Assembly: GCA_021730905.1 (NCBI GenBank)
Contig: JAKFYK010000018.1
Location: 48,481 to 112,480 of the forward strand
Origin: Betaproteobacteria bacterium
GTDB taxonomy: Bacteria > Pseudomonadota > Gammaproteobacteria > Burkholderiales > SG8-41
Reading direction: 5' to 3'
DNA: 64,000 nucleotides
The notes under the pieces were generated by a model. The model worked only from the letters and a program-made list of their open reading frames with translations, searched no databases and was not told where the DNA came from. This document shows, in pieces, positions 1 through 64,000 of this stretch (positions are counted from its first letter, which is position 1; each line of letters opens with the position of its first letter). Made by a program: the position numbers and the translations under genes.

Positions 1-15
1 TAGAATAATATCAAT

Positions 16-30
16 AAAAACAAATACTTA
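16..30 (+). repeat. Dispersed AT-rich 15-mer, exact copy (AAAAACAAATACTTA)
   Basis: Read directly. The last base overlaps the ATG at 30. Confidence 0.9.
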
Positions 31-500
31 TGGATTATACCTTCTGGTTGTTCATCATCGCTGCGCTGATTGTATTCGCCAATCTGATGGCGTGGCTGAT
101 TCGGAAAAATTCCGCCCCAAAAACCTTCACCGGCAACGTCGATAACGCTGATCAGCCTGTCTCCTCGGAACTCAACAATTCCTTCAATATAGCGCCCGGC
201 AACGCGGAAGAAGCCGTGCGTGCGCTGTTGAATTCCGGCAACAAGATCGAAGCGATCAAGCGGGTGCGTGAACAGACGGGACTGGGATTGAAAGAAGCGA
301 AAGATCTGGTTGACGCGATGGAACAGGGCGCGCCCGTTACCATCCATGCTCATACGTCTTCATCCGCGTTTCATGGGGACCTGGACAGCGAGGCACGCAA
401 GCTCATGGCCGCTGGCCGAAAACTGGAAGCCATCAAACTGGTACGCGAGCAGAAAAGCCTTGGCCTCAAGGAAGCCAAGGATTACGTCGAACGGCTGTAG
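30..500 (+). CDS. Membrane-anchored protein with two ribosomal L7/L12 C-terminal-like repeats
   Basis: 156-aa ORF. N-terminal hydrophobic helix FWLFIIAALIVFANLMAWLI. Then two copies of K(I/L)EAIKxVREQxxLGLKEAKDxV, which resembles the L7/L12 CTD motif. Confidence 0.6.
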   Translation: MDYTFWLFIIAALIVFANLMAWLIRKNSAPKTFTGNVDNADQPVSSELNNSFNIAPGNAEEAVRALLNSGNKIEAIKRVREQTGLGLKEAKDLVDAMEQGAPVTIHAHTSSSAFHGDLDSEARKLMAAGRKLEAIKLVREQKSLGLKEAKDYVERL

Positions 501-503
501 CTT

Positions 504-2420
504 CTACGGCGCGGTCGTTCCCAACGCCAGCATCAACTGATTCAAGCGCTTCACAAACCCGGCCGGGTCTTCAAGCTGGCCGCCTTCGGCGAGCAGCGAC
601 TGATCGAACAGCACTTTCGCCAGATCGCCAAAGCGCGTTTCGTCCGCCTCATCCTTCAAGCGTTGCACCAGCGGGTGATGCGGATTGATTTCGAGGATCG
701 GTTTTGACGTCGGCACATTCTGCCCCGCGGATTTAAGCAGCCGCTCGAAATTTGCGCCCATATCGTGTTCATCGGCGACCAGGCATGCGGGTGAATCGGT
801 GAGGCGCAATGTCACGCGCACATCCTTGACGGTTTCACCCAGCGATTTCTTGATGCGTTCGAGCAACGGCTTCGAATCGCTCTCTTCCTTCTCCTGCGCT
901 TTTTTCTCGGCTTCGTCTTCCAGTTTGCCGAGCTCCAGCCGGCCTTTCGCCACTGATTGCAGCGCCTTGCCCTCGAATTCGGTGAGGTGCTGGCTCACCC
1001 ACTCGTCCACGCGTTCATGCATCAGCAACACTTCAACACCCTTCTTGCGGAACACTTCCAGATGCGGGCTGTTTTTCGCGGCGGCAAAGGTTTCCGCGGT
1101 GACGTAGTAGATTTTTTCCTGTTCCGGTTTCATGCGCGAGACATAATCCGCGAGCGACACGTCCTGCGCAACGGTGTCAGTGTGCGTGGAAGCAAAACGC
1201 AGCACTTTAGCGATGCGCTCGCGGTTGCCGTGATCCTCGACCACGCCTTCCTTGATGACCTTGCCGAATTCCTTCCAGAAGGTGGCGAATTTCTCTTTAT
1301 GGTTCTCGGCGAGGTCTTCGATCATCGACAGCACGCGCTTGACGTTGCCCGCACGCATGGCCTCAATGTCTTTTGACTCCTGGAGAATTTCGCGCGACAC
1401 GTTCAGCGGCAGATCGGCGGAGTCGATCACCCCACGCACGAACCGCAGATACACCGGCAGCAGTTGTTCGGCGTCGTCCATGATGAACACGCGCCGCACA
1501 TAGAGCTTTATGCCGCGGCGGTGCTCGCGGTCCCACAGGTCAAACGGCGCGCGCGCCGGGATGTACAGCAGTTGCGTGTATTCCTTGCGCCCCTCGACCC
1601 GGTTGTGCGAGTACGCGAGCGGCGCCTCGAAATCATGCGCCACGTGCTTGTAAAACTCGTGGTATTGCTCCTCGGTAATCTCGTTCTTGGGACGCGCCCA
1701 CAACGCACTCGCCTGATTGACGGTCTGGTCCTTGCTGGTGGTGCGGTAGACGGAGTTGTCCTTGTCCCATTCTTCTTCCTTCATCACGATGGGTAAGGTA
1801 ATGTGATCGGAATATTTACGGATGATGCCGCGCAGCCGGTTGGCGTTGGCAAGTTCATCCTCACCTTCACGCAGATGCAGCGTGACTTCCGTGCCACGGC
1901 CTTCTTTATCGAGCGCTTCGAGCGTGTACTCGCCGCCGCCATCGGATTCCCAGCGCACGCCGCTGTCAGCAGGCTGTCCCGCGCGGCGCGTCACCACGGT
2001 CACCTTGTCGGCAACCACGAACGACGAATAAAAACCCACGCCGAACTGGCCGATCAAATTGGCGTCTTTCGCCTGATCGCCGGTGAGGGCATTCAGAAAT
2101 TCGCGCGTGCCGGACTTGGCGATGGTGCCGATGTTACTGATCACTTCCTCGCGCGACATGCCGATGCCGTTGTCGGAAACGGTAATGGTGCGCGCCTTGG
2201 GATCGAACGCCACGCGTATCTTCAACTCGGCGTCGTTCTCGAACAGAGCCTTGTCCGTCAACGCTTCGAAACGCAGCTTGTCCGCCGCATCCGACGCATT
2301 GGAAATCAGCTCGCGCAGGAATATCTCCTTGTTGCTGTACAAGGAGTGAATCATCAGGTTGAGCAGTTGTTTGACTTCGGCCTGAAAGCCGTGGGTTTCT
2401 TTAGTGGCAGTCGCGGTCAT
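504..2420 (-). CDS. htpG: Molecular chaperone HtpG (Hsp90)
   Basis: 638 aa. Hsp90 ATPase motifs [29 protein letters not shown]. Full-length. Confidence 0.95.
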
Positions 2421-2434
2421 GATAAATATCCAAT

Positions 2435-2449
2435 AAAAACATATACTTA
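2435..2449 (+). repeat. Dispersed 15-mer, 14/15 variant (AAAAACATATACTTA)
   Basis: Read directly. Lies between the htpG -10 element and the htpG ATG, so probably in the 5' UTR, in reverse orientation relative to htpG. Confidence 0.8.
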
Positions 2450-2462
2450 AGTATGTGAAAGT

Positions 2463-2491
2463 TAAATGGGGGCAGTTCGCTTGAATTCAAG
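2463..2491 (-). promoter_or_regulatory. RpoH (sigma-32)-type heat-shock promoter of htpG
   Basis: Minus strand reads CTTGAA, a 13-nt spacer, then CCCCCATTTA about 45 nt upstream of the htpG ATG. This matches the CTTGAA-N13-15-CCCCATNT consensus. Confidence 0.6.
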
Positions 2492-2573
2492 CGCCGCCCG
2501 CGCTGCATTACGCAGCCGAAATGCTTTGCTGGCGTACCGGTTCTCGCGCTGATATGCGCCAGCCCGGAAACGC

Positions 2574-3965
2574 TTAGCCTGCTTTACGCGCCTCACTCCC
2601 GCGCGCGAACAGCAGAACCACACCGCCGACCGCGAGTACCGCCAGACCCACCAGCGCATGGCCTTTGTGATAAGTCAGGCTGGAATACAGCAGGTAGCCG
2701 CACATGCACACAAAGATCGCGGGTAATACCGGATACAGGGGCACGCGGAAAGGCCGCGGCGCGTTTGGCTCTTTCGAACGTAATATGAAGAGCGCGATGC
2801 CTATCAACAGGAAGAATCCCCAAAATACCGGCAGCGAATATTCCACGAGCCCCTTGAAGCCGGCTTTCTGGAACGCGCCCAGGCCCACCAGTGCCAGCGC
2901 GATTACGCCCTGCACCACCATCGCGTTGCGCGGCGAGCCGCTCGCCTCATCCCAGCGACCGATATAACTGAAGATCGGCCAATCCTTGCCCAGCGCATAG
3001 TTCGAGCGCGCGCCCACAATGATCGAACCGTTTACCGAGGTCAGCGCGGCAATGGCAATCATGATCGAGATCAGCTTTTCGCCCCCCGTACCCCATACGG
3101 CCTTCAGCAAATCAGCCGCTACTGCATCCGAGCGCGCCATCGCGTAAAGGCCGAGGCCTTTCATATAGGCCAGCGCGATCAATACGTACAACACGGCCAC
3201 CACGCTGATAGCGATCAGCAGCGCACGCACCATGTTGCGTTCGCGGTCGCGCACTTCGGCCGAGATATAGGCCGCATCATTCCAGCCGCCATAGGTAAAC
3301 AGCACAAACAGCATCGCAGTACCCAGACCCGCGCCCATGTACCACGGCCCGCTGCCGGTTGCAGCAGCCACCACGGGCGGAGGTGGCGGCGGTGAGGCCA
3401 GCACAAGTCCCGCGATGATAATCAACAACAATCCGCCGACTTCCAGCACCGTGAAAATATTCTGTGTAACCTTGCCTTCCTGTATCCCGCGGTAGTTCAC
3501 CGCCGTGAGCACCAGTACCACCATCGCGGCCCAAATCGCCGAAGAATACTCTCCGAGATTCCACACACGCGACATGTAATCGCCGAACAGGTACGCAAAC
3601 ACCGCAATCGAGCCGGCGACGATGACGGTCATGCGTGCCCAGCCATACAGAAACGCCAGCGCGCGGCCGTAGGCGCGCTGTATGAAGTGATACTCGCCGC
3701 CTGCCGAGGGAAAAGCCGTCGCCAGTTCGCCATAGCACAACGCGCCGATGATGGAGAAGACGCCACCCGCGATCCATACGGCAACAACCAGTGTTTCATC
3801 GTTCATGGCGCCGGCCACGATGGCCGGCGTACCAAACACGCCTGCACCAACAATCAGGCCGACAATCATGGCACAGGCATCAAACACGGAAAGCGACGGC
3901 TTCGGCTGCGCGCCTGTCTCCACGGTGGGCTGATGTGCGCTCATATTATTTTCCGCCCGGCTCAT
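2574..3965 (-). CDS. APC-family amino acid permease
   Basis: 463 aa with about 12 hydrophobic segments and APC-like composition. Overlaps the 3' end of paralog 1 by 20 nt, so likely co-transcribed. Alternative start at 3944. Confidence 0.8.
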   Translation of the reverse strand: MSRAENNMSAHQPTVETGAQPKPSLSVFDACAMIVGLIVGAGVFGTPAIVAGAMNDETLVVAVWIAGGVFSIIGALCYGELATAFPSAGGEYHFIQRAYGRALAFLYGWARMTVIVAGSIAVFAYLFGDYMSRVWNLGEYSSAIWAAMVVLVLTAVNYRGIQEGKVTQNIFTVLEVGGLLLIIIAGLVLASPPPPPPVVAAATGSGPWYMGAGLGTAMLFVLFTYGGWNDAAYISAEVRDRERNMVRALLIAISVVAVLYVLIALAYMKGLGLYAMARSDAVAADLLKAVWGTGGEKLISIMIAIAALTSVNGSIIVGARSNYALGKDWPIFSYIGRWDEASGSPRNAMVVQGVIALALVGLGAFQKAGFKGLVEYSLPVFWGFFLLIGIALFILRSKEPNAPRPFRVPLYPVLPAIFVCMCGYLLYSSLTYHKGHALVGLAVLAVGGVVLLFARGSEARKAG

Positions 3966-4857
3966 CTTGCGCGCGTATCAGTTCACCACGCTTGATGCGT
4001 TTGGCTGTCCATGTCGCCTGACGCGCGGTAGCGCCCTCTCCAATGCGCACGGTACCGGTGATGGTCTCACCCGCCAGCTGGCCCTGAAACTCGTGACGCT
4101 CGATTTTTTGCGCGCCTTTGCCGGTCAGTGAAAATCTCACCTGTTCGCCAATCATCTTGCCGCGCATTTCACCGTTGACGCCGCCGGCCTGCGCATTGCC
4201 GTCGATGTTCTGGAAAAACTGCTCCAAGTCGAACTCGTACGGCACATCCTTGCCGCCGACGCTGATCGTGGATTGCCATTTGCCCGCAGCCAGCGCCGGC
4301 ACCACCCAGTAGAACACGTAGCTGATGCCGGGATTGCCCACTTTTTTCTCGGGAACCACCAGCGTTTTTTGCTCGTCCGGATACCAGTCGCCCATGCTGT
4401 AATCGTGCGCGACCACGCGCGTGCCGGGTTTAAGGCGCATGATTTTCGGGCGCAGCCTGAGATTCATCTCCGGCAGCAGATACGTCGATACCACCGTCGC
4501 CTCGGAAAAATCTGTCTCGAACAGATTTTGTTCACGAAACGTCACGCGATCGGCGACGTTTTCCTTGCGCGCGTTTTCATTGGCAAGTTTAAGCAAAAAG
4601 GTATCGAGATCGACGCCCAGCGCCTTGGCGCCGTACTTCTTGGCGGCGGTAATCACAAAGCGCCCATCGCCTGATCCGAGATCGATCAGATAATCCGCCT
4701 TGTTGACCTTCGCCATCATCAACATTTCATCCACCACGATTTGTGGTGTCGGCACATACACCACATCGCCCACGCCGGTTTGCGCCCACGACGGCGCCAC
4801 CGCGACAACCGCCGCCACAACAACCACCAACGCCCGTACCTGCTTCAGTAATTTCAT
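3946..4857 (-). CDS. Exported class I SAM-MTase-fold protein plus C-terminal module, paralog 1 of 8
   Basis: Start taken at MKLLKQVRALVVVVAAVVAVAPSWA/Q (signal-like). Motifs YVPTPQIVVDEML, LIDLGSGDGRFVITAAKKYG, GVDLD, LKPGTRVVAHDY. ATGA overlap with the paralog 2 stop. Confidence 0.8.
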   Translation of the reverse strand: MKLLKQVRALVVVVAAVVAVAPSWAQTGVGDVVYVPTPQIVVDEMLMMAKVNKADYLIDLGSGDGRFVITAAKKYGAKALGVDLDTFLLKLANENARKENVADRVTFREQNLFETDFSEATVVSTYLLPEMNLRLRPKIMRLKPGTRVVAHDYSMGDWYPDEQKTLVVPEKKVGNPGISYVFYWVVPALAAGKWQSTISVGGKDVPYEFDLEQFFQNIDGNAQAGGVNGEMRGKMIGEQVRFSLTGKGAQKIERHEFQGQLAGETITGTVRIGEGATARQATWTAKRIKRGELIRAQDEPGGK

Positions 4858-5789
4858 TGCTGCTCCCTGGTAAAAAATGTTGCCGCTACTGGGTTCCGCT
4901 CCGGCGGCTGCCCTCGACCGCCGGCAGCGGCGTCGATGAACATGCGTCCGCGTGCAGTGCGAATTGCGCGCCACGGCATCGGCACACCGTCCGTCAGCAC
5001 GCGGCCTTCCATCACGTCACCTTCCAAACGTCCGCTGAATTCCTGGCGCACACTACGACCATCGCGCTCGGTCACCACCGTAAAACTTACGCTGTCTCCG
5101 CGCACACGTGCATTGCTTATCTCGGCACGCCCGCCTGAAACCTGTCCTGCGGCAGATGCCATCTGGAAGGTCTGCTCGAAACTCGCATCGTACTCCAAAC
5201 TCATGCCGCCCACCGGCAGTTGCCAGCGCCAGCGGCCCGATACGTCCGCCGGCACCACCCAGAGAAAAATTTCACTCGATGGCGGGCCGTAGGATTTTTC
5301 CGGCACCGCGATGGTGAGCTTTTCGTCCGGCGTCCATTTGCCCATGTCAAAGTCGTGCGAAACAATGCGCGTGCCGGGCTTCAACTTGAACAGCGACGGC
5401 CGCAATCGCAGGTTCACTGCATGCAGCAGGTACATCGACACCACGCTCGCCTTGCTGATATCGGTGTCAAACAGATTGCGCGCATAAAACTCGGCGCGAT
5501 CTTTCACGCCCTCGCGTTCGGCATTGCGTCGCGCGGTACGCACCAGATTGTCATCGAGATCCACGCCGAAACCACGGGTGCCGATTCTTTTGGCGGCGGT
5601 GATCACGATACGCCCGTCGCCCGAACCGAGATCCACCAGATAATCGTTCGGCCCCACCGCTGCGAGTTTAAGCATGGCATCAACCACCACCCACGGCGTC
5701 GGCACGTAGGGCACGTCGGCGGCGCGCACGGGCGCCGCCCACAACCACAGCGCCAGTGCGGCAGTAGCGACAGGGCGCGCGGCAAGCAT
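4854..5789 (-). CDS. Exported class I SAM-MTase-fold protein plus C-terminal module, paralog 2 of 8
   Basis: Start taken at MLAARPVATAALALWLWAAPVRA/A. The ORF is open up to 5822. Motifs LVDLGSGDGRIVITAAKRIG, LKPGTRIVSHDF. TGATG overlap with the paralog 3 stop. Confidence 0.75.
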   Translation of the reverse strand: MLAARPVATAALALWLWAAPVRAADVPYVPTPWVVVDAMLKLAAVGPNDYLVDLGSGDGRIVITAAKRIGTRGFGVDLDDNLVRTARRNAEREGVKDRAEFYARNLFDTDISKASVVSMYLLHAVNLRLRPSLFKLKPGTRIVSHDFDMGKWTPDEKLTIAVPEKSYGPPSSEIFLWVVPADVSGRWRWQLPVGGMSLEYDASFEQTFQMASAAGQVSGGRAEISNARVRGDSVSFTVVTERDGRSVRQEFSGRLEGDVMEGRVLTDGVPMPWRAIRTARGRMFIDAAAGGRGQPPERNPVAATFFTREQQ

Positions 5790-6637
5790 CAAGGGGCCGC
5801 ACCCGCCCTGACGGCACGCCATGGATGCCGCGTCTGCACGCCGCCCACGCCACGGCGGAATTCACCTTCCATCACACTATCGCGCACCACGCCCTCAAAA
5901 TACATATTGGCCTCATTCTCACGGTCGGTGTTGTCGACGATGACGAAGCTCACACGGTCGCCGCGCAGCGAGGCCTGCCACAGGCCCGCCGGTGGGCGAT
6001 CCGCGACGCGTATCACGCCGTCGATCTGCTGATGCTTCTGGCGGATATCCATATCCCAGGTCTGCGCGCCCGCAGGCAACGGCAACTGCAAACGCCAGCG
6101 GCCCTGCATCTTTGCCGGCACGATCCACAGCATCACGTTCTTGCGTATGGTGACTTTGGCATCGGGTTGCCAATCGCCGAGGTCGAAGTCGTGCGCGACG
6201 ATGCGCGTGCCGGGTTTCAGCGCCAGCAATGACGGCCGCAGGCGCATGTTCACGCCGGGCAGCAGATACATGGTGATCACGCTCGCCTTGGAAAAATCGG
6301 TTTTGAACAGATCCTGCCGCAGAAACTGCACGCGCTCAGCGACGTTGGCAACGCGTGCATTCTCCTCGCTCTGGTAGATCAGGTTTTCGTCGAGATCGAC
6401 GCCAATGCCGCGCGCGCCGAATTTGCGTGCCGCCGTGATCAGGATGCGCCCGTCGCCGGAGCCGAGGTCCATCACGAAGTCATCTTTCGTCACGTTCGCC
6501 AGCCGCAGCATTTCATCGACCACTACTTGCGGCGACGGCACGAACGGCACCTCGTACGGCCATTGCGCGCGCGCGACAGTTGCCATCAGCAGCAACGCCA
6601 CCGCTGCGAATCTTAATGAAATTTTATTTAAAAACAT
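5789..6637 (-). CDS. Exported class I SAM-MTase-fold protein plus C-terminal module, paralog 3 of 8
   Basis: Signal-like MFLNKISLRFAAVALLLMATVARA/Q. Motifs VMDLGSGDGRILITAARKFG, LKPGTRIVAHDF. AT-rich first codons merge with the 15-mer variant. Confidence 0.8.
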   Translation of the reverse strand: MFLNKISLRFAAVALLLMATVARAQWPYEVPFVPSPQVVVDEMLRLANVTKDDFVMDLGSGDGRILITAARKFGARGIGVDLDENLIYQSEENARVANVAERVQFLRQDLFKTDFSKASVITMYLLPGVNMRLRPSLLALKPGTRIVAHDFDLGDWQPDAKVTIRKNVMLWIVPAKMQGRWRLQLPLPAGAQTWDMDIRQKHQQIDGVIRVADRPPAGLWQASLRGDRVSFVIVDNTDRENEANMYFEGVVRDSVMEGEFRRGVGGVQTRHPWRAVRAGAAP

Positions 6638-6644
6638 ATGCTTA
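6630..6644 (+). repeat. Dispersed 15-mer, 13/15 variant (AAAAACATATGCTTA)
   Basis: Read directly. Contains the paralog 3 start codon (on the complement) and fills most of the 12-nt gap to the paralog 4 stop. Confidence 0.7.
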
Positions 6645-6649
6645 TAATA

Positions 6650-7507
6650 TCATTGCTGAGCGGATTGCACACGCTGCGCGCGCCAGCGCTGCTCGCTTGA
6701 TTTTAGACCCACGCCATACCGTACCGTGCCTTCGACCATATCGCCACGCACCTCGCCCTCGAAACGGTAACTCACATCGTCCTCGACCAGCACGAAACTC
6801 AAGCGCTCACCGGAGAGTTGCGCTTCAAATGCCGGCAAAAATCCGCCTTGCACGCGCACCCCGCCGCGCACTTCCTGATAGCGCTGCTGTATGTCGAGCA
6901 TGAATTCGCGGCCTTTCGCCATGGGCGCGTCGATACGCCATGCGCCGGCCACGTTCGCCGGCACCACGTAGAGCATATAGGTTTTGGAAATCTGGATTTT
7001 GCGATCCGGTTTCCACTCCGCAAAACCATAATCGTGCGCCACGATGCGCGTGCCGGGTTTGAGTTCGGCCAGCAGCTTGGGCTCGAGCTTTACCACCAGC
7101 GAAGTCAACAAGTACATCGTCACCACCGTCGCCGCACGCAGATCGGCGGCAAAGATATCGCTGTGACGAAACTCGGCACGTTCGCCGACGCCGGCGCGAC
7201 GCGCGTTTTCCGTGCTCTCGCGCACCAGCGCCGCATCGAGCTCGATGCCGACGCCGCGCGCGCCGTAATCGCGGGCCGCCGCGATGACGATACGGCCGTC
7301 GCCTGAACCCAGATCGAACACCACATCGTGCGGCGTTACCCCGGCGAGGCGCAGCATTTCATCGACATTGCCGCGCGTTGAAGGAATGTAGGGCGTGGGC
7401 ACATCCAGCATGGCCGCACGCGCAGACATGCTCGCGGCAACACACAACAGCATTGCGAATCGCACGAATAGCGGCACAAGCAGCACTGTTCTCAGGACTG
7501 CGCGCAC
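6650..7507 (-). CDS. Exported class I SAM-MTase-fold protein plus C-terminal module, paralog 4 of 8
   Basis: Signal-like MRAVLRTVLLVPLFVRFAMLLCVAASMSARA/A. Motifs VFDLGSGDGRIVIAAARDYG, GIELD, LKPGTRIVAHDY. Confidence 0.8.
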   Translation of the reverse strand: MRAVLRTVLLVPLFVRFAMLLCVAASMSARAAMLDVPTPYIPSTRGNVDEMLRLAGVTPHDVVFDLGSGDGRIVIAAARDYGARGVGIELDAALVRESTENARRAGVGERAEFRHSDIFAADLRAATVVTMYLLTSLVVKLEPKLLAELKPGTRIVAHDYGFAEWKPDRKIQISKTYMLYVVPANVAGAWRIDAPMAKGREFMLDIQQRYQEVRGGVRVQGGFLPAFEAQLSGERLSFVLVEDDVSYRFEGEVRGDMVEGTVRYGVGLKSSEQRWRAQRVQSAQQ

Positions 7508-7511
7508 CGTG

Positions 7512-8414
7512 CTACCTCGCCATCACGCCGGGTTTCAAATCCGTAAAGCGCGGGTCACGCAGCTCGGTGCGCATCGCGGTCCACGACTGCGGCGCGCCAC
7601 TGCGGCGCATCTCGCCCGTGATCGCGTTATTGATGACCTTGCCGCTGAATTCGTGGCGCACCGGCTTACCGCCGATATCCAGCATCGCCGCAAAGCTGAT
7701 GTGTTCGCCTGCCAGCACGGCATTTTCCATCTTTGCGCTGCGGCCCGACACCGAAACCGTGCCGGTGATTTTCTGGAACACCTGATCAACATTTAATTCG
7801 ACAAACTGCGGCTTGCCGTCGATAGCCTGTTGCCACAGCCACTTGCCTGCCACGCGCGAAGGCACCATCCAATACATCACTTTGCTCTTTTGGTCGCGTC
7901 CCACGGGCTTGCCCGGCGCATCCATCACGATCTCCACATCCGGCGGCCACTCGCCAAAGCCGTAGTCGTGCGACACCAGGCGCGTTCCAGGCTTTAGCGC
8001 AAGGACACGCGACCGTATCATGAGGTTCACTTCGGGCAGCAGATAAATCGTCAACACGTCTGCCTGCGTGATATCGGTTTCATGCAAATCGCGCTCGTAA
8101 AACACCGCGCGGTTGGCAACGCCCGCCTTCGCCGCGTTGCGGTTGCTCAGGGTCACCAGGCTCTTATTGAGATCGACGCCAAAGCCGCGCGCGCCGTATT
8201 TTTTTGCGGCAGTGATGATGAGCCGCCCGTCGCCCGAACCCAGATCGATCAGATAGTCCTTCGCGGTGACCTTGGCCATTTCCAGCATCTTGTCGACAAC
8301 CACCTGCGGCGTCTGCACATATGGCGTGTCACCGTAGTCCTGCGCGGCCACCCATGCCGGCGCTGTCGAGCACAGTACGAGCGCAATTAATCTGAAGAAT
8401 GGCGCGCGCATCAT
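7512..8414 (-). CDS. Exported class I SAM-MTase-fold protein plus C-terminal module, paralog 5 of 8
   Basis: Signal-like MMRAPFFRLIALVLCSTAPAWVAA/Q. Motifs LIDLGSGDGRLIITAAKKYG, LKPGTRLVSHDY. 4-nt overlap with paralog 6. Confidence 0.8.
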   Translation of the reverse strand: MMRAPFFRLIALVLCSTAPAWVAAQDYGDTPYVQTPQVVVDKMLEMAKVTAKDYLIDLGSGDGRLIITAAKKYGARGFGVDLNKSLVTLSNRNAAKAGVANRAVFYERDLHETDITQADVLTIYLLPEVNLMIRSRVLALKPGTRLVSHDYGFGEWPPDVEIVMDAPGKPVGRDQKSKVMYWMVPSRVAGKWLWQQAIDGKPQFVELNVDQVFQKITGTVSVSGRSAKMENAVLAGEHISFAAMLDIGGKPVRHEFSGKVINNAITGEMRRSGAPQSWTAMRTELRDPRFTDLKPGVMAR

Positions 8415-9349
8415 TGCACCTGTCCGGCGTGGTGTGCCATCGCCGAAGCGGTGCGCGGCGAGCGCACGGCGTTCCAGTCGTATTGTCCCTGTGCGCGGCT
8501 GCCCGACAAAGCGGCCGAGCCGCTGACGCTTTCGCCATCAATCTTGCCCTTGAAGTCATGCTTGACTGGTCCTGCGCCGAGGTCGGCCGTGAAAGAAAAG
8601 CTGATCTCCTCACCCTGTAATTTGACGTTTTGCAACGGCGCAGTACGGCCATTGACGCTGGCATTGCCCGATACCATTTGAAAGGTCTGGCTGAGCATCG
8701 CGGTGTAGGGCTGCGGCTTGCCGCCTTTGCCGCCCGAGGGTAACTCCCAGCGCCAGCTGCCGGCCACTTTTGCCGGCACTATCCAGAAGTAAATGTCGCT
8801 CTGGCCGGGGGCGCTGCCATATTTTTCCTTAACCTCCAATTGGACGAATGCATCCGGCTTCCAGTCGTCCATCGAAAAATCGTGCGACACGATGCGCGTG
8901 CCCGGTTTGAGGTCGAGCAGCTTGGGGCGCAATTCCATGTTCACGCGCGGCAGCAGATACATGGTGATCACCGTCGCCTGCGACAGATCGGTCTGGAACA
9001 GATCACGCTGATAAAACGCTGCCTTGTCCGTGACACCCGCTTTCCGCGCATTGTCGAGCGCCTCCGACACGCGCGTGGGATTGATATCCACGCCAAATCC
9101 CCGCGCCCCGTGCTTCTTCGCCGCGGTCACCACGATGCGGCCGTCGCCGGAACCCAGATCGATCAGGTAGTCATTCGCGCCAACCTTCGCCATTTGCAGC
9201 ATGCGATCCACCACTTCCTGCGGCGTGGGCACGTAGGGCACGCGCGGTTCCTGCGCCATAGCGAAAGCAGCAGTCATGGCAAGCATTACAGCAAACAAAC
9301 AAACGCGGACACGCACACACACTGCGGCACCGCTCAAGCGTTGATCCAT
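8411..9349 (-). CDS. Exported class I SAM-MTase-fold protein plus C-terminal module, paralog 6 of 8
   Basis: Start taken at MDQRLSGAAVCVRVRVCLFAVMLAMTAAFAMA/Q. The ORF is open up to 9382. Motifs LIDLGSGDGRIVVTAAKKHG, GVDIN, LKPGTRIVSHDF. Confidence 0.75.
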   Translation of the reverse strand: MDQRLSGAAVCVRVRVCLFAVMLAMTAAFAMAQEPRVPYVPTPQEVVDRMLQMAKVGANDYLIDLGSGDGRIVVTAAKKHGARGFGVDINPTRVSEALDNARKAGVTDKAAFYQRDLFQTDLSQATVITMYLLPRVNMELRPKLLDLKPGTRIVSHDFSMDDWKPDAFVQLEVKEKYGSAPGQSDIYFWIVPAKVAGSWRWELPSGGKGGKPQPYTAMLSQTFQMVSGNASVNGRTAPLQNVKLQGEEISFSFTADLGAGPVKHDFKGKIDGESVSGSAALSGSRAQGQYDWNAVRSPRTASAMAHHAGQVQ

Positions 9350-9512
9350 ACCAAACACGATGGGAACTCCTTGCAGATTCAACTTCGGCTATGACAGCGA
9401 TCACCGGCGCGCCGTTCATATTGCCTGCACCGCGCCAGCAATCCGCGCGGCTATTGCAGCTATGGTAGATTCGCGGACGACGATTATACCCGACACCGCA
9501 CTGGACACTCCG

Positions 9513-11099
9513 ATGCTGCTGCAATCCGTGATATTCATCTCCGGCGGTGCGATACTCGCGCTGGAGTTGCTGGCGTCGCGCGTGATGACGCCCTACTTCG
9601 GGGTAAGCCTTTATATATGGACCGGCATCCTGTCCATCACTCTTGTCGCGCTGGCCACGGGATACTGGATCGGCGGCAGGCTCGCCAATGCACGCAGTGC
9701 TACACCCGCTGCCCTGATGGAACTCTACGGGCTGATGCCTGCGGTCGCCGCTGCTGGTATCGTGGCGGCATGCCTGATGTACCCCTTCGTGTTCGTACCG
9801 CTGGCCAACTGGAGTCTGGTGGGCGGATCGTTTGTCGCCTGTCTGCTGCTGCTCGCCATACCGCTGGTGGCGGCGTCGGCGATGAATCCGCTGCTGGTGG
9901 CCATACAGCGCCGCGCGGCGGGAGACGGCGGCGCGGGCCAGGTTTTCTTTGTCAGCACGCTGGGTTCGGTCGCCGGCGTGCTGGTGACCGCGTTCGGCCT
10001 GATTCCATTTGTGAGCAACTATGATTCGGTATTGATCGTTGCCGCCGTATTGGCGTTGCTGAGCATCGCCATCGCGGCTTTCCCGCCGCGCGACCTCAGG
10101 AAGCGCAGCCTTATCGGCGCAACATCGATGGTCGCGCTGATCGCCGCATTGCTGCTGTTGTGGCAAGCCGATGCCTATACCGGCCGCAAAGGGCCGATCA
10201 GCCATCTTGGCAAACAGTGGCATGTGGAAGCGACCTTCCGCTCGTTGTTCGGCACCGTAAAAATACTCAAGCACGAGCCGGATGCGGACGGCCAGTACTG
10301 GCGCATCTATTTTCAGGACGGGCTTACCCAGAATTCCGTCGAATCCAGCGGCCGCTCGCGTTCTTTCTATACCTATGCGCTGGAAGCGCTGGCGATGGCC
10401 TATCACCCGCAAGCGCGCAGCGCGCTGGCGCTGGGCCTCGGCGCGGGTATGACGCCGGCACGTCTGGCCGCGCGCGGCATCACCACTGAAATCGTGGAAA
10501 TCGATCCAGCTTCATTGCAGGCCGCGCGCCGTTTTTTTGGGCTCGACGAACACAAGACCGTGGTCCACCATGCCGATGCGCGCACCTTTGTCCACGCCTG
10601 CCCGCGAACCTACGATCTGGCGGTGGTTGATTTATTTCACGGCGACGGCACGCCTGATTACCTGATCACGCGCGACTTTTTCCGCGATTTGCGGCGCTGT
10701 ATCGGCGAACGCGGCATAGCCGTGTTCAATACCTTTGCCGATCTGGAGAATCCCGTCAGTTATGCGCATTTACTTACCACGCTGCGCTCAGAGTTGCCGC
10801 ATCTGGCGATCTACCGGCCCGCCTCGATCGGCGCATCGCATACCAACAGTTTCATTGTCGCCAGTGCCGTGCCGCTGCCCGCCATCACGCGCGTCACCAT
10901 GGATGACATGCCAACCCGCCATGAAACCACGCTGTGGGATATGCTGAGCGCACCCATGACGCTGACGACGGAACTGTTCGCCGGCGGCAAAATCATCAGC
11001 GACGCACACAATCGTGCGGCGCTCGATCTGGCCCATGTGCAACGGATCTATCGGCAGGCTGTGATCGGCAACACACCGCCTGCATTTCTGCTGAACTGA
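9513..11099 (+). CDS. Polytopic membrane domain fused to a spermidine-synthase-like (class I MTase-fold) domain
   Basis: ORF 9360-11099. Start chosen at MLLQSVIFISGG; alternatives are 9462 and 9360. About seven hydrophobic segments by eye. C-terminal domain has ALGLGAGMTPARLAARGITTEIVEIDP and VDLFHGDG. Divergent from paralog 6 and convergent with paralog 7. Confidence 0.7.
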   Translation: MLLQSVIFISGGAILALELLASRVMTPYFGVSLYIWTGILSITLVALATGYWIGGRLANARSATPAALMELYGLMPAVAAAGIVAACLMYPFVFVPLANWSLVGGSFVACLLLLAIPLVAASAMNPLLVAIQRRAAGDGGAGQVFFVSTLGSVAGVLVTAFGLIPFVSNYDSVLIVAAVLALLSIAIAAFPPRDLRKRSLIGATSMVALIAALLLLWQADAYTGRKGPISHLGKQWHVEATFRSLFGTVKILKHEPDADGQYWRIYFQDGLTQNSVESSGRSRSFYTYALEALAMAYHPQARSALALGLGAGMTPARLAARGITTEIVEIDPASLQAARRFFGLDEHKTVVHHADARTFVHACPRTYDLAVVDLFHGDGTPDYLITRDFFRDLRRCIGERGIAVFNTFADLENPVSYAHLLTTLRSELPHLAIYRPASIGASHTNSFIVASAVPLPAITRVTMDDMPTRHETTLWDMLSAPMTLTTELFAGGKIISDAHNRAALDLAHVQRIYRQAVIGNTPPAFLLN

Positions 11100-11102
11100 A
11101 GC

Positions 11103-12005
11103 TTACGGGCTTGATACGTCAAGCGGCTGCGGCGGAGACGTACGCTGTGCGGCGAATCGCTGCTTGCGCTCAGTATTTCCGCGCCTCACACGCAGCTCGC
11201 CGTTCAACGTGTCACCGTCGAATCGCGCTGAAACATGGTATTCCGCACCGGCCATTGCGCAGGTAAACGCCAGCACCGCACCGCTGACCGACACGTTCGT
11301 CAGCGGCAACAACTCCGTGCCACGCCGTACTGCGCCGCTCGCGCGCTGATAACGCTGGGTAATGGAAATCTCCACGGTTGCAGGTGGCACGTCCTCCACA
11401 CGCCACGACCATTCGCCGCTGAAATTCGCCGGCACTGTCCACAGGCGCAGCGTGCTGTCGCCGCCACTGCCGGCGTTGCGCGTGGGAGCGTATAGCGTCA
11501 GCGTCTCGTCAGGCGGCCAGCCCGGCAATGGAAACTCGTGCGCCACGATGCGCGCGCCGGGTTTCAGTTCCCTCAGCAACTTCGGCCGCACGCGCGCCAT
11601 CAACGGCGGCAACAGGAACAGCGTGATCACGCTGGCGCGGCTCACATCGGCCGCAATCAGGTCCCCGACTTCGAAGCGCGCGCGTTCGCCGAGCTTGTGC
11701 CGTTGCGCCTCGGCATTGCTTTTTTCCACCAGCGCCGCGTCGATGTCGATGCCCAGTCCGCGCGCACCGTAGCGTCTGGCTGCCGCGATGACGATGCGTC
11801 CGTCGCCGGAACCCAGGTCCATCACGAAATCGTCCGCCGTCACGCGCGCCAGTTCGAGCATGCGCTGCACGGTGGCGTCTGGTGTCGGAAAATAAAACGA
11901 GAAGGTTTCGTCAGTTGGCGACGCTGCGTGCAGCGCTTGCGGCCACGGTGCGGCCAGCGCAAATACGCCGAGCAAAAATTGGCGGCGCGTGAACCATGCG
12001 CTCAT
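11103..12005 (-). CDS. Exported class I SAM-MTase-fold protein plus C-terminal module, paralog 7 of 8
   Basis: ATG start gives MSAWFTRRQFLLGVFALAAPWPQALHA/A, which is twin-arginine-like. Alternative GTG start at 12029. Motifs VMDLGSGDGRIVIAAARRYG, GIDID, LKPGARIVAHEF. Confidence 0.75.
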   Translation of the reverse strand: MSAWFTRRQFLLGVFALAAPWPQALHAASPTDETFSFYFPTPDATVQRMLELARVTADDFVMDLGSGDGRIVIAAARRYGARGLGIDIDAALVEKSNAEAQRHKLGERARFEVGDLIAADVSRASVITLFLLPPLMARVRPKLLRELKPGARIVAHEFPLPGWPPDETLTLYAPTRNAGSGGDSTLRLWTVPANFSGEWSWRVEDVPPATVEISITQRYQRASGAVRRGTELLPLTNVSVSGAVLAFTCAMAGAEYHVSARFDGDTLNGELRVRRGNTERKQRFAAQRTSPPQPLDVSSP

Positions 12006-12041
12006 GAAAACCGCCGGAGTCTGGTTCACATGAAGTAATTA

Positions 12042-12056
12042 TAAGTATTTGTTTTT
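12042..12056 (-). repeat. Dispersed 15-mer, exact copy (plus strand reads TAAGTATTTGTTTTT)
   Basis: Read directly. Lies in the short gap between the paralog 8 stop and the paralog 7 start. Confidence 0.9.
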
Positions 12057-12061
12057 ATTTA

Positions 12062-12940
12062 CTATTTACCGATAGTCACACGCTCCGCCTGCCACTTGGC
12101 GTCTTTGCCATCGAGATTGACGACGCCGCTCATCGCGCCACCTTTGACCTTGCCGCGATAGTGATGCCGCACGGACGCGTTGCCCCAAATGGAAAAGCTG
12201 ATGTCTTCGCCATTCAACGCCACATCGGTGATGCTCATGCCGCGGGCGTTGGGCAACGCGCCGCTGACGGCATGATAATTCTGCTTGAGATCCACGTCGC
12301 GCGATACATCGGTGCCGGCCACCTTGATCTGCCAGCGTCCCGACACCTTTGCGGGAATCGTCCACAGATACAGCGTTGCGCTCGGCACGCCGTTGATCAG
12401 CTCTTTTTCCGGCACATCGAAGGTAATCCGGTCGTCGGCCTCCCAGTCGCCGAAATGATAGTCATGCGACACTACGCGTGCCCCGGGACGCAGTTCGTTG
12501 TAGATCTTGTCACGCAGATTCATCATCATCGCCGGCAGCAGATAAAGCGTTACCACCGTGGCACGCGACAGATCGGCCTTGAACACGTCCTGCGCCTGGA
12601 ATGCCGCGCGATCCCCGATACCGAATTTCTTCGCCGTGGCATTGGACAAGCGCACCAGTTCAGGATCAATTTCGATGCCCATGCCGCTGGCCTTCAGTTG
12701 CCGCGTCGCAGTGAGCACGATCACACCGTCACCGGAACCCAGATCCATTACAAAATCATTCGCACCCACGCGGCCAAAGCGCAGCATCTGATCCACCACC
12801 ACCTGCGGCGTGGGCACATAGGGTCCCCCGGTGCGTTCGATTTCCTTGACCTGCGCCTGCGCGCTTCCCGCGCACAAGGCGCCGATGAGCGCTGCCAAAA
12901 AAAATCGCCGTACGAAATGCATATTTCTGCTCCTGATCAC
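12062..12940 (-). CDS. Exported class I SAM-MTase-fold protein plus C-terminal module, paralog 8 of 8
   Basis: GTG start overlaps the upstream stop (GTGA). Alternative ATG at 12922. N-terminus MHFVRRFFLAALIGALCAGSAQA/Q has an RRxFL motif. Motifs VMDLGSGDGVIVLTATRQLK, GIEID, LRPGARVVSHDY. Confidence 0.75.
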   Translation of the reverse strand: MIRSRNMHFVRRFFLAALIGALCAGSAQAQVKEIERTGGPYVPTPQVVVDQMLRFGRVGANDFVMDLGSGDGVIVLTATRQLKASGMGIEIDPELVRLSNATAKKFGIGDRAAFQAQDVFKADLSRATVVTLYLLPAMMMNLRDKIYNELRPGARVVSHDYHFGDWEADDRITFDVPEKELINGVPSATLYLWTIPAKVSGRWQIKVAGTDVSRDVDLKQNYHAVSGALPNARGMSITDVALNGEDISFSIWGNASVRHHYRGKVKGGAMSGVVNLDGKDAKWQAERVTIGK

Positions 12941-13266
12941 GGTTTGGGTTTGGGTTTGGGCAGGCCGAGTTCGCCGGCCTTGCAGGCCTCGAAAATTTCG
13001 TGCACCGATGCTTCGCTGGTAAAACTCACACGCACCACCTGACGCAGCAGATTGAGTTCCTGCGCATCCAACTTTTGCTGCAGGTCGCTGCGCTCAATCT
13101 CTTTCATCACCGCGCTCAATGATGAACCCTGATCGCGCAGCTTCACCGTCGTCTGCGCCACCGCCACCACCTGATCGCATTCGAGCGTTGCGTATGCCGG
13201 GCCGCCCCACAAGAGGGAAAGAAAGGCGGCAAAAGCACCAATTAAGCCGGAAATTTTTCCTGACAT
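12937..13266 (-). CDS. Small secreted hypothetical protein with a KPKPKP tail
   Basis: Start taken at MSGKISGLIGAFAAFLSLLWGGPAYA/T. Two Cys residues. First gene of the paralog 8-7 unit. Confidence 0.5.
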   Translation of the reverse strand: MSGKISGLIGAFAAFLSLLWGGPAYATLECDQVVAVAQTTVKLRDQGSSLSAVMKEIERSDLQQKLDAQELNLLRQVVRVSFTSEASVHEIFEACKAGELGLPKPKPKP

Positions 13267-13343
13267 AATGTGCAATATTACCTTACTCCAATCACCGTTC
13301 GTTAGGTTAAAATGCGCCGCCTGTTTCCAAAACTGAATTCGCA

Positions 13344-14066
13344 ATGGCTCATATGAACCGCACCATCGCACAACGTTGCATGCCGCTGGTTTTCGCCGGG
13401 GTGAGCGCGTTGGGCATGTACAGTGGCCCGTGCGCGGCGGACATCTGGGGCTACGTCGACGACAAGGGTGTCGCCCACCTTAGTGATCATCAGGTCAATG
13501 AGCGTTATTTTTTGTTCAAGAAAGAAGCGCCGCGGCCCAAAGCAGAGGAACCCGACTATGCCGCGCTCGAACGCATGAGTGCGGTGGGATCCGTGACCGC
13601 CGTGAATCCTGCGCTGCGTGCGCAATTCGCGCCGCTGATCCTGCAAGTCGCTCAGGAATACGGTCTTGACGTATCGCTGCTGCACGCCATCATCACTGTC
13701 GAGTCCGGCTACAACCCGCAGGCCCGGTCGCCCGCCGGCGCCATCGGACTAATGCAACTGATGCCCGGCACTGCGCAAAAATACGGCGTGCGCAATATCT
13801 GGGACCCGCTCGAAAATCTGCAAGGCGGCGCGCGTTACCTGCGCTTCCTGCTCGCGATGTTTCCCAACAAGCTCGATCTGGTGCTGGCCGCTTACAACGC
13901 CGGCGAAGGCGCCGTGCAGCAAGCCGGCATGAAGATCCCGCCTTACGCCGAGACGCAGGCCTATGTGCCCAACGTCATCACGCAATACCAGCGTTACCGC
14001 GCGGCCGTGACACCCGCGGGCACCGTACCAGCGCCCACCACGAATCGCGAACTACTGATTCGCTAA
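13344..14066 (+). CDS. Lytic transglycosylase (SLT domain)
   Basis: 240 aa with an N-terminal signal. Motifs LLHAIITVESGYNPQARSPAGAIGLMQLMPGTA and AAYNAGEGAV. Confidence 0.85.
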   Translation: MAHMNRTIAQRCMPLVFAGVSALGMYSGPCAADIWGYVDDKGVAHLSDHQVNERYFLFKKEAPRPKAEEPDYAALERMSAVGSVTAVNPALRAQFAPLILQVAQEYGLDVSLLHAIITVESGYNPQARSPAGAIGLMQLMPGTAQKYGVRNIWDPLENLQGGARYLRFLLAMFPNKLDLVLAAYNAGEGAVQQAGMKIPPYAETQAYVPNVITQYQRYRAAVTPAGTVPAPTTNRELLIR

Positions 14067-14099
14067 CGACGCGTCGGGAACGCTCCGTTATACGCGCAT

Positions 14100-15335
14100 T
14101 TAGGTCTTGCACTTTCCCACCAGCAGCATACACACGAGTCCAGCCGCCGACGGAATCGCCATCAGCGCGAATGCGCTCGCATAGCTGCCCGATGCATGAT
14201 AGGCGAAAGTGAACACAATCGGGCCGATGAACTTGCCGATGTTCACCAGAAACAACGACCCGCCGGTAGCCGCACTGACAGATTGCGCCGGCGCGAGGCG
14301 CGCGACTTCCGCCAGAAACGCGCCGTTCCAGCCGCTGGCGGTGGTGCCCAGCACGAAGAACAGCGCGCACGATGCGATGACGGGCCACGCAGGCGTGATC
14401 GCGAGACACAGCACGGTCGTGACCGTCATCACCACGGCCAGCAGTGACAGCGCCTTGAAACAATCACGCAAAACATCCGCCACCCATCCCCAAAACAGAC
14501 GGCCCGCGACGCCACCCACCTGTGACGCCATCAGAATGAATCCCGCCTGCACCAGTCCGAGCTTCATTTCCTCGACGAAAAAAATCACCGTGAAGGTCGA
14601 TAGCGCAAGCTGCATGATCACAAACGCGCCGCCCGCGATGCCGAGCAGCCGCAAAGCGCGATCACGCCACACCATGGCGAGTCCGCCGAATGGATTGGCG
14701 ACCCACTGCGCCTGCGGATCCCGATCGTTGTCCCAATACGCGCGGCCACGCTGCATGCAAATCATCAGCAACGCCAGCGCCACCGCGTTGCCGGCCAGCG
14801 CCCACTGCCAGCCCACCCACACCGCGACTGCTGGCGCGATGCCCGCGGCAGCAATGCCGCCCAGCGGCACGCCGGTCTGCTTGACCGAAAAGATCAGGTT
14901 GCGGCGCTCGGGGGGCGTGAATCGCATCATGACCTGCGACGCCGCCGGCGACACCAGTCCGTAACCCAGTCCCATCGGCAGTGCCGACAGCAACATGAAT
15001 CCCTGATGCGGCAACATGGCGGCGATGCAGCCGACGATGCACAGCGCCAGTCCTAACTGACCGACGCGGCAGCCGCCCCAGCGCACCGAAAGGTGGCCGC
15101 ATAACACCAGCGACACCAGCATCGCCAGCGAAATCAGGCTCACCTGATAGCCGATCAGCGATGAACTGATGTGGTAACTTTCAACAACCTTGGGTGCAAC
15201 CGCCGGCAGGATTGACGTCGCCATGGTGCCCAGCGCCTGACCGAGCAGCAGCACGGTCAACAAAAAAACAAACGGTGGAGGATTGCTGATGCGGGACGGC
15301 TCGGCCTGATACCGGTGATCCTGCCGATTTACCAT
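14100..15335 (-). CDS. MFS transporter
   Basis: 411 aa with about 12 hydrophobic segments. Confidence 0.75.
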   Translation of the reverse strand: MVNRQDHRYQAEPSRISNPPPFVFLLTVLLLGQALGTMATSILPAVAPKVVESYHISSSLIGYQVSLISLAMLVSLVLCGHLSVRWGGCRVGQLGLALCIVGCIAAMLPHQGFMLLSALPMGLGYGLVSPAASQVMMRFTPPERRNLIFSVKQTGVPLGGIAAAGIAPAVAVWVGWQWALAGNAVALALLMICMQRGRAYWDNDRDPQAQWVANPFGGLAMVWRDRALRLLGIAGGAFVIMQLALSTFTVIFFVEEMKLGLVQAGFILMASQVGGVAGRLFWGWVADVLRDCFKALSLLAVVMTVTTVLCLAITPAWPVIASCALFFVLGTTASGWNGAFLAEVARLAPAQSVSAATGGSLFLVNIGKFIGPIVFTFAYHASGSYASAFALMAIPSAAGLVCMLLVGKCKT

Positions 15336-15362
15336 CTGACAGGATTAATAAAAAAGTATATT

Positions 15363-15377
15363 AAAAACATATACTTA
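15363..15377 (+). repeat. Dispersed 15-mer, 14/15 variant (AAAAACATATACTTA)
   Basis: Read directly. Lies in the gap between the tctA stop and the MFS start. A related AAAAAAGTATA sits just upstream. Confidence 0.8.
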
Positions 15378-15391
15378 TGATAACACACTAC

Positions 15392-16912
15392 TCAGGAAGC
15401 GTCGTCCAATCCCACCGAGGAACGCCAATCCTTTTTCCTGAACAGCAGCGGTTTCAGGCTGAACAGCAGCATCACCACCCCGATGCCGAGCATCGTCACC
15501 GCAATCGGCCGTTCCATGAAAATAGCGTAACTGCCCGCGCTCATCGCCAGCGATTGCCGCAGCGACAGTTCGAGCATGGGCGCGAGCACCAGTCCCAATG
15601 CCACCGGCGCGAGATCGAAACCGAATTTGCGCAGCACATAACCCACGCCGCCCATTGCCAGCATGATCCACACATCGACCACGGAGTTGCTTACCGAATA
15701 GCAACCCAGAATGCAGAACGCAAGGATGCATGGATACAAGTACGAATACGGGATACGCAGCAAACTCACAAACATACCCACCAGCGGCAAATTGAGTATC
15801 AGCAACACCACGTTGCCGACATACATGCTGGCAACGAATCCCCAGAACAGGTCGGGCCGTTGCGAGATCAGCATCGGTCCCGGTGAAATGCCATGCACCA
15901 TGATGGCGGCGATCATCACCGCCGTTACCGGACTCGTCGGTATACCCAGCGCCATCATCGGAATGAAGGCGCCGGTGGCCGCGGCATTGTTGGCTGATTC
16001 CGGCCCTGCCACACCCTCGATGGCGCCACGGCCGAAACGCTCCGGTGTTTTGGAGATGCGGCGTTCAATGCCATAAGCCACGAACGACGAAATGATATGC
16101 GCTGATCCGGGAATAATGCCGATCATAAATCCGATCACGCTGCCGCGCGCAATAGGGCCGATCGACTGCTTGAGTTCGCTGCGCGAAGGCATCAACTCGC
16201 GCAGCGACGGGTTTTTCGGCAGCGCCGGCATCTGCTGCGAGGCCGTCATGAGAATTTCCGATATGCCAAACAGCCCGACTGCCACCGGCACGATGCCGAT
16301 ACCGTCGGACAACTCGATCACATCAAAACTGAAGCGCGTGTAGCCACTCATGGCATCGATGCCGATCATGCCCAGCATCAGGCCGAACCCCGCCATCGCC
16401 AGCGTTTTCGCCATCGACCCACTCGTCATGTAGGCCAGCACCAGCAAGCCCATGAGCAACAATGCCGTGTATTCCGGCGGACCGAATCTCAGCGCGAAGT
16501 TCGCCAGCGTCGGCGCCAGCAACATCAAGCCCACCACGCCGAGCGTGCCGGCAACGAATGAGCCTATCGCGGCAATCGCCAGCGCCGGTCCCGCGCGGCC
16601 CTGTTGCGTCATCGCGTAACCGTCGATGCAGGTCATCACCGACGCCGCCTCGCCCGGCAAACGAATCAATATGGATGTAGTGGAGCCGCCGTACATCGCG
16701 CCGTAGTACACGCCCGCCAGCAGCACCACCGCGACGATGGGATTCAACCCGAACGTCACCGGCAGCAACATGCTGATGCCGGCAAGCGGCCCCACGCCCG
16801 GCAGCATGCCCACCAGCGTGCCGATGAAGCAGCCGATGAAAGCGTACATCAGCACCTGCGGCTGCAATGCCACACTGAATCCGATCAGCAGATTGTTGAA
16901 GGTTTCGACCAT
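15392..16912 (-). CDS. tctA: Tripartite tricarboxylate transporter, large permease TctA
   Basis: 506-aa polytopic protein in the order tctC-tctB-tctA. Confidence 0.85.
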   Translation of the reverse strand: MVETFNNLLIGFSVALQPQVLMYAFIGCFIGTLVGMLPGVGPLAGISMLLPVTFGLNPIVAVVLLAGVYYGAMYGGSTTSILIRLPGEAASVMTCIDGYAMTQQGRAGPALAIAAIGSFVAGTLGVVGLMLLAPTLANFALRFGPPEYTALLLMGLLVLAYMTSGSMAKTLAMAGFGLMLGMIGIDAMSGYTRFSFDVIELSDGIGIVPVAVGLFGISEILMTASQQMPALPKNPSLRELMPSRSELKQSIGPIARGSVIGFMIGIIPGSAHIISSFVAYGIERRISKTPERFGRGAIEGVAGPESANNAAATGAFIPMMALGIPTSPVTAVMIAAIMVHGISPGPMLISQRPDLFWGFVASMYVGNVVLLILNLPLVGMFVSLLRIPYSYLYPCILAFCILGCYSVSNSVVDVWIMLAMGGVGYVLRKFGFDLAPVALGLVLAPMLELSLRQSLAMSAGSYAIFMERPIAVTMLGIGVVMLLFSLKPLLFRKKDWRSSVGLDDAS

Positions 16913-16967
16913 TCAGGTTCAGGATTGAGCCGTCAGCGTATTGCTGAACCCTCGATCCTGGTTCCGT

Positions 16968-17444
16968 TTACACGCCCCACGGACTCACCGGCAGCGGCAC
17001 CCTCAACAACGTCGCAAACAGATAGTAGGTGGCGAGCGAAAATCCAATGCCGACCACCGCCACCATCACCGGCTTGCGCCTTTCCATTACGCCGAGAAAA
17101 AACACCAGCAACGCCGCCATGGTGATGCGATAGCCCAGGCGCTCCAGCGCATACGCCGCCACACCGCACGCGACCAGCAGCGCGATGGCGCGCCTGGTTT
17201 CTGTCCATTGCATCGCCACCAGCGGCATCGACTTGCCGCCGCTCAGCGTAACGAGCAAGCCCATCACCCCCATGAATATCGCCAGCAGCAGCGGCACATA
17301 GCCCGGCCCCGGCTCCGATAGCGAGCCTATCGGATACGCGCGGTTCATCCACCACACGTAGAGTGCGAGCGCCACCAGCATCAATCCCGAAACCCGGTCG
17401 CTGCGCAGTTGCCGCCCACTGGACGACGCTGGTTCCTGAGCCAT
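16968..17444 (-). CDS. tctB: Tripartite tricarboxylate transporter, small subunit TctB
   Basis: 158 aa with 4 hydrophobic segments, located between tctC and tctA. Confidence 0.75.
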   Translation of the reverse strand: MAQEPASSSGRQLRSDRVSGLMLVALALYVWWMNRAYPIGSLSEPGPGYVPLLLAIFMGVMGLLVTLSGGKSMPLVAMQWTETRRAIALLVACGVAAYALERLGYRITMAALLVFFLGVMERRKPVMVAVVGIGFSLATYYLFATLLRVPLPVSPWGV

Positions 17445-17461
17445 GTGTGATTGCGTCTTGA

Positions 17462-18451
17462 TTACTTCTTGTCGTCGACCTTGCCGACCACCTTCACCAC
17501 GGCGGCAAGACGCTTCGCATCGGCATCCCAGTATTTCGCGAACTCTGGCGCATCCATGTACTGAATCGGCGAATTGACGCGCGACATTGCCATTTTGAAA
17601 TCAGCATCCTCCACCGCTTTGCGCACCGTATCGCGCAGCACTTTCAGCACCGTTTCCGGCGTCGCGCGCGGCGCCATCAGGCCCGACCAGATGTAATACT
17701 CGATGTCCACGCCCTGTTCCTTGAACGTCGGCACATCCGGATAATTTTCGTGCCGTTTCGCGCCCCAGCTCACGTGCGGACGCAGTTTGCCCGATTTGAC
17801 GTGCGTGGTTATCGCCGCCGGACCACCTGCGGTCAGTTCCACGTGGCCGCCGAGCAGCGTGGTCAGCGCCGGACCACCGCCGGTGGTCGGCACATGGCGC
17901 ATCTTCAACTTGTAGTGATGCAAAAACATTTCCATCGGCATGTGCAGCGCGCCGTAAATACCCGACGACGAAAATGACATCTGTCCCTGCTTCGTGCGCG
18001 CCAGCGCCACCAGTTCCTTCAGATTTTTTACCGGCAGCGAAGGATGCGACACCAGTATTGTCGGGTCCGCAGAAATCAGCGCGATCGGCGCGAACTGGTC
18101 TATCGAGTACGCCGGCTTGCGATCAAACAATGCATCGGCGGCGGGTATCACCGAAATGCTCGATAGCGCCATCAGCAGCGTATAACCATCGGGCTTGGCG
18201 TTCGCCACAGCGGCATTGCCTACCGCGCCGCCCGCGCCCGGGCGATTCACCAGCGCCATCGGTTGCTTGAGGATTTTTTCCATCGCCATCGCGGTGGGGC
18301 GGCCGGTGATTTCGGCGACGCCCCCGGGCGGAAATGGAATGATCAACGTGACCGCGCGCGCGGGGAACGCTTCTTGAGCATGTGCGCTGCACGCCATCGC
18401 CAGCAGCGCCGTGGCGATCAGTGATTTCAGCAGGTGAATTTTCATAATCAT
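17462..18451 (-). CDS. tctC: Bug/TctC-family periplasmic substrate-binding protein
   Basis: 329 aa with a signal peptide. Bug-family pattern IIPFPPGG, NRPGAGG, KPDGYTLL. Confidence 0.85.
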   Translation of the reverse strand: MIMKIHLLKSLIATALLAMACSAHAQEAFPARAVTLIIPFPPGGVAEITGRPTAMAMEKILKQPMALVNRPGAGGAVGNAAVANAKPDGYTLLMALSSISVIPAADALFDRKPAYSIDQFAPIALISADPTILVSHPSLPVKNLKELVALARTKQGQMSFSSSGIYGALHMPMEMFLHHYKLKMRHVPTTGGGPALTTLLGGHVELTAGGPAAITTHVKSGKLRPHVSWGAKRHENYPDVPTFKEQGVDIEYYIWSGLMAPRATPETVLKVLRDTVRKAVEDADFKMAMSRVNSPIQYMDAPEFAKYWDADAKRLAAVVKVVGKVDDKK

Positions 18452-18475
18452 ATGTTTTCAAATAATAATTATAAG

Positions 18476-19450
18476 TTATTGATCCGCGCGCGCGCCCGAC
18501 ATTTTGACCACCTTCGCCCATTTCGCGATATCGGCATTCAGATACTTGTCGAACTCGGCCAGCGACATCGCCATCGGCTCCGCGCCCTGTTCATTCCAGG
18601 TTTTTTTCACGTCGGCACGCGCGGTGATTTTGCTGATTTCGGCGTTGAGCCGTTCAAGCACCGGCCTGGGGGTTTGTGCCGGCGCCATCACGCCCAGCCA
18701 GATGGTCGCTTCATAACCGGGCACACCCGCTTCCGCTACCGTCGGCAAATCCGGCGTCACCGTGGAACGCTTCTGGCCGGTGGTGGCCAGTGCCCGCACC
18801 CTGCCCGCTTTCGCCATCTGCGCCATCGTGGTGATCGCATCCAGCATCAGTTCGACCTGCCCGCTCATCACGCTGGTGCGTGCTTCGCCGCTGCCTTTGT
18901 GCGGGATGTGCACGATGTCCACGCCGCCCATCGCCTTGAACAACTCACCAGCCATATGGTACGGCGTGCCAGCTCCCGACGATGCGTAGTTCAGGCCGCG
19001 CGGCTTGGCTTTCGCCAATGCCAGCAATTCCTTCACCGATTTCACCGGCAGCGACGGATGCACCACCAGCAGCAGGTCAGAATAATTGATCGGCGCCACC
19101 GGTGCGAAATCCTTCATCAGCGCAAACGGCTTCTTGGGAATCAGCGACTCATTCACCGTGTGCGTGTTCGACATCAGCAGCAGGGTGTAGCCATCCGCGG
19201 GTGACTTCGCCACCACGTCGGTGCCGATGATCGAACCCGCGCCGGGGCGATTTTCAATCACGAAAGACTGCCCCATCGGTTCCTGCAGCCGCTGTCCCAA
19301 AACACGGGCATAAATGTCCGCCGGACCGCCGGCGGCAAACGGCACGACAATGCGCACGGGTTTCGCCGGATAACCCTGTGCAATCGCGCCACCGCTGAAA
19401 ACACCGCAAGCCGCACACAGTACAGCAGCGCCATATCGATAACTGGTCAT
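18476..19450 (-). CDS. Second Bug/TctC-family substrate-binding protein
   Basis: Start at 19450 (MTSYRYGAAVLCAACG) is preceded by GGAGGA. Motifs VVPFAAGGPAD, NRPGAGS, PADGYTLL. Confidence 0.85.
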   Translation of the reverse strand: MTSYRYGAAVLCAACGVFSGGAIAQGYPAKPVRIVVPFAAGGPADIYARVLGQRLQEPMGQSFVIENRPGAGSIIGTDVVAKSPADGYTLLLMSNTHTVNESLIPKKPFALMKDFAPVAPINYSDLLLVVHPSLPVKSVKELLALAKAKPRGLNYASSGAGTPYHMAGELFKAMGGVDIVHIPHKGSGEARTSVMSGQVELMLDAITTMAQMAKAGRVRALATTGQKRSTVTPDLPTVAEAGVPGYEATIWLGVMAPAQTPRPVLERLNAEISKITARADVKKTWNEQGAEPMAMSLAEFDKYLNADIAKWAKVVKMSGARADQ

Positions 19451-19539
19451 ACCCTCTCCTCCAAACTGTTTTTTATCGCCCGCCACCGCAGGCACGTTCA
19501 CTATGTGACGCGAAAGTATGTTATCCCTCTGTCGCCGCG

Positions 19540-20913
19540 TCAACCGCGCAGTGCCGCCAAATCCATTCTCGACTCAAAAAAGCCCGGGACCGCTTTCAGA
19601 AATGCGTTCATCTGGGCATCGCTCCAGCCGCCAAATGCGCCGTTCAGCCGGAACTTGTGCTCAATTTCCGCGCGCGTCAGCGGCTCCTGCGCGCCGCCGC
19701 GTATATGGCCCTGGCGCTCTTCCACCACACTGCCGTCTTTGAGCGTCATGCGCACGTGCCCGGTGTAGGTTTTAGGATACGGATTGTTGGGGTCGACTAC
19801 GTATTGAACCTTGGAAGACAAAGCAAGTATGCGCTCGTCGCGCACGGTTTTTTCGGTAAACGCCGCCAGCCCCGCGCCGCCGGTGATAAAAGCCACCGCG
19901 ATATTAAACGGCGCACTGAATTTCGCCGCGTAGTCGTTGGCTGGCCGATGCTTCGACGGCAGCGGATCCCACAGCCGATGGACATAGCCCTCGGCGGTCT
20001 CACACAAAATACTCACCACATCCTCGGCCTTGATGCCGCGCTTGGAAAGACGCAGCGCACAATCCACATACGGCTGATTCATGGTGCCGGTGGCGTACGG
20101 CTTGAAGGTAATCACATCGACGTACCACTTCTTGCCAAAATCTTCGGTCAATACCTTGTAGTCTCCTCCCGCGTTGCGTGCGAATGCATAGTAAAAACCA
20201 TGTGTGCCTTCAAACACGGTGCGCGGCCCCAGAAAGCCCTGCTGCCCGAAGCGCGCCGCCTGTATGCCGATCTTCGCCGCCCAGCCTGCGTGCAGCCGTT
20301 TGGTCCACGCGCCTTCCGCAAGATATTCAATGATCCCCCCCGCCATGCTGCCGGCAATGCCCAGCGCGTCCACGGTCTGCTTGCGATTCAAGCCCATCGT
20401 CACACTCACGGCCAGCGTGGCCGCCATTGCACCCAGCACACCCGTGGGGTGAAATCCTGACTTGTGTATCGCCTTGGGAATCACCATCGACAGCCGGCAC
20501 AGCGTTTCGATGCCCACAACCATGCCCTTGAACGCGGCCTTGCCATCGCAGCCGAAACGTTCGCACGCGGCGAGCACCGCTGGCATGATGACCGCGCTGG
20601 AATGAACCGGCCCGCCTTCAAACGTGTCATCGAAATCCTCGCCGTGTGCCGCGCAGCCGTTGATCATCGCCGCGGTCTCGGGGGCGTAGGTGGTCTTGTG
20701 TCCGATAGCTGTTGCCGGTCCGCCGCTATCGACGCCAGCTAGTATCGCCTTGACGTAATCGGTGTTGCGCGCGGCCACGCACAGCCCCACCACGTCGATC
20801 AGCAATTCTTCCGTGCGCGCACGCACCGCTGCAGGGATGGCGGTGACATCCAGTGCCAGCGCCTGATCGGTGATGCGTTCAGCGACGGAAAGCGATTTTG
20901 AAGCGGTATTCAT
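19540..20913 (-). CDS. MmgE/PrpD-family dehydratase-like protein
   Basis: 457 aa. Length and N-terminal pattern are typical of the 2-methylcitrate dehydratase family. Confidence 0.7.
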   Translation of the reverse strand: MNTASKSLSVAERITDQALALDVTAIPAAVRARTEELLIDVVGLCVAARNTDYVKAILAGVDSGGPATAIGHKTTYAPETAAMINGCAAHGEDFDDTFEGGPVHSSAVIMPAVLAACERFGCDGKAAFKGMVVGIETLCRLSMVIPKAIHKSGFHPTGVLGAMAATLAVSVTMGLNRKQTVDALGIAGSMAGGIIEYLAEGAWTKRLHAGWAAKIGIQAARFGQQGFLGPRTVFEGTHGFYYAFARNAGGDYKVLTEDFGKKWYVDVITFKPYATGTMNQPYVDCALRLSKRGIKAEDVVSILCETAEGYVHRLWDPLPSKHRPANDYAAKFSAPFNIAVAFITGGAGLAAFTEKTVRDERILALSSKVQYVVDPNNPYPKTYTGHVRMTLKDGSVVEERQGHIRGGAQEPLTRAEIEHKFRLNGAFGGWSDAQMNAFLKAVPGFFESRMDLAALRG

Positions 20914-20928
20914 GATTCAGTATTCCAT

Positions 20929-20955
20929 AAAAAACAGGGATGCCATGAGCATCCC
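20929..20955 (-). terminator. Rho-independent terminator after the VOC gene
   Basis: Minus strand reads GGGATGC-tcatg-GCATCCC, then TGTTTTTT. Confidence 0.6.
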
Positions 20956-20971
20956 GGCGATTGCGGTCGAA

Positions 20972-21373
20972 TCACGCAGCCGGACGCTGCGTCTTCTTGT
21001 AACGGCCTATCGGCACCAGTTCTGCGGTAGTGCCGCCGGGCGCCCTGAATTTCACCGGAATCACACCCGGATCGCTGATAATCTCGCAGCCTTGGGTTTT
21101 GATCTGCTGGGTGTATTTTTCGATGTCGTCGACTTCAATCGCAAAATGATGGATGCACGGACCTTCGCCGGAAGCCTTCGATTCCGCCGACTGCGTGCCG
21201 TCGTCGTATTTGATCAGCGTGAAATCCATCGCACCGTCGGTGAGGTGCCGCGACAGGTGATCGCGCGTCTTGCGTGTCTCGACTTCCCAAAAACCAAATA
21301 CTTTTTGATAGAACGCGGTGGTTTCTTCAAGATTTTCAACTTTTAACGCCAGATGCACGATGCGACTGTCCAT
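20972..21373 (-). CDS. VOC (glyoxalase/bleomycin-resistance/dioxygenase) family protein
   Basis: 133 aa. VHLALKVENLEETTAFYQKVFGF and HHFAIEVDD are typical VOC motifs. Confidence 0.7.
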   Translation of the reverse strand: MDSRIVHLALKVENLEETTAFYQKVFGFWEVETRKTRDHLSRHLTDGAMDFTLIKYDDGTQSAESKASGEGPCIHHFAIEVDDIEKYTQQIKTQGCEIISDPGVIPVKFRAPGGTTAELVPIGRYKKTQRPAA

Positions 21374-21396
21374 TTTGATCTCCTTAAAATTCCGCT

Positions 21397-22092
21397 TTAA
21401 AACTCATAGCCTGCCGCTAACAGCATCGGCCTGGCAGCAGGCGAGGTCAAACGTGAAACAAAATCTTTGGCTGCTGCAGCTTGCCTGCTGTTCGCCACAC
21501 AACCTGCCGAATAAGTCGCCTTGGCCTGAAACTCATCCGGCAACGGCCCCACGTACCTTACACCCTTGATCGGCAATATTTCGGTATTTTGCGTAATGCC
21601 GATTGCTGTCGCGTCACCTTCAGTGACAAGCCAGTTCATTGCCGCGTTGCCGTTGGGAAAAAATTTCAGCCGTCCTTTGACTTCAGCAGTGATACCAAGT
21701 TTTTCCAGGCAAGCCATCACGATTTTACCTGCCGTCGCCACCGCCGGATCGGGGAAAATGATCGCGCTGGCCGCGCACAACGCTGCACACAGGGCATCCG
21801 CGTTTGCAACATCAGGCTTCGCCACGCCCGCGCGCACCGCGACGCCAGTGCCCACCTTGCCTAAATCGGCGCGCCCCGCCGCTACAAAGCCCGACGCTAT
21901 CAGTTCGTCGATCATGGTGTTGGTCAGCACGATCACATCTACCGGAGCGCCCCCCTGCGCTTTCGCTTTCATCGCGCCTACAGCGCCAAAATCAGCCGCC
22001 ACGTCATTACCGGTGTCACGTTTGAAATCCGCGATGACGTTTTGCACCACCGCCTGCGCTGCACCTGCGCTCAGAATATTCAAAGTTGCCAT
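21397..22092 (-). CDS. ModA-like type II solute-binding-fold protein without a signal peptide
   Basis: 231 aa. Starts MATLNILSAGAAQAV, as in the mature part of molybdate-binding-like proteins. No N-terminal hydrophobic leader. Confidence 0.5.
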   Translation of the reverse strand: MATLNILSAGAAQAVVQNVIADFKRDTGNDVAADFGAVGAMKAKAQGGAPVDVIVLTNTMIDELIASGFVAAGRADLGKVGTGVAVRAGVAKPDVANADALCAALCAASAIIFPDPAVATAGKIVMACLEKLGITAEVKGRLKFFPNGNAAMNWLVTEGDATAIGITQNTEILPIKGVRYVGPLPDEFQAKATYSAGCVANSRQAAAAKDFVSRLTSPAARPMLLAAGYEF

Positions 22093-23172
22093 TTACAGTT
22101 TGTCTACTTCCGCCGCTATCGCGTCGCCCATGTCGCGCGTAGATGCCTTGCCGCCCAGATCGGCCGTCAGCACTTTGCCGACCTTGACCACGTTTTCAGT
22201 CGCACGCTCCATCCAATCCGCCGCCTGCAATGCGGCGGGCACTTGGTGCTTGTGCGAGAGCCATGCCAGCAACATCTGCCCCGACATAATCATCGCGTAC
22301 GGATTGGCGATACCTTTGCCTGCGATGTCCGGCGCGGAACCATGGGTGGCCTGCGCCATCGCGCGTTGAGGTCCTGCGGACAGCCCGGGCGCAAGCCCCA
22401 GCCCGCCAACCAAGGCCGAAGCCGCATCGGACAGAATGTCACCAAAGGTATTGGTGGTGACGATCACGTCGAACTGCTGCGGTTTCATTATCAGCTTGGC
22501 AGCCATGGTATCCACCAGCACTTCATTGAACGCCACATCCGGATACTCTTTCGCCACTTTGCGGCATTCCTCGGCGAACATGCCGCAGGCGAGTTTGAAT
22601 ACAGTGTCCTTGTGCACCGCTGTGACGATCTTGCGCAGGCGCGTGCGCGCGATGTCAAACGCTGCGCGCGCCACCTTTTGCGAGCCGGAACGCGTAATCA
22701 CGCGTATGCCGATGGTCATATCGGGCGTGGGACGGAATTCCCCATAGCCCAGATGCACATTGCGGTCCGGTGGAAAACCTTCGTTGTTTTCACGCACGAT
22801 AATCAGATCGACATCCTTGTAAATGCACGGAACGCCGGGATACGATTTCGACGGCCGGATATTCGCGAACAGATCGTAGTGCCGGCGCAGAATCGGATGC
22901 GGATTGATTGAATTCGGATTATTTTTCGGATACGCCTGATGACCGATGGGGCCGAGCACCCAGCCGTCCAGCGTATCGAGCTTGTCGAGCGTGCCCGGCG
23001 GCATGGTGTTGCCGAGTTCGTCAAACGCCTTCTTGCCGATGGGCACAGGATGCCAGTCGATGGCAAGTCTGGCTTTCGCCGCTGCCGCGCGCATGACCTT
23101 GATCGCCTCCGGCACGACCTCCAGCCCGATATCATCGCCTTCGAGTATGCCGATTTTCAGCGCACGATCCAT
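22093..23172 (-). CDS. Isocitrate/isopropylmalate (tartrate/D-malate) dehydrogenase family oxidoreductase
   Basis: Start taken at MDRALKIGILEGDDIG. The ORF is open up to 23403. Motifs IVRENNEG, NTFGDILSD, GSAPDIAGKGIANP. Confidence 0.8.
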   Translation of the reverse strand: MDRALKIGILEGDDIGLEVVPEAIKVMRAAAAKARLAIDWHPVPIGKKAFDELGNTMPPGTLDKLDTLDGWVLGPIGHQAYPKNNPNSINPHPILRRHYDLFANIRPSKSYPGVPCIYKDVDLIIVRENNEGFPPDRNVHLGYGEFRPTPDMTIGIRVITRSGSQKVARAAFDIARTRLRKIVTAVHKDTVFKLACGMFAEECRKVAKEYPDVAFNEVLVDTMAAKLIMKPQQFDVIVTTNTFGDILSDAASALVGGLGLAPGLSAGPQRAMAQATHGSAPDIAGKGIANPYAMIMSGQMLLAWLSHKHQVPAALQAADWMERATENVVKVGKVLTADLGGKASTRDMGDAIAAEVDKL

Positions 23173-23241
23173 CTGGCCCCTCAAAAATAGTGACAGTTTA
23201 ACACGCAGCCGCATCGCAAACGATGCACCAGGCGATAAGAT

Positions 23242-23565
23242 ATGCTCATGAAACCATTGCATACCGCACGCCATGCCACCGAAGCGCATTTGGTCCGCGG
23301 TTACCTCGAGGCGCAGGGCATCTCCGCCATTGTTCGTGGCGAGTATCTCGCAGGCGGCATTGGGGAACTGCCCGCCGGTTTGTGCAAGGTGTGGATCGTC
23401 CATGACGACGAATTCGCGCGCGCCGATGATTTGCTACAGCAGTTTTTGCAAGGCAAGAATGCACGCGACTACGCGCACGAACGCTGGCACTGCGCAACGT
23501 GTGGCGAAGCACTTGAAGGCCAGTTCACCACTTGCTGGAACTGCGGCAGCACGCGGCCTGAGTAA
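23242..23565 (+). CDS. DUF2007-like small protein with a C-terminal CxxC...CxxC zinc ribbon
   Basis: 107 aa. Pattern EAHLVRGYLEAQGI...IVHDDEFARADDLL, then CATCGE...CWNCG. Confidence 0.5.
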   Translation: MLMKPLHTARHATEAHLVRGYLEAQGISAIVRGEYLAGGIGELPAGLCKVWIVHDDEFARADDLLQQFLQGKNARDYAHERWHCATCGEALEGQFTTCWNCGSTRPE

Positions 23566-23647
23566 CACATGTCAGCGAGAATGCACCGCGCAGTCACGCG
23601 AACCTTCGACAATTATTTGCACAGTGCGTCTATTAAGAATATTGTTT

Positions 23648-23662
23648 AAAAACATATAGTTA
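23648..23662 (+). repeat. Dispersed 15-mer, 13/15 variant (AAAAACATATAGTTA)
   Basis: Read directly. Lies in the intergenic region upstream of the GGDEF gene. Confidence 0.7.
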
Positions 23663-23730
23663 CAATATCCATCGGTTTTTCTGTCACCGCATCAAGCATA
23701 ATCGTCATTCAGCCATCAGCAGATAATTTC

Positions 23731-24807
23731 ATGCCCGGCTTTTCCATCATCCCCAAGCACGACCCGCAGCAGGCGCACCGCATCCGACGCTATTTCCTTG
23801 CCGTGGCAACATCGCTGCTGGTGCTTTACTTCATGACCGTGGTGCATATCCACGGCTACCTGGAACTGCGCGGCCTGCAGTGGTGCGCGGCAGGAATGAC
23901 GTTGTGCTTTGTGGTGTTTTACGCGCTGTTTCGATCCGGGCTCAATCTAAAGTGCCGCGACCCCAGCCTGACCGGTGCGCAGATGGTGTGCGCGTTTGTC
24001 ATCACCAACATCGCGGCGTACTACACGGAGAGCGACGCACGGGCGGTCTTTCTGCCGGTGCTGCTGATGACTTTTTATTTCGGTATCTTCCGGCTCGACA
24101 CGTCGCAGATGACGACCATTGCACTCGTTTCAATCGCTTGCTACGGCGTCATGCTGGGCGCGCTCTACCGGTTTCGGCCTAGCGCATTTGACCTGCAACT
24201 CGAAACCCTGCGCTGGTGGATACTCGCCGTGGTGCTGCTGTGGTTTGCGCTGATCAGCGGCCATATCAGCCAGTTGCGCAAGGAATTGGCCGATAGCAAG
24301 TCGGCGCTGGAAGCCCTGCTGGAACGCGACGAACTCACGGGCGTGGGCAACCGCCGCTATCTCACGCACATGATGGCACAGGAAAAAAGCCGTTGCGACC
24401 GCAGCGGCACCACCTTCTGTGTTGCCATGCTCGACCTGGATTTCTTCAAAAAAGTGAACGACACCTACGGCCACCCGGCGGGCGACAAAGTATTAAAGGT
24501 CTTCGCACTCGTTGCACAGGATGGCTTGCGCAGGATCGATTATTTCGGGCGTTTCGGTGGCGAGGAATTCATGCTGATCATGTCCGAGACCAAAATGCAC
24601 GGCGCGCGAACCAAAGCAGAGCGATTGCGCTACAACATGGAACATACGCGCCATGCCGAGATAGACCCCGGTCTGGTGCAAACCGTCTCCATAGGCCTTG
24701 CCGAATACCGGCGCGGCGAAACCATCGAGGATGTACAAAAACGGGCGGACAAGGCTTTGTACAAAGCAAAGTCGAACGGGCGCAATCGAGTGGAGATGGA
24801 AGTTTAG
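23731..24807 (+). CDS. Membrane-bound diguanylate cyclase (GGDEF)
   Basis: 358 aa. N-terminal multi-TM region. RFGGEEFMLIM active-site motif. Confidence 0.9.
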   Translation: MPGFSIIPKHDPQQAHRIRRYFLAVATSLLVLYFMTVVHIHGYLELRGLQWCAAGMTLCFVVFYALFRSGLNLKCRDPSLTGAQMVCAFVITNIAAYYTESDARAVFLPVLLMTFYFGIFRLDTSQMTTIALVSIACYGVMLGALYRFRPSAFDLQLETLRWWILAVVLLWFALISGHISQLRKELADSKSALEALLERDELTGVGNRRYLTHMMAQEKSRCDRSGTTFCVAMLDLDFFKKVNDTYGHPAGDKVLKVFALVAQDGLRRIDYFGRFGGEEFMLIMSETKMHGARTKAERLRYNMEHTRHAEIDPGLVQTVSIGLAEYRRGETIEDVQKRADKALYKAKSNGRNRVEMEV

Positions 24808-24883
24808 TAGAGGCAAGGCTGCCGGGCACGCCAGGCTTTGCGCACCCTTGCACTGGCTGGATTTCGCATGGATATTGCCGCTA

Positions 24884-25885
24884 TCATGCCGTCACAGTGA
24901 CAATCCGCCGCTCCTGAATGGCCTGCAACACCGCGTTCGTCACTGCTACCGTATAAGCGGCATCATCACCATCCGCCAGGTTGCTGCGCTTGCCCTGCAG
25001 TTCACCTTCAAACGCCTGCACCTGCAATTCATACGCCGCGCTGGCGATAAAGCGCTCGTCGGTTGCACCGTTCTTGTCGCGCACGGTGATGACATGCTCT
25101 TTCACCCAGCGCAGCGGCGATGTAACCAGAGTGGCGTCGGAGCCTTCAATCAGCAGGTTGTTCTCGCCCTGCGGCACTTCGCGCGTAGCACGCACCTGCG
25201 CGTGGCCGCCTCCCGATAAACGACCCAGCACGGTAAACGTATCGTCGGCGTGGCCCTCGCGGCGATCGGGGTTGGTAAACGCGCTGACTTCGACAAATTT
25301 TTGCCCGCTGACCCATTGCACCAGATCGAGCAGGTGCACGCCGACGTCGTACATCACGCCGCTTTGCGAGTTGTCGAGCCGCCAAGTTTTGCGCGGCGGC
25401 ATGGCCGAGGTGCGCTCCAGTGTCATTGCGACAATTTGTCCCAGTCGGCCGGACTGCACGATTTCACGCGCACGCGTCACCGCCACGTCCATGCGAATCT
25501 GGTGCGCGACACGCAGAATCACGCCCGCCTTGTTGCAAGCGTCCGCCATCTCGCGTGCGTGGTCGGTGCGCATGGCGAAGGGTTTTTCACACAGCATGTG
25601 CTTTTTCGCCCGCGCCCCTGCGAGCACTGCTTCATGGTGCATGGCGTTGGGCAGTGCAATGTAAACCGCATCGATGTTGGGATCACACATCAGCGCGTTC
25701 AAATTGCCATGCGCGCGCGCGATGTTGAAGCGCTCCGCGAAAGCTTTGGTTTTTTCCGGCGTACTTCCGAGACAAGCAACAATTTCCGAACCGGGGCTTT
25801 TCACCATCGCCGGCGCGACAAAATCCGACGCTGCCCAGCCCAGCCCCACGATGCCCCAGCGTACCGGTTTGACTGCGGCGCTCAT
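24884..25885 (-). CDS. Gfo/Idh/MocA family oxidoreductase
   Basis: Start at MSAAVKPVRWGIVGLG gives an ATGA overlap with the upstream stop. LCEKPFA motif. Confidence 0.85.
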   Translation of the reverse strand: MSAAVKPVRWGIVGLGWAASDFVAPAMVKSPGSEIVACLGSTPEKTKAFAERFNIARAHGNLNALMCDPNIDAVYIALPNAMHHEAVLAGARAKKHMLCEKPFAMRTDHAREMADACNKAGVILRVAHQIRMDVAVTRAREIVQSGRLGQIVAMTLERTSAMPPRKTWRLDNSQSGVMYDVGVHLLDLVQWVSGQKFVEVSAFTNPDRREGHADDTFTVLGRLSGGGHAQVRATREVPQGENNLLIEGSDATLVTSPLRWVKEHVITVRDKNGATDERFIASAAYELQVQAFEGELQGKRSNLADGDDAAYTVAVTNAVLQAIQERRIVTVTA

Positions 25886-26853
25886 GCCGGCACCCCGCCG
25901 CCGCACAGTTTGCGCCGCGCTTCCAGATATTCCTGCTCCAGCCGATCCACCAGTTCGGCAACCGTCGGCACATCGTCAATATTGCCCACACCCTGCCCCG
26001 CGCCCCAGATTTCCTTCCACGTTTTTGGACGGTCTTCGCGGTTGCGGTATTGCCCCGGTGCTTCGTCAACCGGAAGGTGGTCCGGATCAAGTCCCGCATT
26101 GCGGATGCTGCCCGCGAGATAACTGCCATGCACGCCTGAAAACAGCGGCGTGTAAATAATGTCGCCGGAGTTTGATTCGACAATCATTTGCTTATAGTGG
26201 TCCACTGCCAGTGATTCTTTCGTCGCGATGAAGCGTGTGCCCAGATACGCCAGTTCACAGCCCATCGCTTCAGCCGCGAGTATCGCCGAACCATTGGTGA
26301 TCGCGCCCGACAACACCAGCGGCCCTTGGTGGATGCGCCGCAGTTCGTTCACCAGTGCAAAAGGATTCAACGTTCCTGCATGTCCGCCGGCACCACCGCA
26401 CACGGCAATCAAGCCATCGACGCCGGCTTCCAGCGCTTTTTCCGCATGGCGCACTTTGATCACATCGTGAAACACCATGCCGCCGTACGCATGTACGCGC
26501 GGCACCAGCGCCGTCGGTGCGCTCAGCGACGTGATCACGATCGGCACCTTGTGCGCGAGCACGACTTCGGTGTCCTGTTCGAGACGCTTGTTCGCCTTGT
26601 TCACGATGAGGTTAACCGCGAACGGCGCGACCTTCTTTGCCGGATAGTCGCGCGCGTACTGCGCGAGTTCGGTTTCGATACGCGTCAGCCATTTGTCGAG
26701 TTCTTCCTGCGGACGAGCATTAAGCGCCGGGAAAGAACCAATCACGCCGGCCTTGCATTGCTCGATGACCAATTCAGGACCGGAAACGACAAACATCGGC
26801 GCCGCTAACACCGGTAGGCGCAATCGAGCGCGCAAATCTTGAGGAAGAGACAT
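25882..26853 (-). CDS. Nitronate monooxygenase (2-nitropropane dioxygenase-like, FMN)
   Basis: Start at MSLPQDL is preceded by AAGGAG. GGAGGHAG motif. Confidence 0.8.
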   Translation of the reverse strand: MSLPQDLRARLRLPVLAAPMFVVSGPELVIEQCKAGVIGSFPALNARPQEELDKWLTRIETELAQYARDYPAKKVAPFAVNLIVNKANKRLEQDTEVVLAHKVPIVITSLSAPTALVPRVHAYGGMVFHDVIKVRHAEKALEAGVDGLIAVCGGAGGHAGTLNPFALVNELRRIHQGPLVLSGAITNGSAILAAEAMGCELAYLGTRFIATKESLAVDHYKQMIVESNSGDIIYTPLFSGVHGSYLAGSIRNAGLDPDHLPVDEAPGQYRNREDRPKTWKEIWGAGQGVGNIDDVPTVAELVDRLEQEYLEARRKLCGGGVPA

Positions 26854-26999
26854 CAATACTCCTTGATAAATTTGAAACACGCGCGGTAAACACCGCGCGC
26901 CACAGCGATTTTATACCACGCGTCAAACCGCTTTGGCAGGTGGCATCGCTATCGCTGATAAACTGTGCTTCTTTCATCGCTTCCACGCCTTATCGTTCC

Positions 27000-28430
27000 A
27001 TGTCCGCTGCCCAGTCCCTCGATAAAGCATTGTTCTGGTTCCGCCGCGATTTGCGTGTCGCGGACAATGCCGGGCTGTATCACGCCCTGAAATCCGCGGC
27101 GGGCGTGTATTGTGTTTTTGTATTTGATCGCGACATCCTCAACGCGTTGCCGGGCAAATCGGATCGACGCGTCGAGTTCATCCACGGCAGCGTTCTCGAA
27201 TTGCAAAAATCACTGCGCGCCACGGGCGGTGATCTGATCGTGCATCACGGGCGCGCGCGGGAAGTGATTCCAAATCTTGCAACAGCCCTGAGAGTCGCTG
27301 CCGTGTTCAGCAACGAAGACTACGAGCCTGCCGCCATCGAACGCGACCGTGCCGTTGAAAGCTCACTTAAGAAAACCGGCATTGCTTTTCACGCCTTCAA
27401 GGATCAGGCCCTTTTCGCGAAGGACGAAGTGCTGACACAGGCCGGCACGCCGTTCACCGTGTTCACTCCCTACAAAAATGCGTGCCTGAAAAGGCTTGAC
27501 GCGTTTTGCCTGCAGCCCTACCCCACGGAAAAGTATTTTTCCCGATTGGCACGTTCCGGCAAAAAGGCACCCATGCCCGCTCTGGCTGAAATAGGTTTTA
27601 AAGCCACGAACCTGAAAGCACTCGGTATCAAACCCGGCGTCAATGGCGCACTTGAGGCACTGGACGATTTTCTGGAGCGCATCGACCGCTACCGCGAAGC
27701 GCGCGATTTTCCCGCCGTGCGCGGCGTATCGTATCTTTCGGTGCACAACCGCTTTGGCACGGTGTCGATACGCCGGCTGGCACGGCTCGCGCTGGAACGT
27801 CGTTCGGCGGGCGCCGATAGCTGGCTGAATGAATTGATCTGGCGCGATTTTTATTTTCAGATTCTGTATCACTTTCCGCACGTGACTGATTCAGCGTTCA
27901 AATCAAAATACGATAAATTATTTTTTAAAAACAACAGATTATTATTTTCGGCCTGGCGCGAGGCGTGTACCGGCTATCCGCTCATCGACGCCGCGATGCG
28001 GCAGATCACTCAAAGCGGGTTCATGCACAACCGGCTGCGCATGATCGTTGCGTCGTTTCTGACCAAGGACCTGCTGATCGACTGGCGCTGGGGCGAAAAG
28101 TACTTTGCCGATCACCTGAATGATTTTGATCTGGCGGCAAACAACGGCGGCTGGCAATGGGCGGCCTCCACCGGCTGCGATGCGCAACCGTACTTTCGCA
28201 TCTTCAACCCGGTATCGCAGTCACAGCGTTTCGATGCGCAGGGAAAGTTTATCCGCCGCTACCTGCCGGAACTGGCGAAGGTGCCTGATAAATTCATACA
28301 CGCACCGTGGACCATGCCGCCGCTGGAACAACAACTCGCCGGTTGCGTGATCGGCAGGGACTATCCGGCGCCCATCGTTGATCACGACGTTGCGCGGCAC
28401 GAGGCGCTGGCACTCTACAAATCCGTGTAA
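27000..28430 (+). CDS. phrB: Deoxyribodipyrimidine photolyase / cryptochrome family
   Basis: Motifs FWFRRDLRV, TGYPLIDAAMRQ, GFMHNRLRMIVASFL, NNGGWQWAASTG. Confidence 0.85.
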   Translation: MSAAQSLDKALFWFRRDLRVADNAGLYHALKSAAGVYCVFVFDRDILNALPGKSDRRVEFIHGSVLELQKSLRATGGDLIVHHGRAREVIPNLATALRVAAVFSNEDYEPAAIERDRAVESSLKKTGIAFHAFKDQALFAKDEVLTQAGTPFTVFTPYKNACLKRLDAFCLQPYPTEKYFSRLARSGKKAPMPALAEIGFKATNLKALGIKPGVNGALEALDDFLERIDRYREARDFPAVRGVSYLSVHNRFGTVSIRRLARLALERRSAGADSWLNELIWRDFYFQILYHFPHVTDSAFKSKYDKLFFKNNRLLFSAWREACTGYPLIDAAMRQITQSGFMHNRLRMIVASFLTKDLLIDWRWGEKYFADHLNDFDLAANNGGWQWAASTGCDAQPYFRIFNPVSQSQRFDAQGKFIRRYLPELAKVPDKFIHAPWTMPPLEQQLAGCVIGRDYPAPIVDHDVARHEALALYKSV

Positions 28431-28440
28431 CGGTCGCCGG

Positions 28441-29685
28441 CTACTTGCAAAGCGATGGCGGCTTGCGCACAAAACCCGGTTTACGTTCTGTCAGCGATTC
28501 CAGAAACGCCACCATATCGCTGATTTCAGGCTCACTCAGTTTCAAAGGCTGCAACACGGTATCCGTCGGCACGGCTTCGGCCATCACGTCGCCCGCATAA
28601 ATGTGCGCCAGGTGCAACATCGTCACGTCAATTTCAGAATAGTGTTTCACCACGTCGCGCAGCGTGGCGAAGTGGCCGTTGTGCATGTAGGGTGCGGTCA
28701 ACGCCACATTGCGCAGCCCCGGCGCTTTAAACTGCTCGAAGGTTTGCGGCACGAGATCGACAAAACGCGTAGACGTTCCCGTAGCTTTACGCTTGTCGTC
28801 ATTGTAGGCACCGAGCAGACTGAAGCGGCTGGCGCGCAGCATCTTGATGCCCTGATAGCGCCCCCAGTCGATGCCGCCGGATTTTTTGAAAATCGGAACA
28901 CCGATCTCGTGAAATTCGCCATTGGTAAACGACGGCCCGAAATGGCACAGGCTGCAATTGCCCTTGCCCATGAAGATACGCGCGCCGCGCCGCGCGCTGT
29001 CGGGATAACCTGCTGCCACCTTCCAGTCGTTGCGCATCACCGCGTCGCGAAAATCGTCGAATGGCGTGCGGCCCGTGACCAGCGTTTCCTGAAATGCGGC
29101 CAGCGCCTTCCCCACATCTATCATCAGCGCTTCGTCATCGGCTTTGGGTTCGTGGCCAAAGGATTTGCGATAGCGGCACGCAAGATCGGCGTCACTGCGC
29201 ACCAACCGCGCGACGTGGCGGTCGCTGGCGCCCATCTCCTTCGGATCAAGCATCGGCCGCGCGCTTTGCGACCACAGATTGTCGTTCGCGCCATCCCACC
29301 CGAACCAGCGGTGATAGCGCACATTCACCACGCTCGGCGTATTGCGATCTACTTCACCGAGCGCCGTGCCGAGCTTGCGGCCATCGGACCAGTTTTTCTC
29401 GGGAATATGGCAGGTTGCGCACGACACCGTGCCCGTGCCGGAAAGCCGGGGATCGAAGAAAAGCTGCTCGCCGAACGCGACAGCCTCGGTCTTGCCCGAC
29501 ACGCGATTGCTGGCATCGCGTGTCCACGGCGCGGGCCACGGGCCGTGGCGCAGAATCAGGCGGATTTCCTCAGCATTCAGGCCAAGCGGATTGCCTTGCG
29601 CGACTACCATCAGCGGCAACCACACAGCCGCGATGGCAAAGACATGTCGTAATTTGAACTTGCGAATGGGCATAGGCACCGACAA
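28441..29685 (-). CDS. Di-heme cytochrome c peroxidase (CCP/MauG family)
   Basis: 414 aa with a signal peptide and two CxxCH motifs (CATCH, CSLCH). Confidence 0.85.
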   Translation of the reverse strand: MSVPMPIRKFKLRHVFAIAAVWLPLMVVAQGNPLGLNAEEIRLILRHGPWPAPWTRDASNRVSGKTEAVAFGEQLFFDPRLSGTGTVSCATCHIPEKNWSDGRKLGTALGEVDRNTPSVVNVRYHRWFGWDGANDNLWSQSARPMLDPKEMGASDRHVARLVRSDADLACRYRKSFGHEPKADDEALMIDVGKALAAFQETLVTGRTPFDDFRDAVMRNDWKVAAGYPDSARRGARIFMGKGNCSLCHFGPSFTNGEFHEIGVPIFKKSGGIDWGRYQGIKMLRASRFSLLGAYNDDKRKATGTSTRFVDLVPQTFEQFKAPGLRNVALTAPYMHNGHFATLRDVVKHYSEIDVTMLHLAHIYAGDVMAEAVPTDTVLQPLKLSEPEISDMVAFLESLTERKPGFVRKPPSLCK

Positions 29686-29741
29686 GAAACAGATTTGGAT
29701 TATCCCACCAAATCAGCGAAAATCTCTCCTCACTCGAGTGA

Positions 29742-30590
29742 TTGGCAGAACTCATGAGCAAAGAATATCTTCCGCAATTCATACCGCCTGCTGAGCGCAG
29801 CGGTGCCGCATTATGGTTTGCGTTTCACCAGGGCAGCGTGATGGTGCGCATGACGGACAATGGTCCTGCGCTGCTCACGTGCGCGCATCCCAGTGAACAC
29901 GGCCTGGAAATTTCACAGGAGCACTATCTCGGCACCTATGGCGGCGACCATTGCTACGCCGCCGAGCTCGCCGAGGAACAGATCGCGCCGAACGGCCATG
30001 CCCTGCTCGGCCTGCGCGATCTGCTGGGCCACCTTGACGACACGCTGGCGGGTGTGTCCGGGCGTGCTTTCCAGATTCTCGAATGGAACCGCAATCATCG
30101 TTATTGCGGACGCTGCGGCGGAGAAACCGTGCCGCGCGACAACGAGCGCGCGCGCACCTGCCCCTCGTGCAAGCGCACCAGCTATCCGCCAGTGGCGCCG
30201 GTGATCATGATACTCATCACGCATGGCCGCAAACTGCTGCTCGCGCGCAAAGTCGGCTGGGGCAACACGCGCTATTCCGCACTGGCAGGCTTTGTCGAAC
30301 CGGGTGAGACGCTGGAATCGACCGTCATTCGCGAAACGCGCGAGGAAGTGGGTGTCGAAATCAGGAACATCCGCTATTTCGGCAGCCAGCCATGGCCTTT
30401 CCCGAATAACCTGATGATCGCTTTCACTGCTGAATACGCCGGCGGTCCCGTCACACCCGACGGCGTCGAAATCGAGGAAGCGACATTCTTCGATGCCGAT
30501 GAACTGCCCAACCTGCCTCCGGGCATCAGCATTTCACGCCGCATGATCAACACCATCTCGGCGGAACTCCGAAAACTGCCCAAAACCTGA
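29742..30590 (+). CDS. nudC: NADH pyrophosphatase (Nudix, zinc-ribbon type)
   Basis: CGRCGG...CPSC zinc ribbon. Nudix box GFVEPGETLESTVIRETREEVGV. Confidence 0.8.
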   Translation: MAELMSKEYLPQFIPPAERSGAALWFAFHQGSVMVRMTDNGPALLTCAHPSEHGLEISQEHYLGTYGGDHCYAAELAEEQIAPNGHALLGLRDLLGHLDDTLAGVSGRAFQILEWNRNHRYCGRCGGETVPRDNERARTCPSCKRTSYPPVAPVIMILITHGRKLLLARKVGWGNTRYSALAGFVEPGETLESTVIRETREEVGVEIRNIRYFGSQPWPFPNNLMIAFTAEYAGGPVTPDGVEIEEATFFDADELPNLPPGISISRRMINTISAELRKLPKT

Positions 30591-31666
30591 TGAATTCCCT
30601 CCAGCAAACCAAGCAGCTCGGCCAGAGCATCTGGCTCGACAACCTGTCGCGCACGCTCATTCAAGAGGGCGGCCTGCAACGGTTGATCACCGAAGACGGC
30701 GTCAGTGGCGTCACCTCCAACCCGGCGATCTTTTTCAATGCCATCAGCAAAAGTCCTTACTACCGCGACGACGTGCAGCGGCTGAAAGCGGCGAAAACAC
30801 CTGCCGAACCGCTGTACGAAGCACTGGTCATTCCCGACATACAAGCGGCATGCGATTTGATGCGCCCCGAGTATGACCGCACCAACGGACGCGATGGTTA
30901 TGTCAGCCTCGAAGTCTCACCCGCGCTCGCCCACGACGCGGCGGGCACAATTGCCGCAGGCCTGCGCCTCAAAGCGGCTGTGCAGCGCAAGAATCTGCTG
31001 ATCAAAGTACCAGCAACGCCGGCAGGACTCAAAGCTATTGAAGAACTGATCGCGCAGGGCTGCTCGGTCAACGTTACGCTGATGTTCTCGCTCGCGCATG
31101 TGGACGCGGTTGCACAGGCATATATACGCGGCCTGCAGCGGCTGGTGAATAGCGGCGGCGATCCACACCCAGTGAAATCCGTCGCAAGTCTGTTTTTAAG
31201 CCGCGTCGACACGCTGATCGATAAACAGCTTGATAGCGTCGGCGGCGACGCGCTCAAGTTGCGCGGTAAAGCGGGTATCGCATTGGCAAAACTGGCCTAT
31301 CGCGAGTATCAAAAAACCTTCAAGTCCGAAGCCTTCGCCAAGCTCGCCGCGAAAGGCGCGCAACCGCAATTCATGCTGTGGGCCAGCACCGGCACCAAAA
31401 ATCCAGCTTACAACGATGTGATGTATGTCGAATCACTGATCGGCGCGGAAACCATCAACACCGTGCCTGACGCAACGCTTGCCGCATTTCGCGATCACGG
31501 CAAAGCCACGGCAAGTCTGGAAAACGGCATGAATGACGCGCAATCGCACTTCGATGCATTAGCCAAAATCGGCATCGACATGCACGAAGCCGGAGAAACC
31601 CTGCAAGTCGAAGGCGTAAAACTGTTTGAGCAGGCGTTTGATCAGTTGTTGAGGTTATTGGGATAG
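30590..31666 (+). CDS. tal: Transaldolase
   Basis: 358 aa. Motifs GQSIWLDNLSR, VTSNPAIF, LIKVPAT. Confidence 0.85.
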   Translation: MNSLQQTKQLGQSIWLDNLSRTLIQEGGLQRLITEDGVSGVTSNPAIFFNAISKSPYYRDDVQRLKAAKTPAEPLYEALVIPDIQAACDLMRPEYDRTNGRDGYVSLEVSPALAHDAAGTIAAGLRLKAAVQRKNLLIKVPATPAGLKAIEELIAQGCSVNVTLMFSLAHVDAVAQAYIRGLQRLVNSGGDPHPVKSVASLFLSRVDTLIDKQLDSVGGDALKLRGKAGIALAKLAYREYQKTFKSEAFAKLAAKGAQPQFMLWASTGTKNPAYNDVMYVESLIGAETINTVPDATLAAFRDHGKATASLENGMNDAQSHFDALAKIGIDMHEAGETLQVEGVKLFEQAFDQLLRLLG

Positions 31667-31750
31667 CACGCGAGCTACGACAGCGGATCGCAAGCCATCC
31701 CCCTGAGAGCCGCCGAGCAACACAGACGTGCCGGGGGAAGTCGGCGAGGA

Positions 31751-31784
31751 CTGTTTGAGTGCTCGCGCTGTTTGAGTGCTCGCG
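31751..31784. repeat. Perfect 17-bp tandem duplication (CTGTTTGAGTGCTCGCG x2)
   Basis: Read directly. Followed by the GCTCGC...GCGAGC inverted repeat. Confidence 0.85.
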
Positions 31785-31875
31785 CCGTTTGCGAGCGCGA
31801 GTTCCGCAGCCGCCCGGCACGTCGAGTAGCGCAGGGAAGCCCGAAGGGCCGGCGAACCGGGGGCCGCCTTCTTTG

Positions 31876-31909
31876 GGTTACCTTTCTTGGCGGAGCAAGA
31901 AAGGTAACC
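31876..31909. repeat. REP-like perfect 14-bp stem hairpin (GGTTACCTTTCTTG-gcggag-CAAGAAAGGTAACC)
   Basis: Read directly. Embedded in GC-rich non-coding DNA. From memory it resembles a widespread proteobacterial intergenic repeat class. Confidence 0.7.
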
Positions 31910-31994
31910 AGCCGCCGGGCTGCCCCCAGCGAAGTTGAAGTGCCAGCCGCGCCGCAAAGTTAAAACTATTCCTTGCAATGGGTTTGCGCTCGAC

Positions 31995-32363
31995 CTATTG
32001 GGGCTTAGGGTCGATTTGGTTACTCCGTCCTGAACTATTTTGCGTTAAGAGAGACACCATTAGCGATAACGTGATGGCTAAACTGCTTACAGACAGAATC
32101 GCCATGTACCCTAAATATTGATGCGTAGTCTCTCGTTGGTAAAGTAGACTCCGAATACGTGTCTGTTGACTGAAGACTATGCTTCGGGCCTCCCCATCAC
32201 TCAAATTTTCCAGCTGTCGATGCACCGATTCGTCGCTTGCGCGAGGAAGTGAATTCCGAAGGTCATCTCTCTCTCCCACCCAGAAAAGAATCAACCCAAA
32301 AGACAATAGGCACTGCAAGGCTAGACAGAGAACCCAAAGACCTATGTTTCGCTTTCTCGCCAT
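31995..32363 (-). CDS. Orphan small membrane protein (two hydrophobic segments) in a low-GC patch
   Basis: 122-aa ORF. AAAGG lies upstream of the ATG. GC is clearly below the surroundings by eye. I recognise no family. Confidence 0.4.
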   Translation of the reverse strand: MARKRNIGLWVLCLALQCLLSFGLILFWVGERDDLRNSLPRASDESVHRQLENLSDGEARSIVFSQQTRIRSLLYQRETTHQYLGYMAILSVSSLAITLSLMVSLLTQNSSGRSNQIDPKPQ

Positions 32364-32412
32364 ACGTTACCTTTGGGACAACGCGGAAATAGAGCTAAAC
32401 ACAAAAACAATG

Positions 32413-32427
32413 TAACTATTTGTTTTT
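32413..32427 (-). repeat. Dispersed 15-mer, 14/15 variant (plus strand reads TAACTATTTGTTTTT)
   Basis: Read directly. Overlaps the dnaQ stop codon. An inverted AAAAACAA half-site lies at 32403-32410. Confidence 0.8.
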
Positions 32428-33118
32428 AAATAATTTTCCATAAACACCTCCCCCCACTAACCTTATCAATCTCCGCCACCTGCAACTCATGCGCGGCCAG
32501 TTCCTCCGCACTTGCGCGCAACACAATGATTTCCACCTTCTCGCGCGCACTTATTTCAACCTGCGTTGCGGCAGCAGGTGCGGCATCAATCAGCAGACTA
32601 TCCTGCCCGCGCGTCATCGTCAGATAAACCTCGGCCAATAACTGCGCATCCAGCAACGCGCCGTGCAGCGTGCGGCCTGCATTATCGATCTGGTAACGCT
32701 CGCACAACGCATCGAGACTGTTGCGTTTGCCCGGATGCAGTGCGCGCGCCTGCTTTAAGGTATCCACAACGCTGGGACAAACCTCCGTCACCGGTTTCAT
32801 GTCCAGCAAACGTAATTCGTGATTCAGAAACGCAATATCGAACGGCGCGTTGTGGATCACCAGTTCTGCACCGGCAACGTAGTCCAGAAATTCCTGCGCG
32901 ATCTCGCGAAACTTCGGTTTGTCGGCAAGAAATTCACTGGTGATGCCGTGAACCTGCAGTGCGCCTTCTTCGCTCTCGCGTTCGGGATTGACATAACGAT
33001 GAAAATGTTTTCCGGTCGGCTGTCGATTCAGAATTTCCACACCGCCGATTTCGATGATGCGATTGCCCTGCGCCGGGTCGAGGCCGGTGGTTTCCGTGTC
33101 GAGAATGATTTGCCGCAT
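32426..33118 (-). CDS. dnaQ: DNA polymerase III epsilon subunit (3'-5' exonuclease)
   Basis: Start at MRQIILDTETTGL (Exo I motif). Also contains HNAPFD and HGALLDA. Confidence 0.9.
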   Translation of the reverse strand: MRQIILDTETTGLDPAQGNRIIEIGGVEILNRQPTGKHFHRYVNPERESEEGALQVHGITSEFLADKPKFREIAQEFLDYVAGAELVIHNAPFDIAFLNHELRLLDMKPVTEVCPSVVDTLKQARALHPGKRNSLDALCERYQIDNAGRTLHGALLDAQLLAEVYLTMTRGQDSLLIDAAPAAATQVEISAREKVEIIVLRASAEELAAHELQVAEIDKVSGGRCLWKII

Positions 33119-33204
33119 ATTTTTGGTTGGGAGCTGAGAATTTGGAATTGAGAGTTCGGAGTAACCACCGCAGTACTTTTGCTCCAAACTCTCAACTCTG
33201 AACT

Positions 33205-33645
33205 CTAGGCTGCGGTTACCGACTCTACTCCGCGATTGGCCAGTTCATCGGCGCGTTCGTTACCGTTGTGCCCGGCGTGACCCTTCACCCACAACCACTC
33301 GATATCGTGCTTTTGCGCAAGTTCGTCCAGTGCTTTCCACAGATCGTCATTCTTCACGGGCTTTTTGCCGGCGGTGCGCCAGCCGCGCTTTTTCCAGTCA
33401 TGTATCCACTCGGTGATGCCCTGCTGCACATATTTGGAATCGGTGTGTAATTGCACGGCACAGCGGCGCTTCAAGGCTTCGAGCGCGCGAATCACCGCAA
33501 GCAGTTCCATGCGGTTGTTGGTGGTATGCGCCTCCCCGCCGAACAGTTCTTTTTCCTTGCCGCCCATTTCCAGCAATACGCCCCAGCCGCCGACGCCGGG
33601 GTTGCCCTTGCACGCGCCGTCGGTGTAGATTTTTACGATGCTCAT
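33205..33645 (-). CDS. rnhA: Ribonuclease HI
   Basis: Start at [22 protein letters not shown], with an ATGA overlap with the upstream gene. Motifs TNNRMEL and [14 protein letters not shown]. Confidence 0.9.
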
Positions 33646-34433
33646 TGCGCTTCGTGCGGCCCGTGGCCGGCGTGCTGTCCGCGCGCGGCAAGTTGATCTT
33701 CCTGCTTTTGCGGCACCGCCGCCAGATTCTTGCCCGGTGCGCGCTGCTCCCAGCGTGGCGTGATGATACGCATGCCGCGCACGCGCTTGATCGCGTGCAG
33801 AAACGTCACCGCGCCGCTGAACGGCCACCAGCGGTCGCCTGCGGACTCCATAAAACTGAATCGGTCAAGCCACTTTTGACTGGTGCATGGCGGCACGTAA
33901 CACGCCATCGCACCGCCCGCCATCTCGAACCCGAGCAGCGCCAGCCAGTCCTTGATTCTTAGCAAGTGAATGAAGCGCCCGCGCCACGGATAACTGCCGC
34001 GCTGCGCGAACGAATGCCACACGCCCCACAGACTCATGGGGTTAAAGCAGGTCAGCACCAGATGCCCGTCGGGCACCAGCACGCGCTCGACCTCGCGCAG
34101 TATCTGGTGCGGATTGTCCGAAAACTCGAGCACATGCGGCAGCAGCACCAGATCGACGCTGGCGCTGACAATCGGCAATTCAGCGCCGTCCGCACGCAAA
34201 AGCGCGTTTGAACTGGCGCCTGCGCCACGATCCGCCGTTGCACGCAGCGGCATGCGGTTGGCACGCAACAAATCAATTTCCGGCAGGCCTATCTGCAGCG
34301 CGTTGTAACCGAAGATATCGGTCACGGTCTTATCTATATAAGTGCGCTCCCGCGCCAGCAGATATTGCCCAAGCGGGGTCTGCAGCCATGGGACAGCATC
34401 GGAGGCGCCGGATAAGGGAGTTTCGATTGACAC
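33642..34433 (-). CDS. Class I SAM-dependent methyltransferase (YafS-like by synteny)
   Basis: 263 aa. Lies between gloB and rnhA, as yafS does in the E. coli mltD-gloB-yafS-rnhA-dnaQ neighbourhood. Confidence 0.6.
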
Positions 34434-34487
34434 GCGCCAAGTTTAAATCAAATAATTGGTTTACTGAAATCGCCCGAAGGAGTTCCC

Positions 34488-35270
34488 TTGAGCCAGGATC
34501 ACAGCAAATACGACGTGGTGCCGCTGCGCGCCTTCAGCGACAACTATATCTGGACCATACGCGACGCGCGCTGCGCCATCGTAGTCGATCCGGGTGATGC
34601 GAAGCCCGTGTTCGATTATCTCGCCGCTGAGAAACTCGAACTTGTTGCCGTGGTTATCACCCACCATCACGCCGACCATATCGGCGGCGTCGCACAACTT
34701 ATCAAGGGCCGCAACATACCCGTCTATGGCCCGCATGATCCGCGCGTGCCGGACGCCACGCAGCGGCTGGCCGAAGGCGAATCCATCACGCTGCCGCATT
34801 TCGGCATCCAGCTTACCGTGATGGAAGTTCCAGGTCATACCAGCAGTCACATCGCCTTTTACGGCGACGACATGCTGTTCTGCGGCGACACCCTGTTCGC
34901 CGCCGGCTGCGGCCGCCTGTTCGAAGGCACGCCGGCGCAGATGCACGATTCGCTCGGCAAGTTCATGCGCCTGCCGGATACCACGCGCGTCTACTGCGCT
35001 CACGAGTACACGCTCGCCAATATACGTTTCGCCAAAGCCGCCGACCCCGCCAACAGCACCTTGATGGATTGGGAGTCGCGCGCGAAAGCCATGCGCGAAG
35101 TGGATATGCCCACGGTTCCGTCCACCATCGGGCTGGAACGCGCCGCCAATCCTTTCGTTCGCTGCACCGAGGCAAGTGTTGTCGCCAGTGCCAGTCAGCG
35201 CGCCGGAAAACCGCTGACCGATCCGGTCAGCGTGCTCGCCGCGATACGCGAATGGAAGAATAAATTCTGA
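34488..35270 (+). CDS. gloB: Hydroxyacylglutathione hydrolase (glyoxalase II)
   Basis: 260 aa. ITHHHADH metallo-beta-lactamase motif. Confidence 0.9.
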   Translation: MSQDHSKYDVVPLRAFSDNYIWTIRDARCAIVVDPGDAKPVFDYLAAEKLELVAVVITHHHADHIGGVAQLIKGRNIPVYGPHDPRVPDATQRLAEGESITLPHFGIQLTVMEVPGHTSSHIAFYGDDMLFCGDTLFAAGCGRLFEGTPAQMHDSLGKFMRLPDTTRVYCAHEYTLANIRFAKAADPANSTLMDWESRAKAMREVDMPTVPSTIGLERAANPFVRCTEASVVASASQRAGKPLTDPVSVLAAIREWKNKF

Positions 35271-35331
35271 GAAACCCGTGAATTTTGCGGATTCATGACC
35301 GGAGTTCGTCTGGCGCCTCAATTTAATGTGG

Positions 35332-35360
35332 TAAGTATTTGTTTTATAAGTATTTTTTAA
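35332..35360 (-). repeat. Dispersed 15-mer, 14/15 variant plus an adjacent degenerate tandem copy
   Basis: Plus strand reads TAAGTATTTGTTTTA followed by TAAGTATTTTTTAA. Lies between gloB and mltD. Confidence 0.8.
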
Positions 35361-35451
35361 CTTGACGCCAGCCGCCGCAGCCGTTACCATGCGCGGGTTA
35401 ATCTGAACGGAGTGCCACGTGATGTTCGAACTTCCGTGCAGGACTGATTTG

Positions 35452-36906
35452 ATGTCGAAGTTGGCATTGCTGTCGTTCACCATCGCCGCGTTACTCAGCG
35501 CAGGTTGCGCCCACCTCCCGGGCTTTGGCAGTTCCGGCTCCACCAGCGCAGCGCAAGCCGATCCGTCAGCCGCCATGGATTGGCCGACGCCCGCGATTTC
35601 CAATACCACCGCTCCAACGCCGCCCGAGCCCACGCTGCTGCCGCGGGCCGAAATACCGGCGGACAAAAGCCCGGAAACATCGCGTGCGGCGCGGCGCGGA
35701 AACAGCACTTCGTCCAATGCTACAGATGCCGCTGAGCCGCCGCGCGATGTATGGCAGCGCATCCGGAACGGCTTTCAGATGTCGCATATGAACGGCAATC
35801 TGGTGAACGATTGGGAAACCTATTACGCCACCCGGCCCGAATACTTCGCGCGCATGATCGAAAACAGCCGGCCTTTCCTGTTTCACATCATCACCGAAGT
35901 CGAGCGGCGCGGCATGCCGGCTGAAATCGCCCTGCTGCCGATGATCGAATCGGCATATAACCCCGTGGCCTATTCCAGCGCGCACGCTTCCGGCATCTGG
36001 CAGTTCATACCCTCTACCGGCAAGAATTACGGGCTTAAGCAAAACGGCTGGTACGACGGCCGGCGCGACGTCATCGCCGCCACCAGCGCCGCGCTGGATT
36101 ACCTGCAAAACCTGTACGGCATGTTCAAGGATTGGGAACTGGCGCTCGCCTCCTATAACTGGGGCGAAGGCGCGGTGCAGCGCGCGGTGGACCGCAATCA
36201 GGCCAAGGGTTTATCGACCAGCTATCAAAGTTTGACCAACATGCCCGCCGAGACCCGCAATTACTTGCCCAAGCTGATCGCGGTGAAAAACATCATCGCC
36301 GATCCCGCGCGTTTCGGACTCACGCTCGCTCACATGTCCAACGAATCCTATATCGAAGCCATCACCGTCAAGCGCCACATCGACGTGGCGCTGGCGGCGA
36401 AATTCGCCGACATGACGCCGGATGAATTCAAGTTCCTGAACCCGGCGCACAACAAGCCGGTGATCAATGCTAACAGCGCCGAGACCATTGTATTGCCCAA
36501 GCACAAGGTTGCCATCTTCATGGCCAACCTCAACGAGCACGATGACAAGCCGCTGGCATCATGGAAAACCTACACCGTCAAGGCGGGTGAGCGTGCCGAG
36601 ACTATCGCAAAAAAACACAATATTTCCGTTGCTGAATTGAATTCTGCGAACAACCTCGGCGGCCGCCGGCACATTGTGACGGGCCAGACCATCCTGGTGC
36701 CCTCCAGTGGTGAACTGCAACCGGTGCTGGCCGAAGTGGCCGCGCCCGTGCAGGTGGCAGCGCGCGCTCCTGTGCGCAGGCCAGTAGCACGCACACCTGC
36801 GCGCAAGGCAGTGCCCGGAAACCGGGTCACCACAACGCGCGTGCCGCCGAAACCCGCCGCCAAGCCCGCCGTAGGCAAACCGCTCGCACAAACTGCCAGC
36901 CGTTAA
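35452..36906 (+). CDS. mltD: Membrane-bound lytic murein transglycosylase D-like lipoprotein (SLT plus LysM)
   Basis: Lipobox LLSAGC. SLT motif ESAYNPVAYSSAHASGIWQF. C-terminal LysM region (YTVKAGERAETIAKKHNISVAELNSANNL). Confidence 0.75.
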   Translation: MSKLALLSFTIAALLSAGCAHLPGFGSSGSTSAAQADPSAAMDWPTPAISNTTAPTPPEPTLLPRAEIPADKSPETSRAARRGNSTSSNATDAAEPPRDVWQRIRNGFQMSHMNGNLVNDWETYYATRPEYFARMIENSRPFLFHIITEVERRGMPAEIALLPMIESAYNPVAYSSAHASGIWQFIPSTGKNYGLKQNGWYDGRRDVIAATSAALDYLQNLYGMFKDWELALASYNWGEGAVQRAVDRNQAKGLSTSYQSLTNMPAETRNYLPKLIAVKNIIADPARFGLTLAHMSNESYIEAITVKRHIDVALAAKFADMTPDEFKFLNPAHNKPVINANSAETIVLPKHKVAIFMANLNEHDDKPLASWKTYTVKAGERAETIAKKHNISVAELNSANNLGGRRHIVTGQTILVPSSGELQPVLAEVAAPVQVAARAPVRRPVARTPARKAVPGNRVTTTRVPPKPAAKPAVGKPLAQTASR

Positions 36907-38493
36907 TTACGCCGGCAGGCCCGCCTCCACCAGCGTGCGCGTGTAGTCCGATTGAGGGCGGGTAACGATGTCGTCGAACAACCCGCTTTCGACCACGCGA
37001 CTGTCCTTCATCACCATCACTCGATGCGCCATCGCGCGCACCACATCGATATCATGCGTCACCAGGATGTAGCTCAAGCCGTACTTGCGCTGCAACTCGC
37101 CAAGTAGTTCCAGCACCTGCTTCTGAATCGTCACGTCAAGCGCACTGGTTGGCTCGTCCAGCACCACCACCTGCGGCTTGACGATCAGCGCCCGCGCGAT
37201 GGCAATGCGCTGGCGCTGCCCGCCGGAAAATTCGTGCGGATAGCGATTGAGCAGCGATACCGCCTCACCGTTTTCAGTCAAACCCACATCCAGCAGCGCC
37301 TGTAGCACGCGTTCACGGCGTTCCGCGTCGCCTAATCCCGGCTCATGAATCTCCAGTCCTTCGCCGATAATAGCTTCCACGGTCAACCGCGGCGACAACG
37401 ATGACAGCGGATCCTGAAACACCACCTGAATTTTTCGGCGCAACGCCCGGCGGGCGTCGGCGTTCGCACCCAGCCACGGTACACCGCCGATATGAATGTC
37501 GCCCTGCGCTGCCACCAGATTCAGCACTGCTAGCGCCAGCGTGGTTTTGCCGGAACCGGATTCGCCTATCACACCGAGTGTTTCGCCGGGCGCGAGATCA
37601 AAATCGACATCGCGTACTGCGACGAACCTGCCCTTCCTGAACCAACCCTTGAACCCTGGCAACCGCGTCGGATAATCCACCTGCACGTGCTTGGCAGACA
37701 CCACGCACCCTTCGCCCGGCGGTAGCACCGAGCGCTGCGGCCGGCTGTTCAGAAGTTTTCGGGTATAGGCGTGTTGCGGACGCTGCGTGACATCAGCCGT
37801 GGATCCCTGCTCCACAATGACGCCGCGTTCCATCACCGCCACACGATCGGAAAAGCGCCGCACCAGATTCAAATCATGCGTAATCAGCAGCAGCGCCATA
37901 CTCGACTCCGATCTTAATTTGTCAATTAAATCCAGTATTTGAATTCTGATTGACACATCGAGCGCAGTAGTCGGCTCATCCGCGATCAGCAGGCGCGGAT
38001 TACACGCCAGCGCCATTGCGATCATTGCGCGCTGGCGCTGCCCGCCGGACAATTGATGCGGATAACTGCGTGCGCGCACTTCCGGCTCAGTGATACCTAC
38101 ACGGGCCAAAGCGGCCACGGCACCCGCGTGCGCCTGCGCGCCGCTCATGCCCATATGCAATTGCAACGACTCGGCAATTTGGCGGCCAACCGGATATATG
38201 GGATTCAGCGCCGTCATCGGCTCCTGAAAAATTACCGCTATATCACGCCCCCGCAATCCGTGCAGCGCATCGGCAGGCATCTGCAACACATTTTTGCCGT
38301 CAAAGACAATCTCACCGCTCAAGCGCGCCGCCTCAACCAGGCGCATCAGGGACAATGCCGTAACCGTTTTTCCGGAACCCGATTCGCCGACCAACGCCAG
38401 TTTTTCTCCGGCGTCGAGTGAAAACGACACGCGATCCACCACGCGGCGCGCGCCGAATTCAACACAGAGATCGCGCACCTCCAGCAGGCTCAC
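36907..38493 (-). CDS. yejF: Fused double-NBD ABC ATPase (YejF-like)
   Basis: 528 aa. Two Walker A motifs (GESGSGKT x2), two LSGGQRQR signatures and two Walker B motifs. Confidence 0.75.
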
Positions 38494-39590
38494 GGCTGAT
38501 CTCCTTCCAGCACCTTGCGCGGATCCAGCGCGTCACGCAGCGCATCGCCTATCAAAATCAGCAACATCAGCATGATCACCAGCACGCCAAACGTGGTTAT
38601 GGAAATCCACCACGCATCGAGATTCTCCTTGCCCTGATTGAGCAGTTCGCCCAGGCTGGGCGTACCCGGAGGCACGCCGAGTCCGAGGAAGTCGAGGCTG
38701 GTCAGTGCGCCAATCGCACCGGCCATCTCGAATGGAATCAGTGTGACCACGGGCGTCAAGCTGTTCGGCAATATGTGGCGCCGCATAATCGCCAGATTGC
38801 TTTGGCCCAGGGCGCGAGCCGCACGCACATAGTCAAGTGTGCGGTTCTTCAGAAATTCGGCTCGCACATAAGCGGCAATACCGAGCCAGCCGAACATCGA
38901 CAGCAGTATCACCAGCAGCCAGAAACTCGGCGCGAACAGCGCCGACAGGATGATCAGCAGATACAGTTTGGGCATCGCCCCCCAGATCTCGTTGAATCGT
39001 TCCATGGCGATGTCGATCCACCCCGCGAAATATCCTTGAATCGCGCCGTACAGCACGCCAAAAACCGTGCAGGCCGCCGCCACGATCAACGCAAAAAATA
39101 CGGATATGCGAAATCCATAGAGCAATCGGGCCAGCAAATCGCGTCCTTTGTCATCGGTGCCGAGCACGTTGCCAGCATCCGGTCGTGCGGGGTTCGGATA
39201 CTGCGAGAAGTAATTGATCGTTTTATGGTGATAAGGATTGGGGGGATACAAGGCAAAATTACCGGGCGCGGCAAGATTGGCGCGGATTTGCGGATCGAGA
39301 TAGTCCGTGGGTGTCGGGAAATCACCGCCGAAGGTGGTTTCAGGCAGGGTTTGCACCACGGGAAAGTACCAGTGCCCGTTGTAGCGCGCGATCAGCGGTT
39401 TGTCATTCGACAACACTTCGGCAGCAAGACTGATGCAAAACATCACGACAAACACGACAAGACTCACGTAGCCCAGCCGGTTGGCACGAAATCGCCGCCA
39501 CGCGCGCCGGGAAGGACTGGCGCTGCCTGTCGCGCTGTTGGTCGCCTTCGCGGCTGCTGGTGCGACAGGTGCAGTAGCCGTCATGATCAA
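38490..39590 (-). CDS. yejE: ABC permease (YejE-like)
   Basis: 366-aa polytopic protein with 4-nt overlaps on both sides. Confidence 0.7.
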   Translation of the reverse strand: MIMTATAPVAPAAAKATNSATGSASPSRRAWRRFRANRLGYVSLVVFVVMFCISLAAEVLSNDKPLIARYNGHWYFPVVQTLPETTFGGDFPTPTDYLDPQIRANLAAPGNFALYPPNPYHHKTINYFSQYPNPARPDAGNVLGTDDKGRDLLARLLYGFRISVFFALIVAAACTVFGVLYGAIQGYFAGWIDIAMERFNEIWGAMPKLYLLIILSALFAPSFWLLVILLSMFGWLGIAAYVRAEFLKNRTLDYVRAARALGQSNLAIMRRHILPNSLTPVVTLIPFEMAGAIGALTSLDFLGLGVPPGTPSLGELLNQGKENLDAWWISITTFGVLVIMLMLLILIGDALRDALDPRKVLEGDQP

Positions 39591-40633
39591 TCGAAGTATT
39601 TAACCCGTGGATCAACCCACAGGTAACTCAGGTCGCGCAGCAAATGCGCCAGCAAACCGATGATGGTAAAGACGTAAAGGCTGCCGAACACCACCGGATA
39701 ATCACGGCGTATCACCGATTCGTACGACAGCAGCCCTAGGCCATCAAGGGAAAACAGCGTTTCAATCAGCAGGGAACCCGCGAAAAACGCGCCCACAAAC
39801 GCCGCCGGAAAGCCGGTGGCAATGGGAATCAACGCATTGCGGAATACGTGCGTCCACAATACCCTGCGTTCCGGCACGCCTTTTGCGCGCGCCGTCAGCA
39901 CGTACTGCTTGCGGATTTCCTCCAGCACCGAGTTCTTGGTCAGCACGGTAATCACCGCGAAACCGCCCAAAACCATCGCCGTGACCGGCAGCGTAATATG
40001 CCAGAAATAATCGGTAATTTTCGCCAGCGTGCCGAGTTCGGCCCAATTCATGGAAGTAATGCCCCGCAAAGGAAACCACTGCACAAAAGTGCCGCCCGCA
40101 AAATACACCAGCAACACCACGCCCAGCACGAAACTCGGAATCGCATAGCCCAGCAGGATCACAAACGTGGTAGCCGTATCGAACGGCGTGCCCGCCCGCA
40201 CCGCCTTGGCGATGCCCAAAGGCACCGAAATCAGATAGATCAGCAAAAAAGTCCACAAACCCAGGCTGATTGAAACCGGCAGTTTCTCCTTGATCAGCTG
40301 CCACACATCCTTGTTATGAAAAAAACTCTTGCCCAGATCAAAGCGCGCAAACTGACCGAGCATCTGAATAAAACGTTCGTGCGCCGGCTTGTCGAAACCG
40401 TAGAGCTTCCTGATTTCTTCAACCCTGGCGGCATCCACACCCTGCCGTCCGCGATAGCTCCCTTCCGCCGGTGCAGCACCCACCTCGCCGCCCGCATCGC
40501 GTCCCTGCAATTGCGCAACCATCTGCTCGACCGGTCCACCGGGTACGAATTGGATGATGGTAAATGTAATCAGCAGAATGCCGATCAGCGTTGGGATCAT
40601 CAACAGCAGGCGCCTGAGTATGTAGGACCACAT
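39587..40633 (-). CDS. yejB: ABC permease (YejB-like)
   Basis: 348 aa. Closely parallels E. coli YejB as I recall it (YGFDKP, KITDYxWHITLP, TARAKGV). Confidence 0.7.
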   Translation of the reverse strand: MWSYILRRLLLMIPTLIGILLITFTIIQFVPGGPVEQMVAQLQGRDAGGEVGAAPAEGSYRGRQGVDAARVEEIRKLYGFDKPAHERFIQMLGQFARFDLGKSFFHNKDVWQLIKEKLPVSISLGLWTFLLIYLISVPLGIAKAVRAGTPFDTATTFVILLGYAIPSFVLGVVLLVYFAGGTFVQWFPLRGITSMNWAELGTLAKITDYFWHITLPVTAMVLGGFAVITVLTKNSVLEEIRKQYVLTARAKGVPERRVLWTHVFRNALIPIATGFPAAFVGAFFAGSLLIETLFSLDGLGLLSYESVIRRDYPVVFGSLYVFTIIGLLAHLLRDLSYLWVDPRVKYFD

Positions 40634-40636
40634 AGG

Positions 40637-42439
40637 CTATTGCTTTTTCCACCAGGTACGCAGCACCCAGTCTTCGGGCTGATAATACTGCGGCGCAATC
40701 GACGGTTGCTCAAATTTTCCCCCGCGATAGGCAACGCGAAATCCCTCCGCGTACCATTGGGGGATGACATAGTGGCCGTGCCGCAACACGCGATCCAGCG
40801 CTCTCAGCCGTGCCACCAGCTCCGGCCGCGTTTTCGAGGCAACCGCCGTCTCCAGCAGGTAATCGACGCTGGCGTCGCGAACGCCAAGAATGTTATGCGA
40901 GCCTTGGGTATCCGCCGATTTGGAACCGTAACGGTCCAGCAATTCGCTGCCCGGCGACTCCGACCCGCGCTGGCGCTGGGTAGTCAGATCAAAATCAAAA
41001 ACATCCCAGCGCTTTTGAATCAGCGCAAAATCCGCGCGGCGGTAGCGCGCGTCGATACCCAGCTTGGCCAGTGCCTGTGTATACGGGGCGAAAACGCGCT
41101 CACCGCCGGATCCGCCATCCAGATACTCGAGCACGAAAGCCTCGCCCTTTGCATTGCGCAAGGCGCCGTCGCGGTAAGTCCACCCGGCTGCCTCGAGCAG
41201 CGCCTTGGCTTTGCGCAGATTGCCCCGCAAGCTGTTCGGTGACGCCGTAGAAGGCGGCATCGGCACTGCCTCCGTAAATACTTTCGCCGGCAGCTTGTCA
41301 CGCAAGGGTTCGAGCACGATCAACTCATCCGCGCCCGGCAGACCTTCGGCTTCAAAATCGCTGGCATTAAAAAATCCGCGAACACGCGTATACGAGTTAT
41401 AAAACAATTGCCGGTTCATCCATTCGTAGTCCATGGCCAGGCCGATTGCTTCGCGTACACGCGCATCCTTGAACTTTTCGCGCCGCGTATTGATCAGGTA
41501 CCCCTGAAAATCTCCGGCATTCTTTGCCTTCAGGTGCGCGCGCACCAGTTCGCCACTGTCAAATTTTTTGCCGGTGTAGGCGCGCGCCCAATCGCGTGCG
41601 GAAAATACCTGAACATAGTCAAATTCTCCCGCCTTGAAGGCCTCGGTTTGCGCAGTGTTGTCCTTGTAAATCTTGAAGGTGATGCGGTCGAAATTGAACA
41701 TGCCCCGGCGCACATTCACGTCACGTGCCCAATAGTTGGGATCGCGATCATAAGTGATATCGCGCCCGAAGTTCATGCGGCCAATCTTGTACGGGCCACT
41801 GGCCACCGGCTTTTCGGTGATCACTTCGTTAAACGGTTTGCCCGCACCCCACGCCTTGCTGAACACCGGCAAACCGCCTACCAGCAGCGGCAATTCGGCG
41901 CTGGCATTCTTGAAGTCAAACCGCACGCTCAGCGGTCCGGTCACCACCGCCTGTTTTACGTCGCCGAATATGACGCGATATTGAGGGGCCGCCTGCTTGC
42001 TCATCAGCGTGTCGAAAGTGTGCTTGACATCGGCCGCTGTCACTGGCGTGCCATCCTGAAATCGCGCGCTGGCATTGATTCTAAAGGTCACCGACAACCG
42101 GTCCTCGGACACCTCTACATCCTCCGCCAGCAAGCCGTAGGTTGTGGTGGGTTCATCCATCGCCCCGGTAAGCAGCGTTTCAAAAACCAGCGTACTGAGA
42201 CCCGGTGGTGCAGCGCCCTTTAACGTAAACGGATTGAACTTGTCGAAATTGGTAAGCCGGGTAGGTGCAACCAGCGAAATCTCGCCGCCCTTCGGCGCCT
42301 TGGGATTCGCCCACTCGAAATGCGCAAACCCTGCCGGGTATTTGATATCGCCAAATTGCGCATAGGCATGCGCCGCATGGGATTGGCCCGCAAACACGCT
42401 TGCAGTCATCGCCATGCACACTACGGCCAGGCGGATCAT
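40637..42439 (-). CDS. yejA: Family 5 ABC substrate-binding protein (YejA-like)
   Basis: 600 aa with a signal peptide. First gene of the yejABEF-like unit. Confidence 0.7.
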   Translation of the reverse strand: MIRLAVVCMAMTASVFAGQSHAAHAYAQFGDIKYPAGFAHFEWANPKAPKGGEISLVAPTRLTNFDKFNPFTLKGAAPPGLSTLVFETLLTGAMDEPTTTYGLLAEDVEVSEDRLSVTFRINASARFQDGTPVTAADVKHTFDTLMSKQAAPQYRVIFGDVKQAVVTGPLSVRFDFKNASAELPLLVGGLPVFSKAWGAGKPFNEVITEKPVASGPYKIGRMNFGRDITYDRDPNYWARDVNVRRGMFNFDRITFKIYKDNTAQTEAFKAGEFDYVQVFSARDWARAYTGKKFDSGELVRAHLKAKNAGDFQGYLINTRREKFKDARVREAIGLAMDYEWMNRQLFYNSYTRVRGFFNASDFEAEGLPGADELIVLEPLRDKLPAKVFTEAVPMPPSTASPNSLRGNLRKAKALLEAAGWTYRDGALRNAKGEAFVLEYLDGGSGGERVFAPYTQALAKLGIDARYRRADFALIQKRWDVFDFDLTTQRQRGSESPGSELLDRYGSKSADTQGSHNILGVRDASVDYLLETAVASKTRPELVARLRALDRVLRHGHYVIPQWYAEGFRVAYRGGKFEQPSIAPQYYQPEDWVLRTWWKKQ

Positions 42440-44157
42440 GGTACCGCCTGCCCTTTCACCATGGCATAAGTACCCGGCACTGCTGCAAGCAGTTGCTGTG
42501 TGTACGGATGCCGGGGATTCGAATAAATCTCGTCGGAATCCGCCATTTCAACGATTTCACCGTCTTTCATCACCATGACCTGATCGGACATGTATTTAAC
42601 CACGGCCAGATCATGCGAAATAAAAATGTAACTCATGCCAAACTCGTCCTGCAAATCCTGCAACAGATTCAGCAGCTGCGCCTGCACCGAGAGATCCAGG
42701 GCGGAAACCGCCTCATCGCAAATCAGCACATCCGGCTTCATCGTCAGGCAGCGCGCTATCGCGATACGCTGCCGTTGTCCGCCCGAGAACTCGTGAGGAT
42801 ACTTGAAGAACGCGGATTCCGGCAGCCCTGTTTTTTGCATGAGCTCCACCGCCATTCCAACCCGTTCCTGCTCGCCTGCGCCGATGCCGTGTATTTGCAT
42901 CGGCTCCATCAATATCTGACCGGCGGTAAAACGCGGATTCAGCGACGCATACGGATTTTGAAACACAATCTGCATACGCCGTTTGTAGGGCATGGCTTCT
43001 GCGGACGTGAGCGCCAGCAAGTCACGGCCCTCAAACAGCGCAGCGCCACTCGATGCCGGCGTAAGACGCATCAGCGTTAACGCCATCGTGGTCTTGCCCG
43101 AACCTGATTCACCGACGACACCCAGCGTTTTTCCCTTGGCCAGTTTGAATGTGGCATTGTGAAGCGCCTTGAACTCCCGCTTGCGCAGCAGGCCTTCCCG
43201 AAAATAGAAGCCTTTGGAAAGCCGGCTGACGTCGAGAATGATTGCTTCATCGCCGTGCAGGCCGCGCGGCCGTTCGGTGTCACGGCTGGGTACGGGTGAG
43301 CCACCCAGAAAATCATCCGCCACCGGCAATCGTTGCGGACGCCCTGTGAGCGGCGGGCGGCACGCCAGCAGCGCCTTGGTATAGTCGTCTTTCGGCGCGG
43401 AAAATATCTGCGCGACACTGCCCTGCTCGCGAATTTCGCCTTCGCGCATCACCACCACGTGATCCGCCACTTCCGCCACCAGACCCAGATCGTGCGTGAT
43501 AAACAGCATCGCCATCTGTCTGCGCTGCCGCAATTGCCCTAGTAACGTAAGTATTTGTTTTTGAACAGTAATATCTAGTGCTGTCGTAGGTTCGTCAGCA
43601 ATCAATAGCCTAGGTTCGCAGGCGATCGCCATTGCGATCATCACGCGCTGTTGCTGGCCGCCGGAGAGTTGATGCGGGTACGCGGATACGCGCGTTGGCG
43701 GGTCGGGGATCCCGACCTCCCGCAGCAATTCGATCGCCCGCTCGCGCGCGCGCTCGCCGCTGAGACCCAGATGTTTTTTCAGCACTTCAATCAATTGAAA
43801 GCCGATGCTGAATACCGGGTTGAGCGAGCTCATCGGCTCCTGAAACACCATCGAGATTTCCGCGCCACGCAGCGCCGTAAGTTCGCGTGGCATACTTTTC
43901 AGCAAATCGCGATTGCGATAGTGAATTGCGCTCCCCGGCAATACGCGGGCATTCGCCGCCGGCAGCAAACCCAAAATCGCCAGAGCAGTAACCGATTTTC
44001 CGCTGCCGGATTCACCCACCAGCGCCACCGTCTGGTTGGCGGAAACGTCGAAACTTGCACCCTTCACGGCATGCAGCACTGCGTCGTCGTCGAGGCGGAA
44101 ATCCACTTTCAGGTTACGCACGCTGAGCAGCGCTTCTTTGCTGTCGGTCGTAGTCAT
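42436..44157 (-). CDS. Fused double-NBD peptide-type ABC ATPase
   Basis: 573 aa. Two GESGSGK(S/T) Walker A motifs and two LSGGQ(Q/R)QR signatures. Confidence 0.85.
   Translation of the reverse strand: MTTTDSKEALLSVRNLKVDFRLDDDAVLHAVKGASFDVSANQTVALVGESGSGKSVTALAILGLLPAANARVLPGSAIHYRNRDLLKSMPRELTALRGAEISMVFQEPMSSLNPVFSIGFQLIEVLKKHLGLSGERARERAIELLREVGIPDPPTRVSAYPHQLSGGQQQRVMIAMAIACEPRLLIADEPTTALDITVQKQILTLLGQLRQRRQMAMLFITHDLGLVAEVADHVVVMREGEIREQGSVAQIFSAPKDDYTKALLACRPPLTGRPQRLPVADDFLGGSPVPSRDTERPRGLHGDEAIILDVSRLSKGFYFREGLLRKREFKALHNATFKLAKGKTLGVVGESGSGKTTMALTLMRLTPASSGAALFEGRDLLALTSAEAMPYKRRMQIVFQNPYASLNPRFTAGQILMEPMQIHGIGAGEQERVGMAVELMQKTGLPESAFFKYPHEFSGGQRQRIAIARCLTMKPDVLICDEAVSALDLSVQAQLLNLLQDLQDEFGMSYIFISHDLAVVKYMSDQVMVMKDGEIVEMADSDEIYSNPRHPYTQQLLAAVPGTYAMVKGQAVP
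43548..43562 (-). repeat. Dispersed 15-mer, exact copy inside a CDS
   Basis: Plus strand reads TAAGTATTTGTTTTT. On the coding strand it is CAA AAA CAA ATA CTT ACG, which encodes QKQILT just after Walker B. Confidence 0.9.
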
Positions 44158-45191
44158 TTAAGCCTCGGATCAAGCGCATCGCGCAAGGCGTCGGTGAACA
44201 AGCTGAACGCCGTAACCAGCACTGCCATGGCAGTCGTCGCCGCGGCGAGTTGCCACCATTTTCCGAGTATCAGTTCCGACTGTGATTCATTCAACATGCT
44301 GCCCCACGAAACCGTATCCACGCCCACGCCAAAGCCGAGAAAACTCAGTATCACCTCGGACTTGATAAAAAGCACCACGTGCAGCGACAACTGCACCAGC
44401 GCCACGTGGCTCACGTTCGGGAATATATGAACAAACATGCGCCGGGTATTGGACGCACCAACGGCGTCAGCTGCCAGTACGTATTCGCGCGAGCGGTGCT
44501 TGAGATACTCGGCGCGCACCAGCCGGAAAATGCCGGTCCATCCGGTCAGCCCAAGAATCAGAATCACTGTCAGCGTGCCCTTTTGATTGAGCACTGCGGC
44601 AATGGCCAGCACCAGCAGCAAATACGGGATGGAGGTGAATACGCTGTAAATCCAGTTGAGAAAATCATCCATGCGGCCACCGTAGTAGCCGGCGTACGCG
44701 CCCAGCACCGTGCCGATAAACACTGCCAGCAGCGCCGCAACCAACCCCACCACCAATGAAGTCTCGGTACCCTTGACGGTTTTTTTGAGTATGTCGCGGC
44801 CCCACTTGTCGCCGCCCAGCAGCAGCGTGCCGGCTCTGGCAGTCTCAGCAGGCGCCACGGTCAAGCCCCTGCGCAGTTCACTGAGCACATCGGCCAACGG
44901 ATCGATGATTCCGGACACTTCGGGCACGGCCGACAATGACGGCTGCACCGACGGGACTTCTGTTTGCAGGACGTCGGCGCCGACAAACCCCGGCGGCGCG
45001 TAGTTCACGCCCGCCTCGCGCGGCCAGTCCGCCGCAATCAGTCCCACAGCAGCGGCTACCACGACCATAACGTAGGCACACAGAATAGCCGCCGATACCA
45101 CTGCCACGCGGTCGCGACGCAGCCGCCGCCATACCAGCGCCCACAGACCAGGAGACATGGTGTAAGCGGGGCAAGCGGGCGTTTCACTCAT
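44154..45191 (-). CDS. Peptide-type ABC permease (DppC/OppC-like)
   Basis: 345-aa polytopic protein with 4-nt overlaps. Confidence 0.8.
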   Translation of the reverse strand: MSETPACPAYTMSPGLWALVWRRLRRDRVAVVSAAILCAYVMVVVAAAVGLIAADWPREAGVNYAPPGFVGADVLQTEVPSVQPSLSAVPEVSGIIDPLADVLSELRRGLTVAPAETARAGTLLLGGDKWGRDILKKTVKGTETSLVVGLVAALLAVFIGTVLGAYAGYYGGRMDDFLNWIYSVFTSIPYLLLVLAIAAVLNQKGTLTVILILGLTGWTGIFRLVRAEYLKHRSREYVLAADAVGASNTRRMFVHIFPNVSHVALVQLSLHVVLFIKSEVILSFLGFGVGVDTVSWGSMLNESQSELILGKWWQLAAATTAMAVLVTAFSLFTDALRDALDPRLK

Positions 45192-46126
45192 TTGAGCTGT
45201 ACCCGTGGATCGATGGCTTTATACAGAATATCCGCCAGCAGATTAAATATCAGTGTCGCCACCGCGACATAAACCGTGACCGCCTTGATCACCGGGAAGT
45301 CGCTGCGCTCCACCGCAAGCAGCACTTCGCGCCCTATGCCGGGTATCGAAAAAAATCGCTCTATCAGAAATGCGCCCGCCAGCAACGCCGGCAGTTGAAT
45401 CATCACGTTGGTGACAATGGGAATCGCGGCATTGCGCAACACATGCACGCCCATCACCCGCGCTTCACTCATGCCCTTGGCGCGCGCGGTACGCACGTAG
45501 TCCTGATGAATTTCTTCGAGGAAAAATGTGCGGTACAGACGGGTATCCGGAGCCAGTGAAACCGCAACGCCGACAACGATCGGCAAAGCGCTGTATTTGA
45601 GCAAATTAACGATGAAATCTTGACCCCAGCCCTGCACCGGAAACCATCCGAGCTGATAGGCAAAAATATACTGAAAAACAATGATATAGACAAGAATGCT
45701 GATCGACTGGGCAACGGTGCAGCCCATCATGATGGCACGGTCGGTCAACGAGCCTCGTAGATAGGCCACCAGCAGCGCCATCGCCATCGACAAAAGGGTA
45801 CCGATGACCAGCATCGGCATCAGCACCGTCAGCGATGGCCCCAAACGGGTGATAAATATCGCCGACACTTTTTCGTTGGTCGCCCAACTCGCGCCGAAAT
45901 CACCGGTAACGATCTGCGTAATGAATATCCACAATTGCACGTAGTACGGCCGGTCTACACCCAACTGCCTGCGGATGTTTTCGATCTGCTCCGGATTGGA
46001 CATCTTGCCCGCCAGCACATACGCAGGATCGCCGCCGATCCAGTTGAACAGAACAAACAGCAGCAACACCACGCCCAGCAGCGTAGGCACGAACTGCAGC
46101 ACTCGGCGGAGGATGTAGGCCGGCAT
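45188..46126 (-). CDS. Peptide-type ABC permease (DppB/OppB-like)
   Basis: 312 aa. TARAKG motif. Confidence 0.8.
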   Translation of the reverse strand: MPAYILRRVLQFVPTLLGVVLLLFVLFNWIGGDPAYVLAGKMSNPEQIENIRRQLGVDRPYYVQLWIFITQIVTGDFGASWATNEKVSAIFITRLGPSLTVLMPMLVIGTLLSMAMALLVAYLRGSLTDRAIMMGCTVAQSISILVYIIVFQYIFAYQLGWFPVQGWGQDFIVNLLKYSALPIVVGVAVSLAPDTRLYRTFFLEEIHQDYVRTARAKGMSEARVMGVHVLRNAAIPIVTNVMIQLPALLAGAFLIERFFSIPGIGREVLLAVERSDFPVIKAVTVYVAVATLIFNLLADILYKAIDPRVQLK

Positions 46127-46131
46127 GCGGG

Positions 46132-47949
46132 TTATCGGGGATCCATGTCCACGTACAGCAAATCAAAAAAGAGTACCGGATGCTTTTTATAACCCGCAAC
46201 ATACGGTTGTAACAACACATTGCGATAGCGGCTGTCGGTCAACAACCAAGCAGTGTCGGCTTCCATTTGACGCGTCATCTCTCGGTAGAGTCGATTGCGC
46301 TCCGCACCGTCGGGTAACTGCCGTGATTTTTCATAGCGTTTGTCAAATTCCGGCGAACGGTAACAAGCGGAGTTGCTCTGCCCCGAATTCGGCCCGTACA
46401 GCAATTGCATGAAGTTGTCGCCGTCCGGATAGTCGGCAATCCAGGCCGTGTGCTTCATCATCAGACGGCATTGGTTCGCCAGCTTGATCAACTCGGCGAA
46501 GCGATCTTTATGAATTTCGAGGCGCACACCTATCCGGTCCATCGAGCGCTTCATCAACTCGTCGAACTGGCGATCACGATCGGACGGGGTGGAATAGTAT
46601 TTTATAATCAAAATGTTACCGTTAGGTTGCCGCCGGTATCCGTCGGCGCCGCGCTGATAACCAAACTTGTCCAGCAGCGCATTGGCAAGCCGCGGATCGT
46701 ATGACAAGCCGCTGCGAAATTGCGGCTCATGCCCTGCCACGCCCGGCGGTATCGGGTAATGCGCGCGTATTGCCTGGCCCTTGCGGATGATCTTGATCTG
46801 ATCCTCTACGTTATACGCCATTGCGATCGCGCGCCGCAGCGCAATCTTCTCCTTGCTGAAACCGCCGAGCGGATTGGGCTGATCGCCGATACGCTCCTGG
46901 GTATTGAAAAAAAGATAGATGATCTCGGGATCAACGGTGCGATCCATGCGGATGCCCTTGCCTGCATACTCGGCATTGAGCCTGCCCTCTGCCGTCATGA
47001 ACTTGGGCGCAAGTTCCTCTAACTGATACTCGATATCGGTTTCACGCCGCTGGAACGCGAGCCAGCGGCTCTGCGCTTCGTCCATGACGCTGATTTCCAC
47101 GCGGTCAATTTGCGGCAGTTTTTTGCCTTTCATACGTGCTGCGATTTGCTGATCGGCGGGGTCGGTGCCGAGCTCCGCATGCCAAAACAGCTCGCGGAAA
47201 TCAGGATTCTTTTCCAGCACCATCTTCGAAGAGCGCACATAGCGCTTCAACACATAAGGTCCGGTGCCGACAGGATGCGCATGGGTGTCGTCGCCGTACG
47301 CCATGATGACTTCGCGCGCGACCGCGCCCACCAGCGGAAACGCCAGCACATGCGAAAAGTTGAAATCCGTCTCGTTAAGACGTATGCGCAGCGTGTAGCG
47401 ATCCGGCGTTTCCAGACCCGCCACGGACGCATCGTAATCAAAGCGTCCGGATTTTTTTGCATCGGCAGCGAGCCTGTCCAACCCGATGATTTTCCCTTCA
47501 AACAAAAACGCATACGGCGAACGATTCTTCGGATCCAGAAAACGCTTGATCGAATAAGCATAGTCAGCGGCAGTCAGCTCGCGTTTTTGGCCCTTGAATG
47601 CCGCATCACCCGTAAATTGGATGCCGGGCCTGAGCCTGAGCGTGTAGGTTTTGCCGTCGTCCGTAATCTGCGGCAGCGACGTTGCGACATTCGGCACCAG
47701 CTTCGCCGGACGCGCCAGATAGTCGTAGGTCAGCAGCGGGTCGAATATTGCGGCAATCACTACCCCCGAGTAATAGTCCGAAACCTTGACGGGGTCGAAG
47801 CCAGTCTCGGCGGTTTGAAAGGTGATCCGCAGTACTTTGTCCGACAGACCGTCACCGGAAGATGGCGCGGACGACTGCGATGTCCTGTCGCCGCAACCCG
47901 CAACGGTTGCAGCCAGCAGCAACAGGACAAATAATCTGACGACAATCAT
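46132..47949 (-). CDS. Family 5 peptide-type ABC substrate-binding lipoprotein
   Basis: 605 aa. Lipobox LLAATVAGC. Confidence 0.8.
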
Positions 47950-48038
47950 CGCGCATCAGTGTAGCCGAAAGATTCAGCGGGCGTCATCCGTCGATGGTGA
48001 GCGCTTGGTATAATCCGCCGCAAACCACAGGAACCACC

Positions 48039-48836
48039 ATGGCGCTATTGCAAGGTAAAAAAATCCTCATCACCGGCCTGCTCTCGAACCGTTCGATAGC
48101 CTACGGCATCGCCCGCGCCGCGCAGCGTGAGGGCGCAATGCTTGCGTTTACCTACCAGGGCGAGGACATCCGGAACCGCGTGGTCGATCTGGCGAAAGAC
48201 TTCGGCTCCGCACCCGTACTTCCGTGTGATGTGGCCGATGATGCGCAGATCGCAAAGCTATTCGAGGATTTACGCGGCCAGTGGGACGGACTGGACGGCT
48301 TGGTGCATTCCATCGCTTTTGCACCGCGCGAGGCGTTGAAAGGCGACCTGCTCGAAGGGCTGTCGCGCGAAGCCTTTCGCATCGCGCATGACATCAGTTC
48401 CTACAGCCTGGCGGCACTCACCAAAGCCGCGCTGCCGATGATGGAAAACCGTAAATCCGCGGTATTGACGCTGACTTACCTTGGCGCGCAGCGTTCGGTG
48501 CCCAACTACAACGTGATGGGCCTGGCCAAGGCCAGTCTGGAAGCCAATGTGCGGTATCTCGCGCAGAATCTCGGCCCTAAAGGCATCCGCGTAAACGGCA
48601 TTTCAGCGGGACCGATCAAGACACTGGCCGCGGCGGGCATTGGCGGGTTTGGAAAAATACTGAAATTCGTGGAAGAAAACGCACCGTTGCGGCGCAACGT
48701 TACGATTGACGATGTCGGCAACGCTGCCGCATTCCTGCTGTCGGAACTCGCCAGCGGCATTACCGGCGAAATCACTTACGTGGATGCGGGCTTCAACACC
48801 GTGGTGGGTGGTATGGGCGGCGCCACAGCGGCGTGA
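48039..48836 (+). CDS. fabI: Enoyl-ACP reductase (NADH)
   Basis: Start at [25 protein letters not shown]. Contains the [12 protein letters not shown] catalytic region. Confidence 0.9.
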
Positions 48837-48861
48837 CCAAGCGATAGTAGCCGCAGCCCGA

Positions 48862-50766
48862 CTACTTTTCCTTTTTCTCGGTCAACTGTTCCTTGCGAAT
48901 CTTGACATCGGATTTTTGCCTGAGACTCGCGAGATACGCGGCATATTGCTCCTGACTGATCGCCTGCTGCATGGCTGTTGCGAGATTTTTTTCTTTTTCC
49001 GCGTCAATTTTTTCCGGGTCAACAATACGCGTGATACGAATCAGCGCGTAACCGGATGAGGATTCAACGCCGGCATAGGCCGGCAATTTGGAAATATCAG
49101 TACGTAGAATCTGCTTGCGCACGTCATCATCCAGGCCCTTGATCTGACTGGAGAAATTTATCAACTGCGGCGTGCTCCAGGTCACTTCGGCGTCCTTGCC
49201 CTGACGCAGTTTCTCTAGGGCGGCGCGCCCTTCCTGCGAGGCAATCTGCGTCGCACGCTGCCGCAGCAGTCTGGCGACGATTTCAGCCTGCACGTTTTCA
49301 AACGGACGCACCACCGAAGGCCGGTGTTCCAGCAAACGCGCGGCAACCAGCGTGCCGGGCGAAATCTCAACCGCCTCGGTGTTGCGTTTGTTCTTCAACA
49401 CTTCGTCCGAGAAAATGGCCTGCATCAACTTCGGATTATTCAATCGCGCCTCACTCGCCGCGCCGTTGCGCGAGAACCAGCTGCTTTGCTGCACCGGCGC
49501 TTTGGCGAACTCCGCCGCAGCTTTGAGACTTTCGGATTGCTCGAACACCGTGTTGTTAAACTGCTCCGCCATTTCCGCGAATTTCTTGCCCGCGCGCTGG
49601 CGTTTGAGCTCGATTTCCAACTGTCCGCGCATGGCCTCGAACGACGGCGATTTTCCCGGTGTGATGCCTGTGAGCTTGATAATATGGTAGCCGTATTCCG
49701 TCTCCACCGGTCCGGTGACCTCCCCTACTTTCATATCGTACGCCGCAGACGAAAACGGCTTGACCATATCACCGCGCTTGAACGAACCCAGATCGCCGCC
49801 TTTGTCCGCCGAGCCGGGATCCTGCGAGTGGGCCTTGGCGAGTTCGGCAAAGCTGGCCGGCTTGGCTTTGATCTGCTTCAGAATATCCTCAGCCTTTGCT
49901 TTGGCTTTTTGCTTGTCTTCAGCGGCCGCCTTGGCATCCACCGCGATCAGAATATGACTCGCCTGCCGGGTTTCCTGCACCTGGTTCTTGTTGGCAAACT
50001 CGTCAAACGCTTTTTTGACTTCCTCCGGATCAACGGTTGTCTCCGGCAGCAACGCGTCTATCGATAGCATCACGTACTCAACGCGCACTTGCTCTGGAAT
50101 CCGGAATTCGTCCTGACGGCTGTCGTAGTATTTTTTTGCAGCATCGCCCTCGACCGTCGCCTTGGCCTGGAATCGTTCGGATGTGAACGTAAAATGGCTC
50201 GCTTCGCGCTGCGTTTCCATCAGTTTGACCAGCCGCTGTACCACGGTGCGCGGCAGGAAGTTCGATTCGGTATAGGCATCGTCAAGCTGCCGCAACACCA
50301 GATCACGGCGCAAATCATTCTCGAAATCCACCGGACTTTTGTTGCGCGTCTTCAGATACTGGCTGTACAGCTCCATCGAAAACTTGCCATTTTCCTGAAA
50401 TACCGGCGCCTGTTCGAGCAGGGCGCGCAACTGTTGATCCGTCGCCGTCAGATTGAAGCGCGAGGCTTGTTGCAGCATGAGCCGCTGATTAACCAATGAC
50501 TCCGCGATGCTGAAGCGCAGTTCAGGATTGTCGAGCATCGCAGGATCGATGCGCCCGCCACTCATGCTTTGCAGCGACTCCTGGCGCTCGCGCAGCGCGA
50601 TGTTGAATTCCTGCTGGGTGATCGTCTGTCCGCCCACGGAAGCCACTGGCGTACTGGCGTCCGATCCCCTGAAATAGGAATCCACGCCGAAAAACGCAAA
50701 CGGCAGAATGATCAGCGCCAGAATGACCTGCGCAAACCGCTTGTTATTGTGTATCCAGTCAAACAT
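48862..50766 (-). CDS. ppiD: Periplasmic chaperone / peptidyl-prolyl isomerase PpiD
   Basis: 634 aa. N-terminal anchor and a parvulin segment (ASHILI...GGDLGSF). Lies beside the lon and tRNA genes. Confidence 0.8.
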   Translation of the reverse strand: MFDWIHNNKRFAQVILALIILPFAFFGVDSYFRGSDASTPVASVGGQTITQQEFNIALRERQESLQSMSGGRIDPAMLDNPELRFSIAESLVNQRLMLQQASRFNLTATDQQLRALLEQAPVFQENGKFSMELYSQYLKTRNKSPVDFENDLRRDLVLRQLDDAYTESNFLPRTVVQRLVKLMETQREASHFTFTSERFQAKATVEGDAAKKYYDSRQDEFRIPEQVRVEYVMLSIDALLPETTVDPEEVKKAFDEFANKNQVQETRQASHILIAVDAKAAAEDKQKAKAKAEDILKQIKAKPASFAELAKAHSQDPGSADKGGDLGSFKRGDMVKPFSSAAYDMKVGEVTGPVETEYGYHIIKLTGITPGKSPSFEAMRGQLEIELKRQRAGKKFAEMAEQFNNTVFEQSESLKAAAEFAKAPVQQSSWFSRNGAASEARLNNPKLMQAIFSDEVLKNKRNTEAVEISPGTLVAARLLEHRPSVVRPFENVQAEIVARLLRQRATQIASQEGRAALEKLRQGKDAEVTWSTPQLINFSSQIKGLDDDVRKQILRTDISKLPAYAGVESSSGYALIRITRIVDPEKIDAEKEKNLATAMQQAISQEQYAAYLASLRQKSDVKIRKEQLTEKKEK

Positions 50767-50786
50767 GATGCATTGCTCTCAACGAA

Positions 50787-50810
50787 AAGGGCGAACCGCG
50801 GTTCGCCCTT
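50787..50810 (-). terminator. Intrinsic terminator-like perfect palindrome after tRNA-Asp
   Basis: AAGGGCGAACCGCGGTTCGCCCTT, followed on the minus strand by TTCGTT. The T-tract is weak. Confidence 0.5.
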
Positions 50811-50820
50811 TCAACATTAT

Positions 50821-50897
50821 TGGCGGAGTGGACGGGACTCGAACCCGCGACCCCCGGCGTGACAGGCCGGTATTCTAACCAACTGAACTACCACTCC
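50821..50897 (-). tRNA. tRNA-Asp (GTC)
   Basis: Reverse complement is GGAGTGGTAGTTCAGTTGGTTAGAATACCGGCCTGTCACGCCGGGGGTCGCGGGTTCGAGTCCCGTCCACTCCGCCA. 7-bp acceptor stem, CTGTCAC anticodon loop, encoded CCA. Confidence 0.9.
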
Positions 50898-50924
50898 CTC
50901 AACTAACTTTATTTGCCTGTTACC

Positions 50925-51000
50925 TGGTGGGTGCTGACGGGCTCGAACCGCCGACATTCGCCTTGTAAGGGCGACGCTCTACCAACTGAGCTAAGCACCC
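50925..51000 (-). tRNA. tRNA-Val (TAC)
   Basis: Reverse complement is GGGTGCTTAGCTCAGTTGGTAGAGCGTCGCCCTTACAAGGCGAATGTCGGCGGTTCGAGCCCGTCAGCACCCACCA. Confidence 0.9.
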
Positions 51001-51089
51001 GGAAAACCGCAAAGACGCGGATTTTAGCGGATTTCCAGGTATTTAGCCAAGGTCGATCATCGGTATTTCGCCGATGGCAGAACGCACAA

Positions 51090-53513
51090 TCAATGCTTGA
51101 CGGCTTCGGTCGCCGGCGGCAACGGCGGCGTGGGCGCGGCTGCCACCGGCTGTTCCGGCAGAGGCTGCGGCTTGCGTTCAAGCGCCAGTTCCAGCACGCC
51201 GTCTATCCACTTCACAGGGTGGATATCAAGCCGGTTCTTGATGTTGTCGGGAATATCCACCAAGTCTTTCACGTTTTCTTCCGGGATTAGCACCATCTTG
51301 ATACCACCGCGATGCGCCGCCAGCAGCTTCTCTTTCAAACCGCCGATGGGCAACACTTCGCCGCGCAGCGTGATTTCGCCAGTCATCGCCACATCCGCGC
51401 GCACCGGTATGCCCGTCAGCATGGACACCATCGCAGTGCAAATACCGATGCCGGCGCTCGGACCGTCCTTCGGCGTTGCGCCTTCCGGCAAGTGTATGTG
51501 TATGTCGCTCTTTTGATAAAAATCCGGATGGATGCCCAAGCGCTGTGAACGGTTGCGCACGACGGACAACGCCGCCTGCACCGACTCCTGCATCACTTCG
51601 CCAAGTTTGCCGGTAGTGGTCATCTTGCCTTTGCCGGGCATCATGATCGCTTCTATAGACAGCAATTCCCCGCCCACTTCGGTCCACGCCAGCCCGTTGA
51701 CCTGGCCCACCTGGCTTTTCTTTTCCGCCATGCCAAAGCTGTAACGGCGCACACCACAATACTTGTCAAGATTGCGTGCAGAAATAGTAATCTTGCGCGC
51801 CTTGTCGCCGGCCTTGACCAGTTCCTTCACCACCTTGCGGCAGATTTTGGAAAGCTCGCGTTCCAGCGCGCGCACGCCCGCTTCACGCGTGTAGTAGCGC
51901 ACGATGTCGCGTATCGCGCTTTCGGACACCGCTATTTCCTCCGCCTTCAAGCCATGGTTTTTTATCAGCTTGAGCAACAAATGATTCTGCGCGATTTTGA
52001 CTTTTTCATCTTCGGTGTAGCCCGACAGGCGTATCACTTCCATGCGATCCAGTAACGCCGGTGGAATATTCAGCGTATTCGCGGTCGCCACGAACATCAC
52101 ATCCGACAGATCGTATTCAACCTCGACGTAGTGATCGACAAAGGTGTGGTTCTGTTCCGGGTCCAGCACTTCCAGCAAGGCGCTTGACGGATCGCCGCGG
52201 AAATCCATCCCAAGCTTGTCCACTTCATCCAGTAAAAACAACGGGTTACGGACACCCACCTTGGACATGTTCTGGAGAATTTTTCCAGGCATGGAGCCGA
52301 TGTAGGTGCGCCGGTGACCGCGGATTTCCGCTTCGTCGCGCACACCGCCCAGCGCCATGCGCACGAACTTGCGATTGGTCGCACGCGCGATCGACTGTCC
52401 GAGCGACGTCTTGCCCACGCCAGGCGCCCCCACCAGACACAGTATCGGCGCCTTCACCTTGTCCACGCGTTGCTGAACAGCGAGGTACTCGACGATCCGC
52501 TCCTTGACCTTTTCAAGCCCATCATGATCTTCGTCAAGAATTTTCTCGGCAGCGGTAAGGTCAGTGCTGATCTTGCTCTTCTTGCGCCACGGCAGCGACA
52601 CCAGCGCGTCAACGTAGTTACGCACCACCGTTGCTTCGGCCGACATCGGCGACATCAGCTTGAGTTTCTTGAGTTCGGCGTCGGCTTTCTTGCGCGCCTC
52701 CTTGGGCATGCGCGAAGCCTTGATGCGCTTGGCCATCTCATCGTGATCGGCACCCTCTTCGCCCTCGCCCAACTCTTTCTGGATCGCCTTGACCTGCTCG
52801 TTCAGGTAATACTCGCGCTGGCTTTTCTCCATCTGGCGCTTCACCCGGCCACGAATGCGCTTCTCGACCTGCAGAATGTCGAGTTCGCCATCGACTACTT
52901 TCAGCAGGTGGTCCAGACGCTGCTTGACATCGAACATCTCCAATACTTCCTGCTTCTGCTCAAGCTTCAGCGGCAGATGTGCAGCGATCTGGTCGGCCAG
53001 ACGGCTGGCTTCGTCGATACCCGCGATGGACGTCAGTATCTCCGGCGGAATTTTCTTGTTGAGCTTCACGAATTGATCGAACTGCTGCACCATGGTGCGG
53101 CGCATGGCCTCGACCTCGCGATCCTGTTCAACGGGAATTGCAATCGGCGTAACGCTCGTCATGAAGTGCGTTTTGACGTCGGTCACTTCGGTGATACGCG
53201 CGCGCTGGCCGCCCTCGACCAGCACCTTCACCGTGCCATCCGGCAGCTTGAGCATTTGCAGAATGGTCGCAATTGCCCCAATCGCGTACAGATCTTCGGG
53301 CCCTGGATCATCTTTCGCCGCGGAGCGCTGGGCTACCAGCATGATGCTCTTGCCGGACTCCATCGCGGCCTCAAGCGCCTTGATCGATTTGGGCCGCCCG
53401 ACAAACAGCGGTATCACCATGTGCGGAAACACCACGACATCGCGCAAAGGCAGCAGCGGCATTTGCAGCGGTTGGCTTGATGCAGGGGGAGTGGGCGTCG
53501 CTTGTTCAGTCAT
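51090..53513 (-). CDS. lon: ATP-dependent Lon protease
   Basis: 807 aa. Walker [10 protein letters not shown]. Catalytic-serine region PKDGPSAG. Confidence 0.95.
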
Positions 53514-53566
53514 GGTAGGTCACCTTTTTAGTCACTGCGCCCGTATCTACTACTGGCATACATTGC

Positions 53567-53594
53567 ATATGGGGTATTAACGCCTGCATTCAAC
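53567..53594 (-). promoter_or_regulatory. RpoH (sigma-32)-type heat-shock promoter of lon
   Basis: Minus strand reads GTTGAA, a 14-nt spacer, then CCCCATAT about 55 nt upstream of the lon ATG. Confidence 0.55.
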
Positions 53595-53611
53595 CCCATA
53601 AAATATCATTT

Positions 53612-53626
53612 AGAAACAAATACTTA
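53612..53626 (+). repeat. Dispersed 15-mer, 14/15 variant (AGAAACAAATACTTA)
   Basis: Read directly. Abuts the clpX stop and lies about 20 nt upstream of the lon -35 element. Confidence 0.8.
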
Positions 53627-53627
53627 A

Positions 53628-54899
53628 TTAAACAGAGGAGCCGGAAGCCACTTTCGGCGGATCCGAATAAATCAACAGTGGGGTAGCGTCGCTGAGTATC
53701 GTGCCCTCATCAACCACCACTTTAGTCACATTGTTCAGCGACGGCAGATCAAACATCGTATTCAGCAACGTGTGTTCCAGTATAGACCTGAGACCGCGCG
53801 CACCGGTCTTGCGTTCCAGCGCGCGTTTGGCGATGGCCTTCAGCGCGGATTCCCGAATTTCGAGCTCCGCCCCTTCCATGCTGAACATCTTTTGATATTG
53901 CTTGATCAGCGCATTTTTTGGCTGCGTCAGAATCTGAATCAGCGCGGTTTCGTCGAGTTCTCCGAGCGTAGCCACCACCGGCAGACGTCCAACGAATTCC
54001 GGTATCAAACCGAACTTGATCAAATCCTCAGGCTGCACATCGCGCAGCACGCGGGTGATATCCTTGCGGTCGTCCTTGCTGCGCACTTCCGCGCCAAAGC
54101 CGATACCGCCCTTTTCGGAACGCGCGCGAATCACTTTCTCCAGACCGTCAAACGCGCCGCCGACGATAAACAGAATGTTGGTGGTATCGACCTGCACGAA
54201 CTCCTGATTGGGATGCTTGCGGCCGCCCTGCGGCGGCACCGATGCCGTGGTGCCCTCGATCAGTTTCAATAGCGCCTGCTGCACACCCTCGCCCGACACA
54301 TCACGCGTGATCGACGGGTTATCCGACTTGCGCGAGATCTTGTCGATTTCATCGATATAGACGATGCCACGCTGCGCCTTCTCGACATCGTAGTCGCACT
54401 TCTGCAACAGCTTTTGAATGATGTTTTCGACGTCTTCGCCGACATAGCCGGCTTCGGTCAGCGTAGTGGCATCTGCCATCACAAACGGCACATTCAGCAG
54501 CCGCGCCAGCGTCTGCGCCAGCAGGGTCTTGCCGGAACCAGTCGGCCCGACCAGCAGAATATTCGACTTGGCAAGTTCGATATCGTCGTTCTTGGTAATG
54601 TTTTTCAGGCGCTTGTAGTGGTTATACACAGCCACCGAAAGAATCTTTTTCGCCACGTCCTGACCGATGACGTATTGATCGAGAATGCCGCGGATCTCGT
54701 GCGGCACCGGCAAGTCGGACTTGGCGCCCTTGGCGCCCTTGTCGCCCTGGATTTCCTCGCGGATGATGTCGTTGCACAGTTCGATGCATTCATCGCAAAT
54801 GAACACCGACGGGCCCGCGATCAACTTGCGAACCTCGTGCTGGCTCTTGCCGCAGAAGGAGCAATACAGGAGTTTCTCGCCACTCGCTTTTTCCGACAT
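53628..54899 (-). CDS. clpX: ATP-dependent Clp protease ATP-binding subunit ClpX
   Basis: 423 aa. N-terminal zinc finger CSFCGK...CDEC. Walker A GPTGSGKT. Confidence 0.95.
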
Positions 54900-54949
54900 C
54901 GCTTTGGTTCCTCTTGGTTCCCTTGTAACTAAGCCTGGTTAACCGTTAC

Positions 54950-55606
54950 CTACGCCACTAACGCCGCCTGCACATCCGCACGCGATACCAGCACCTTGTC
55001 CACCAACCCGTAATTCACCGACTGCTCCGCGCTCAAAAAATTATCACGGTCGGTATCTTTGCTCACCGTATCGACGCTTTGCCCGGTATGCTTGGCCATG
55101 ATCTCGTTCAGTTTTTGCTTGAGAAAAAGAATTTCCCTGGCGTGTATCTCGATATCCGACGCCTGCCCGCGAAACCCGCCCAGCGGTTGATGAATCATCA
55201 CCCGTGAATTCGGCAGGCAGAACCGCTTGCCCTTGGCGCCCGCGGTCAGCAGCAGCGCGCCCATGCTGGCCGCCTGCCCCACGCACAGCGTGCTGACATC
55301 GGGTTTGATAAATTGCATGGTGTCGTAAATCGCCAACCCCGCCGACACCGATCCGCCCGGTGAGTTGATGTAGAACGAAATATCCTTGTCAGGATTGTCG
55401 GACTCCAGAAACAGGAGCTGCGCCACGATCAGATTGGCCGTCACCTCGTTCACTTCACCCACCAGAAACACCACGCGCTCTTTCAGCAGCCGCGAGTAAA
55501 TATCGTACGCCCGTTCACCGCGCCCGCTTTGTTCGACAACCATCGGCACCAAACCCAGGCTCTGGGGTTGCGTGCGCTGTTGGTACCCGCTTTCAAACGG
55601 CATCAT
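54950..55606 (-). CDS. clpP: ATP-dependent Clp protease proteolytic subunit
   Basis: 218 aa. Motifs [11 protein letters not shown] and MIHQP. The start overlaps the tig stop (ATGATGA). Confidence 0.95.
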
Positions 55607-56913
55607 TTGTTGTATCCCATTAACTCGTCAAACGTGATGGTTTTGTCCTGGGCCTTGGCCACGCCCAGCGCCCATTCGACCACGTTTTCTTCGAGTACCA
55701 CCGACTCAATGTCACGCAGCCGTTCCGGCTGCTGATAAAACCATTTCACAACCTCTTGCGGATGCTCGTAACTCTGCGCCTGCAGTTCCACCGCTGCCCG
55801 CACCTGCTCGGGACGCGCGTGCAGGCTATGCGCACGCACCACCTCGCCGAGAATCAAGCCAAGCGACACACGCCGTTGTGCCTGCGCTTCAAACACATCC
55901 GGCGGCATGGGCATATCGTCTTTCACCGGAATGCCGCGCGCGGCGAGATTCTCGCGCGCCATGTTCTGCAGTGTTTGAATTTCCATCTGAATCAAGGATT
56001 TTGGTGCATCCAGCGGCGTGGCATCCAGCAGCGCCTGCATCACCTGATCCTTGGTTTTGGCTTTAAGCCGCAACTTTACTTCGCGTTCCAGATTGGTTTT
56101 GACCTCGGCGCGCATTTTCGCGACATCGCCGTCTTCCACACCCAGCGTTTTCGCGAACGCCGCATCAACCGCCGGCATTATAGGCGCGGCAACCTCGCTC
56201 ACCGTCACCTCAAAACGAGCGCTTTTCCCTGCCACTTCCTTGCCATGATAGTCGTCGGGAAATTTGAGATCGAATCCTTTGCTTTCTCCCGCCTTCATGC
56301 CCTCAAGATTCTTTTCGAAATCGGGCAACAAACGACCCTCGCCGAGCACCGCGGATTGGTTATCGGCGGCGCCGCCTTCAAACGCCACGCCGTCTATCGT
56401 GCCCTTGTAGCTGATTTTCATGCGATCTTCTTTTTGTGCTGGCCGATCGATTGCATCGTAGGTCGCGCGCTGCTTGCGCATGATCTCCAGCGTCTTGTCG
56501 ACTTCCGCGTCGCCCACTTCCAGCGCGACGCGGTCTATGATTTTCCCGGATATATCACCCACCCTGAATTCGGGATACACCTCGAACGTCGCGCTGTACT
56601 GAAAATCGACCGCGCCTTCGGCCACTTGAGCCGGCTCGAATTTGGGATAGCCCGCAACCTTCAGATTCTGCTGGCGCACCGCATCGCCAAAACTTTTTTC
56701 CAGTGTCGCGCCGAGAACCTCCTGCCGCACCTGCGCGCCATATTGCTGCTGAACGACTTTGAGCGGAACCTTGCCAGGGCGGAACCCCGGCATTTTGGCG
56801 GTACGGCCGATGTGTTTAAGACGTGATTGCACCTCGGTCTCAATATCCGCCAGCGGCACGGCCACGCTCAAACGCCGTTCCAGACCACTCAATGTTTCAA
56901 GATTCGCTTGCAT
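55603..56913 (-). CDS. tig: Trigger factor
   Basis: 436 aa. N-terminal GFRPGKVP ribosome-binding motif. Confidence 0.95.
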
Positions 56914-56947
56914 GAACTGCTGTCCCTTATTTTCTTCAAGCGGTTAC

Positions 56948-57034
<87 letters not shown>

Positions 57035-57215
57035 TGTTCGCAATGCAGCATGAAGCACCGATGCCAGACACGTATTCGGCACATCAGTCAGTCACATCCA
57101 TCGCAATAGTGCGATTGTAATATACTCGCCACTTTAACGACACCCCGCAGAGCTTGCAATTTTCTTGAACTATCCATAGCAAGCTATTGTTTAAATTAGA
57201 TGTTTTTGCAACAAG

Positions 57216-58025
57216 ATGGCAGTCGATCATTACGAGAATTTCCCGGTCGCCTCCATCCTGATGCCCCCGCGCTTCCGGCGTCCGGTAGCCCTGATTTATC
57301 GCTTTGCACGCGAAGCCGACGATTTTGCCGACGAAGGCGATTTGCCGCCTGCCAAGCGTCTTGCCTTGCTCGATGCCTTTAACCGCGAACTCGATCATAT
57401 CGAAGCCGCCCGCCCGCCCGGAGTGGCGTGGTTTGCCGATCTTGCCGCGATCATCCACGAACACACGTTGCCCGTGCAGCTTTTCCGTGACCTGCTGTCC
57501 GCGTTTTCGCAAGACGTCGTTAAAGGGCGCTATTTGGACTACGCCGACGTGCTGGACTACTGCCGCCGCTCGGCCAACCCGATCGGCCGTCTGCTGCTCG
57601 TGCTCTACGGCGAGGCGACTGAGCAAAACAATGTGTGGGGCGATGCCATCTGCTCCAGCCTGCAACTTATCAATTTCTGGCAGGATGTCGCCATCGACTA
57701 CCGTAAAAACCGGGTTTACTTTCCGCAGGATGAAATGATGCAATACGGCATAACCGATGCCAATATCGCCAGTGCCAGCACTAACGGCAATTGGCGGGAA
57801 TTCATGAGGTTTCAGGTCGACCGCACCCGGCAAACTCTGCATTCCGGTGCACCGCTGGGCAGGGTATTGAAAGGCAGGCTGGGACTGGAAATGCGCATGA
57901 TCATCGCTGGCGGGGACCGCATCCTGACCAAGATCGAGCACGCGGACTATGACGTGTTCCGCCGCCGGCCGATGTTAAGGCCGCACGACTGGATGTTGAT
58001 GCTCGCGCGAGCGGTAATTTCGTGA
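57216..58025 (+). CDS. hpnC: Squalene synthase HpnC (hydroxysqualene dehydroxylase)
   Basis: 269 aa. Begins DHYENFPVAS. Contains FAREADDFADE and the trans-IPPS head-to-head family pattern. Confidence 0.8.
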   Translation: MAVDHYENFPVASILMPPRFRRPVALIYRFAREADDFADEGDLPPAKRLALLDAFNRELDHIEAARPPGVAWFADLAAIIHEHTLPVQLFRDLLSAFSQDVVKGRYLDYADVLDYCRRSANPIGRLLLVLYGEATEQNNVWGDAICSSLQLINFWQDVAIDYRKNRVYFPQDEMMQYGITDANIASASTNGNWREFMRFQVDRTRQTLHSGAPLGRVLKGRLGLEMRMIIAGGDRILTKIEHADYDVFRRRPMLRPHDWMLMLARAVIS

Positions 58026-58068
58026 GCGGCGTTCTGACGAGCGGCGTTTTGACGTCCGGCCTTGTGAC
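58024..58068. repeat. Three tandem 15-bp repeats (GAGCGGCGTT(C/T)TGAC x2 plus a degenerate third copy)
   Basis: Read directly. Begins inside the hpnC stop codon. Confidence 0.75.
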
Positions 58069-58167
58069 ATGACACCCGACGAATACTGTCAGCAGAAAGC
58101 GGTCCGGGTTTACGAGCACGGCAATAACGCCAGACACTACGGTTCTTGCGAGGCCTACGCGACGTGA
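58069..58167 (+). CDS. Candidate 32-aa upstream mini-ORF whose first 12 residues duplicate the HpnD N-terminus
   Basis: Encodes MTPDEYCQQKAV, compared with hpnD (V)TPDEYCQQKAV. Eight of 12 codons differ only at synonymous sites. Its TGA overlaps the hpnD GTG (GTGA). Confidence 0.3.
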   Translation: MTPDEYCQQKAVRVYEHGNNARHYGSCEAYAT

Positions 58168-58997
58168 CCCCTGACGAGTATTGCCAACAGAAAGCCGTGC
58201 AAAGCGGTTCCAGCTTTTACTACAGTTTTCTGTTCCTGCCGCCGGAGCGCCGTCGCGCCATCACGGCGCTCTATGCGTATTGCCGCGAAGTCGATGATGT
58301 CGTTGATGAATGCACTGATGCCGGTATTGCTCGCACCAAGCTCGCGTGGTGGCGCGATGAAATCGGCAGGCTCTACGCGGACCATCCACAGCATCCGGTT
58401 ACCCAGGCACTCGCTCCCGCTATTGCGGCCTACGGCCTGCAGCAACAGCACCTGCTCGAACTTGTCGACGGCATGGCGATGGATCTCGACTATAACCGCT
58501 ACCCCGATTTCGACACGCTTAAGCTGTACTGCCACCGCGTCGCGGGCGTGGTAGGACTGATGTCGGCAAGCATCTTCGGCTACTCCAGCAAGCAAACACT
58601 GGAGTACGCTCCCGAACTCGGTCTGGCGTTTCAGTTGACCAACATCATTCGTGACATCGGTGAAGACGCGCGCCGCGATCGCATCTACCTGCCGCTCGAC
58701 GAGCTGCAGAAATTCGGTGTTGCCGAAAGCGATATTCAGGCTGCGCGCGAAACGGAAGGCTTTCAAAAGCTGATGAGTTTTCAAATCGAACGCGCGCTCG
58801 CCCAATACGACGCTGCATTCGCAAAACTGCCAGCGCGCGACCGCAAGCCGCAGATTCCCGGTATCATCATGGCGGGTATTTACCGCACGCTGCTGGTGGA
58901 AATTCGTGACGACGGCTGCAAAGTGCTCAAACAACGCACCTCGCTCACGCCAGTACGCAAGCTGTGGATCGCGTGGAAAACCTGGCTCAAAGGCTGA
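58164..58997 (+). CDS. hpnD: Presqualene diphosphate synthase HpnD
   Basis: GTG start chosen; the ORF track starts at 58146. Motifs SGSSFYYSFLFLPPERRRAITALYAYCREVDDVVDE. Confidence 0.8.
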   Translation: MTPDEYCQQKAVQSGSSFYYSFLFLPPERRRAITALYAYCREVDDVVDECTDAGIARTKLAWWRDEIGRLYADHPQHPVTQALAPAIAAYGLQQQHLLELVDGMAMDLDYNRYPDFDTLKLYCHRVAGVVGLMSASIFGYSSKQTLEYAPELGLAFQLTNIIRDIGEDARRDRIYLPLDELQKFGVAESDIQAARETEGFQKLMSFQIERALAQYDAAFAKLPARDRKPQIPGIIMAGIYRTLLVEIRDDGCKVLKQRTSLTPVRKLWIAWKTWLKG

Positions 58998-58998
58998 C

Positions 58999-60315
58999 AT
59001 GACCGCAATACGCATGGCTTTCCGCGTGGCACTGATGTGCGCGGCAATGGTACGCTTCGCCGCACCAACGCTCGCCTACGCGCAAGCATCCGCTCCCGGC
59101 CAAACACTGCCGTTTGCTACCTCCGAAAATGCCCGCGACGTACTCGTGCACGTACGTCCCGCCGTGATACAGATCAGGGGCTTTTTCGGTTCGAACACCG
59201 CACAAGCCTTCCATGGCACCGGCTTTGCCGTGGCGCCGGACGGCGTGTTCATGACCAATTACCATGTGGTAGCGCAGCAGATCCTGTATCCGGACAAGTA
59301 CCGGCTCGAATACCGCACGGCGGAAGGCAAGACCGGAAGCATCACCGTGCTCGCAATAGACGTGCGCCACGACCTTGCCGTGGTACGTGCCACGGGGCTC
59401 GCCCCTACGCCACTCAAACTCGAGCCCGAAGTACCGGTCAAGGGCGAGCGCGCCTATTCCATAGGATTCCCGCTGGATGTGGGTCTCACCATCACCGAGG
59501 GCGTATCGAACGGCAAGGTCGAAGACTCGTTCGACCCGCGCATCCATTACTCCGGTGCGATCAACGGCGGCATGTCCGGCGGACCGGCATTGAACGCGGT
59601 GGGCAATGTGATTGGCGTCAACGTATCGGGTTACCGCTTTGAACAGCTGGTGAGTTTTCTCGTTCCGGCGCTTCATGCACAGACACTGCTCGAGCGTTCG
59701 CTCAAACAAAAATCCACTGCGGGCGCCTTGAGGAAAGAAGTGCTGATGCAAATGCGCGCACACGCCACAGACCTGATCGGCGCCCTCAATGGCCCGATGC
59801 TGACACAAGCTGCCGCCGGCTATGCGCTGCCGGCCAAACTCGCGCCGTTCATCGACTGCAACGCCTCGGGAGACCCCGCACCCGATCAACCGGTGCAGAT
59901 AGTGCGCATCAACTGCTCGGCCAAAGCCGGCCTCTACGTGCAGCAGGGCCTGTATAGCGGCGATCTAAAATACTCGCATTACATACTGTCGACAGACAAG
60001 CTCGACGCCTGGCGCTTCGCACAACGGCTCTCCGGACTCGCAGCCGCCACCGGCGCTTACGGCTCGCGCCGGCATGTGGGACCGTTCTCCTGCGAAAACA
60101 AGATCATCGGCCTGAAGGGATTCGATGCCAGCGTGATGATATGCGTGCGCAGCTATCGCAAGCTCGACGGGCTCTATGATTTCACCGTACGAGTGAGCAG
60201 CCTGAACGGCTCGAAGCGCGGCTTCGCCAGCCACCTCGATATGTACGGGCTCGAGTTCGATGCCGGCATGCGCTTTATCAAGCGTTACGTCGAGGTCATG
60301 GAGTGGAAACCGTGA
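58999..60315 (+). CDS. Secreted trypsin-like (S1C) serine protease with a Cys-containing C-terminal domain
   Basis: Start at MTAIRMAFRVALMCAAMVRFAAPTLAYA/Q. Catalytic triad context NYHVV, HDLAVV, GGMSGGP. The start is 1 nt after the hpnD stop. Confidence 0.75.
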   Translation: MTAIRMAFRVALMCAAMVRFAAPTLAYAQASAPGQTLPFATSENARDVLVHVRPAVIQIRGFFGSNTAQAFHGTGFAVAPDGVFMTNYHVVAQQILYPDKYRLEYRTAEGKTGSITVLAIDVRHDLAVVRATGLAPTPLKLEPEVPVKGERAYSIGFPLDVGLTITEGVSNGKVEDSFDPRIHYSGAINGGMSGGPALNAVGNVIGVNVSGYRFEQLVSFLVPALHAQTLLERSLKQKSTAGALRKEVLMQMRAHATDLIGALNGPMLTQAAAGYALPAKLAPFIDCNASGDPAPDQPVQIVRINCSAKAGLYVQQGLYSGDLKYSHYILSTDKLDAWRFAQRLSGLAAATGAYGSRRHVGPFSCENKIIGLKGFDASVMICVRSYRKLDGLYDFTVRVSSLNGSKRGFASHLDMYGLEFDAGMRFIKRYVEVMEWKP

Positions 60316-61325
60316 CCGCCGAAACCGTGCTGATAGAGATCCTCGGCAGCCACGGCCGCGTGCAGACGCATACACGCGTCGTGCTCACCAGCGACACGCG
60401 CACCTTCACCATCGGGCGCGCCGCGCACGCCGACGTGACGCTGGATGACGCTTACACCGCTGCGTTGCACGCCTCGATCGAGGTCACGCCTGAAGGCAAG
60501 ATACGGGTGAGTGATCTCGGCTCGGTCAACGGCATAGTCATCTCCGGCAAACGCCACCGTGAGGCGCAACCTCTGGAGCTCGCCGACGGCATGCTGCAGA
60601 TCGGCCGCACGCGTTTGCGGGTGCGCACCGCCCACGAAGTCCTGGCGCCGGAAAAACCGGATCAGCTCGCGCCGGCTTCGATCCTGCGCGATCCGGCGTG
60701 GATCGCGGGAATCGGCGCGTTGGCATGCGCCGCGCAACTGGCCTACGGCGGTTGGCTGGGCGCGCCGCGCGACCTCGCCTCCATCATCGTCACCACGTTC
60801 CTTTCGGGCGCACTCGCGGCCGGCGTGTGGGTGGCCTTCTGGGCGCTGCTGTCGCGCGTGATGCAGGGCGAGTGGCGCTGGCTGCGTCACGCCGCGATCT
60901 TTCTCGGCGTGGCGGCGGTCTTCGTTGCGATTAACGGCGTCATGGACCTGGGCTGGTTCATGTTTTCACTGCCGCAGTGGAGCACCCGCACCGCGTGGGT
61001 AGGCGCCATCGCTTTCGGCTGTGCGCTGTACCTGCACCTGATTCATGCATCCAGTATTACCGCGCGCCGCGCTGCGATGGTAGCGTGCATCGTTCCGGCG
61101 CTATCGGGCGGCGCCGGCCAGTGGCTGCAAGAACGCAATCAGATGCGCGACGTCAACTACATCGGCGCCAGCCTGCGCATTTATCCGCCTTCGCTGCGCT
61201 TGCGCTCCGCCGGCACCCCGGAGGACTACTTTCGCAGCGCCATGGCCTTGCGCGATGGTGCAGACAAAACGCGCAAAGCCCTGCGTACGGATGATGAAAG
61301 TGATTCCGCGGACGACGACGATTGA
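60303..61325 (+). CDS. FHA-domain protein with a C-terminal multi-TM region and an acidic tail
   Basis: FHA pattern FTIGRAAHADVTLDD...SALHASIEV...DLGSVNGIVISG. About 4-5 hydrophobic segments. Tail DDESDSADDDD. Overlaps the protease gene. Confidence 0.6.
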   Translation: METVTAETVLIEILGSHGRVQTHTRVVLTSDTRTFTIGRAAHADVTLDDAYTAALHASIEVTPEGKIRVSDLGSVNGIVISGKRHREAQPLELADGMLQIGRTRLRVRTAHEVLAPEKPDQLAPASILRDPAWIAGIGALACAAQLAYGGWLGAPRDLASIIVTTFLSGALAAGVWVAFWALLSRVMQGEWRWLRHAAIFLGVAAVFVAINGVMDLGWFMFSLPQWSTRTAWVGAIAFGCALYLHLIHASSITARRAAMVACIVPALSGGAGQWLQERNQMRDVNYIGASLRIYPPSLRLRSAGTPEDYFRSAMALRDGADKTRKALRTDDESDSADDDD

Positions 61326-61341
61326 TGACGGAAAGCCAGAA

Positions 61342-62097
61342 ATGAATCTGCAACTGACCGATAAAACCGCGCTGGTCACCGGCGCCAGCCAGGGCATAGG
61401 CCGCGCCATCGCCAAGGGGCTTGCCGCCGAAGGCGTACAGACCTGCATCGTTGCGCGCCGCAAGGCGCTGCTCGATGAACTCGCCGCCGAGATCGTGGCG
61501 GCAGGCGGTAAAAAGCCGGAAATCGTGGTGATCGACGTGATGGAAACCGACGCGCCCATACGTTTGGCGCGAGCCGCTGAAAAAGCACTGGGCAAAATCG
61601 ACATCCTGATCAACAGTGCCGGCGGCAGCAAACCGGCGATACACGTCGACGCGCCCGACAGCGCGTGGGACGAATCGATGACGCTCAACTACGCGCGCGT
61701 GCGCCAGCTCACGCACGCAGTGCTGCCGGGCATGATGCAGCGCCAATGGGGCCGCATCATCAATATCAGCGGCAAATCTGAACCCGAAGCGCTGATCGCC
61801 GCCACCCCCACCAAGGCCGCGATACACGCCTGGTCAAAAGGCCTGTCACGCGAAGTGGGCCCGCGTGGCGTCACCGTCAACTGCATTCCGCCCGGACGCA
61901 TCATGAGCGAGCAGATCCGCCGCAAATACTCGCCGGAATTTCGCGCAGAACAATCGGCTAAAGAAATTCCCGTCGGCCGCTACGGCGAACCGGAAGAACT
62001 TGCGGCACTGGCAGTGTTTTTGTCATCACCCGTTGCCGCGTACATCACGGGAACGGTAATGCCGGTGGATGGTGGACTGCGGAAGTACGCATTTTAG
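61342..62097 (+). CDS. Short-chain dehydrogenase/reductase
   Basis: Start at MNLQLTDKTALVTGASQGIGRAIA. NSAG motif. Confidence 0.85.
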   Translation: MNLQLTDKTALVTGASQGIGRAIAKGLAAEGVQTCIVARRKALLDELAAEIVAAGGKKPEIVVIDVMETDAPIRLARAAEKALGKIDILINSAGGSKPAIHVDAPDSAWDESMTLNYARVRQLTHAVLPGMMQRQWGRIINISGKSEPEALIAATPTKAAIHAWSKGLSREVGPRGVTVNCIPPGRIMSEQIRRKYSPEFRAEQSAKEIPVGRYGEPEELAALAVFLSSPVAAYITGTVMPVDGGLRKYAF

Positions 62098-62136
62098 CCG
62101 CACGCTATAATCAAGTGTGTTGAGGGAGCGTTATCC

Positions 62137-63225
62137 ATGCAAACCAAAATCCCCTGCGTCATCATGCGCGGCGGCACGTCGCGTGGCCCTTTTTTTCAAA
62201 CGTCTGATCTGCCCAGCGACACAGCCACGCGCGATGCGGTGCTGCTCTCCGTGATGGGTTCGCCGCACGAGATTCAGGTGGATGGCATCGGCGGTTCGCA
62301 CTCGGTGACGAGCAAGGTGGCGATGATCAGCAAATCGCAGCGTCCCGGCGTGGATGTGGATTATCTGTTTGCGCAGGTCGAAATCAACGAGCAGCGCGTC
62401 GATACCAAACCCAATTGCGGCAACATGCTGGTGGCCGTGGGACCGTTTGCCATCGACCAGGGGCTGATTCCGGCGAAGGACGGCGAAACGCCGGTGCGCA
62501 TCTTCAACGTCAATACGCAATCGATGGTGGAAGCGATTGTGCAAACACCCGGCGGTGAGGTGAATTACGAAGGCACGGCGTCCATCGACGGCGTGCCCGG
62601 GACCGCCGCGCCCGTGGGCATCAACTTCACCGCGGCCATCGGCTCGGTGACCAAAAAACTGCTGCCGACCGGCAAGCCGCTGGATGTGATCGACGGTATG
62701 GAAGTGAGTTGCGTCGATGTAGCAATGCCGGTGATTCTGATGCGCGCGGAAGCGTTCGGCAAAACCGGGTACGAGACCGCCAACGAACTCGACGCCGATA
62801 AGGAACTGTTCCAGCGCATGGAAACGATTCGCATCAAGGCGGGTGCCATGATGGGCATGGGCGATGTGTCGAAATCCGTGGTGCCCAAGATCAGCCTGCT
62901 CGCCAAACCGCGTCACGGCGGAACTATTTCATCGCGTTTCTTCGTGCCCTACTCCTGTCATAAGGCTCACCCGGTGACGGGCACGGTGTGCCTTGCATCG
63001 GCATGTGCAATTCCAGGTACCCTTGCAGAAAAACTCACCAGCCGCGTCGAGGCACCGCAGGGCATCATCGAAATCGAACATCCGTCGGGCAAGATCGCGA
63101 TTGACCTCGATGCCGATTTCAGCAACGGCAAACAGGAGTTGCGCCGCGCCGCGCTGATACGCACCGCGCGCCGCATTTTCGAAGGCAAGGTCAATGTGCC
63201 CAAGGCAATATGGGCCGGTCAATAG
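62137..63225 (+). CDS. PrpF / 4-oxalomesaconate tautomerase family isomerase
   Basis: 362 aa. N-terminal IPCVIMRGGTSRGPFF is a hallmark of the family. Confidence 0.75.
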   Translation: MQTKIPCVIMRGGTSRGPFFQTSDLPSDTATRDAVLLSVMGSPHEIQVDGIGGSHSVTSKVAMISKSQRPGVDVDYLFAQVEINEQRVDTKPNCGNMLVAVGPFAIDQGLIPAKDGETPVRIFNVNTQSMVEAIVQTPGGEVNYEGTASIDGVPGTAAPVGINFTAAIGSVTKKLLPTGKPLDVIDGMEVSCVDVAMPVILMRAEAFGKTGYETANELDADKELFQRMETIRIKAGAMMGMGDVSKSVVPKISLLAKPRHGGTISSRFFVPYSCHKAHPVTGTVCLASACAIPGTLAEKLTSRVEAPQGIIEIEHPSGKIAIDLDADFSNGKQELRRAALIRTARRIFEGKVNVPKAIWAGQ

Positions 63226-63244
63226 ACCTCCGCGATGCACATCA

Positions 63245-63259
63245 TAAGTATTTGTTTTT
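63245..63259 (-). repeat. Dispersed 15-mer, exact copy (plus strand reads TAAGTATTTGTTTTT)
   Basis: Read directly. Followed by AAATGTTTTTTT. Lies 18 nt upstream of the hpnE GTG. Confidence 0.9.
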
Positions 63260-63276
63260 AAATGTTTTTTTAAGAC

Positions 63277-64000
63277 GTGCCTGACGCCCTGAAGCACGTC
63301 GCGATTGTCGGCGGCGGTTATGCCGGCATGGCGGCTGCCGTTACGCTGGCTGAGCACGGTGTGGCGGTTACGGTCTATGAGGCCAGTCCCACGCTCGGCG
63401 GCCGCGCGCGTCGCGTCGAAATCAACGGCGTTGCCCTTGATAACGGTCTGCACATTCTGATCGGCGCGTACCGTGAAACGCTGCGGCTGATCGAGCAAGT
63501 GCATCCGTCGCCGGCGGACGCGCCGCCGCCATTGTTGCGTCTACCGCTCGACTGGTATCAGCATCAACATCTGCATCTGCGCGCGCCCGCGCTGCCAGCG
63601 CCGTTGCACCTGCTGACGGCGCTGCTCACGGCCAAAGGTGCAAACTGGAGCGAACGCTGGGCAGCGATCCGCATGATGCGCGCGCTGCGCCGTGCGAATT
63701 TTCACCTGCCGCAGGATACAACCGTCAGCGCTTTGCTCGAGACTTACGCGCAAGGCCCGGTGTTCACGCAACACCTGTGGATTCCGCTGTGCGTCTCGGC
63801 GCTTAACACGCCTTCTGAAAAAGCCTCCGCACAGCTCTTTCTCAATGTGCTGCGCGATAGCCTCAACGCCGACCGCGCCGGCAGCGATTTGCTGATCGCG
63901 CGCGTCGATCTGAGCGCGCTGTTTCCCGAACCGGCGGCAAATTACGTGCGTGCACGCGGTGGTGAGGTGCTTACGGGCTGCCGGGTCACCGCCGTCGATC
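63277..64000 (+). CDS. hpnE: Squalene-associated FAD-dependent desaturase HpnE (5' part, runs off the window)
   Basis: My own translation from the GTG gives VPDALKHVAIVGGGYAGMAAAVTLAEHGVAVTVYEASPTLGGRARR...LDNGLHILIGAY. The frame is open to the window end. It is not in the ORF track because there is no stop. Confidence 0.7.
   Translation, partial: MPDALKHVAIVGGGYAGMAAAVTLAEHGVAVTVYEASPTLGGRARRVEINGVALDNGLHILIGAYRETLRLIEQVHPSPADAPPPLLRLPLDWYQHQHLHLRAPALPAPLHLLTALLTAKGANWSERWAAIRMMRALRRANFHLPQDTTVSALLETYAQGPVFTQHLWIPLCVSALNTPSEKASAQLFLNVLRDSLNADRAGSDLLIARVDLSALFPEPAANYVRARGGEVLTGCRVTAVD

What the first reader, a model, noticed from the sequence alone, without database searches (positions are those of the whole stretch)
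16..63259. Dispersed AT-rich 15-mer AAAAACAAATACTTA recurs at least 11 times in a GC-rich window
Seen, exact copies: 16-30 (+), 12042-12056 (-), 43548-43562 (-), 63245-63259 (-).
Seen, 14/15 copies: 2435-2449 (+), 15363-15377 (+), 32413-32427 (-), 35332-35346 (-), 53612-53626 (+).
Seen, 13/15 copies: 6630-6644 (+), 23648-23662 (+).
Weaker relatives lie at 18445-18459, 34444-34458, 57195-57207 and 21289-21304.

The consensus is about TTAAAAACA(A/T)ATA(C/G)TTA. It is often extended by a second T-run or A-run (63260-63271, 35347-35360, 15347-15360).

Under an independent-base model with roughly 60% GC, this 15-mer (13 A/T plus 2 C) is expected far less than once in 128 kb of two-strand sequence. 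Four exact copies therefore cannot be chance.

Ten of the eleven copies sit in very short intergenic gaps, directly against a stop or start codon. The ATG at 30 overlaps the motif, the paralog 3 ATG lies inside it, and the dnaQ stop lies inside it. Orientation relative to flanking genes and to the window is mixed. There is no GC-rich stem, so it is not a terminator or a classical REP. Several flanked genes lack a recognisable Shine-Dalgarno sequence.

Inference, with candidates I cannot separate: a binding site for a nucleoid-associated or global regulator; a UP-element or AU-rich translation-enhancer module; or an uptake-signal-like sequence. The last idea fits the intragenic copy that is accommodated by codon choice.
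Basis: seen in the sequence. Interest (0 to 1): 0.65.

Follow-up and report, generated by a model that had tools for sequence, protein, structure and literature searches.

The report
Repeated IHF-type DNA-bending sites
The recurring AT-rich word is real: it is the core of a ~36-bp element built, base for base, like a strong binding site for the DNA-bending protein IHF, and it is scattered through the gene junctions of an uncultured group of GC-rich Burkholderiales, probably to shape the chromosome and not to control particular genes.

Summary
Observation confirmed. The window holds 12 copies at up to 2 mismatches, against 0.03 expected. A weight matrix trained only on other genomes finds 13 strong and 2 weaker sites. 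One listed copy (21290) is not supported.

The 15-mer is the core of a ~36-bp AT-rich element. All 11 AT-rich islands of the window are copies. The element carries the four published IHF-site elements in the exact register of phage lambda H': A-tract, AA/TT kink step, WATCAA-like hexamer, and TTR.

Copies occur in tandem, divergent and convergent spacers in the same proportions as spacers in general. They lie in both orientations and have no flanking stems or target duplications. One sits in a conserved protein segment with no indel. That argues against a promoter, UP element, terminator, RNA element or transposon as the general function.

Hits fell mainly in uncultured betaproteobacterial MAGs. 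A fully syntenic sister lineage and 479 kb of other relatives have none.

In this window the sites are more evenly spaced than chance. This is weaker in other genomes.

Best reading (0.55): high-affinity IHF-type architectural sites. Binding is inferred, not shown. An uptake signal is not excluded.

New lead: the motif-bearing lineage lacks the HU-beta gene next to lon.

The parts
2..38 (+). Element copy (core 16-30); its last bases form the ATG of the 156-aa L12-domain gene
   Evidence: exact match, 48.8 bits; identical copy at the orthologous place in L197 and a variant in L196
2421..2457 (+). Element copy (core 2435-2449) between the sigma-32-type promoter (2464-2491, minus strand) and the htpG start (2420); it fills most of the htpG leader, antisense to the gene
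   Evidence: 35.6 bits; position kept in L196 and L197; promoter coordinates
6616..6652 (+). Element copy (core 6630-6644) filling the 12-bp gap between two paralogous methyltransferase genes; the start codon at 6637 lies inside it
   Evidence: 36.0 bits; orthologous copies at L196:5781 and L197:5817
12034..12070 (-). Element copy (core 12042-12056) in a divergent spacer
   Evidence: 44.5 bits
15349..15385 (+). Element copy (core 15363-15377) between the tctA stop and the start of an MFS transporter gene
   Evidence: 40.5 bits
18437..18473 (-). Element copy (core 18445-18459) filling the 24-bp gap between two tctC paralogues
23634..23670 (+). Element copy (core 23648-23662) in a divergent spacer (dehydrogenase / diguanylate cyclase)
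   Evidence: 36.1 bits
27913..27949 (+).
   Evidence: 27.2 bits; gene identity; codons
32405..32441 (-). Element copy (core 32413-32427) overlapping the dnaQ stop codon
   Evidence: 43.9 bits; dnaQ identity
34446..34458 (+). Bare AATCAAATAATTG, a perfect WATCAANNNNTTR without the A-tract or AT-rich flanks; a doubtful member
   Evidence: Sequence read; below 8 bits
35324..35360 (-). Element copy (core 35332-35346) between gloB and mltD
   Evidence: 43.3 bits
37913..37949 (+). Degenerate intragenic copy (core 37927-37941) in the ABC ATPase gene 36907-38493, at the same protein position as the 43548 copy in its paralogue
   Evidence: 19.3 bits; GC3 of the patch 0.41 against 0.69 for the gene
43540..43576 (-). 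Exact intragenic copy (core 43548-43562) encoding ..VQKQILT.. just after Walker B in the ABC ATPase gene 42436-44157
   Evidence: exact match; gapless alignment to solved DppD chains; (GC3 of the patch 0.32 against 0.66)
53598..53634 (+). Element copy (core 53612-53626) starting 1 nt after the clpX stop and abutting the -35 side of the conserved sigma-32-type lon promoter (53567-53594, minus strand)
   Evidence: 34.8 bits; kept in L319 and L320, absent from L321, L322 and 80 more distant relatives
57172..57208 (-). Weak copy (core 57180-57194; AAACAA-TAGC-TTG) upstream of tig
   Evidence: 15.2 bits; orthologous weak copies at L320:6267 and L321:6342
63237..63273 (-). Element copy (core 63245-63259) between the prpF-like gene and an amine-oxidase-like gene
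   Evidence: 43.4 bits; copies at the matching gene junction in L319:345 and L321:134, and beside the same amine-oxidase gene in L320:3744, where the prpF-like gene is absent

Best explanation
The 15-mer is the conserved half of a ~36-bp, non-palindromic, AT-rich element. The element is a high-affinity binding site of the IHF (DNABII) type. One heterodimer would kink the DNA at two AA/TT steps 9 bp apart. [quoted passage not shown]

In this uncultured Burkholderiales lineage such sites lie every 4.5-10 kb, wherever a gene junction offers room, in either orientation. Occasionally they are written into coding sequence by codon choice. Their main role is therefore architectural (bending and compaction, perhaps domain punctuation), with only incidental effects on neighbouring promoters.

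Shown here: the anatomy, the distribution, the clade limits and the positional conservation.

Inferred: that IHF or a close DNABII relative is the binder, and that the purpose is architectural.
For: (1) Anatomy. In 84 copies from GC-rich genomes the non-ascertained flanks show an A-tract at W-14..W-9, an AT-only step at W-5/W-4 and AT-richness up to 8 bp beyond the core. Background GC resumes outside ~36 bp.

(2) Match to the published IHF definition (WATCAA, TTR 4 bp on, two AA steps 9 bp apart, a 4-6 A tract in the 5' half; PMC1874591; bioRxiv 10.1101/382655), in the same register as lambda H' read from NC_001416. Across 147 sites the hexamer is AAACAA in 126 and AATCAA in 11. TTR is TTA in 144. 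The kink step is AA in 89, TT in 48 and AT in 10. Four or more consecutive As occur in 91.

(3) The commonest variant at the one deviating position restores a perfect WATCAANNNNTTR.

(4) A shuffled consensus meets all four elements in register with at most 1 mismatch in 0.7% of trials, and perfectly in 0.04%.

(5) It is not tied to gene expression. Intergenic copies split 54 tandem, 19 divergent and 18 convergent, against a baseline of 242, 95 and 86. Orientation is 30 antisense to 24 sense. In the window the strand split is 7 plus to 6 minus.

(6) It is selected at the DNA level. The 43548 copy lies in a gaplessly aligned conserved ATPase segment written in AT-ending codons. Sites are kept in place in relatives with 90-95% identical HtpG or Lon while the flanking spacer diverges.

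(7) It accounts for essentially all AT-rich islands: 11 of 11 in the window, and 37 of 47 non-ascertained islands in clade loci at 27 bits or more. Random AT-rich sequence reaches 25 bits in 2-7% of trials. Motif-less relatives have 1 island in 415 kb.

(8) Spacing in the window is more even than chance: CV 0.44-0.50, no gap under 2.4 kb, P 0.0005-0.006. A weaker deficit of short distances appears in other genomes: 18 against 25.2 expected, P 0.02.
Against: - No binding, ChIP or transcript data exist for this uncultured organism.
- The main form has A where the consensus has T in WATCAA.
- Information content is far above that of ordinary IHF sites. The N4 (ATAS) and other non-contact positions are conserved too, which IHF alone does not explain.
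- There is no association with sigma-54 promoters (0 in the window; 1 of 26 candidates).
- Even spacing rests on 13-15 sites with thresholds chosen after seeing the scores. An unverified first-reader list for another window of this genome (e1-2811883) shows gaps from 1 to 25 kb.
Confidence: 0.55

Rival explanations
1. The element is the site of a different, lineage-specific DNA-binding protein. Candidates are another nucleoid protein, an H-NS-like silencer nucleation site, or a novel factor. The likeness to IHF sites would then be partly coincidental.
For: The motif is confined to one lineage and absent from a fully syntenic sister. Non-contact positions (ATAS, TAA) are conserved beyond what IHF needs. 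The main form deviates from WATCAA at the T.
Against: The four-element match in exact register has a chance probability of about 0.7%. The main variant restores the canonical T. A non-palindromic ~36-bp site fits a heterodimer that wraps DNA, and fits typical homodimeric regulators poorly. H-NS-type proteins need longer AT tracts and do not conserve one sequence (established knowledge).
Confidence: 0.2
2. The element is a DNA uptake signal, analogous to DUS or USS. It would have accumulated by uptake bias plus recombination in a naturally competent lineage.
For: Over-representation is extreme and falls steeply with mismatch load: about 2e5, 6e3 and 1e2 for 0, 1 and 2 mismatches, as reported for DUS and USS (PMC1939737). 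The motif is clade-specific. Copies arise in place by point changes inside genes. Orientation is neutral.
Against: - 77% of copies are intergenic although 85% of the DNA is coding.
- Density is about 1 per 4.5-10 kb, lower than the roughly 1 per kb I recall for known uptake sequences (own knowledge).
- The model gives no reason for a base-for-base IHF-site architecture.
- Competence of the organism is unknown.
Confidence: 0.07
3. The element is a small selfish or mobile repeat (MITE-, REP- or REPIN-like) that spreads by transposition.
For: There are many near-identical copies in intergenic DNA. The clpX-lon copy is absent from relatives.
Against: There is no excess of flanking direct repeats (9.0% against 6.8% null) or inverted repeats (8.3% against 8.8%). 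There are no stems. The intragenic copy has no indel. The same word stays sharp across dozens of species, and positions are conserved.
Confidence: 0.05
4. The element is a gene-expression signal: a promoter or UP element, an AU-rich translation enhancer, or a terminator.
For: Copies abut start codons, and several downstream genes seem to lack a Shine-Dalgarno sequence. TATAAT-like words often follow the core. One copy lies just upstream of the lon sigma-32 promoter and one lies in the htpG leader.
Against: The share of copies in convergent spacers equals the baseline, and orientation is neutral. The T at the last -10 position is not conserved (30 of 84). Promoter-like hits are not enriched (7 against 7.1 expected), and no terminator-like stems lie at the copies. 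There is no Rfam match. Position relative to the two sigma-32 promoters is inconsistent: upstream of one and downstream of the other.
Confidence: 0.04

Closest known systems
Canonical four-element IHF site, type lambda attP H' (NC_001416 27745-27780)
   Same: Same length class (~35 bp) and the same four elements in the same register: A-tract at W-14..W-9, AA/TT kink step at W-5/W-4, the hexamer, N4, then TTR.
   Different: The main form reads AAACAA instead of WATCAA. The N4 and other non-contact bases are also conserved. It is present in hundreds of near-identical copies per genome, whereas H' is a single site serving one recombination reaction. Binding is untested.
RIP / BIME-1 elements of E. 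coli (repetitive IHF-binding palindromic elements)
   Same: A repeated intergenic element that carries an IHF site and has a suspected role in nucleoid structure. BIMEs have been discussed as domain barriers (PMC6907758).
   Different: In those elements the IHF site lies between GC-rich REP palindromes (own knowledge). Here there are no palindromes or stems. The site stands alone, also occurs in divergent spacers and inside genes, and is the only kind of AT-rich island in the genome.
DNA uptake sequences (DUS of Neisseriaceae, USS of Pasteurellaceae)
   Same: Clade-specific, highly over-represented, orientation-neutral, with a steep fall in frequency with mismatches, and built in place by point mutation (PMC1939737).
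   Different: Strongly intergenic, sparser, evenly spaced in the window, and with an IHF-site architecture. No evidence of competence.

Membership tests
IHF binding site (canonical four-element type) | WATCAA/WATCAR hexamer near the centre of the site | tested here: inconclusive
   AAACAA in 126 of 147 sites (5 of 6 positions, A in place of T); canonical AATCAA in 11 of 147.
IHF binding site (canonical four-element type) | TTR four base pairs 3' of the hexamer | tested here: met
   TTA in 144 and TTG in 1 of 147 sites. The central T is the base whose change costs 100-250-fold in affinity (10.1101/382655).
IHF binding site (canonical four-element type) | Two AA (or TT) steps 9 bp apart, the proline intercalation sites | tested here: met
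   The step at W-5/W-4 is AA in 89, TT in 48 and AT in 10, never containing G or C. It lies 9 bp upstream of the AA of the hexamer. Definition from PMC1874591.
IHF binding site (canonical four-element type) | A-tract of 4-6 A in the 5' half | tested here: met
   Positions W-14..W-9 are A in 47-77 of 84 non-ascertained flanks. Four or more consecutive As occur in 91 of 147 sites. The register is the same as the AAAAAA of lambda H'.
IHF binding site (canonical four-element type) | Bound and bent by IHF | not testable with these tools
   The organism is uncultured, and no ChIP, DAP-seq or transcript data exist for it.
IHF binding site (canonical four-element type) | The host encodes IhfA and IhfB | not tested
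No DNABII gene lies in the window or in the clade loci held.
DNA uptake sequence (DUS/USS) | Strong clade-specific over-representation that falls with mismatch load | tested here: met
   Observed/expected about 2.4e5, 5.6e3 and 1.3e2 for 0, 1 and 2 mismatches. Absent from 479 kb of relatives.
DNA uptake sequence (DUS/USS) | Large share of copies inside coding regions | tested here: not met
   31 of 138 copies are in genes although 85% of the DNA is coding.
DNA uptake sequence (DUS/USS) | Preferential uptake by competent cells | not testable with these tools
   No culture is available.
REP / BIME | GC-rich imperfect palindrome forming a stem-loop | tested here: not met
   No excess of inverted repeats across the element (8.3% against 8.8% null). 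No terminator-like stems at the copies.
MITE / transposon-derived repeat | Terminal inverted repeats and target-site duplication; copies are insertions | tested here: not met
   One search finds no direct or inverted repeat excess. The intragenic copy aligns without a gap to homologues.
Sigma-70 promoter / UP element | Fixed orientation and position upstream of genes; conserved -10 T and a -35 hexamer | tested here: not met
   18 of 91 intergenic copies lie between convergent genes, and orientation is 30:24. The -7 T equivalent is present in 30 of 84. Promoter-like hits number 7 against 7.1 expected.
IHF-assisted sigma-54 promoter | Site 40-100 bp upstream of a TGGCAC-N5-TTGCW promoter | tested here: not met
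   No such promoter in the window. Only 1 of 26 candidates in 660 kb has a copy nearby.

The most novel reading that the evidence does not exclude
On the branch where this lineage lost the HU-beta gene from its canonical place beside lon, it acquired a genome-wide, roughly evenly spaced array of near-maximal-affinity IHF-type U-turn sites. Where no spacer is free, the sites are written into coding sequence. On this reading a sequence-specific bender with a dedicated site code has taken over part of the job that non-specific HU does elsewhere. The result would be an encoded 'punctuation' of the bacterial chromosome into loops of a few kb.
Probability: 0.2. Interest if true: 0.8.

Novelty: new variant of a known kind. 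Interest (0 to 1): 0.6.

Why it matters
IHF sites are normally weakly defined and studied one promoter or recombination site at a time. Here a whole lineage carries one stereotyped, very strong-looking site as its only kind of AT-rich island. It lies at gene junctions of every type and even inside conserved genes.

If IHF binds these sites, the genomes would be a natural experiment in sequence-encoded nucleoid architecture. They would also supply a set of predicted super-sites for bending studies.

There is a practical side too. The element distorts gene calling, because starts and stops fall inside it. It also explains the 'rare-codon patches' seen in these metagenome-assembled genomes (MAGs).

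Tried and rejected
- **Whole-genome count and file.** Genome-wide frequency, replichore plots and a search for ihfA, ihfB and hup genes could not be done.
- **Transcript ends.** Only DNA metagenomes hold this organism. RNA runs hold no more than 5% of the words, that is, conserved clpX of other species.
- **Sigma-54 link.** Not found.
- **clpX scan of metagenome contigs.** It returned 80 relatives (77-91% ClpX identity). None has the motif, so they were useful only as a negative control.
- **Viral contigs.** 109 of 119 hits are chance matches in AT-rich phages. One GC-rich phage contig has a full copy.
- **Target duplications, inverted repeats and stems.** No excess.
- **Rfam.** Only three tRNAs match.
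- **Promoter and terminator scan.** No enrichment.
- **Literature search for the word.** No paper.
- **Search for an HU gene elsewhere in the lineage.** I looked for hits on the known clade contigs. None of the 120 listed hits lies on them, but 8000 candidates were scored, so this is inconclusive.
- **My early impression that copies lie antisense to transcription.** It was 6 of 7 in the window, and it vanished in the larger set at 30:24.

Full report
**Observation**

There are 4 exact copies, 5 with one mismatch and 3 with two, against 0.03 expected from dinucleotide-preserving shuffles. The window is 57-62% GC throughout. It is a proteobacterial chromosome segment carrying htpG, dnaQ, gloB, mltD, two dipeptide-type ABC operons and tig-clpP-clpX-lon. 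AAACAAATACTTA is the commonest 13-mer in the window.

I trained a weight matrix on 41 copies from other genomes that had not been selected by the search word. It scores 13 window sites at 27-49 bits and two more at 15-19 bits. Shuffled windows reach at most 7.2 bits.

- The copy at 21290 fails this test and is probably chance.
- 18445 is a full member.
- 27927 (inside a photolyase gene) and 37927 (inside an ABC ATPase gene) had been missed.
- All 11 AT-rich islands of the window (at least 26 of 30 bases A/T) are copies of this one element.

I replaced it with collection scans.

**Distribution across organisms**

The 18-mer WTAAAAACAAATACTTAT was scanned against one genome per prokaryotic species.

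- About 85 copies lie in 54-68% GC loci. Of the 80 loci whose record titles were listed, 58 are uncultured Burkholderiales or Betaproteobacteria MAGs, often with several loci per MAG.
- The chance expectation for this word in one GC-rich genome is about 1e-5.
- The remaining hits are single matches in AT-rich genomes, as expected by chance.

Runs that hold the window are drinking-water and biofilm metagenomes.

Relatives outside the lineage lack the element entirely:

- 80 clpX loci (77-91% ClpX identity, 479 kb) have no copy.
- Those of them with at least 54% GC (415 kb) hold a single AT-rich island.
- A sister contig with Lon 86% identical and the same gene order has none in 22 kb.
- Relatives with Lon or HtpG 90-95% identical have the element.

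**Anatomy**

Aligning 84 copies from GC-rich loci shows what the search word did not ascertain.

- An A-tract lies 12 to 7 bases upstream of the 15-mer (positions -9 to -4 in the numbering).
- An AT-only dinucleotide lies just before TAAAAAC.
- AT-richness continues for about 8 bases beyond the core.
- Outside roughly 36 bp the sequence returns sharply to background GC.

The published definition of a canonical IHF site has four parts: WATCAA near the centre, TTR four bases on, two AA steps nine bases apart where the prolines intercalate, and a 4-6 A tract in the 5' half (PMC1874591; bioRxiv 10.1101/382655).

I read the lambda H' site from the phage record (aaaaaa-gcattgct-tatcaa-tttg-ttg). With W of the hexamer as reference, H' has the A-tract at W-14..W-9 and its TT step at W-5/W-4. 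The element has the same features at exactly those offsets.

Across 147 sites:

| Feature | Counts |
|---|---|
| Hexamer | AAACAA 126, AATCAA 11 |
| TTR | TTA 144 |
| Kink step | AA 89, TT 48, AT 10, never with G or C |
| A-tract | at least four consecutive As in 91 |

The commonest variant of the 15-mer, AAAATCAAATACTTA, turns the one deviating base into the canonical T. A shuffled consensus of the same composition meets the whole template with at most one mismatch in 0.7% of trials.

**What it is not**

I used a simple GC3-based gene call on 660 kb (the window plus the clade loci). Of 138 copies, 77% are intergenic although only 15% of the DNA is non-coding.

The 91 intergenic copies with both flanking genes called divide as follows:

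| Spacer type | Copies | All spacers (baseline) |
|---|---|---|
| Tandem | 54 | 242 |
| Divergent | 19 | 95 |
| Convergent | 18 | 86 |

In tandem spacers 30 copies are antisense and 24 are sense to transcription. Several convergent spacers consist of the element and nothing else.

- **Promoter or UP element.** It would avoid convergent spacers.
- **Terminator.** It would avoid divergent spacers.
- **RNA element.** It would have a fixed orientation.
- **-10 box.** The TATAAT-like words after the core do not behave like one. The last T is present in only 30 of 84 copies.
- **Consensus scan.** It finds no excess of promoters and no stems at the copies.
- **Rfam.** Only tRNAs match.
- **Sigma-54 promoters.** None in the window. 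Only 1 of 26 candidate sigma-54 sites in the larger set has a copy nearby.
- **Transposition.** Flanking direct and inverted repeats are at null frequency.

**Selection at the DNA level**

The exact copy at 43548 encodes ..ALDITVQKQILTLL.. just after Walker B of an ABC ATPase. This segment aligns without a gap to solved DppD chains. The patch is written in AT-ending codons, with GC3 of 0.32 against 0.66 for the gene. The paralogous ATPase has a degenerate copy at the same protein position. Copies can therefore arise in place by point substitution.

Positions are conserved among relatives:

- The htpG leader copy, the copy at the start of the L12-domain gene and the copy between methyltransferase paralogues are at the same places in L196 and L197 (HtpG 95% and 92% identical). 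They differ mostly at the positions that vary across the family (positions 8, 11, 12 and 14 of the core), although the L196 copy at the L12-domain gene start also changes the C of the hexamer.
- The clpX-lon copy, the copy at the prpF-like/amine-oxidase junction (L319, L321; in L320, where the prpF-like gene is absent, a copy lies beside the same amine-oxidase gene), and even the weak copy upstream of tig recur in L319-L321.
- Four pairs of loci from the species scan are orthologous with 72-88% identical flanks, although both members were selected for the word.
- There is also turnover. L321 lacks the clpX-lon copy.

**Relation to nearby promoters**

Both heat-shock genes keep a conserved sigma-32-type promoter (CTTGAA..CCCCAT). 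The element lies downstream of it at htpG, filling the leader. It lies immediately upstream of it at lon. This inconsistency fits opportunistic placement, and does not fit a regulatory module.

**Spacing**

In the window the 13 strong sites have no gap under 2.4 kb and a coefficient of variation of 0.50, or 0.44 with the two weaker sites included. Placing the same numbers of sites at random in intergenic intervals gives P = 0.006 and 0.0005 for the CV. For the minimum gap it gives below 0.001. The three intragenic copies include two in an 11-kb operon that has no spacers.

In 39 loci of other genomes with two or more copies, 18 of 54 adjacent distances are under 2 kb. The intergenic-constrained null expects 25.2 +/- 3.3 (P = 0.02).

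I treat this as moderate evidence only. The thresholds were chosen after seeing the scores. Syntenic relatives have fewer sites (2-3 strong sites in 22 kb in L319 and L320). An unverified first-reader list for another window of this genome has gaps from 1 to 25 kb. [quoted passage not shown]

**Explanation**

The best-supported reading is a high-affinity IHF-type site used for chromosome architecture.

- **Shown:** the anatomy, the register, the neutrality to gene context, the DNA-level selection and the clade limits.
- **Inferred:** the identity of the binder and the purpose.

Weak points:

- The T-to-A deviation in the hexamer.
- The very high information content, about 40 bits over 41 positions in a set selected for at most 2 core mismatches.
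- Conservation of bases that IHF is not known to read.

These leave room for a lineage-specific binder (0.2) or a drive process such as uptake bias (0.07).

E. coli is estimated to have about 3000 consensus matches and 6000 IHF dimers per growing cell (PMC6907758). Several hundred strong sites per genome is therefore plausible.

**A new lead**

They find an HU-beta gene directly after lon in about 30 motif-less relatives. The syntenic sister contig L322 also has one, called as PF00216.

The window, L319 and L321 go from lon to two tRNA genes with no DNABII gene between, followed in the window and L319 by ppiD. The appearance of the element and the loss of hupB from this locus therefore fall on the same branch.

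This is a single evolutionary event. HU may simply sit elsewhere in these genomes. A search for it on known clade contigs was inconclusive.

**Earlier notes of this scan**

Follow-up agents on other windows of the same genome reached the same IHF-type reading. I used those notes as leads only and re-derived the register from the literature and the lambda record.

I did not reproduce a sigma-54 link. I add the following:

- the spacer-class test;
- the canonical-T variant;
- the AA/TT step statistics;
- the shuffle probability;
- the syntenic sister control;
- the spacing tests;
- the hupB observation.

**Verdict**

The feature is real and strongly non-random. It is a new variant of a known kind: IHF sites and repeated IHF-binding elements are known, but a stand-alone, stereotyped, clade-wide site family is not described in the literature I could search. 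Interest 0.6.

Noticed in passing
window 50767-51089, compared with L322:12759-13031 and L115-L194: Motif-less relatives have an HU-beta gene (PF00216) directly after lon. The window, L319 and L321 go from lon to two tRNA genes with no DNABII gene (followed in the window and L319 by ppiD), so loss or relocation of hupB falls on the same branch as the appearance of the motif.
   Followed up: partly
window 2464-2491 (-) and 53567-53594 (-): Conserved sigma-32-type promoters (CTTGAA-N13/14-CCCCAT) lie upstream of htpG and lon and are kept in nearly all relatives. The element sits downstream of one and upstream of the other.
   Followed up: partly
window 3946-9382 and 11103-12029 (-): An array of at least six tandem paralogous SAM methyltransferase genes (DOT1/PrmA-like, weak match to protein-lysine methyltransferase) lies beside a spermine-synthase-like gene (9360-11099). 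They share a 20-nt word AAACCCGGCACGCGCATCGT. The array is conserved in L196 and L197.
   Followed up: partly
window 30-500 (+): A 156-aa protein has a hydrophobic N-terminus and a ribosomal L7/L12 C-terminal-like domain (PF00542 in relatives). Its start codon is formed by the end of the element. It is conserved next to htpG in L196 and L197.
   Followed up: no
L305:5890-6010: The only GC-rich viral contig with a full copy (44 bits) carries it in a ~120-bp AT-rich spacer just downstream of a lambda-type large terminase (gpA) gene. This recalls the IHF site in lambda cosB and may point to a phage of this lineage.
   Followed up: partly
window 36907-47949 (-): An 11-kb run of eight abutting or overlapping ABC-transport genes has no spacers. 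Both of its two-domain ATPase genes carry an AT-rich patch at the same protein position, just after Walker B of the first domain.
   Followed up: partly
L115-L122, 40-110 nt after the clpX stop: In motif-less relatives the stretch between clpX and the lon promoter is GC-rich with hairpin-like repeats. In the window that stretch is replaced by the AT-rich element and no hairpin remains.
   Followed up: no

Follow-up and report, generated by a model that had tools for sequence, protein, structure and literature searches.

What use would a bacterium have for eight tandem methyltransferase-like proteins that all bear the marks of export, when S-adenosylmethionine (SAM), to our knowledge, is not known to occur outside the cytoplasm? 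The question is raised by a gene array in the window, i.e., the whole 64-kb stretch of DNA that was analysed.

Layout and age of the array

All eight minus-strand paralog ORFs listed in an earlier note on this DNA were found where it had placed them (Table 1), and a profile built from them matched exactly these eight copies when the 64 kb were searched. Aligned over their full length, the proteins are 33–47% identical and share 39 invariant columns, which include the motifs DLGSGDG, LxPGxRxVxH and WxxD. The junctions had been described as overlaps of 1–4 nt throughout, which is true of only three (4 nt between paralogs 1 and 2, 1 nt between paralogs 2 and 3, and 4 nt between paralogs 5 and 6); the remaining ones are gaps of 4, 12 and 32–56 nt. 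The start of paralog 7 is probably either GTG 12029 or ATG 12005, with the TRRQFLLG motif kept either way. Upstream, the stop codon of the small exported-looking gene overlaps the paralog 8 start by 4 nt, and this gene is probably the first of a paralog 8–paralog 7 operon. Its product yielded no match in Pfam or NCBIfam. In loci L010 and L055 a homolog lies upstream of the paralog 8 ortholog; L011 has a weaker match, which lies further upstream. In L081/L082 a 100-aa gene occupies the position that the small gene has in the window.

Table 1. Features of the array and its flanks (positions in the window), with orthologs in related loci
Feature	Position	Strand	Description	Orthologs
LAT-family (APC superfamily) amino-acid permease, 463 aa	2574..3965	-	Pfam AA_permease_2	
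Paralog 1	3946..4857	-	Predicted signal peptide, aKMT-type methyltransferase core, calycin-like beta-barrel	
Paralog 2	4854..5789	-	Architecture as paralog 1	
Paralog 3	5789..6637	-	Architecture as paralog 1	55–72% identity: L002, L003, L005, L006, L009, L010, L017
Paralog 4	6650..7507	-	Architecture as paralog 1	61–65% identity: L002, L006, L009
Paralog 5	7512..8414	-	Architecture as paralog 1	55–63% identity
Paralog 6	8411..9349	-	Architecture as paralog 1; copy used for AlphaFold2 model	
7-TM + spermidine-synthase-like Rossmann domain	9513..11099	+	NF037959; Pfam Spermine_synth	
Paralog 7	11103..12029	-	Architecture as paralog 1; twin-arginine-type signal TRRQFLLG; alternative start ATG 12005	
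Paralog 8	12062..12940	-	Architecture as paralog 1; RR-containing signal VRRFFLAAL	L004, L006, L010, L011, L012, L017, L055
Small exported-looking protein	12937..13371	-	Hydrophobic N-terminus, two Cys, KP-repeat tail	

The array is an old amplification. Related Burkholderiales share its gene order, and orthologs (55–86% identical) are closer to each other than the paralogs are (33–47%); in this lineage the enzyme was amplified into seven to ten orthogroups, eight of which are present in the window, and the permease-adjacent copy belongs to the paralog 1 orthogroup in every syntenic array. The earlier note had likewise argued for an old amplification kept under selection, adding that the DNA was not repeat-like. 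The latter point needs correction, as a repeat with a period of 836–950 bp and 60–79% identity is detectable at the DNA level; the copies have nevertheless diverged and are not recent. The paralogs are moreover under strong purifying selection (dN/dS 0.08–0.16), with values of 0.08–0.10 in the core, 0.11–0.16 in the C-terminal module and 0.5–0.6 in the signal region. Compared with the L001 orthologs, core and module stand at 0.08 and 0.11 in paralog 1, and at 0.10 and 0.16 in paralog 2.

The methyltransferase core and its SAM site

Judged from sequence and modelled structure, the core is an aKMT/FAM173-type SAM-dependent methyltransferase, in agreement with the class I SAM-binding fold and FAM173-like core first noticed by eye. 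All eight paralogs matched NF041081, the model for archaeal protein-lysine methyltransferase (E-values of 1e-27 to 1e-38), with scores of 94–130 bits that lie below the NCBIfam equivalog cutoff of 200; as sequence matches, they are far above chance level. The core is 45–53% identical to two solved SAM/SAH complexes, and paralog 6, which has more than 8000 homologs, retrieved the SAH complex 5bxy (E-value of 1e-48) and aKMT (E-value of 7e-42) from the PDB. Its AlphaFold2 model (pLDDT 91.4, pTM 0.82) was likewise matched by Foldseek to 5bxy (TMt 0.93) and to the aKMT structures 5fa8/5fad (0.88–0.91). A review links aKMT to FAM173A/B (PMC9006661).

The SAM site, which had been called intact-looking, is indeed complete in its motifs in every copy: none of the eight deviates in motif I, the beta-2 acidic residue, SH(D/E) or W. 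The two solved SAM/SAH-binding homologs agree with each other at 67 positions, and the paralogs keep 43–56 of these. Together with the low dN/dS of the core (0.08–0.10), this weakens the earlier suggestion that the proteins might be pseudo-enzymes.

Export signals and the C-terminal module

Each of the eight paralogs has the basic, hydrophobic, small-x-small N-terminal layout that had been attributed to it, in an extension that sits N-terminal to the aKMT start and is absent from archaeal aKMT. Export and topology were assigned by sequence heuristics. By these heuristics, export-type N-termini recur among the homologs: of 145 surveyed, 143 show a signal-peptide-like layout with an uncharged stretch (median 16 aa), followed by small-x-small in 125 of the 143 cases, while K/R precedes the stretch in 141 and RR motifs occur in 20. 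The paralog 7 relatives in L006 and L008 have RR motifs as well, and short permease-adjacent forms carry lipobox-type signals and long linkers. Beyond residue 30, seven of the eight paralogs contain no Cys and the remaining one contains a single Cys. As their signals read, the enzymes should act outside the cytoplasm.

The C-terminal module of roughly 105 aa, with GxW at its N-terminus and W-x-A-x-R at its C-terminus, had been considered private to the array but is also found in many proteins that lack the methyltransferase core. Among the 150 best representative matches, 131 lack this core and instead have the module in 1–7 tandem copies, in most cases preceded by a signal peptide. The module is predicted to be a small calycin-like beta-barrel: its model is a nine-strand up-and-down barrel (pLDDT 91), and its best fold matches, all calycin-type barrels, are weak (E-value of about 0.01, TM 0.37–0.60). 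Relatives consisting only of repeats show weak Calycin_like and Lipocalin_4 matches; for the module itself, no family was found in Pfam and no sequence relative among solved structures.

A permease linked to the enzyme

The supply of SAM had been regarded as unknown, yet a candidate source that the earlier note overlooked adjoins the array, i.e., a LAT-family permease whose first 20 nt lie within the 3′ end of paralog 1. It matched Pfam AA_permease_2 (E-value of 2e-54) and, at 194 bits and thus below the cutoff of 702, the L-type transporter model TIGR00911, and its best solved relatives are BasC (6f2g; E-value of 8e-49), LAT1, y+LAT and xCT. A permease 38–86% identical to that of the window adjoins a family methyltransferase on the same strand in 27 of 81 enzyme-seeded loci, spanning at least 8 phyla or classes. 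Conversely, of 37 metagenome loci that were seeded with the permease and fully flanked, 32 contained a family methyltransferase, in either gene order, and no recurrent neighbour other than the permease was found at the family loci. The permease is thus a conserved partner of the exported methyltransferase, with linkage in both directions across phyla.

About two thirds of the enzyme-seeded loci have no adjacent permease (some are cut by contig ends), an adjacent permease was never found at loci of the GQEGKDVV subfamily, and L008 has ten methyltransferase copies without a permease within the available 12 kb. Supply by the permease would therefore be non-universal, or the permease is encoded elsewhere. 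Its sequence contains nothing specific to SAM, and no lysine is invariant across its clade. That eight enzymes have one permease between them fits a shared resource. APC-type permeases of yeast carry SAM, i.e., Sam3 (PMC2175321) and Gap4 (PMC5177730), and a bacterial SAM/SAH exchanger is known from a different transporter family (PMC3104491).

The 7-TM spermidine-synthase-like gene

The plus-strand gene within the array, divergent from paralog 6 and convergent with paralog 7, has an ORF that opens at 9360 and a conserved start at about 9513. Its product matched NF037959 (fused MFS/spermidine synthase) with 155.7 bits against a cutoff of 40, and Pfam Spermine_synth with 29.2 bits. The gene is confined to Burkholderiales arrays, where it lies within the array in nine related loci (full-length match), as a fragment in L005, and also in L081/L082. 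In nine orthologs the loops contain 1–2 K+R after odd TMs versus 6–11 after even ones, from which the positive-inside rule predicts a periplasmic location for the C-terminal domain. Its GGGEG motif reads GLGAG, the acidic residue being absent.

Proposed function and alternatives

We tentatively favour periplasmic N-methyltransferases that are fed by a SAM/SAH exchanger. The locus would be a conserved module of two genes, i.e., an exported aKMT/FAM173-type N-methyltransferase and a LAT-family amino-acid exchanger, in expanded form: the enzyme was amplified long ago, the catalytic core stayed common, the barrels diverged and one permease would serve all. Export through the inner membrane would proceed by Sec for most of the enzymes and by Tat for paralogs 7 and 8. 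Once in the periplasm, the enzymes would methylate amine groups, and the aKMT/FAM173 homology makes the side chains of lysines in envelope proteins the most likely acceptors; the diverged barrel of each paralog would probably select the target. SAM and SAH are both alpha-amino acids, and the permease would move SAM out and the inhibitory product SAH back in; the 7-TM protein, which would likewise face the periplasm, may also draw on this cofactor pool. No published description of an exported methyltransferase array with a permease was found in the literature, in line with the earlier note, which knew of no such system.

It seems unlikely that the methyltransferases are active while the permease moves a small-molecule substrate or methylated product (e.g., an amino acid or amino-acid-like amine) and SAM arrives otherwise, through Tat export of loaded enzyme (single turnover), the 7-TM protein or leakage. 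Ordinary amino acids are the normal LAT-family cargo and the permease is absent from many family loci, but the nearest characterised relatives methylate proteins rather than free amino acids (PMC9006661), and a common cofactor fits one permease with eight barrels better than eight substrates would. The RR motifs, present in paralogs 7 and 8 and in about 20 homologs, would suit folded, cofactor-loaded export, whereas most members have Sec-type or lipoprotein signals and would cross as unfolded chains unable to carry SAM. Moreover, the permease link extends across phyla, in contrast to the 7-TM gene, which occurs in Burkholderiales arrays only.

Eukaryotic LAT light chains pair with a heavy chain that has an enzyme-like, inactive ectodomain (4F2hc/rBAT). 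The methyltransferase fold might have been recruited to serve the permease in the periplasm as a ligand-binding or accessory subunit without catalytic activity, which would either capture a compound for uptake (SAM, SAH or a related nucleoside amino acid) or, somewhat like that heavy chain, stabilise the transporter. Such a role would agree with the tight linkage, seen in both directions, and the translational coupling to a LAT-type transporter, with the predicted exported location, and with the SAH bound in the crystal of a bacterial homolog, whose pocket thus takes such ligands. We nevertheless consider it doubtful: the paralogs invariably retain residues outside the pocket that they have in common with aKMT, a proven enzyme (SH(D/E)F, W, PG-R), under a dN/dS of 0.08–0.10, eight subunits per transporter would be unparsimonious, and we know of no solute-binding proteins for APC transporters.

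Finally, although FAM173A/B with their N-terminal transmembrane domain methylate ATP synthase subunit c and ANT, both of them transport proteins of the inner membrane (PMC9006661), and the array is likewise coupled to a transporter gene, it is very improbable that the N-terminal stretch is an uncleaved anchor holding a cytoplasmic catalytic domain that methylates inner-membrane proteins such as the adjacent permease (which would remove the SAM paradox), as positive charges ahead of the stretch and a neutral-to-acidic linker behind it point the domain outward, the stretch is short and mostly ends in small-x-small, homologs have clear twin-arginine motifs and lipoboxes, the fused C-terminal module otherwise occurs in signal-peptide proteins, and the permease clade lacks an invariant lysine.

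Comparison with known systems

The broad-specificity aKMT of Sulfolobus islandicus (5fa8/5fad/5jwj) and the Salinibacter ruber protein 5bxy share the seven-beta-strand core with the window proteins, including the VPYVPTP..VV..ML lead-in, DLG(S/C)GDGR, the beta-2 acidic residue, TxxLL, LKPGTRxVSH(D/E)F and W-P. However, the 161-aa aKMT is cytoplasmic and has the lead-in motif at its very start, whereas in the window proteins an export signal precedes the core and the barrel follows it. The mitochondrial FAM173A/ANTKMT and FAM173B/ATPSCKMT, likened here by description, combine the aKMT-related lineage with a hydrophobic N-terminal segment and, like the window genes, are tied to inner-membrane transport proteins (PMC9006661). 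In FAM173, however, the anchor is uncleaved and the target lysines lie on the matrix side, which corresponds to the bacterial cytoplasm, whereas the N-termini of the window type predict the opposite side of the membrane. FAM173A/B rely on SAM that is brought into their compartment by a SAM carrier. For the C-terminal module, the likeness to FABP/CRBP, BT_0869 and the Cap15 barrel (calycin/lipocalin-like) lies in the predicted barrel fold and rests on weak matches.

As in the proposed exchange, SAM is moved for methyltransferases by Chlamydia CTL843, which also moves SAH, and by the amino-acid permeases Sam3 of yeast and Gap4 of Candida (PMC3104491, PMC2175321, PMC5177730). The compartments served by SAM transporters, the mitochondrial SAM carrier included, are unable to make SAM themselves, and the known transporters differ from the proposal in that they all bring SAM into an organelle or a cytoplasm, lie outside the LAT subfamily and have no genetic coupling to an exported enzyme. 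Rickettsia PKMT1/2 and Acinetobacter KmtA are SAM-dependent and methylate lysines of the envelope/surface proteins OmpB and AtaA (PMC11784438, PMC10450907); the KmtA paper makes no mention of a signal peptide. Although they belong to another methyltransferase family (with an AdoMet-binding and a dimerisation domain) and have neither a linked permease nor arrays, they would be the closest known functional analogue if the window enzymes target envelope proteins.

Structure and age of the methyltransferase array

The eight minus-strand ORFs that an earlier note on this sequence had described as methyltransferase paralogs (par1–par8, par1 being next to a gene for an amino-acid permease) were all recovered by ORF listing, and a search with a profile made from these paralogs found exactly eight copies in the window. 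Their products are alignable end to end, with 33–47% identity and 39 invariant columns in an eight-way alignment. At the DNA level, the conserved core forms an eight-copy repeat with a period of 836–950 bp and an identity of only 60–79%, so that the judgement of the earlier note that the copies are diverged holds. The start/stop overlaps of 1–4 nt that it had reported are present at three junctions, whereas the remaining junctions are short gaps. A promoter and terminator scan of window positions 2300–13700 yielded counts equal to those of shuffled controls.

Features in and around the array (positions within the window)
Feature	Position	Strand	Remarks
Membrane-anchored-looking protein gene	30–500	+	156 aa
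LAT-like amino-acid permease gene	2574–3965	-	overlaps par1 by 20 nt
Methyltransferase paralogs par1–par8	3946–12940	-	
7-TM spermidine-synthase-like gene	9513–11099	+	inside the array
Small exported-looking protein gene	12937–13371	-	two Cys, KPKPKP tail; stop overlaps par8 start by 4 nt
Transporter and Tct-like ORFs	14100–19543		

One genome per species was scanned for the family, yielding 80 loci that span Burkholderiales, Hyphomicrobiales, Rhodospirillaceae, Gamma- and Deltaproteobacteria, Bacteroidota, Balneolaceae, a Melioribacteraceae MAG, Aminicenantes, Binatia and Latescibacterota. Among the scanned loci, arrays with 5–10 copies were confined to Burkholderiales MAGs, where each window paralog has an ortholog (55–86% identity) and where related arrays share the order par8, par7, spermidine-synthase-like gene (on the opposite strand), par6, par5, par4, par3, par2, par1, permease. 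The related assembly GCA_019634975.1, for example, carries a small ORF, par8, the spermidine-synthase-like gene, six methyltransferase genes, the permease gene and htpG, its methyltransferases measuring 271–308 residues by independent gene calls. A separate ten-copy array in a Burkholderiales MAG (locus L008, 793–10825) has neither permease nor spermidine-synthase-like gene within the 12 kb examined, and one of its copies contains a QLSTQLSTQLST repeat linker behind the signal region.

Since ortholog identity exceeds paralog identity, gene order is conserved and the copies have diverged at the DNA level, a recent duplication is ruled out. Relaxed selection or pseudogene status is likewise ruled out by the dN/dS values against the orthologs of a homologous locus (L001), which amount to 0.08–0.10 for the methyltransferase core and 0.11–0.16 for the C-terminal barrel module of ~105 aa (C-module), with 0.07 for the permease but 0.5–0.6 for the signal region. 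The syntenic array is the result of an ancient amplification of which every copy is maintained.

The methyltransferase core belongs to the aKMT lineage

Generic Pfam methyltransferase families matched the paralogs weakly. The specific match for all eight was NCBIfam NF041081 (archaeal protein-lysine N-methyltransferase aKMT; E 1e-27 to 1e-38), an archaeal equivalog model of 142 positions that the matches span nearly completely, at scores (93.6–129.5 bits) below the curated equivalog cutoff of 200 bits. By sequence, par6 matched PDB entry 5bxy (E 1e-48), a Salinibacter ruber protein in SAH complex that was deposited as 'RNA methyltransferase', as well as Sulfolobus aKMT (E 7e-42), and its AlphaFold2 model (pLDDT 91.4, pTM 0.82) fits the 5bxy and aKMT structures with a TMt of 0.88–0.93, an rmsd of 1.2–2.2 Å and 46–53% identity.

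In a joint alignment, 67 positions were identical in aKMT and 5bxy, 24 of which are invariant across the eight paralogs and 43–56 of which are kept in each single one. The invariant positions include DLGxGDG, the beta-2 acidic residue, the strand-4 LL, PG, the SH(D/E) histidine and the next W, and the paralogs display the hallmarks of a class I Rossmann methyltransferase of this family (i.e., motif I GxGxG, a beta-2 strand that closes with an acidic residue, the family lead-in and the SH(D/E)F..W motifs). The aKMT-type SAM site is intact and under selection. The paralogs may bind SAM and methylate lysines of proteins, for which the crystallisation of the closest solved bacterial homolog (5bxy) with SAH is indirect evidence. 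The resemblance to FAM173 that the earlier note had pointed out is right at the level of lineage, judging from the aKMT match and the literature: FAM173A/B are aKMT homologs, and uncharacterised aKMT homologs exist in alpha-proteobacteria (PMC9006661). More than 8000 homologs make up the family, named in databases only as 'class I SAM-dependent methyltransferase' or 'hypothetical protein'.

N-termini consistently point to export

While aKMT begins at the VPYVPTP lead-in, every window paralog has 25–45 additional residues before it, and alternative starts that drop this extension but keep the lead-in are absent except for isolated internal GTGs. Sequence heuristics, and not a trained predictor, were applied to 145 members of the family whose N-termini are complete, drawn from 81 loci. 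An uncharged hydrophobic stretch (median 16 residues) was present in 143/145 members, with K/R directly ahead of it in 141 and small-x-small at its end in 125 of these 143, followed by a neutral to acidic linker. RR motifs were found in 20 members (e.g., TRRQFIAG in L002, SRRRFLAAG in L021 and NRRRFLARAG in L037; in the window, TRRQFLLG in par7 and VRRFFLAAL in par8) and lipobox-like sites in 17. Beyond residue 30, Cys is absent from seven of the eight window paralogs and occurs once in the other. The family displays the tripartite layout of export signals, with a basic n-region, an h-region too short for a transmembrane helix and either small-x-small at -3/-1, Z-R-R-x-h-h or a lipobox Cys. 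As judged by these heuristics, its N-termini consistently indicate export by Sec, by Tat or as lipoproteins.

In metagenomes, short forms encoded next to the permease often have a signal of the lipobox type and, behind it, a long Ser/Thr/Pro/Ala linker. Five loci (L099, L100, L101, L103 and L104) encode methyltransferases of ~190–200 aa without C-module just downstream of the permease match, and their lipobox-like sites and long linkers suggest membrane-tethered lipoproteins. This short type may also include 5bxy, the 158-aa protein from Salinibacter that was crystallised.

The C-module is a widespread barrel domain

The C-module matched no Pfam family and, in a PDB profile search, no solved sequence relative. 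Modelled alone, it is predicted to form a nine-strand up-and-down barrel (pLDDT 91) whose top Foldseek matches are all of calycin type (FABP/CRBP, BT_0869, Cap15 barrel) but so weak (E 0.009–0.04, TM 0.37–0.60) that no ligand can be inferred. A word-indexed search gave only truncated copies of the same family, whereas a profile run exhaustively against 1.84 billion representatives yielded 3707 matching clusters (E ≤1e-3) and brought repeat-only proteins to the surface. Contrary to the initial view of a module private to the eight paralogs, 131 of the best 150 of these 3707 matches are without methyltransferase core, the other 19 being methyltransferase fusions. The 131 core-less proteins consist of 1–7 tandem C-modules, in ~100 cases behind an N-terminal signal-like stretch, and the repeat-only proteins gave weak Calycin_like and Lipocalin_4 matches. 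This family has thus recruited, as a fusion, an extracytoplasmic beta-barrel domain of wide occurrence, which provides further evidence for the location of the paralogs. In one library protein of 1027 aa (P0166), seven C-modules are flanked by a C-terminal fragment of penicillin amidase on one side and by a SnoaL/DUF4440-like domain on the other, indicating that the barrel also combines with other extracytoplasmic enzyme domains.

Identity between paralogs is 28% in the C-module versus 51% in the core, and between orthologs 40–50% versus 64–76%, a divergence pattern that would fit the C-module being the specificity-determining part. The module is optional, since 36/59 permease-linked enzymes in the metagenome set have it.

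The enzyme genes are linked to a LAT-like permease

Clustering of flanking ORFs revealed one dominant neighbour of the enzyme genes, i.e., the amino-acid permease. The window permease, an APC-superfamily protein with LAT as its nearest subfamily, matches Pfam AA_permease_2 (185 bits, cutoff 27) and, as best subfamily, TIGR00911 (LAT, TC 2.A.3.8; 194 bits versus a cutoff of 702). Among solved structures, it comes closest to LAT-type proteins, namely the bacterial exchanger BasC and human LAT1, y+LAT and xCT. The clade consensus contains GxGIF and TYGGWNE, the LAT-type signatures being GxG in TM1 and (F/Y)GGWN in TM6.

The linkage holds in both directions. In the forward test, a permease was the same-strand neighbour of the enzyme in 27/81 enzyme-seeded loci, across phyla; these permeases are 38–86% identical to that of the window (with an outlier in L076, 28% identical and 1.2 kb distant) and share 45–53% identity with one another across phyla. 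Among cultured strains, Pollutimonas subterranea JR1/69-3-13 (L074) has the two genes side by side, and Pseudorhodoferax sp. Leaf267 (L036) encodes a member of the enzyme family. Because the permease homology search returned, among the matches listed, relatives at 78–100% identity only, the reverse test was a metagenome scan with a permease alignment headed by a Latescibacterota sequence, counting loci with at least 1 kb on each side. A family methyltransferase core was found in 32 of the 37 fully flanked permease loci (86%), nearly always as immediate same-strand neighbour and in either gene order. All-against-all clustering of flanking ORFs and a Pfam scan of 91 immediate neighbours in permease-less loci brought up no recurrent neighbour other than the permease and the 7-TM spermidine-synthase-like gene, if TctC, LysR and ABC genes are set aside as background. 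Given this forward and reverse linkage and the lack of another recurrent neighbour, the basic unit is a two-gene module of enzyme and permease, of which the window holds an eight-enzyme, one-permease expansion. The permease is not favoured as methylation target, since its clade contains no invariant lysine.

A subfamily with the mature N-terminus (Y/F)xPxVGQxGKDV(V/I)WVPT in place of DVPYVPTP occurs in loci L016, L020, L023, L031, L033, L040–L046, L051, L054, L058, L060, L062, L064, L067, L074, L076 and L078. In these loci, L074 excepted, the permease never immediately precedes or follows the subfamily gene, which may use another partner or supply.

The 7-TM spermidine-synthase-like gene and other neighbours

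The product of the 7-TM gene matches NF037959 (fused membrane/spermidine synthase; 155.7 bits, cutoff 40) and Pfam Spermine_synth (29.2 versus 22.9 bits), and shows seven hydrophobic segments by hydropathy. The gene lies inside the array in nine related loci (full-length match), as a fragment in L005, and also in L081/L082. In nine orthologs, loops contain 1–2 K+R after odd helices versus 6–11 after even helices, so that the positive-inside rule predicts a periplasm-facing Rossmann domain. In aminopropyltransferases, the acidic residue of the GGG(D/E)G motif selects decarboxylated SAM and a D-x-x-D-P segment is catalytic. Aligned to 7xif and 1uir, the 7-TM protein reads GLGAG at the GGGEG site and DLFHGDG at the DLTDP site, and is therefore not a canonical aminopropyltransferase; it also scores far below the SpeE equivalog cutoffs. 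Its spermidine-synthase-like domain may bind SAM rather than decarboxylated SAM.

The small exported-looking protein encoded next to par8 has no Pfam or NCBIfam match. Four related lineages have a homolog or same-position gene: in L010 and L055, homologs lie upstream of the par8 ortholog, L011 shows a weaker match, and L081/L082 have a 100-aa gene at the equivalent position. At the start of the window, an N-terminal hydrophobic segment is followed by two ribosomal L7/L12 C-terminal-domain-like repeats (PF00542, E 1e-17, two stretches), so that the product has the look of a ribosomal-protein domain turned into a membrane-anchored protein. Beyond the array lie a major-facilitator transporter gene (Pfam-scanned), TctA-, TctB- and TctC-like ORFs and a second TctC-like receptor ORF, the Tct-like identities having been assigned by eye from the ORF listing. 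As a background feature, TctC genes are also found repeatedly in the vicinity of family members at other Burkholderiales loci.

A possible SAM/SAH exchange across the inner membrane

We propose that the enzymes would act in the periplasm, that their acceptors would be amines (to judge by aKMT and FAM173, most likely lysines of proteins), that the barrels would choose the targets, and that the permease would export SAM and re-import SAH. A role as SAM/SAH exchanger is suggested by several considerations: the module in its smallest form comprises just an enzyme and a transporter, one transporter serves eight enzymes, SAM and SAH are both alpha-amino acids, and SAH would otherwise accumulate and inhibit the enzymes. 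Moreover, LAT-type proteins operate by exchange and tolerate bulky side chains. There are also precedents in yeasts, where APC permeases transport SAM (PMC2175321, PMC5177730), and in bacteria, where SAM/SAH counter-exchange exists in another transporter family (PMC3104491). Taken as a complete chain, this proposal stands somewhat below an even chance. Its broader form is held tentatively, as possible though on the doubtful side: a periplasmic SAM economy in many Gram-negatives, in which a dedicated LAT-type exchanger, by releasing SAM and recovering SAH, would power aKMT-type enzymes exported by Sec, by Tat or as lipoproteins (and here also a periplasm-facing spermidine-synthase-like enzyme). 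Once exported, these would methylate proteins or amino-lipids of the envelope, and the eight barrels would represent eight target classes.

Two other readings of the enzyme–permease linkage are each unlikely. The paralogs could be active enzymes that obtain SAM by a different route, with the permease moving their substrate or product. Alternatively, the paralogs could be non-catalytic binding or accessory subunits of the permease, an improbable reading that would provide the first accessory-protein-dependent LAT-type transporter in bacteria. Finally, a FAM173-like, cytoplasm-facing membrane anchor is highly improbable, as the location in a SAM-containing compartment (cytoplasm or matrix) expected of the aKMT type is contradicted by the N-termini according to the heuristics.

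Significance and comparison with known systems

Fold and lineage of these enzymes are already known, whereas literature searches brought up neither a family of SAM methyltransferases that is exported or periplasmic nor the enzyme–permease pair; the same applies to the export signal, the calycin-like barrel fusion, the multi-paralog array and the dedicated permease. SAM-dependent chemistry is regarded as strictly cytoplasmic in bacteria, and lysine methylation of secreted and outer-membrane proteins is usually taken to precede export. The chance that the locus marks a new compartmental use of SAM is substantial. A large cross-phylum family bearing export signals and an intact SAM site is genetically linked to one transporter clade, and the question of periplasmic methylation and SAM becomes directly testable with two defined genes. 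Should the permease prove to exchange SAM for SAH, it would be the first known to export SAM, and no earlier transporter would be known to supply an extracytoplasmic enzyme class with its cofactor. It would also bear on the suggestion that the FAM173 lysine methyltransferases of mitochondria are of bacterial origin (PMC9006661).

The known envelope lysine methyltransferases, i.e., Rickettsia PKMT1/2 and Acinetobacter KmtA, belong to a different family from the paralogs (PMC11784438). The proposed bacterial system would be the counterpart of the mitochondrial pair of SAM carrier and FAM173, on the opposite side of the membrane.
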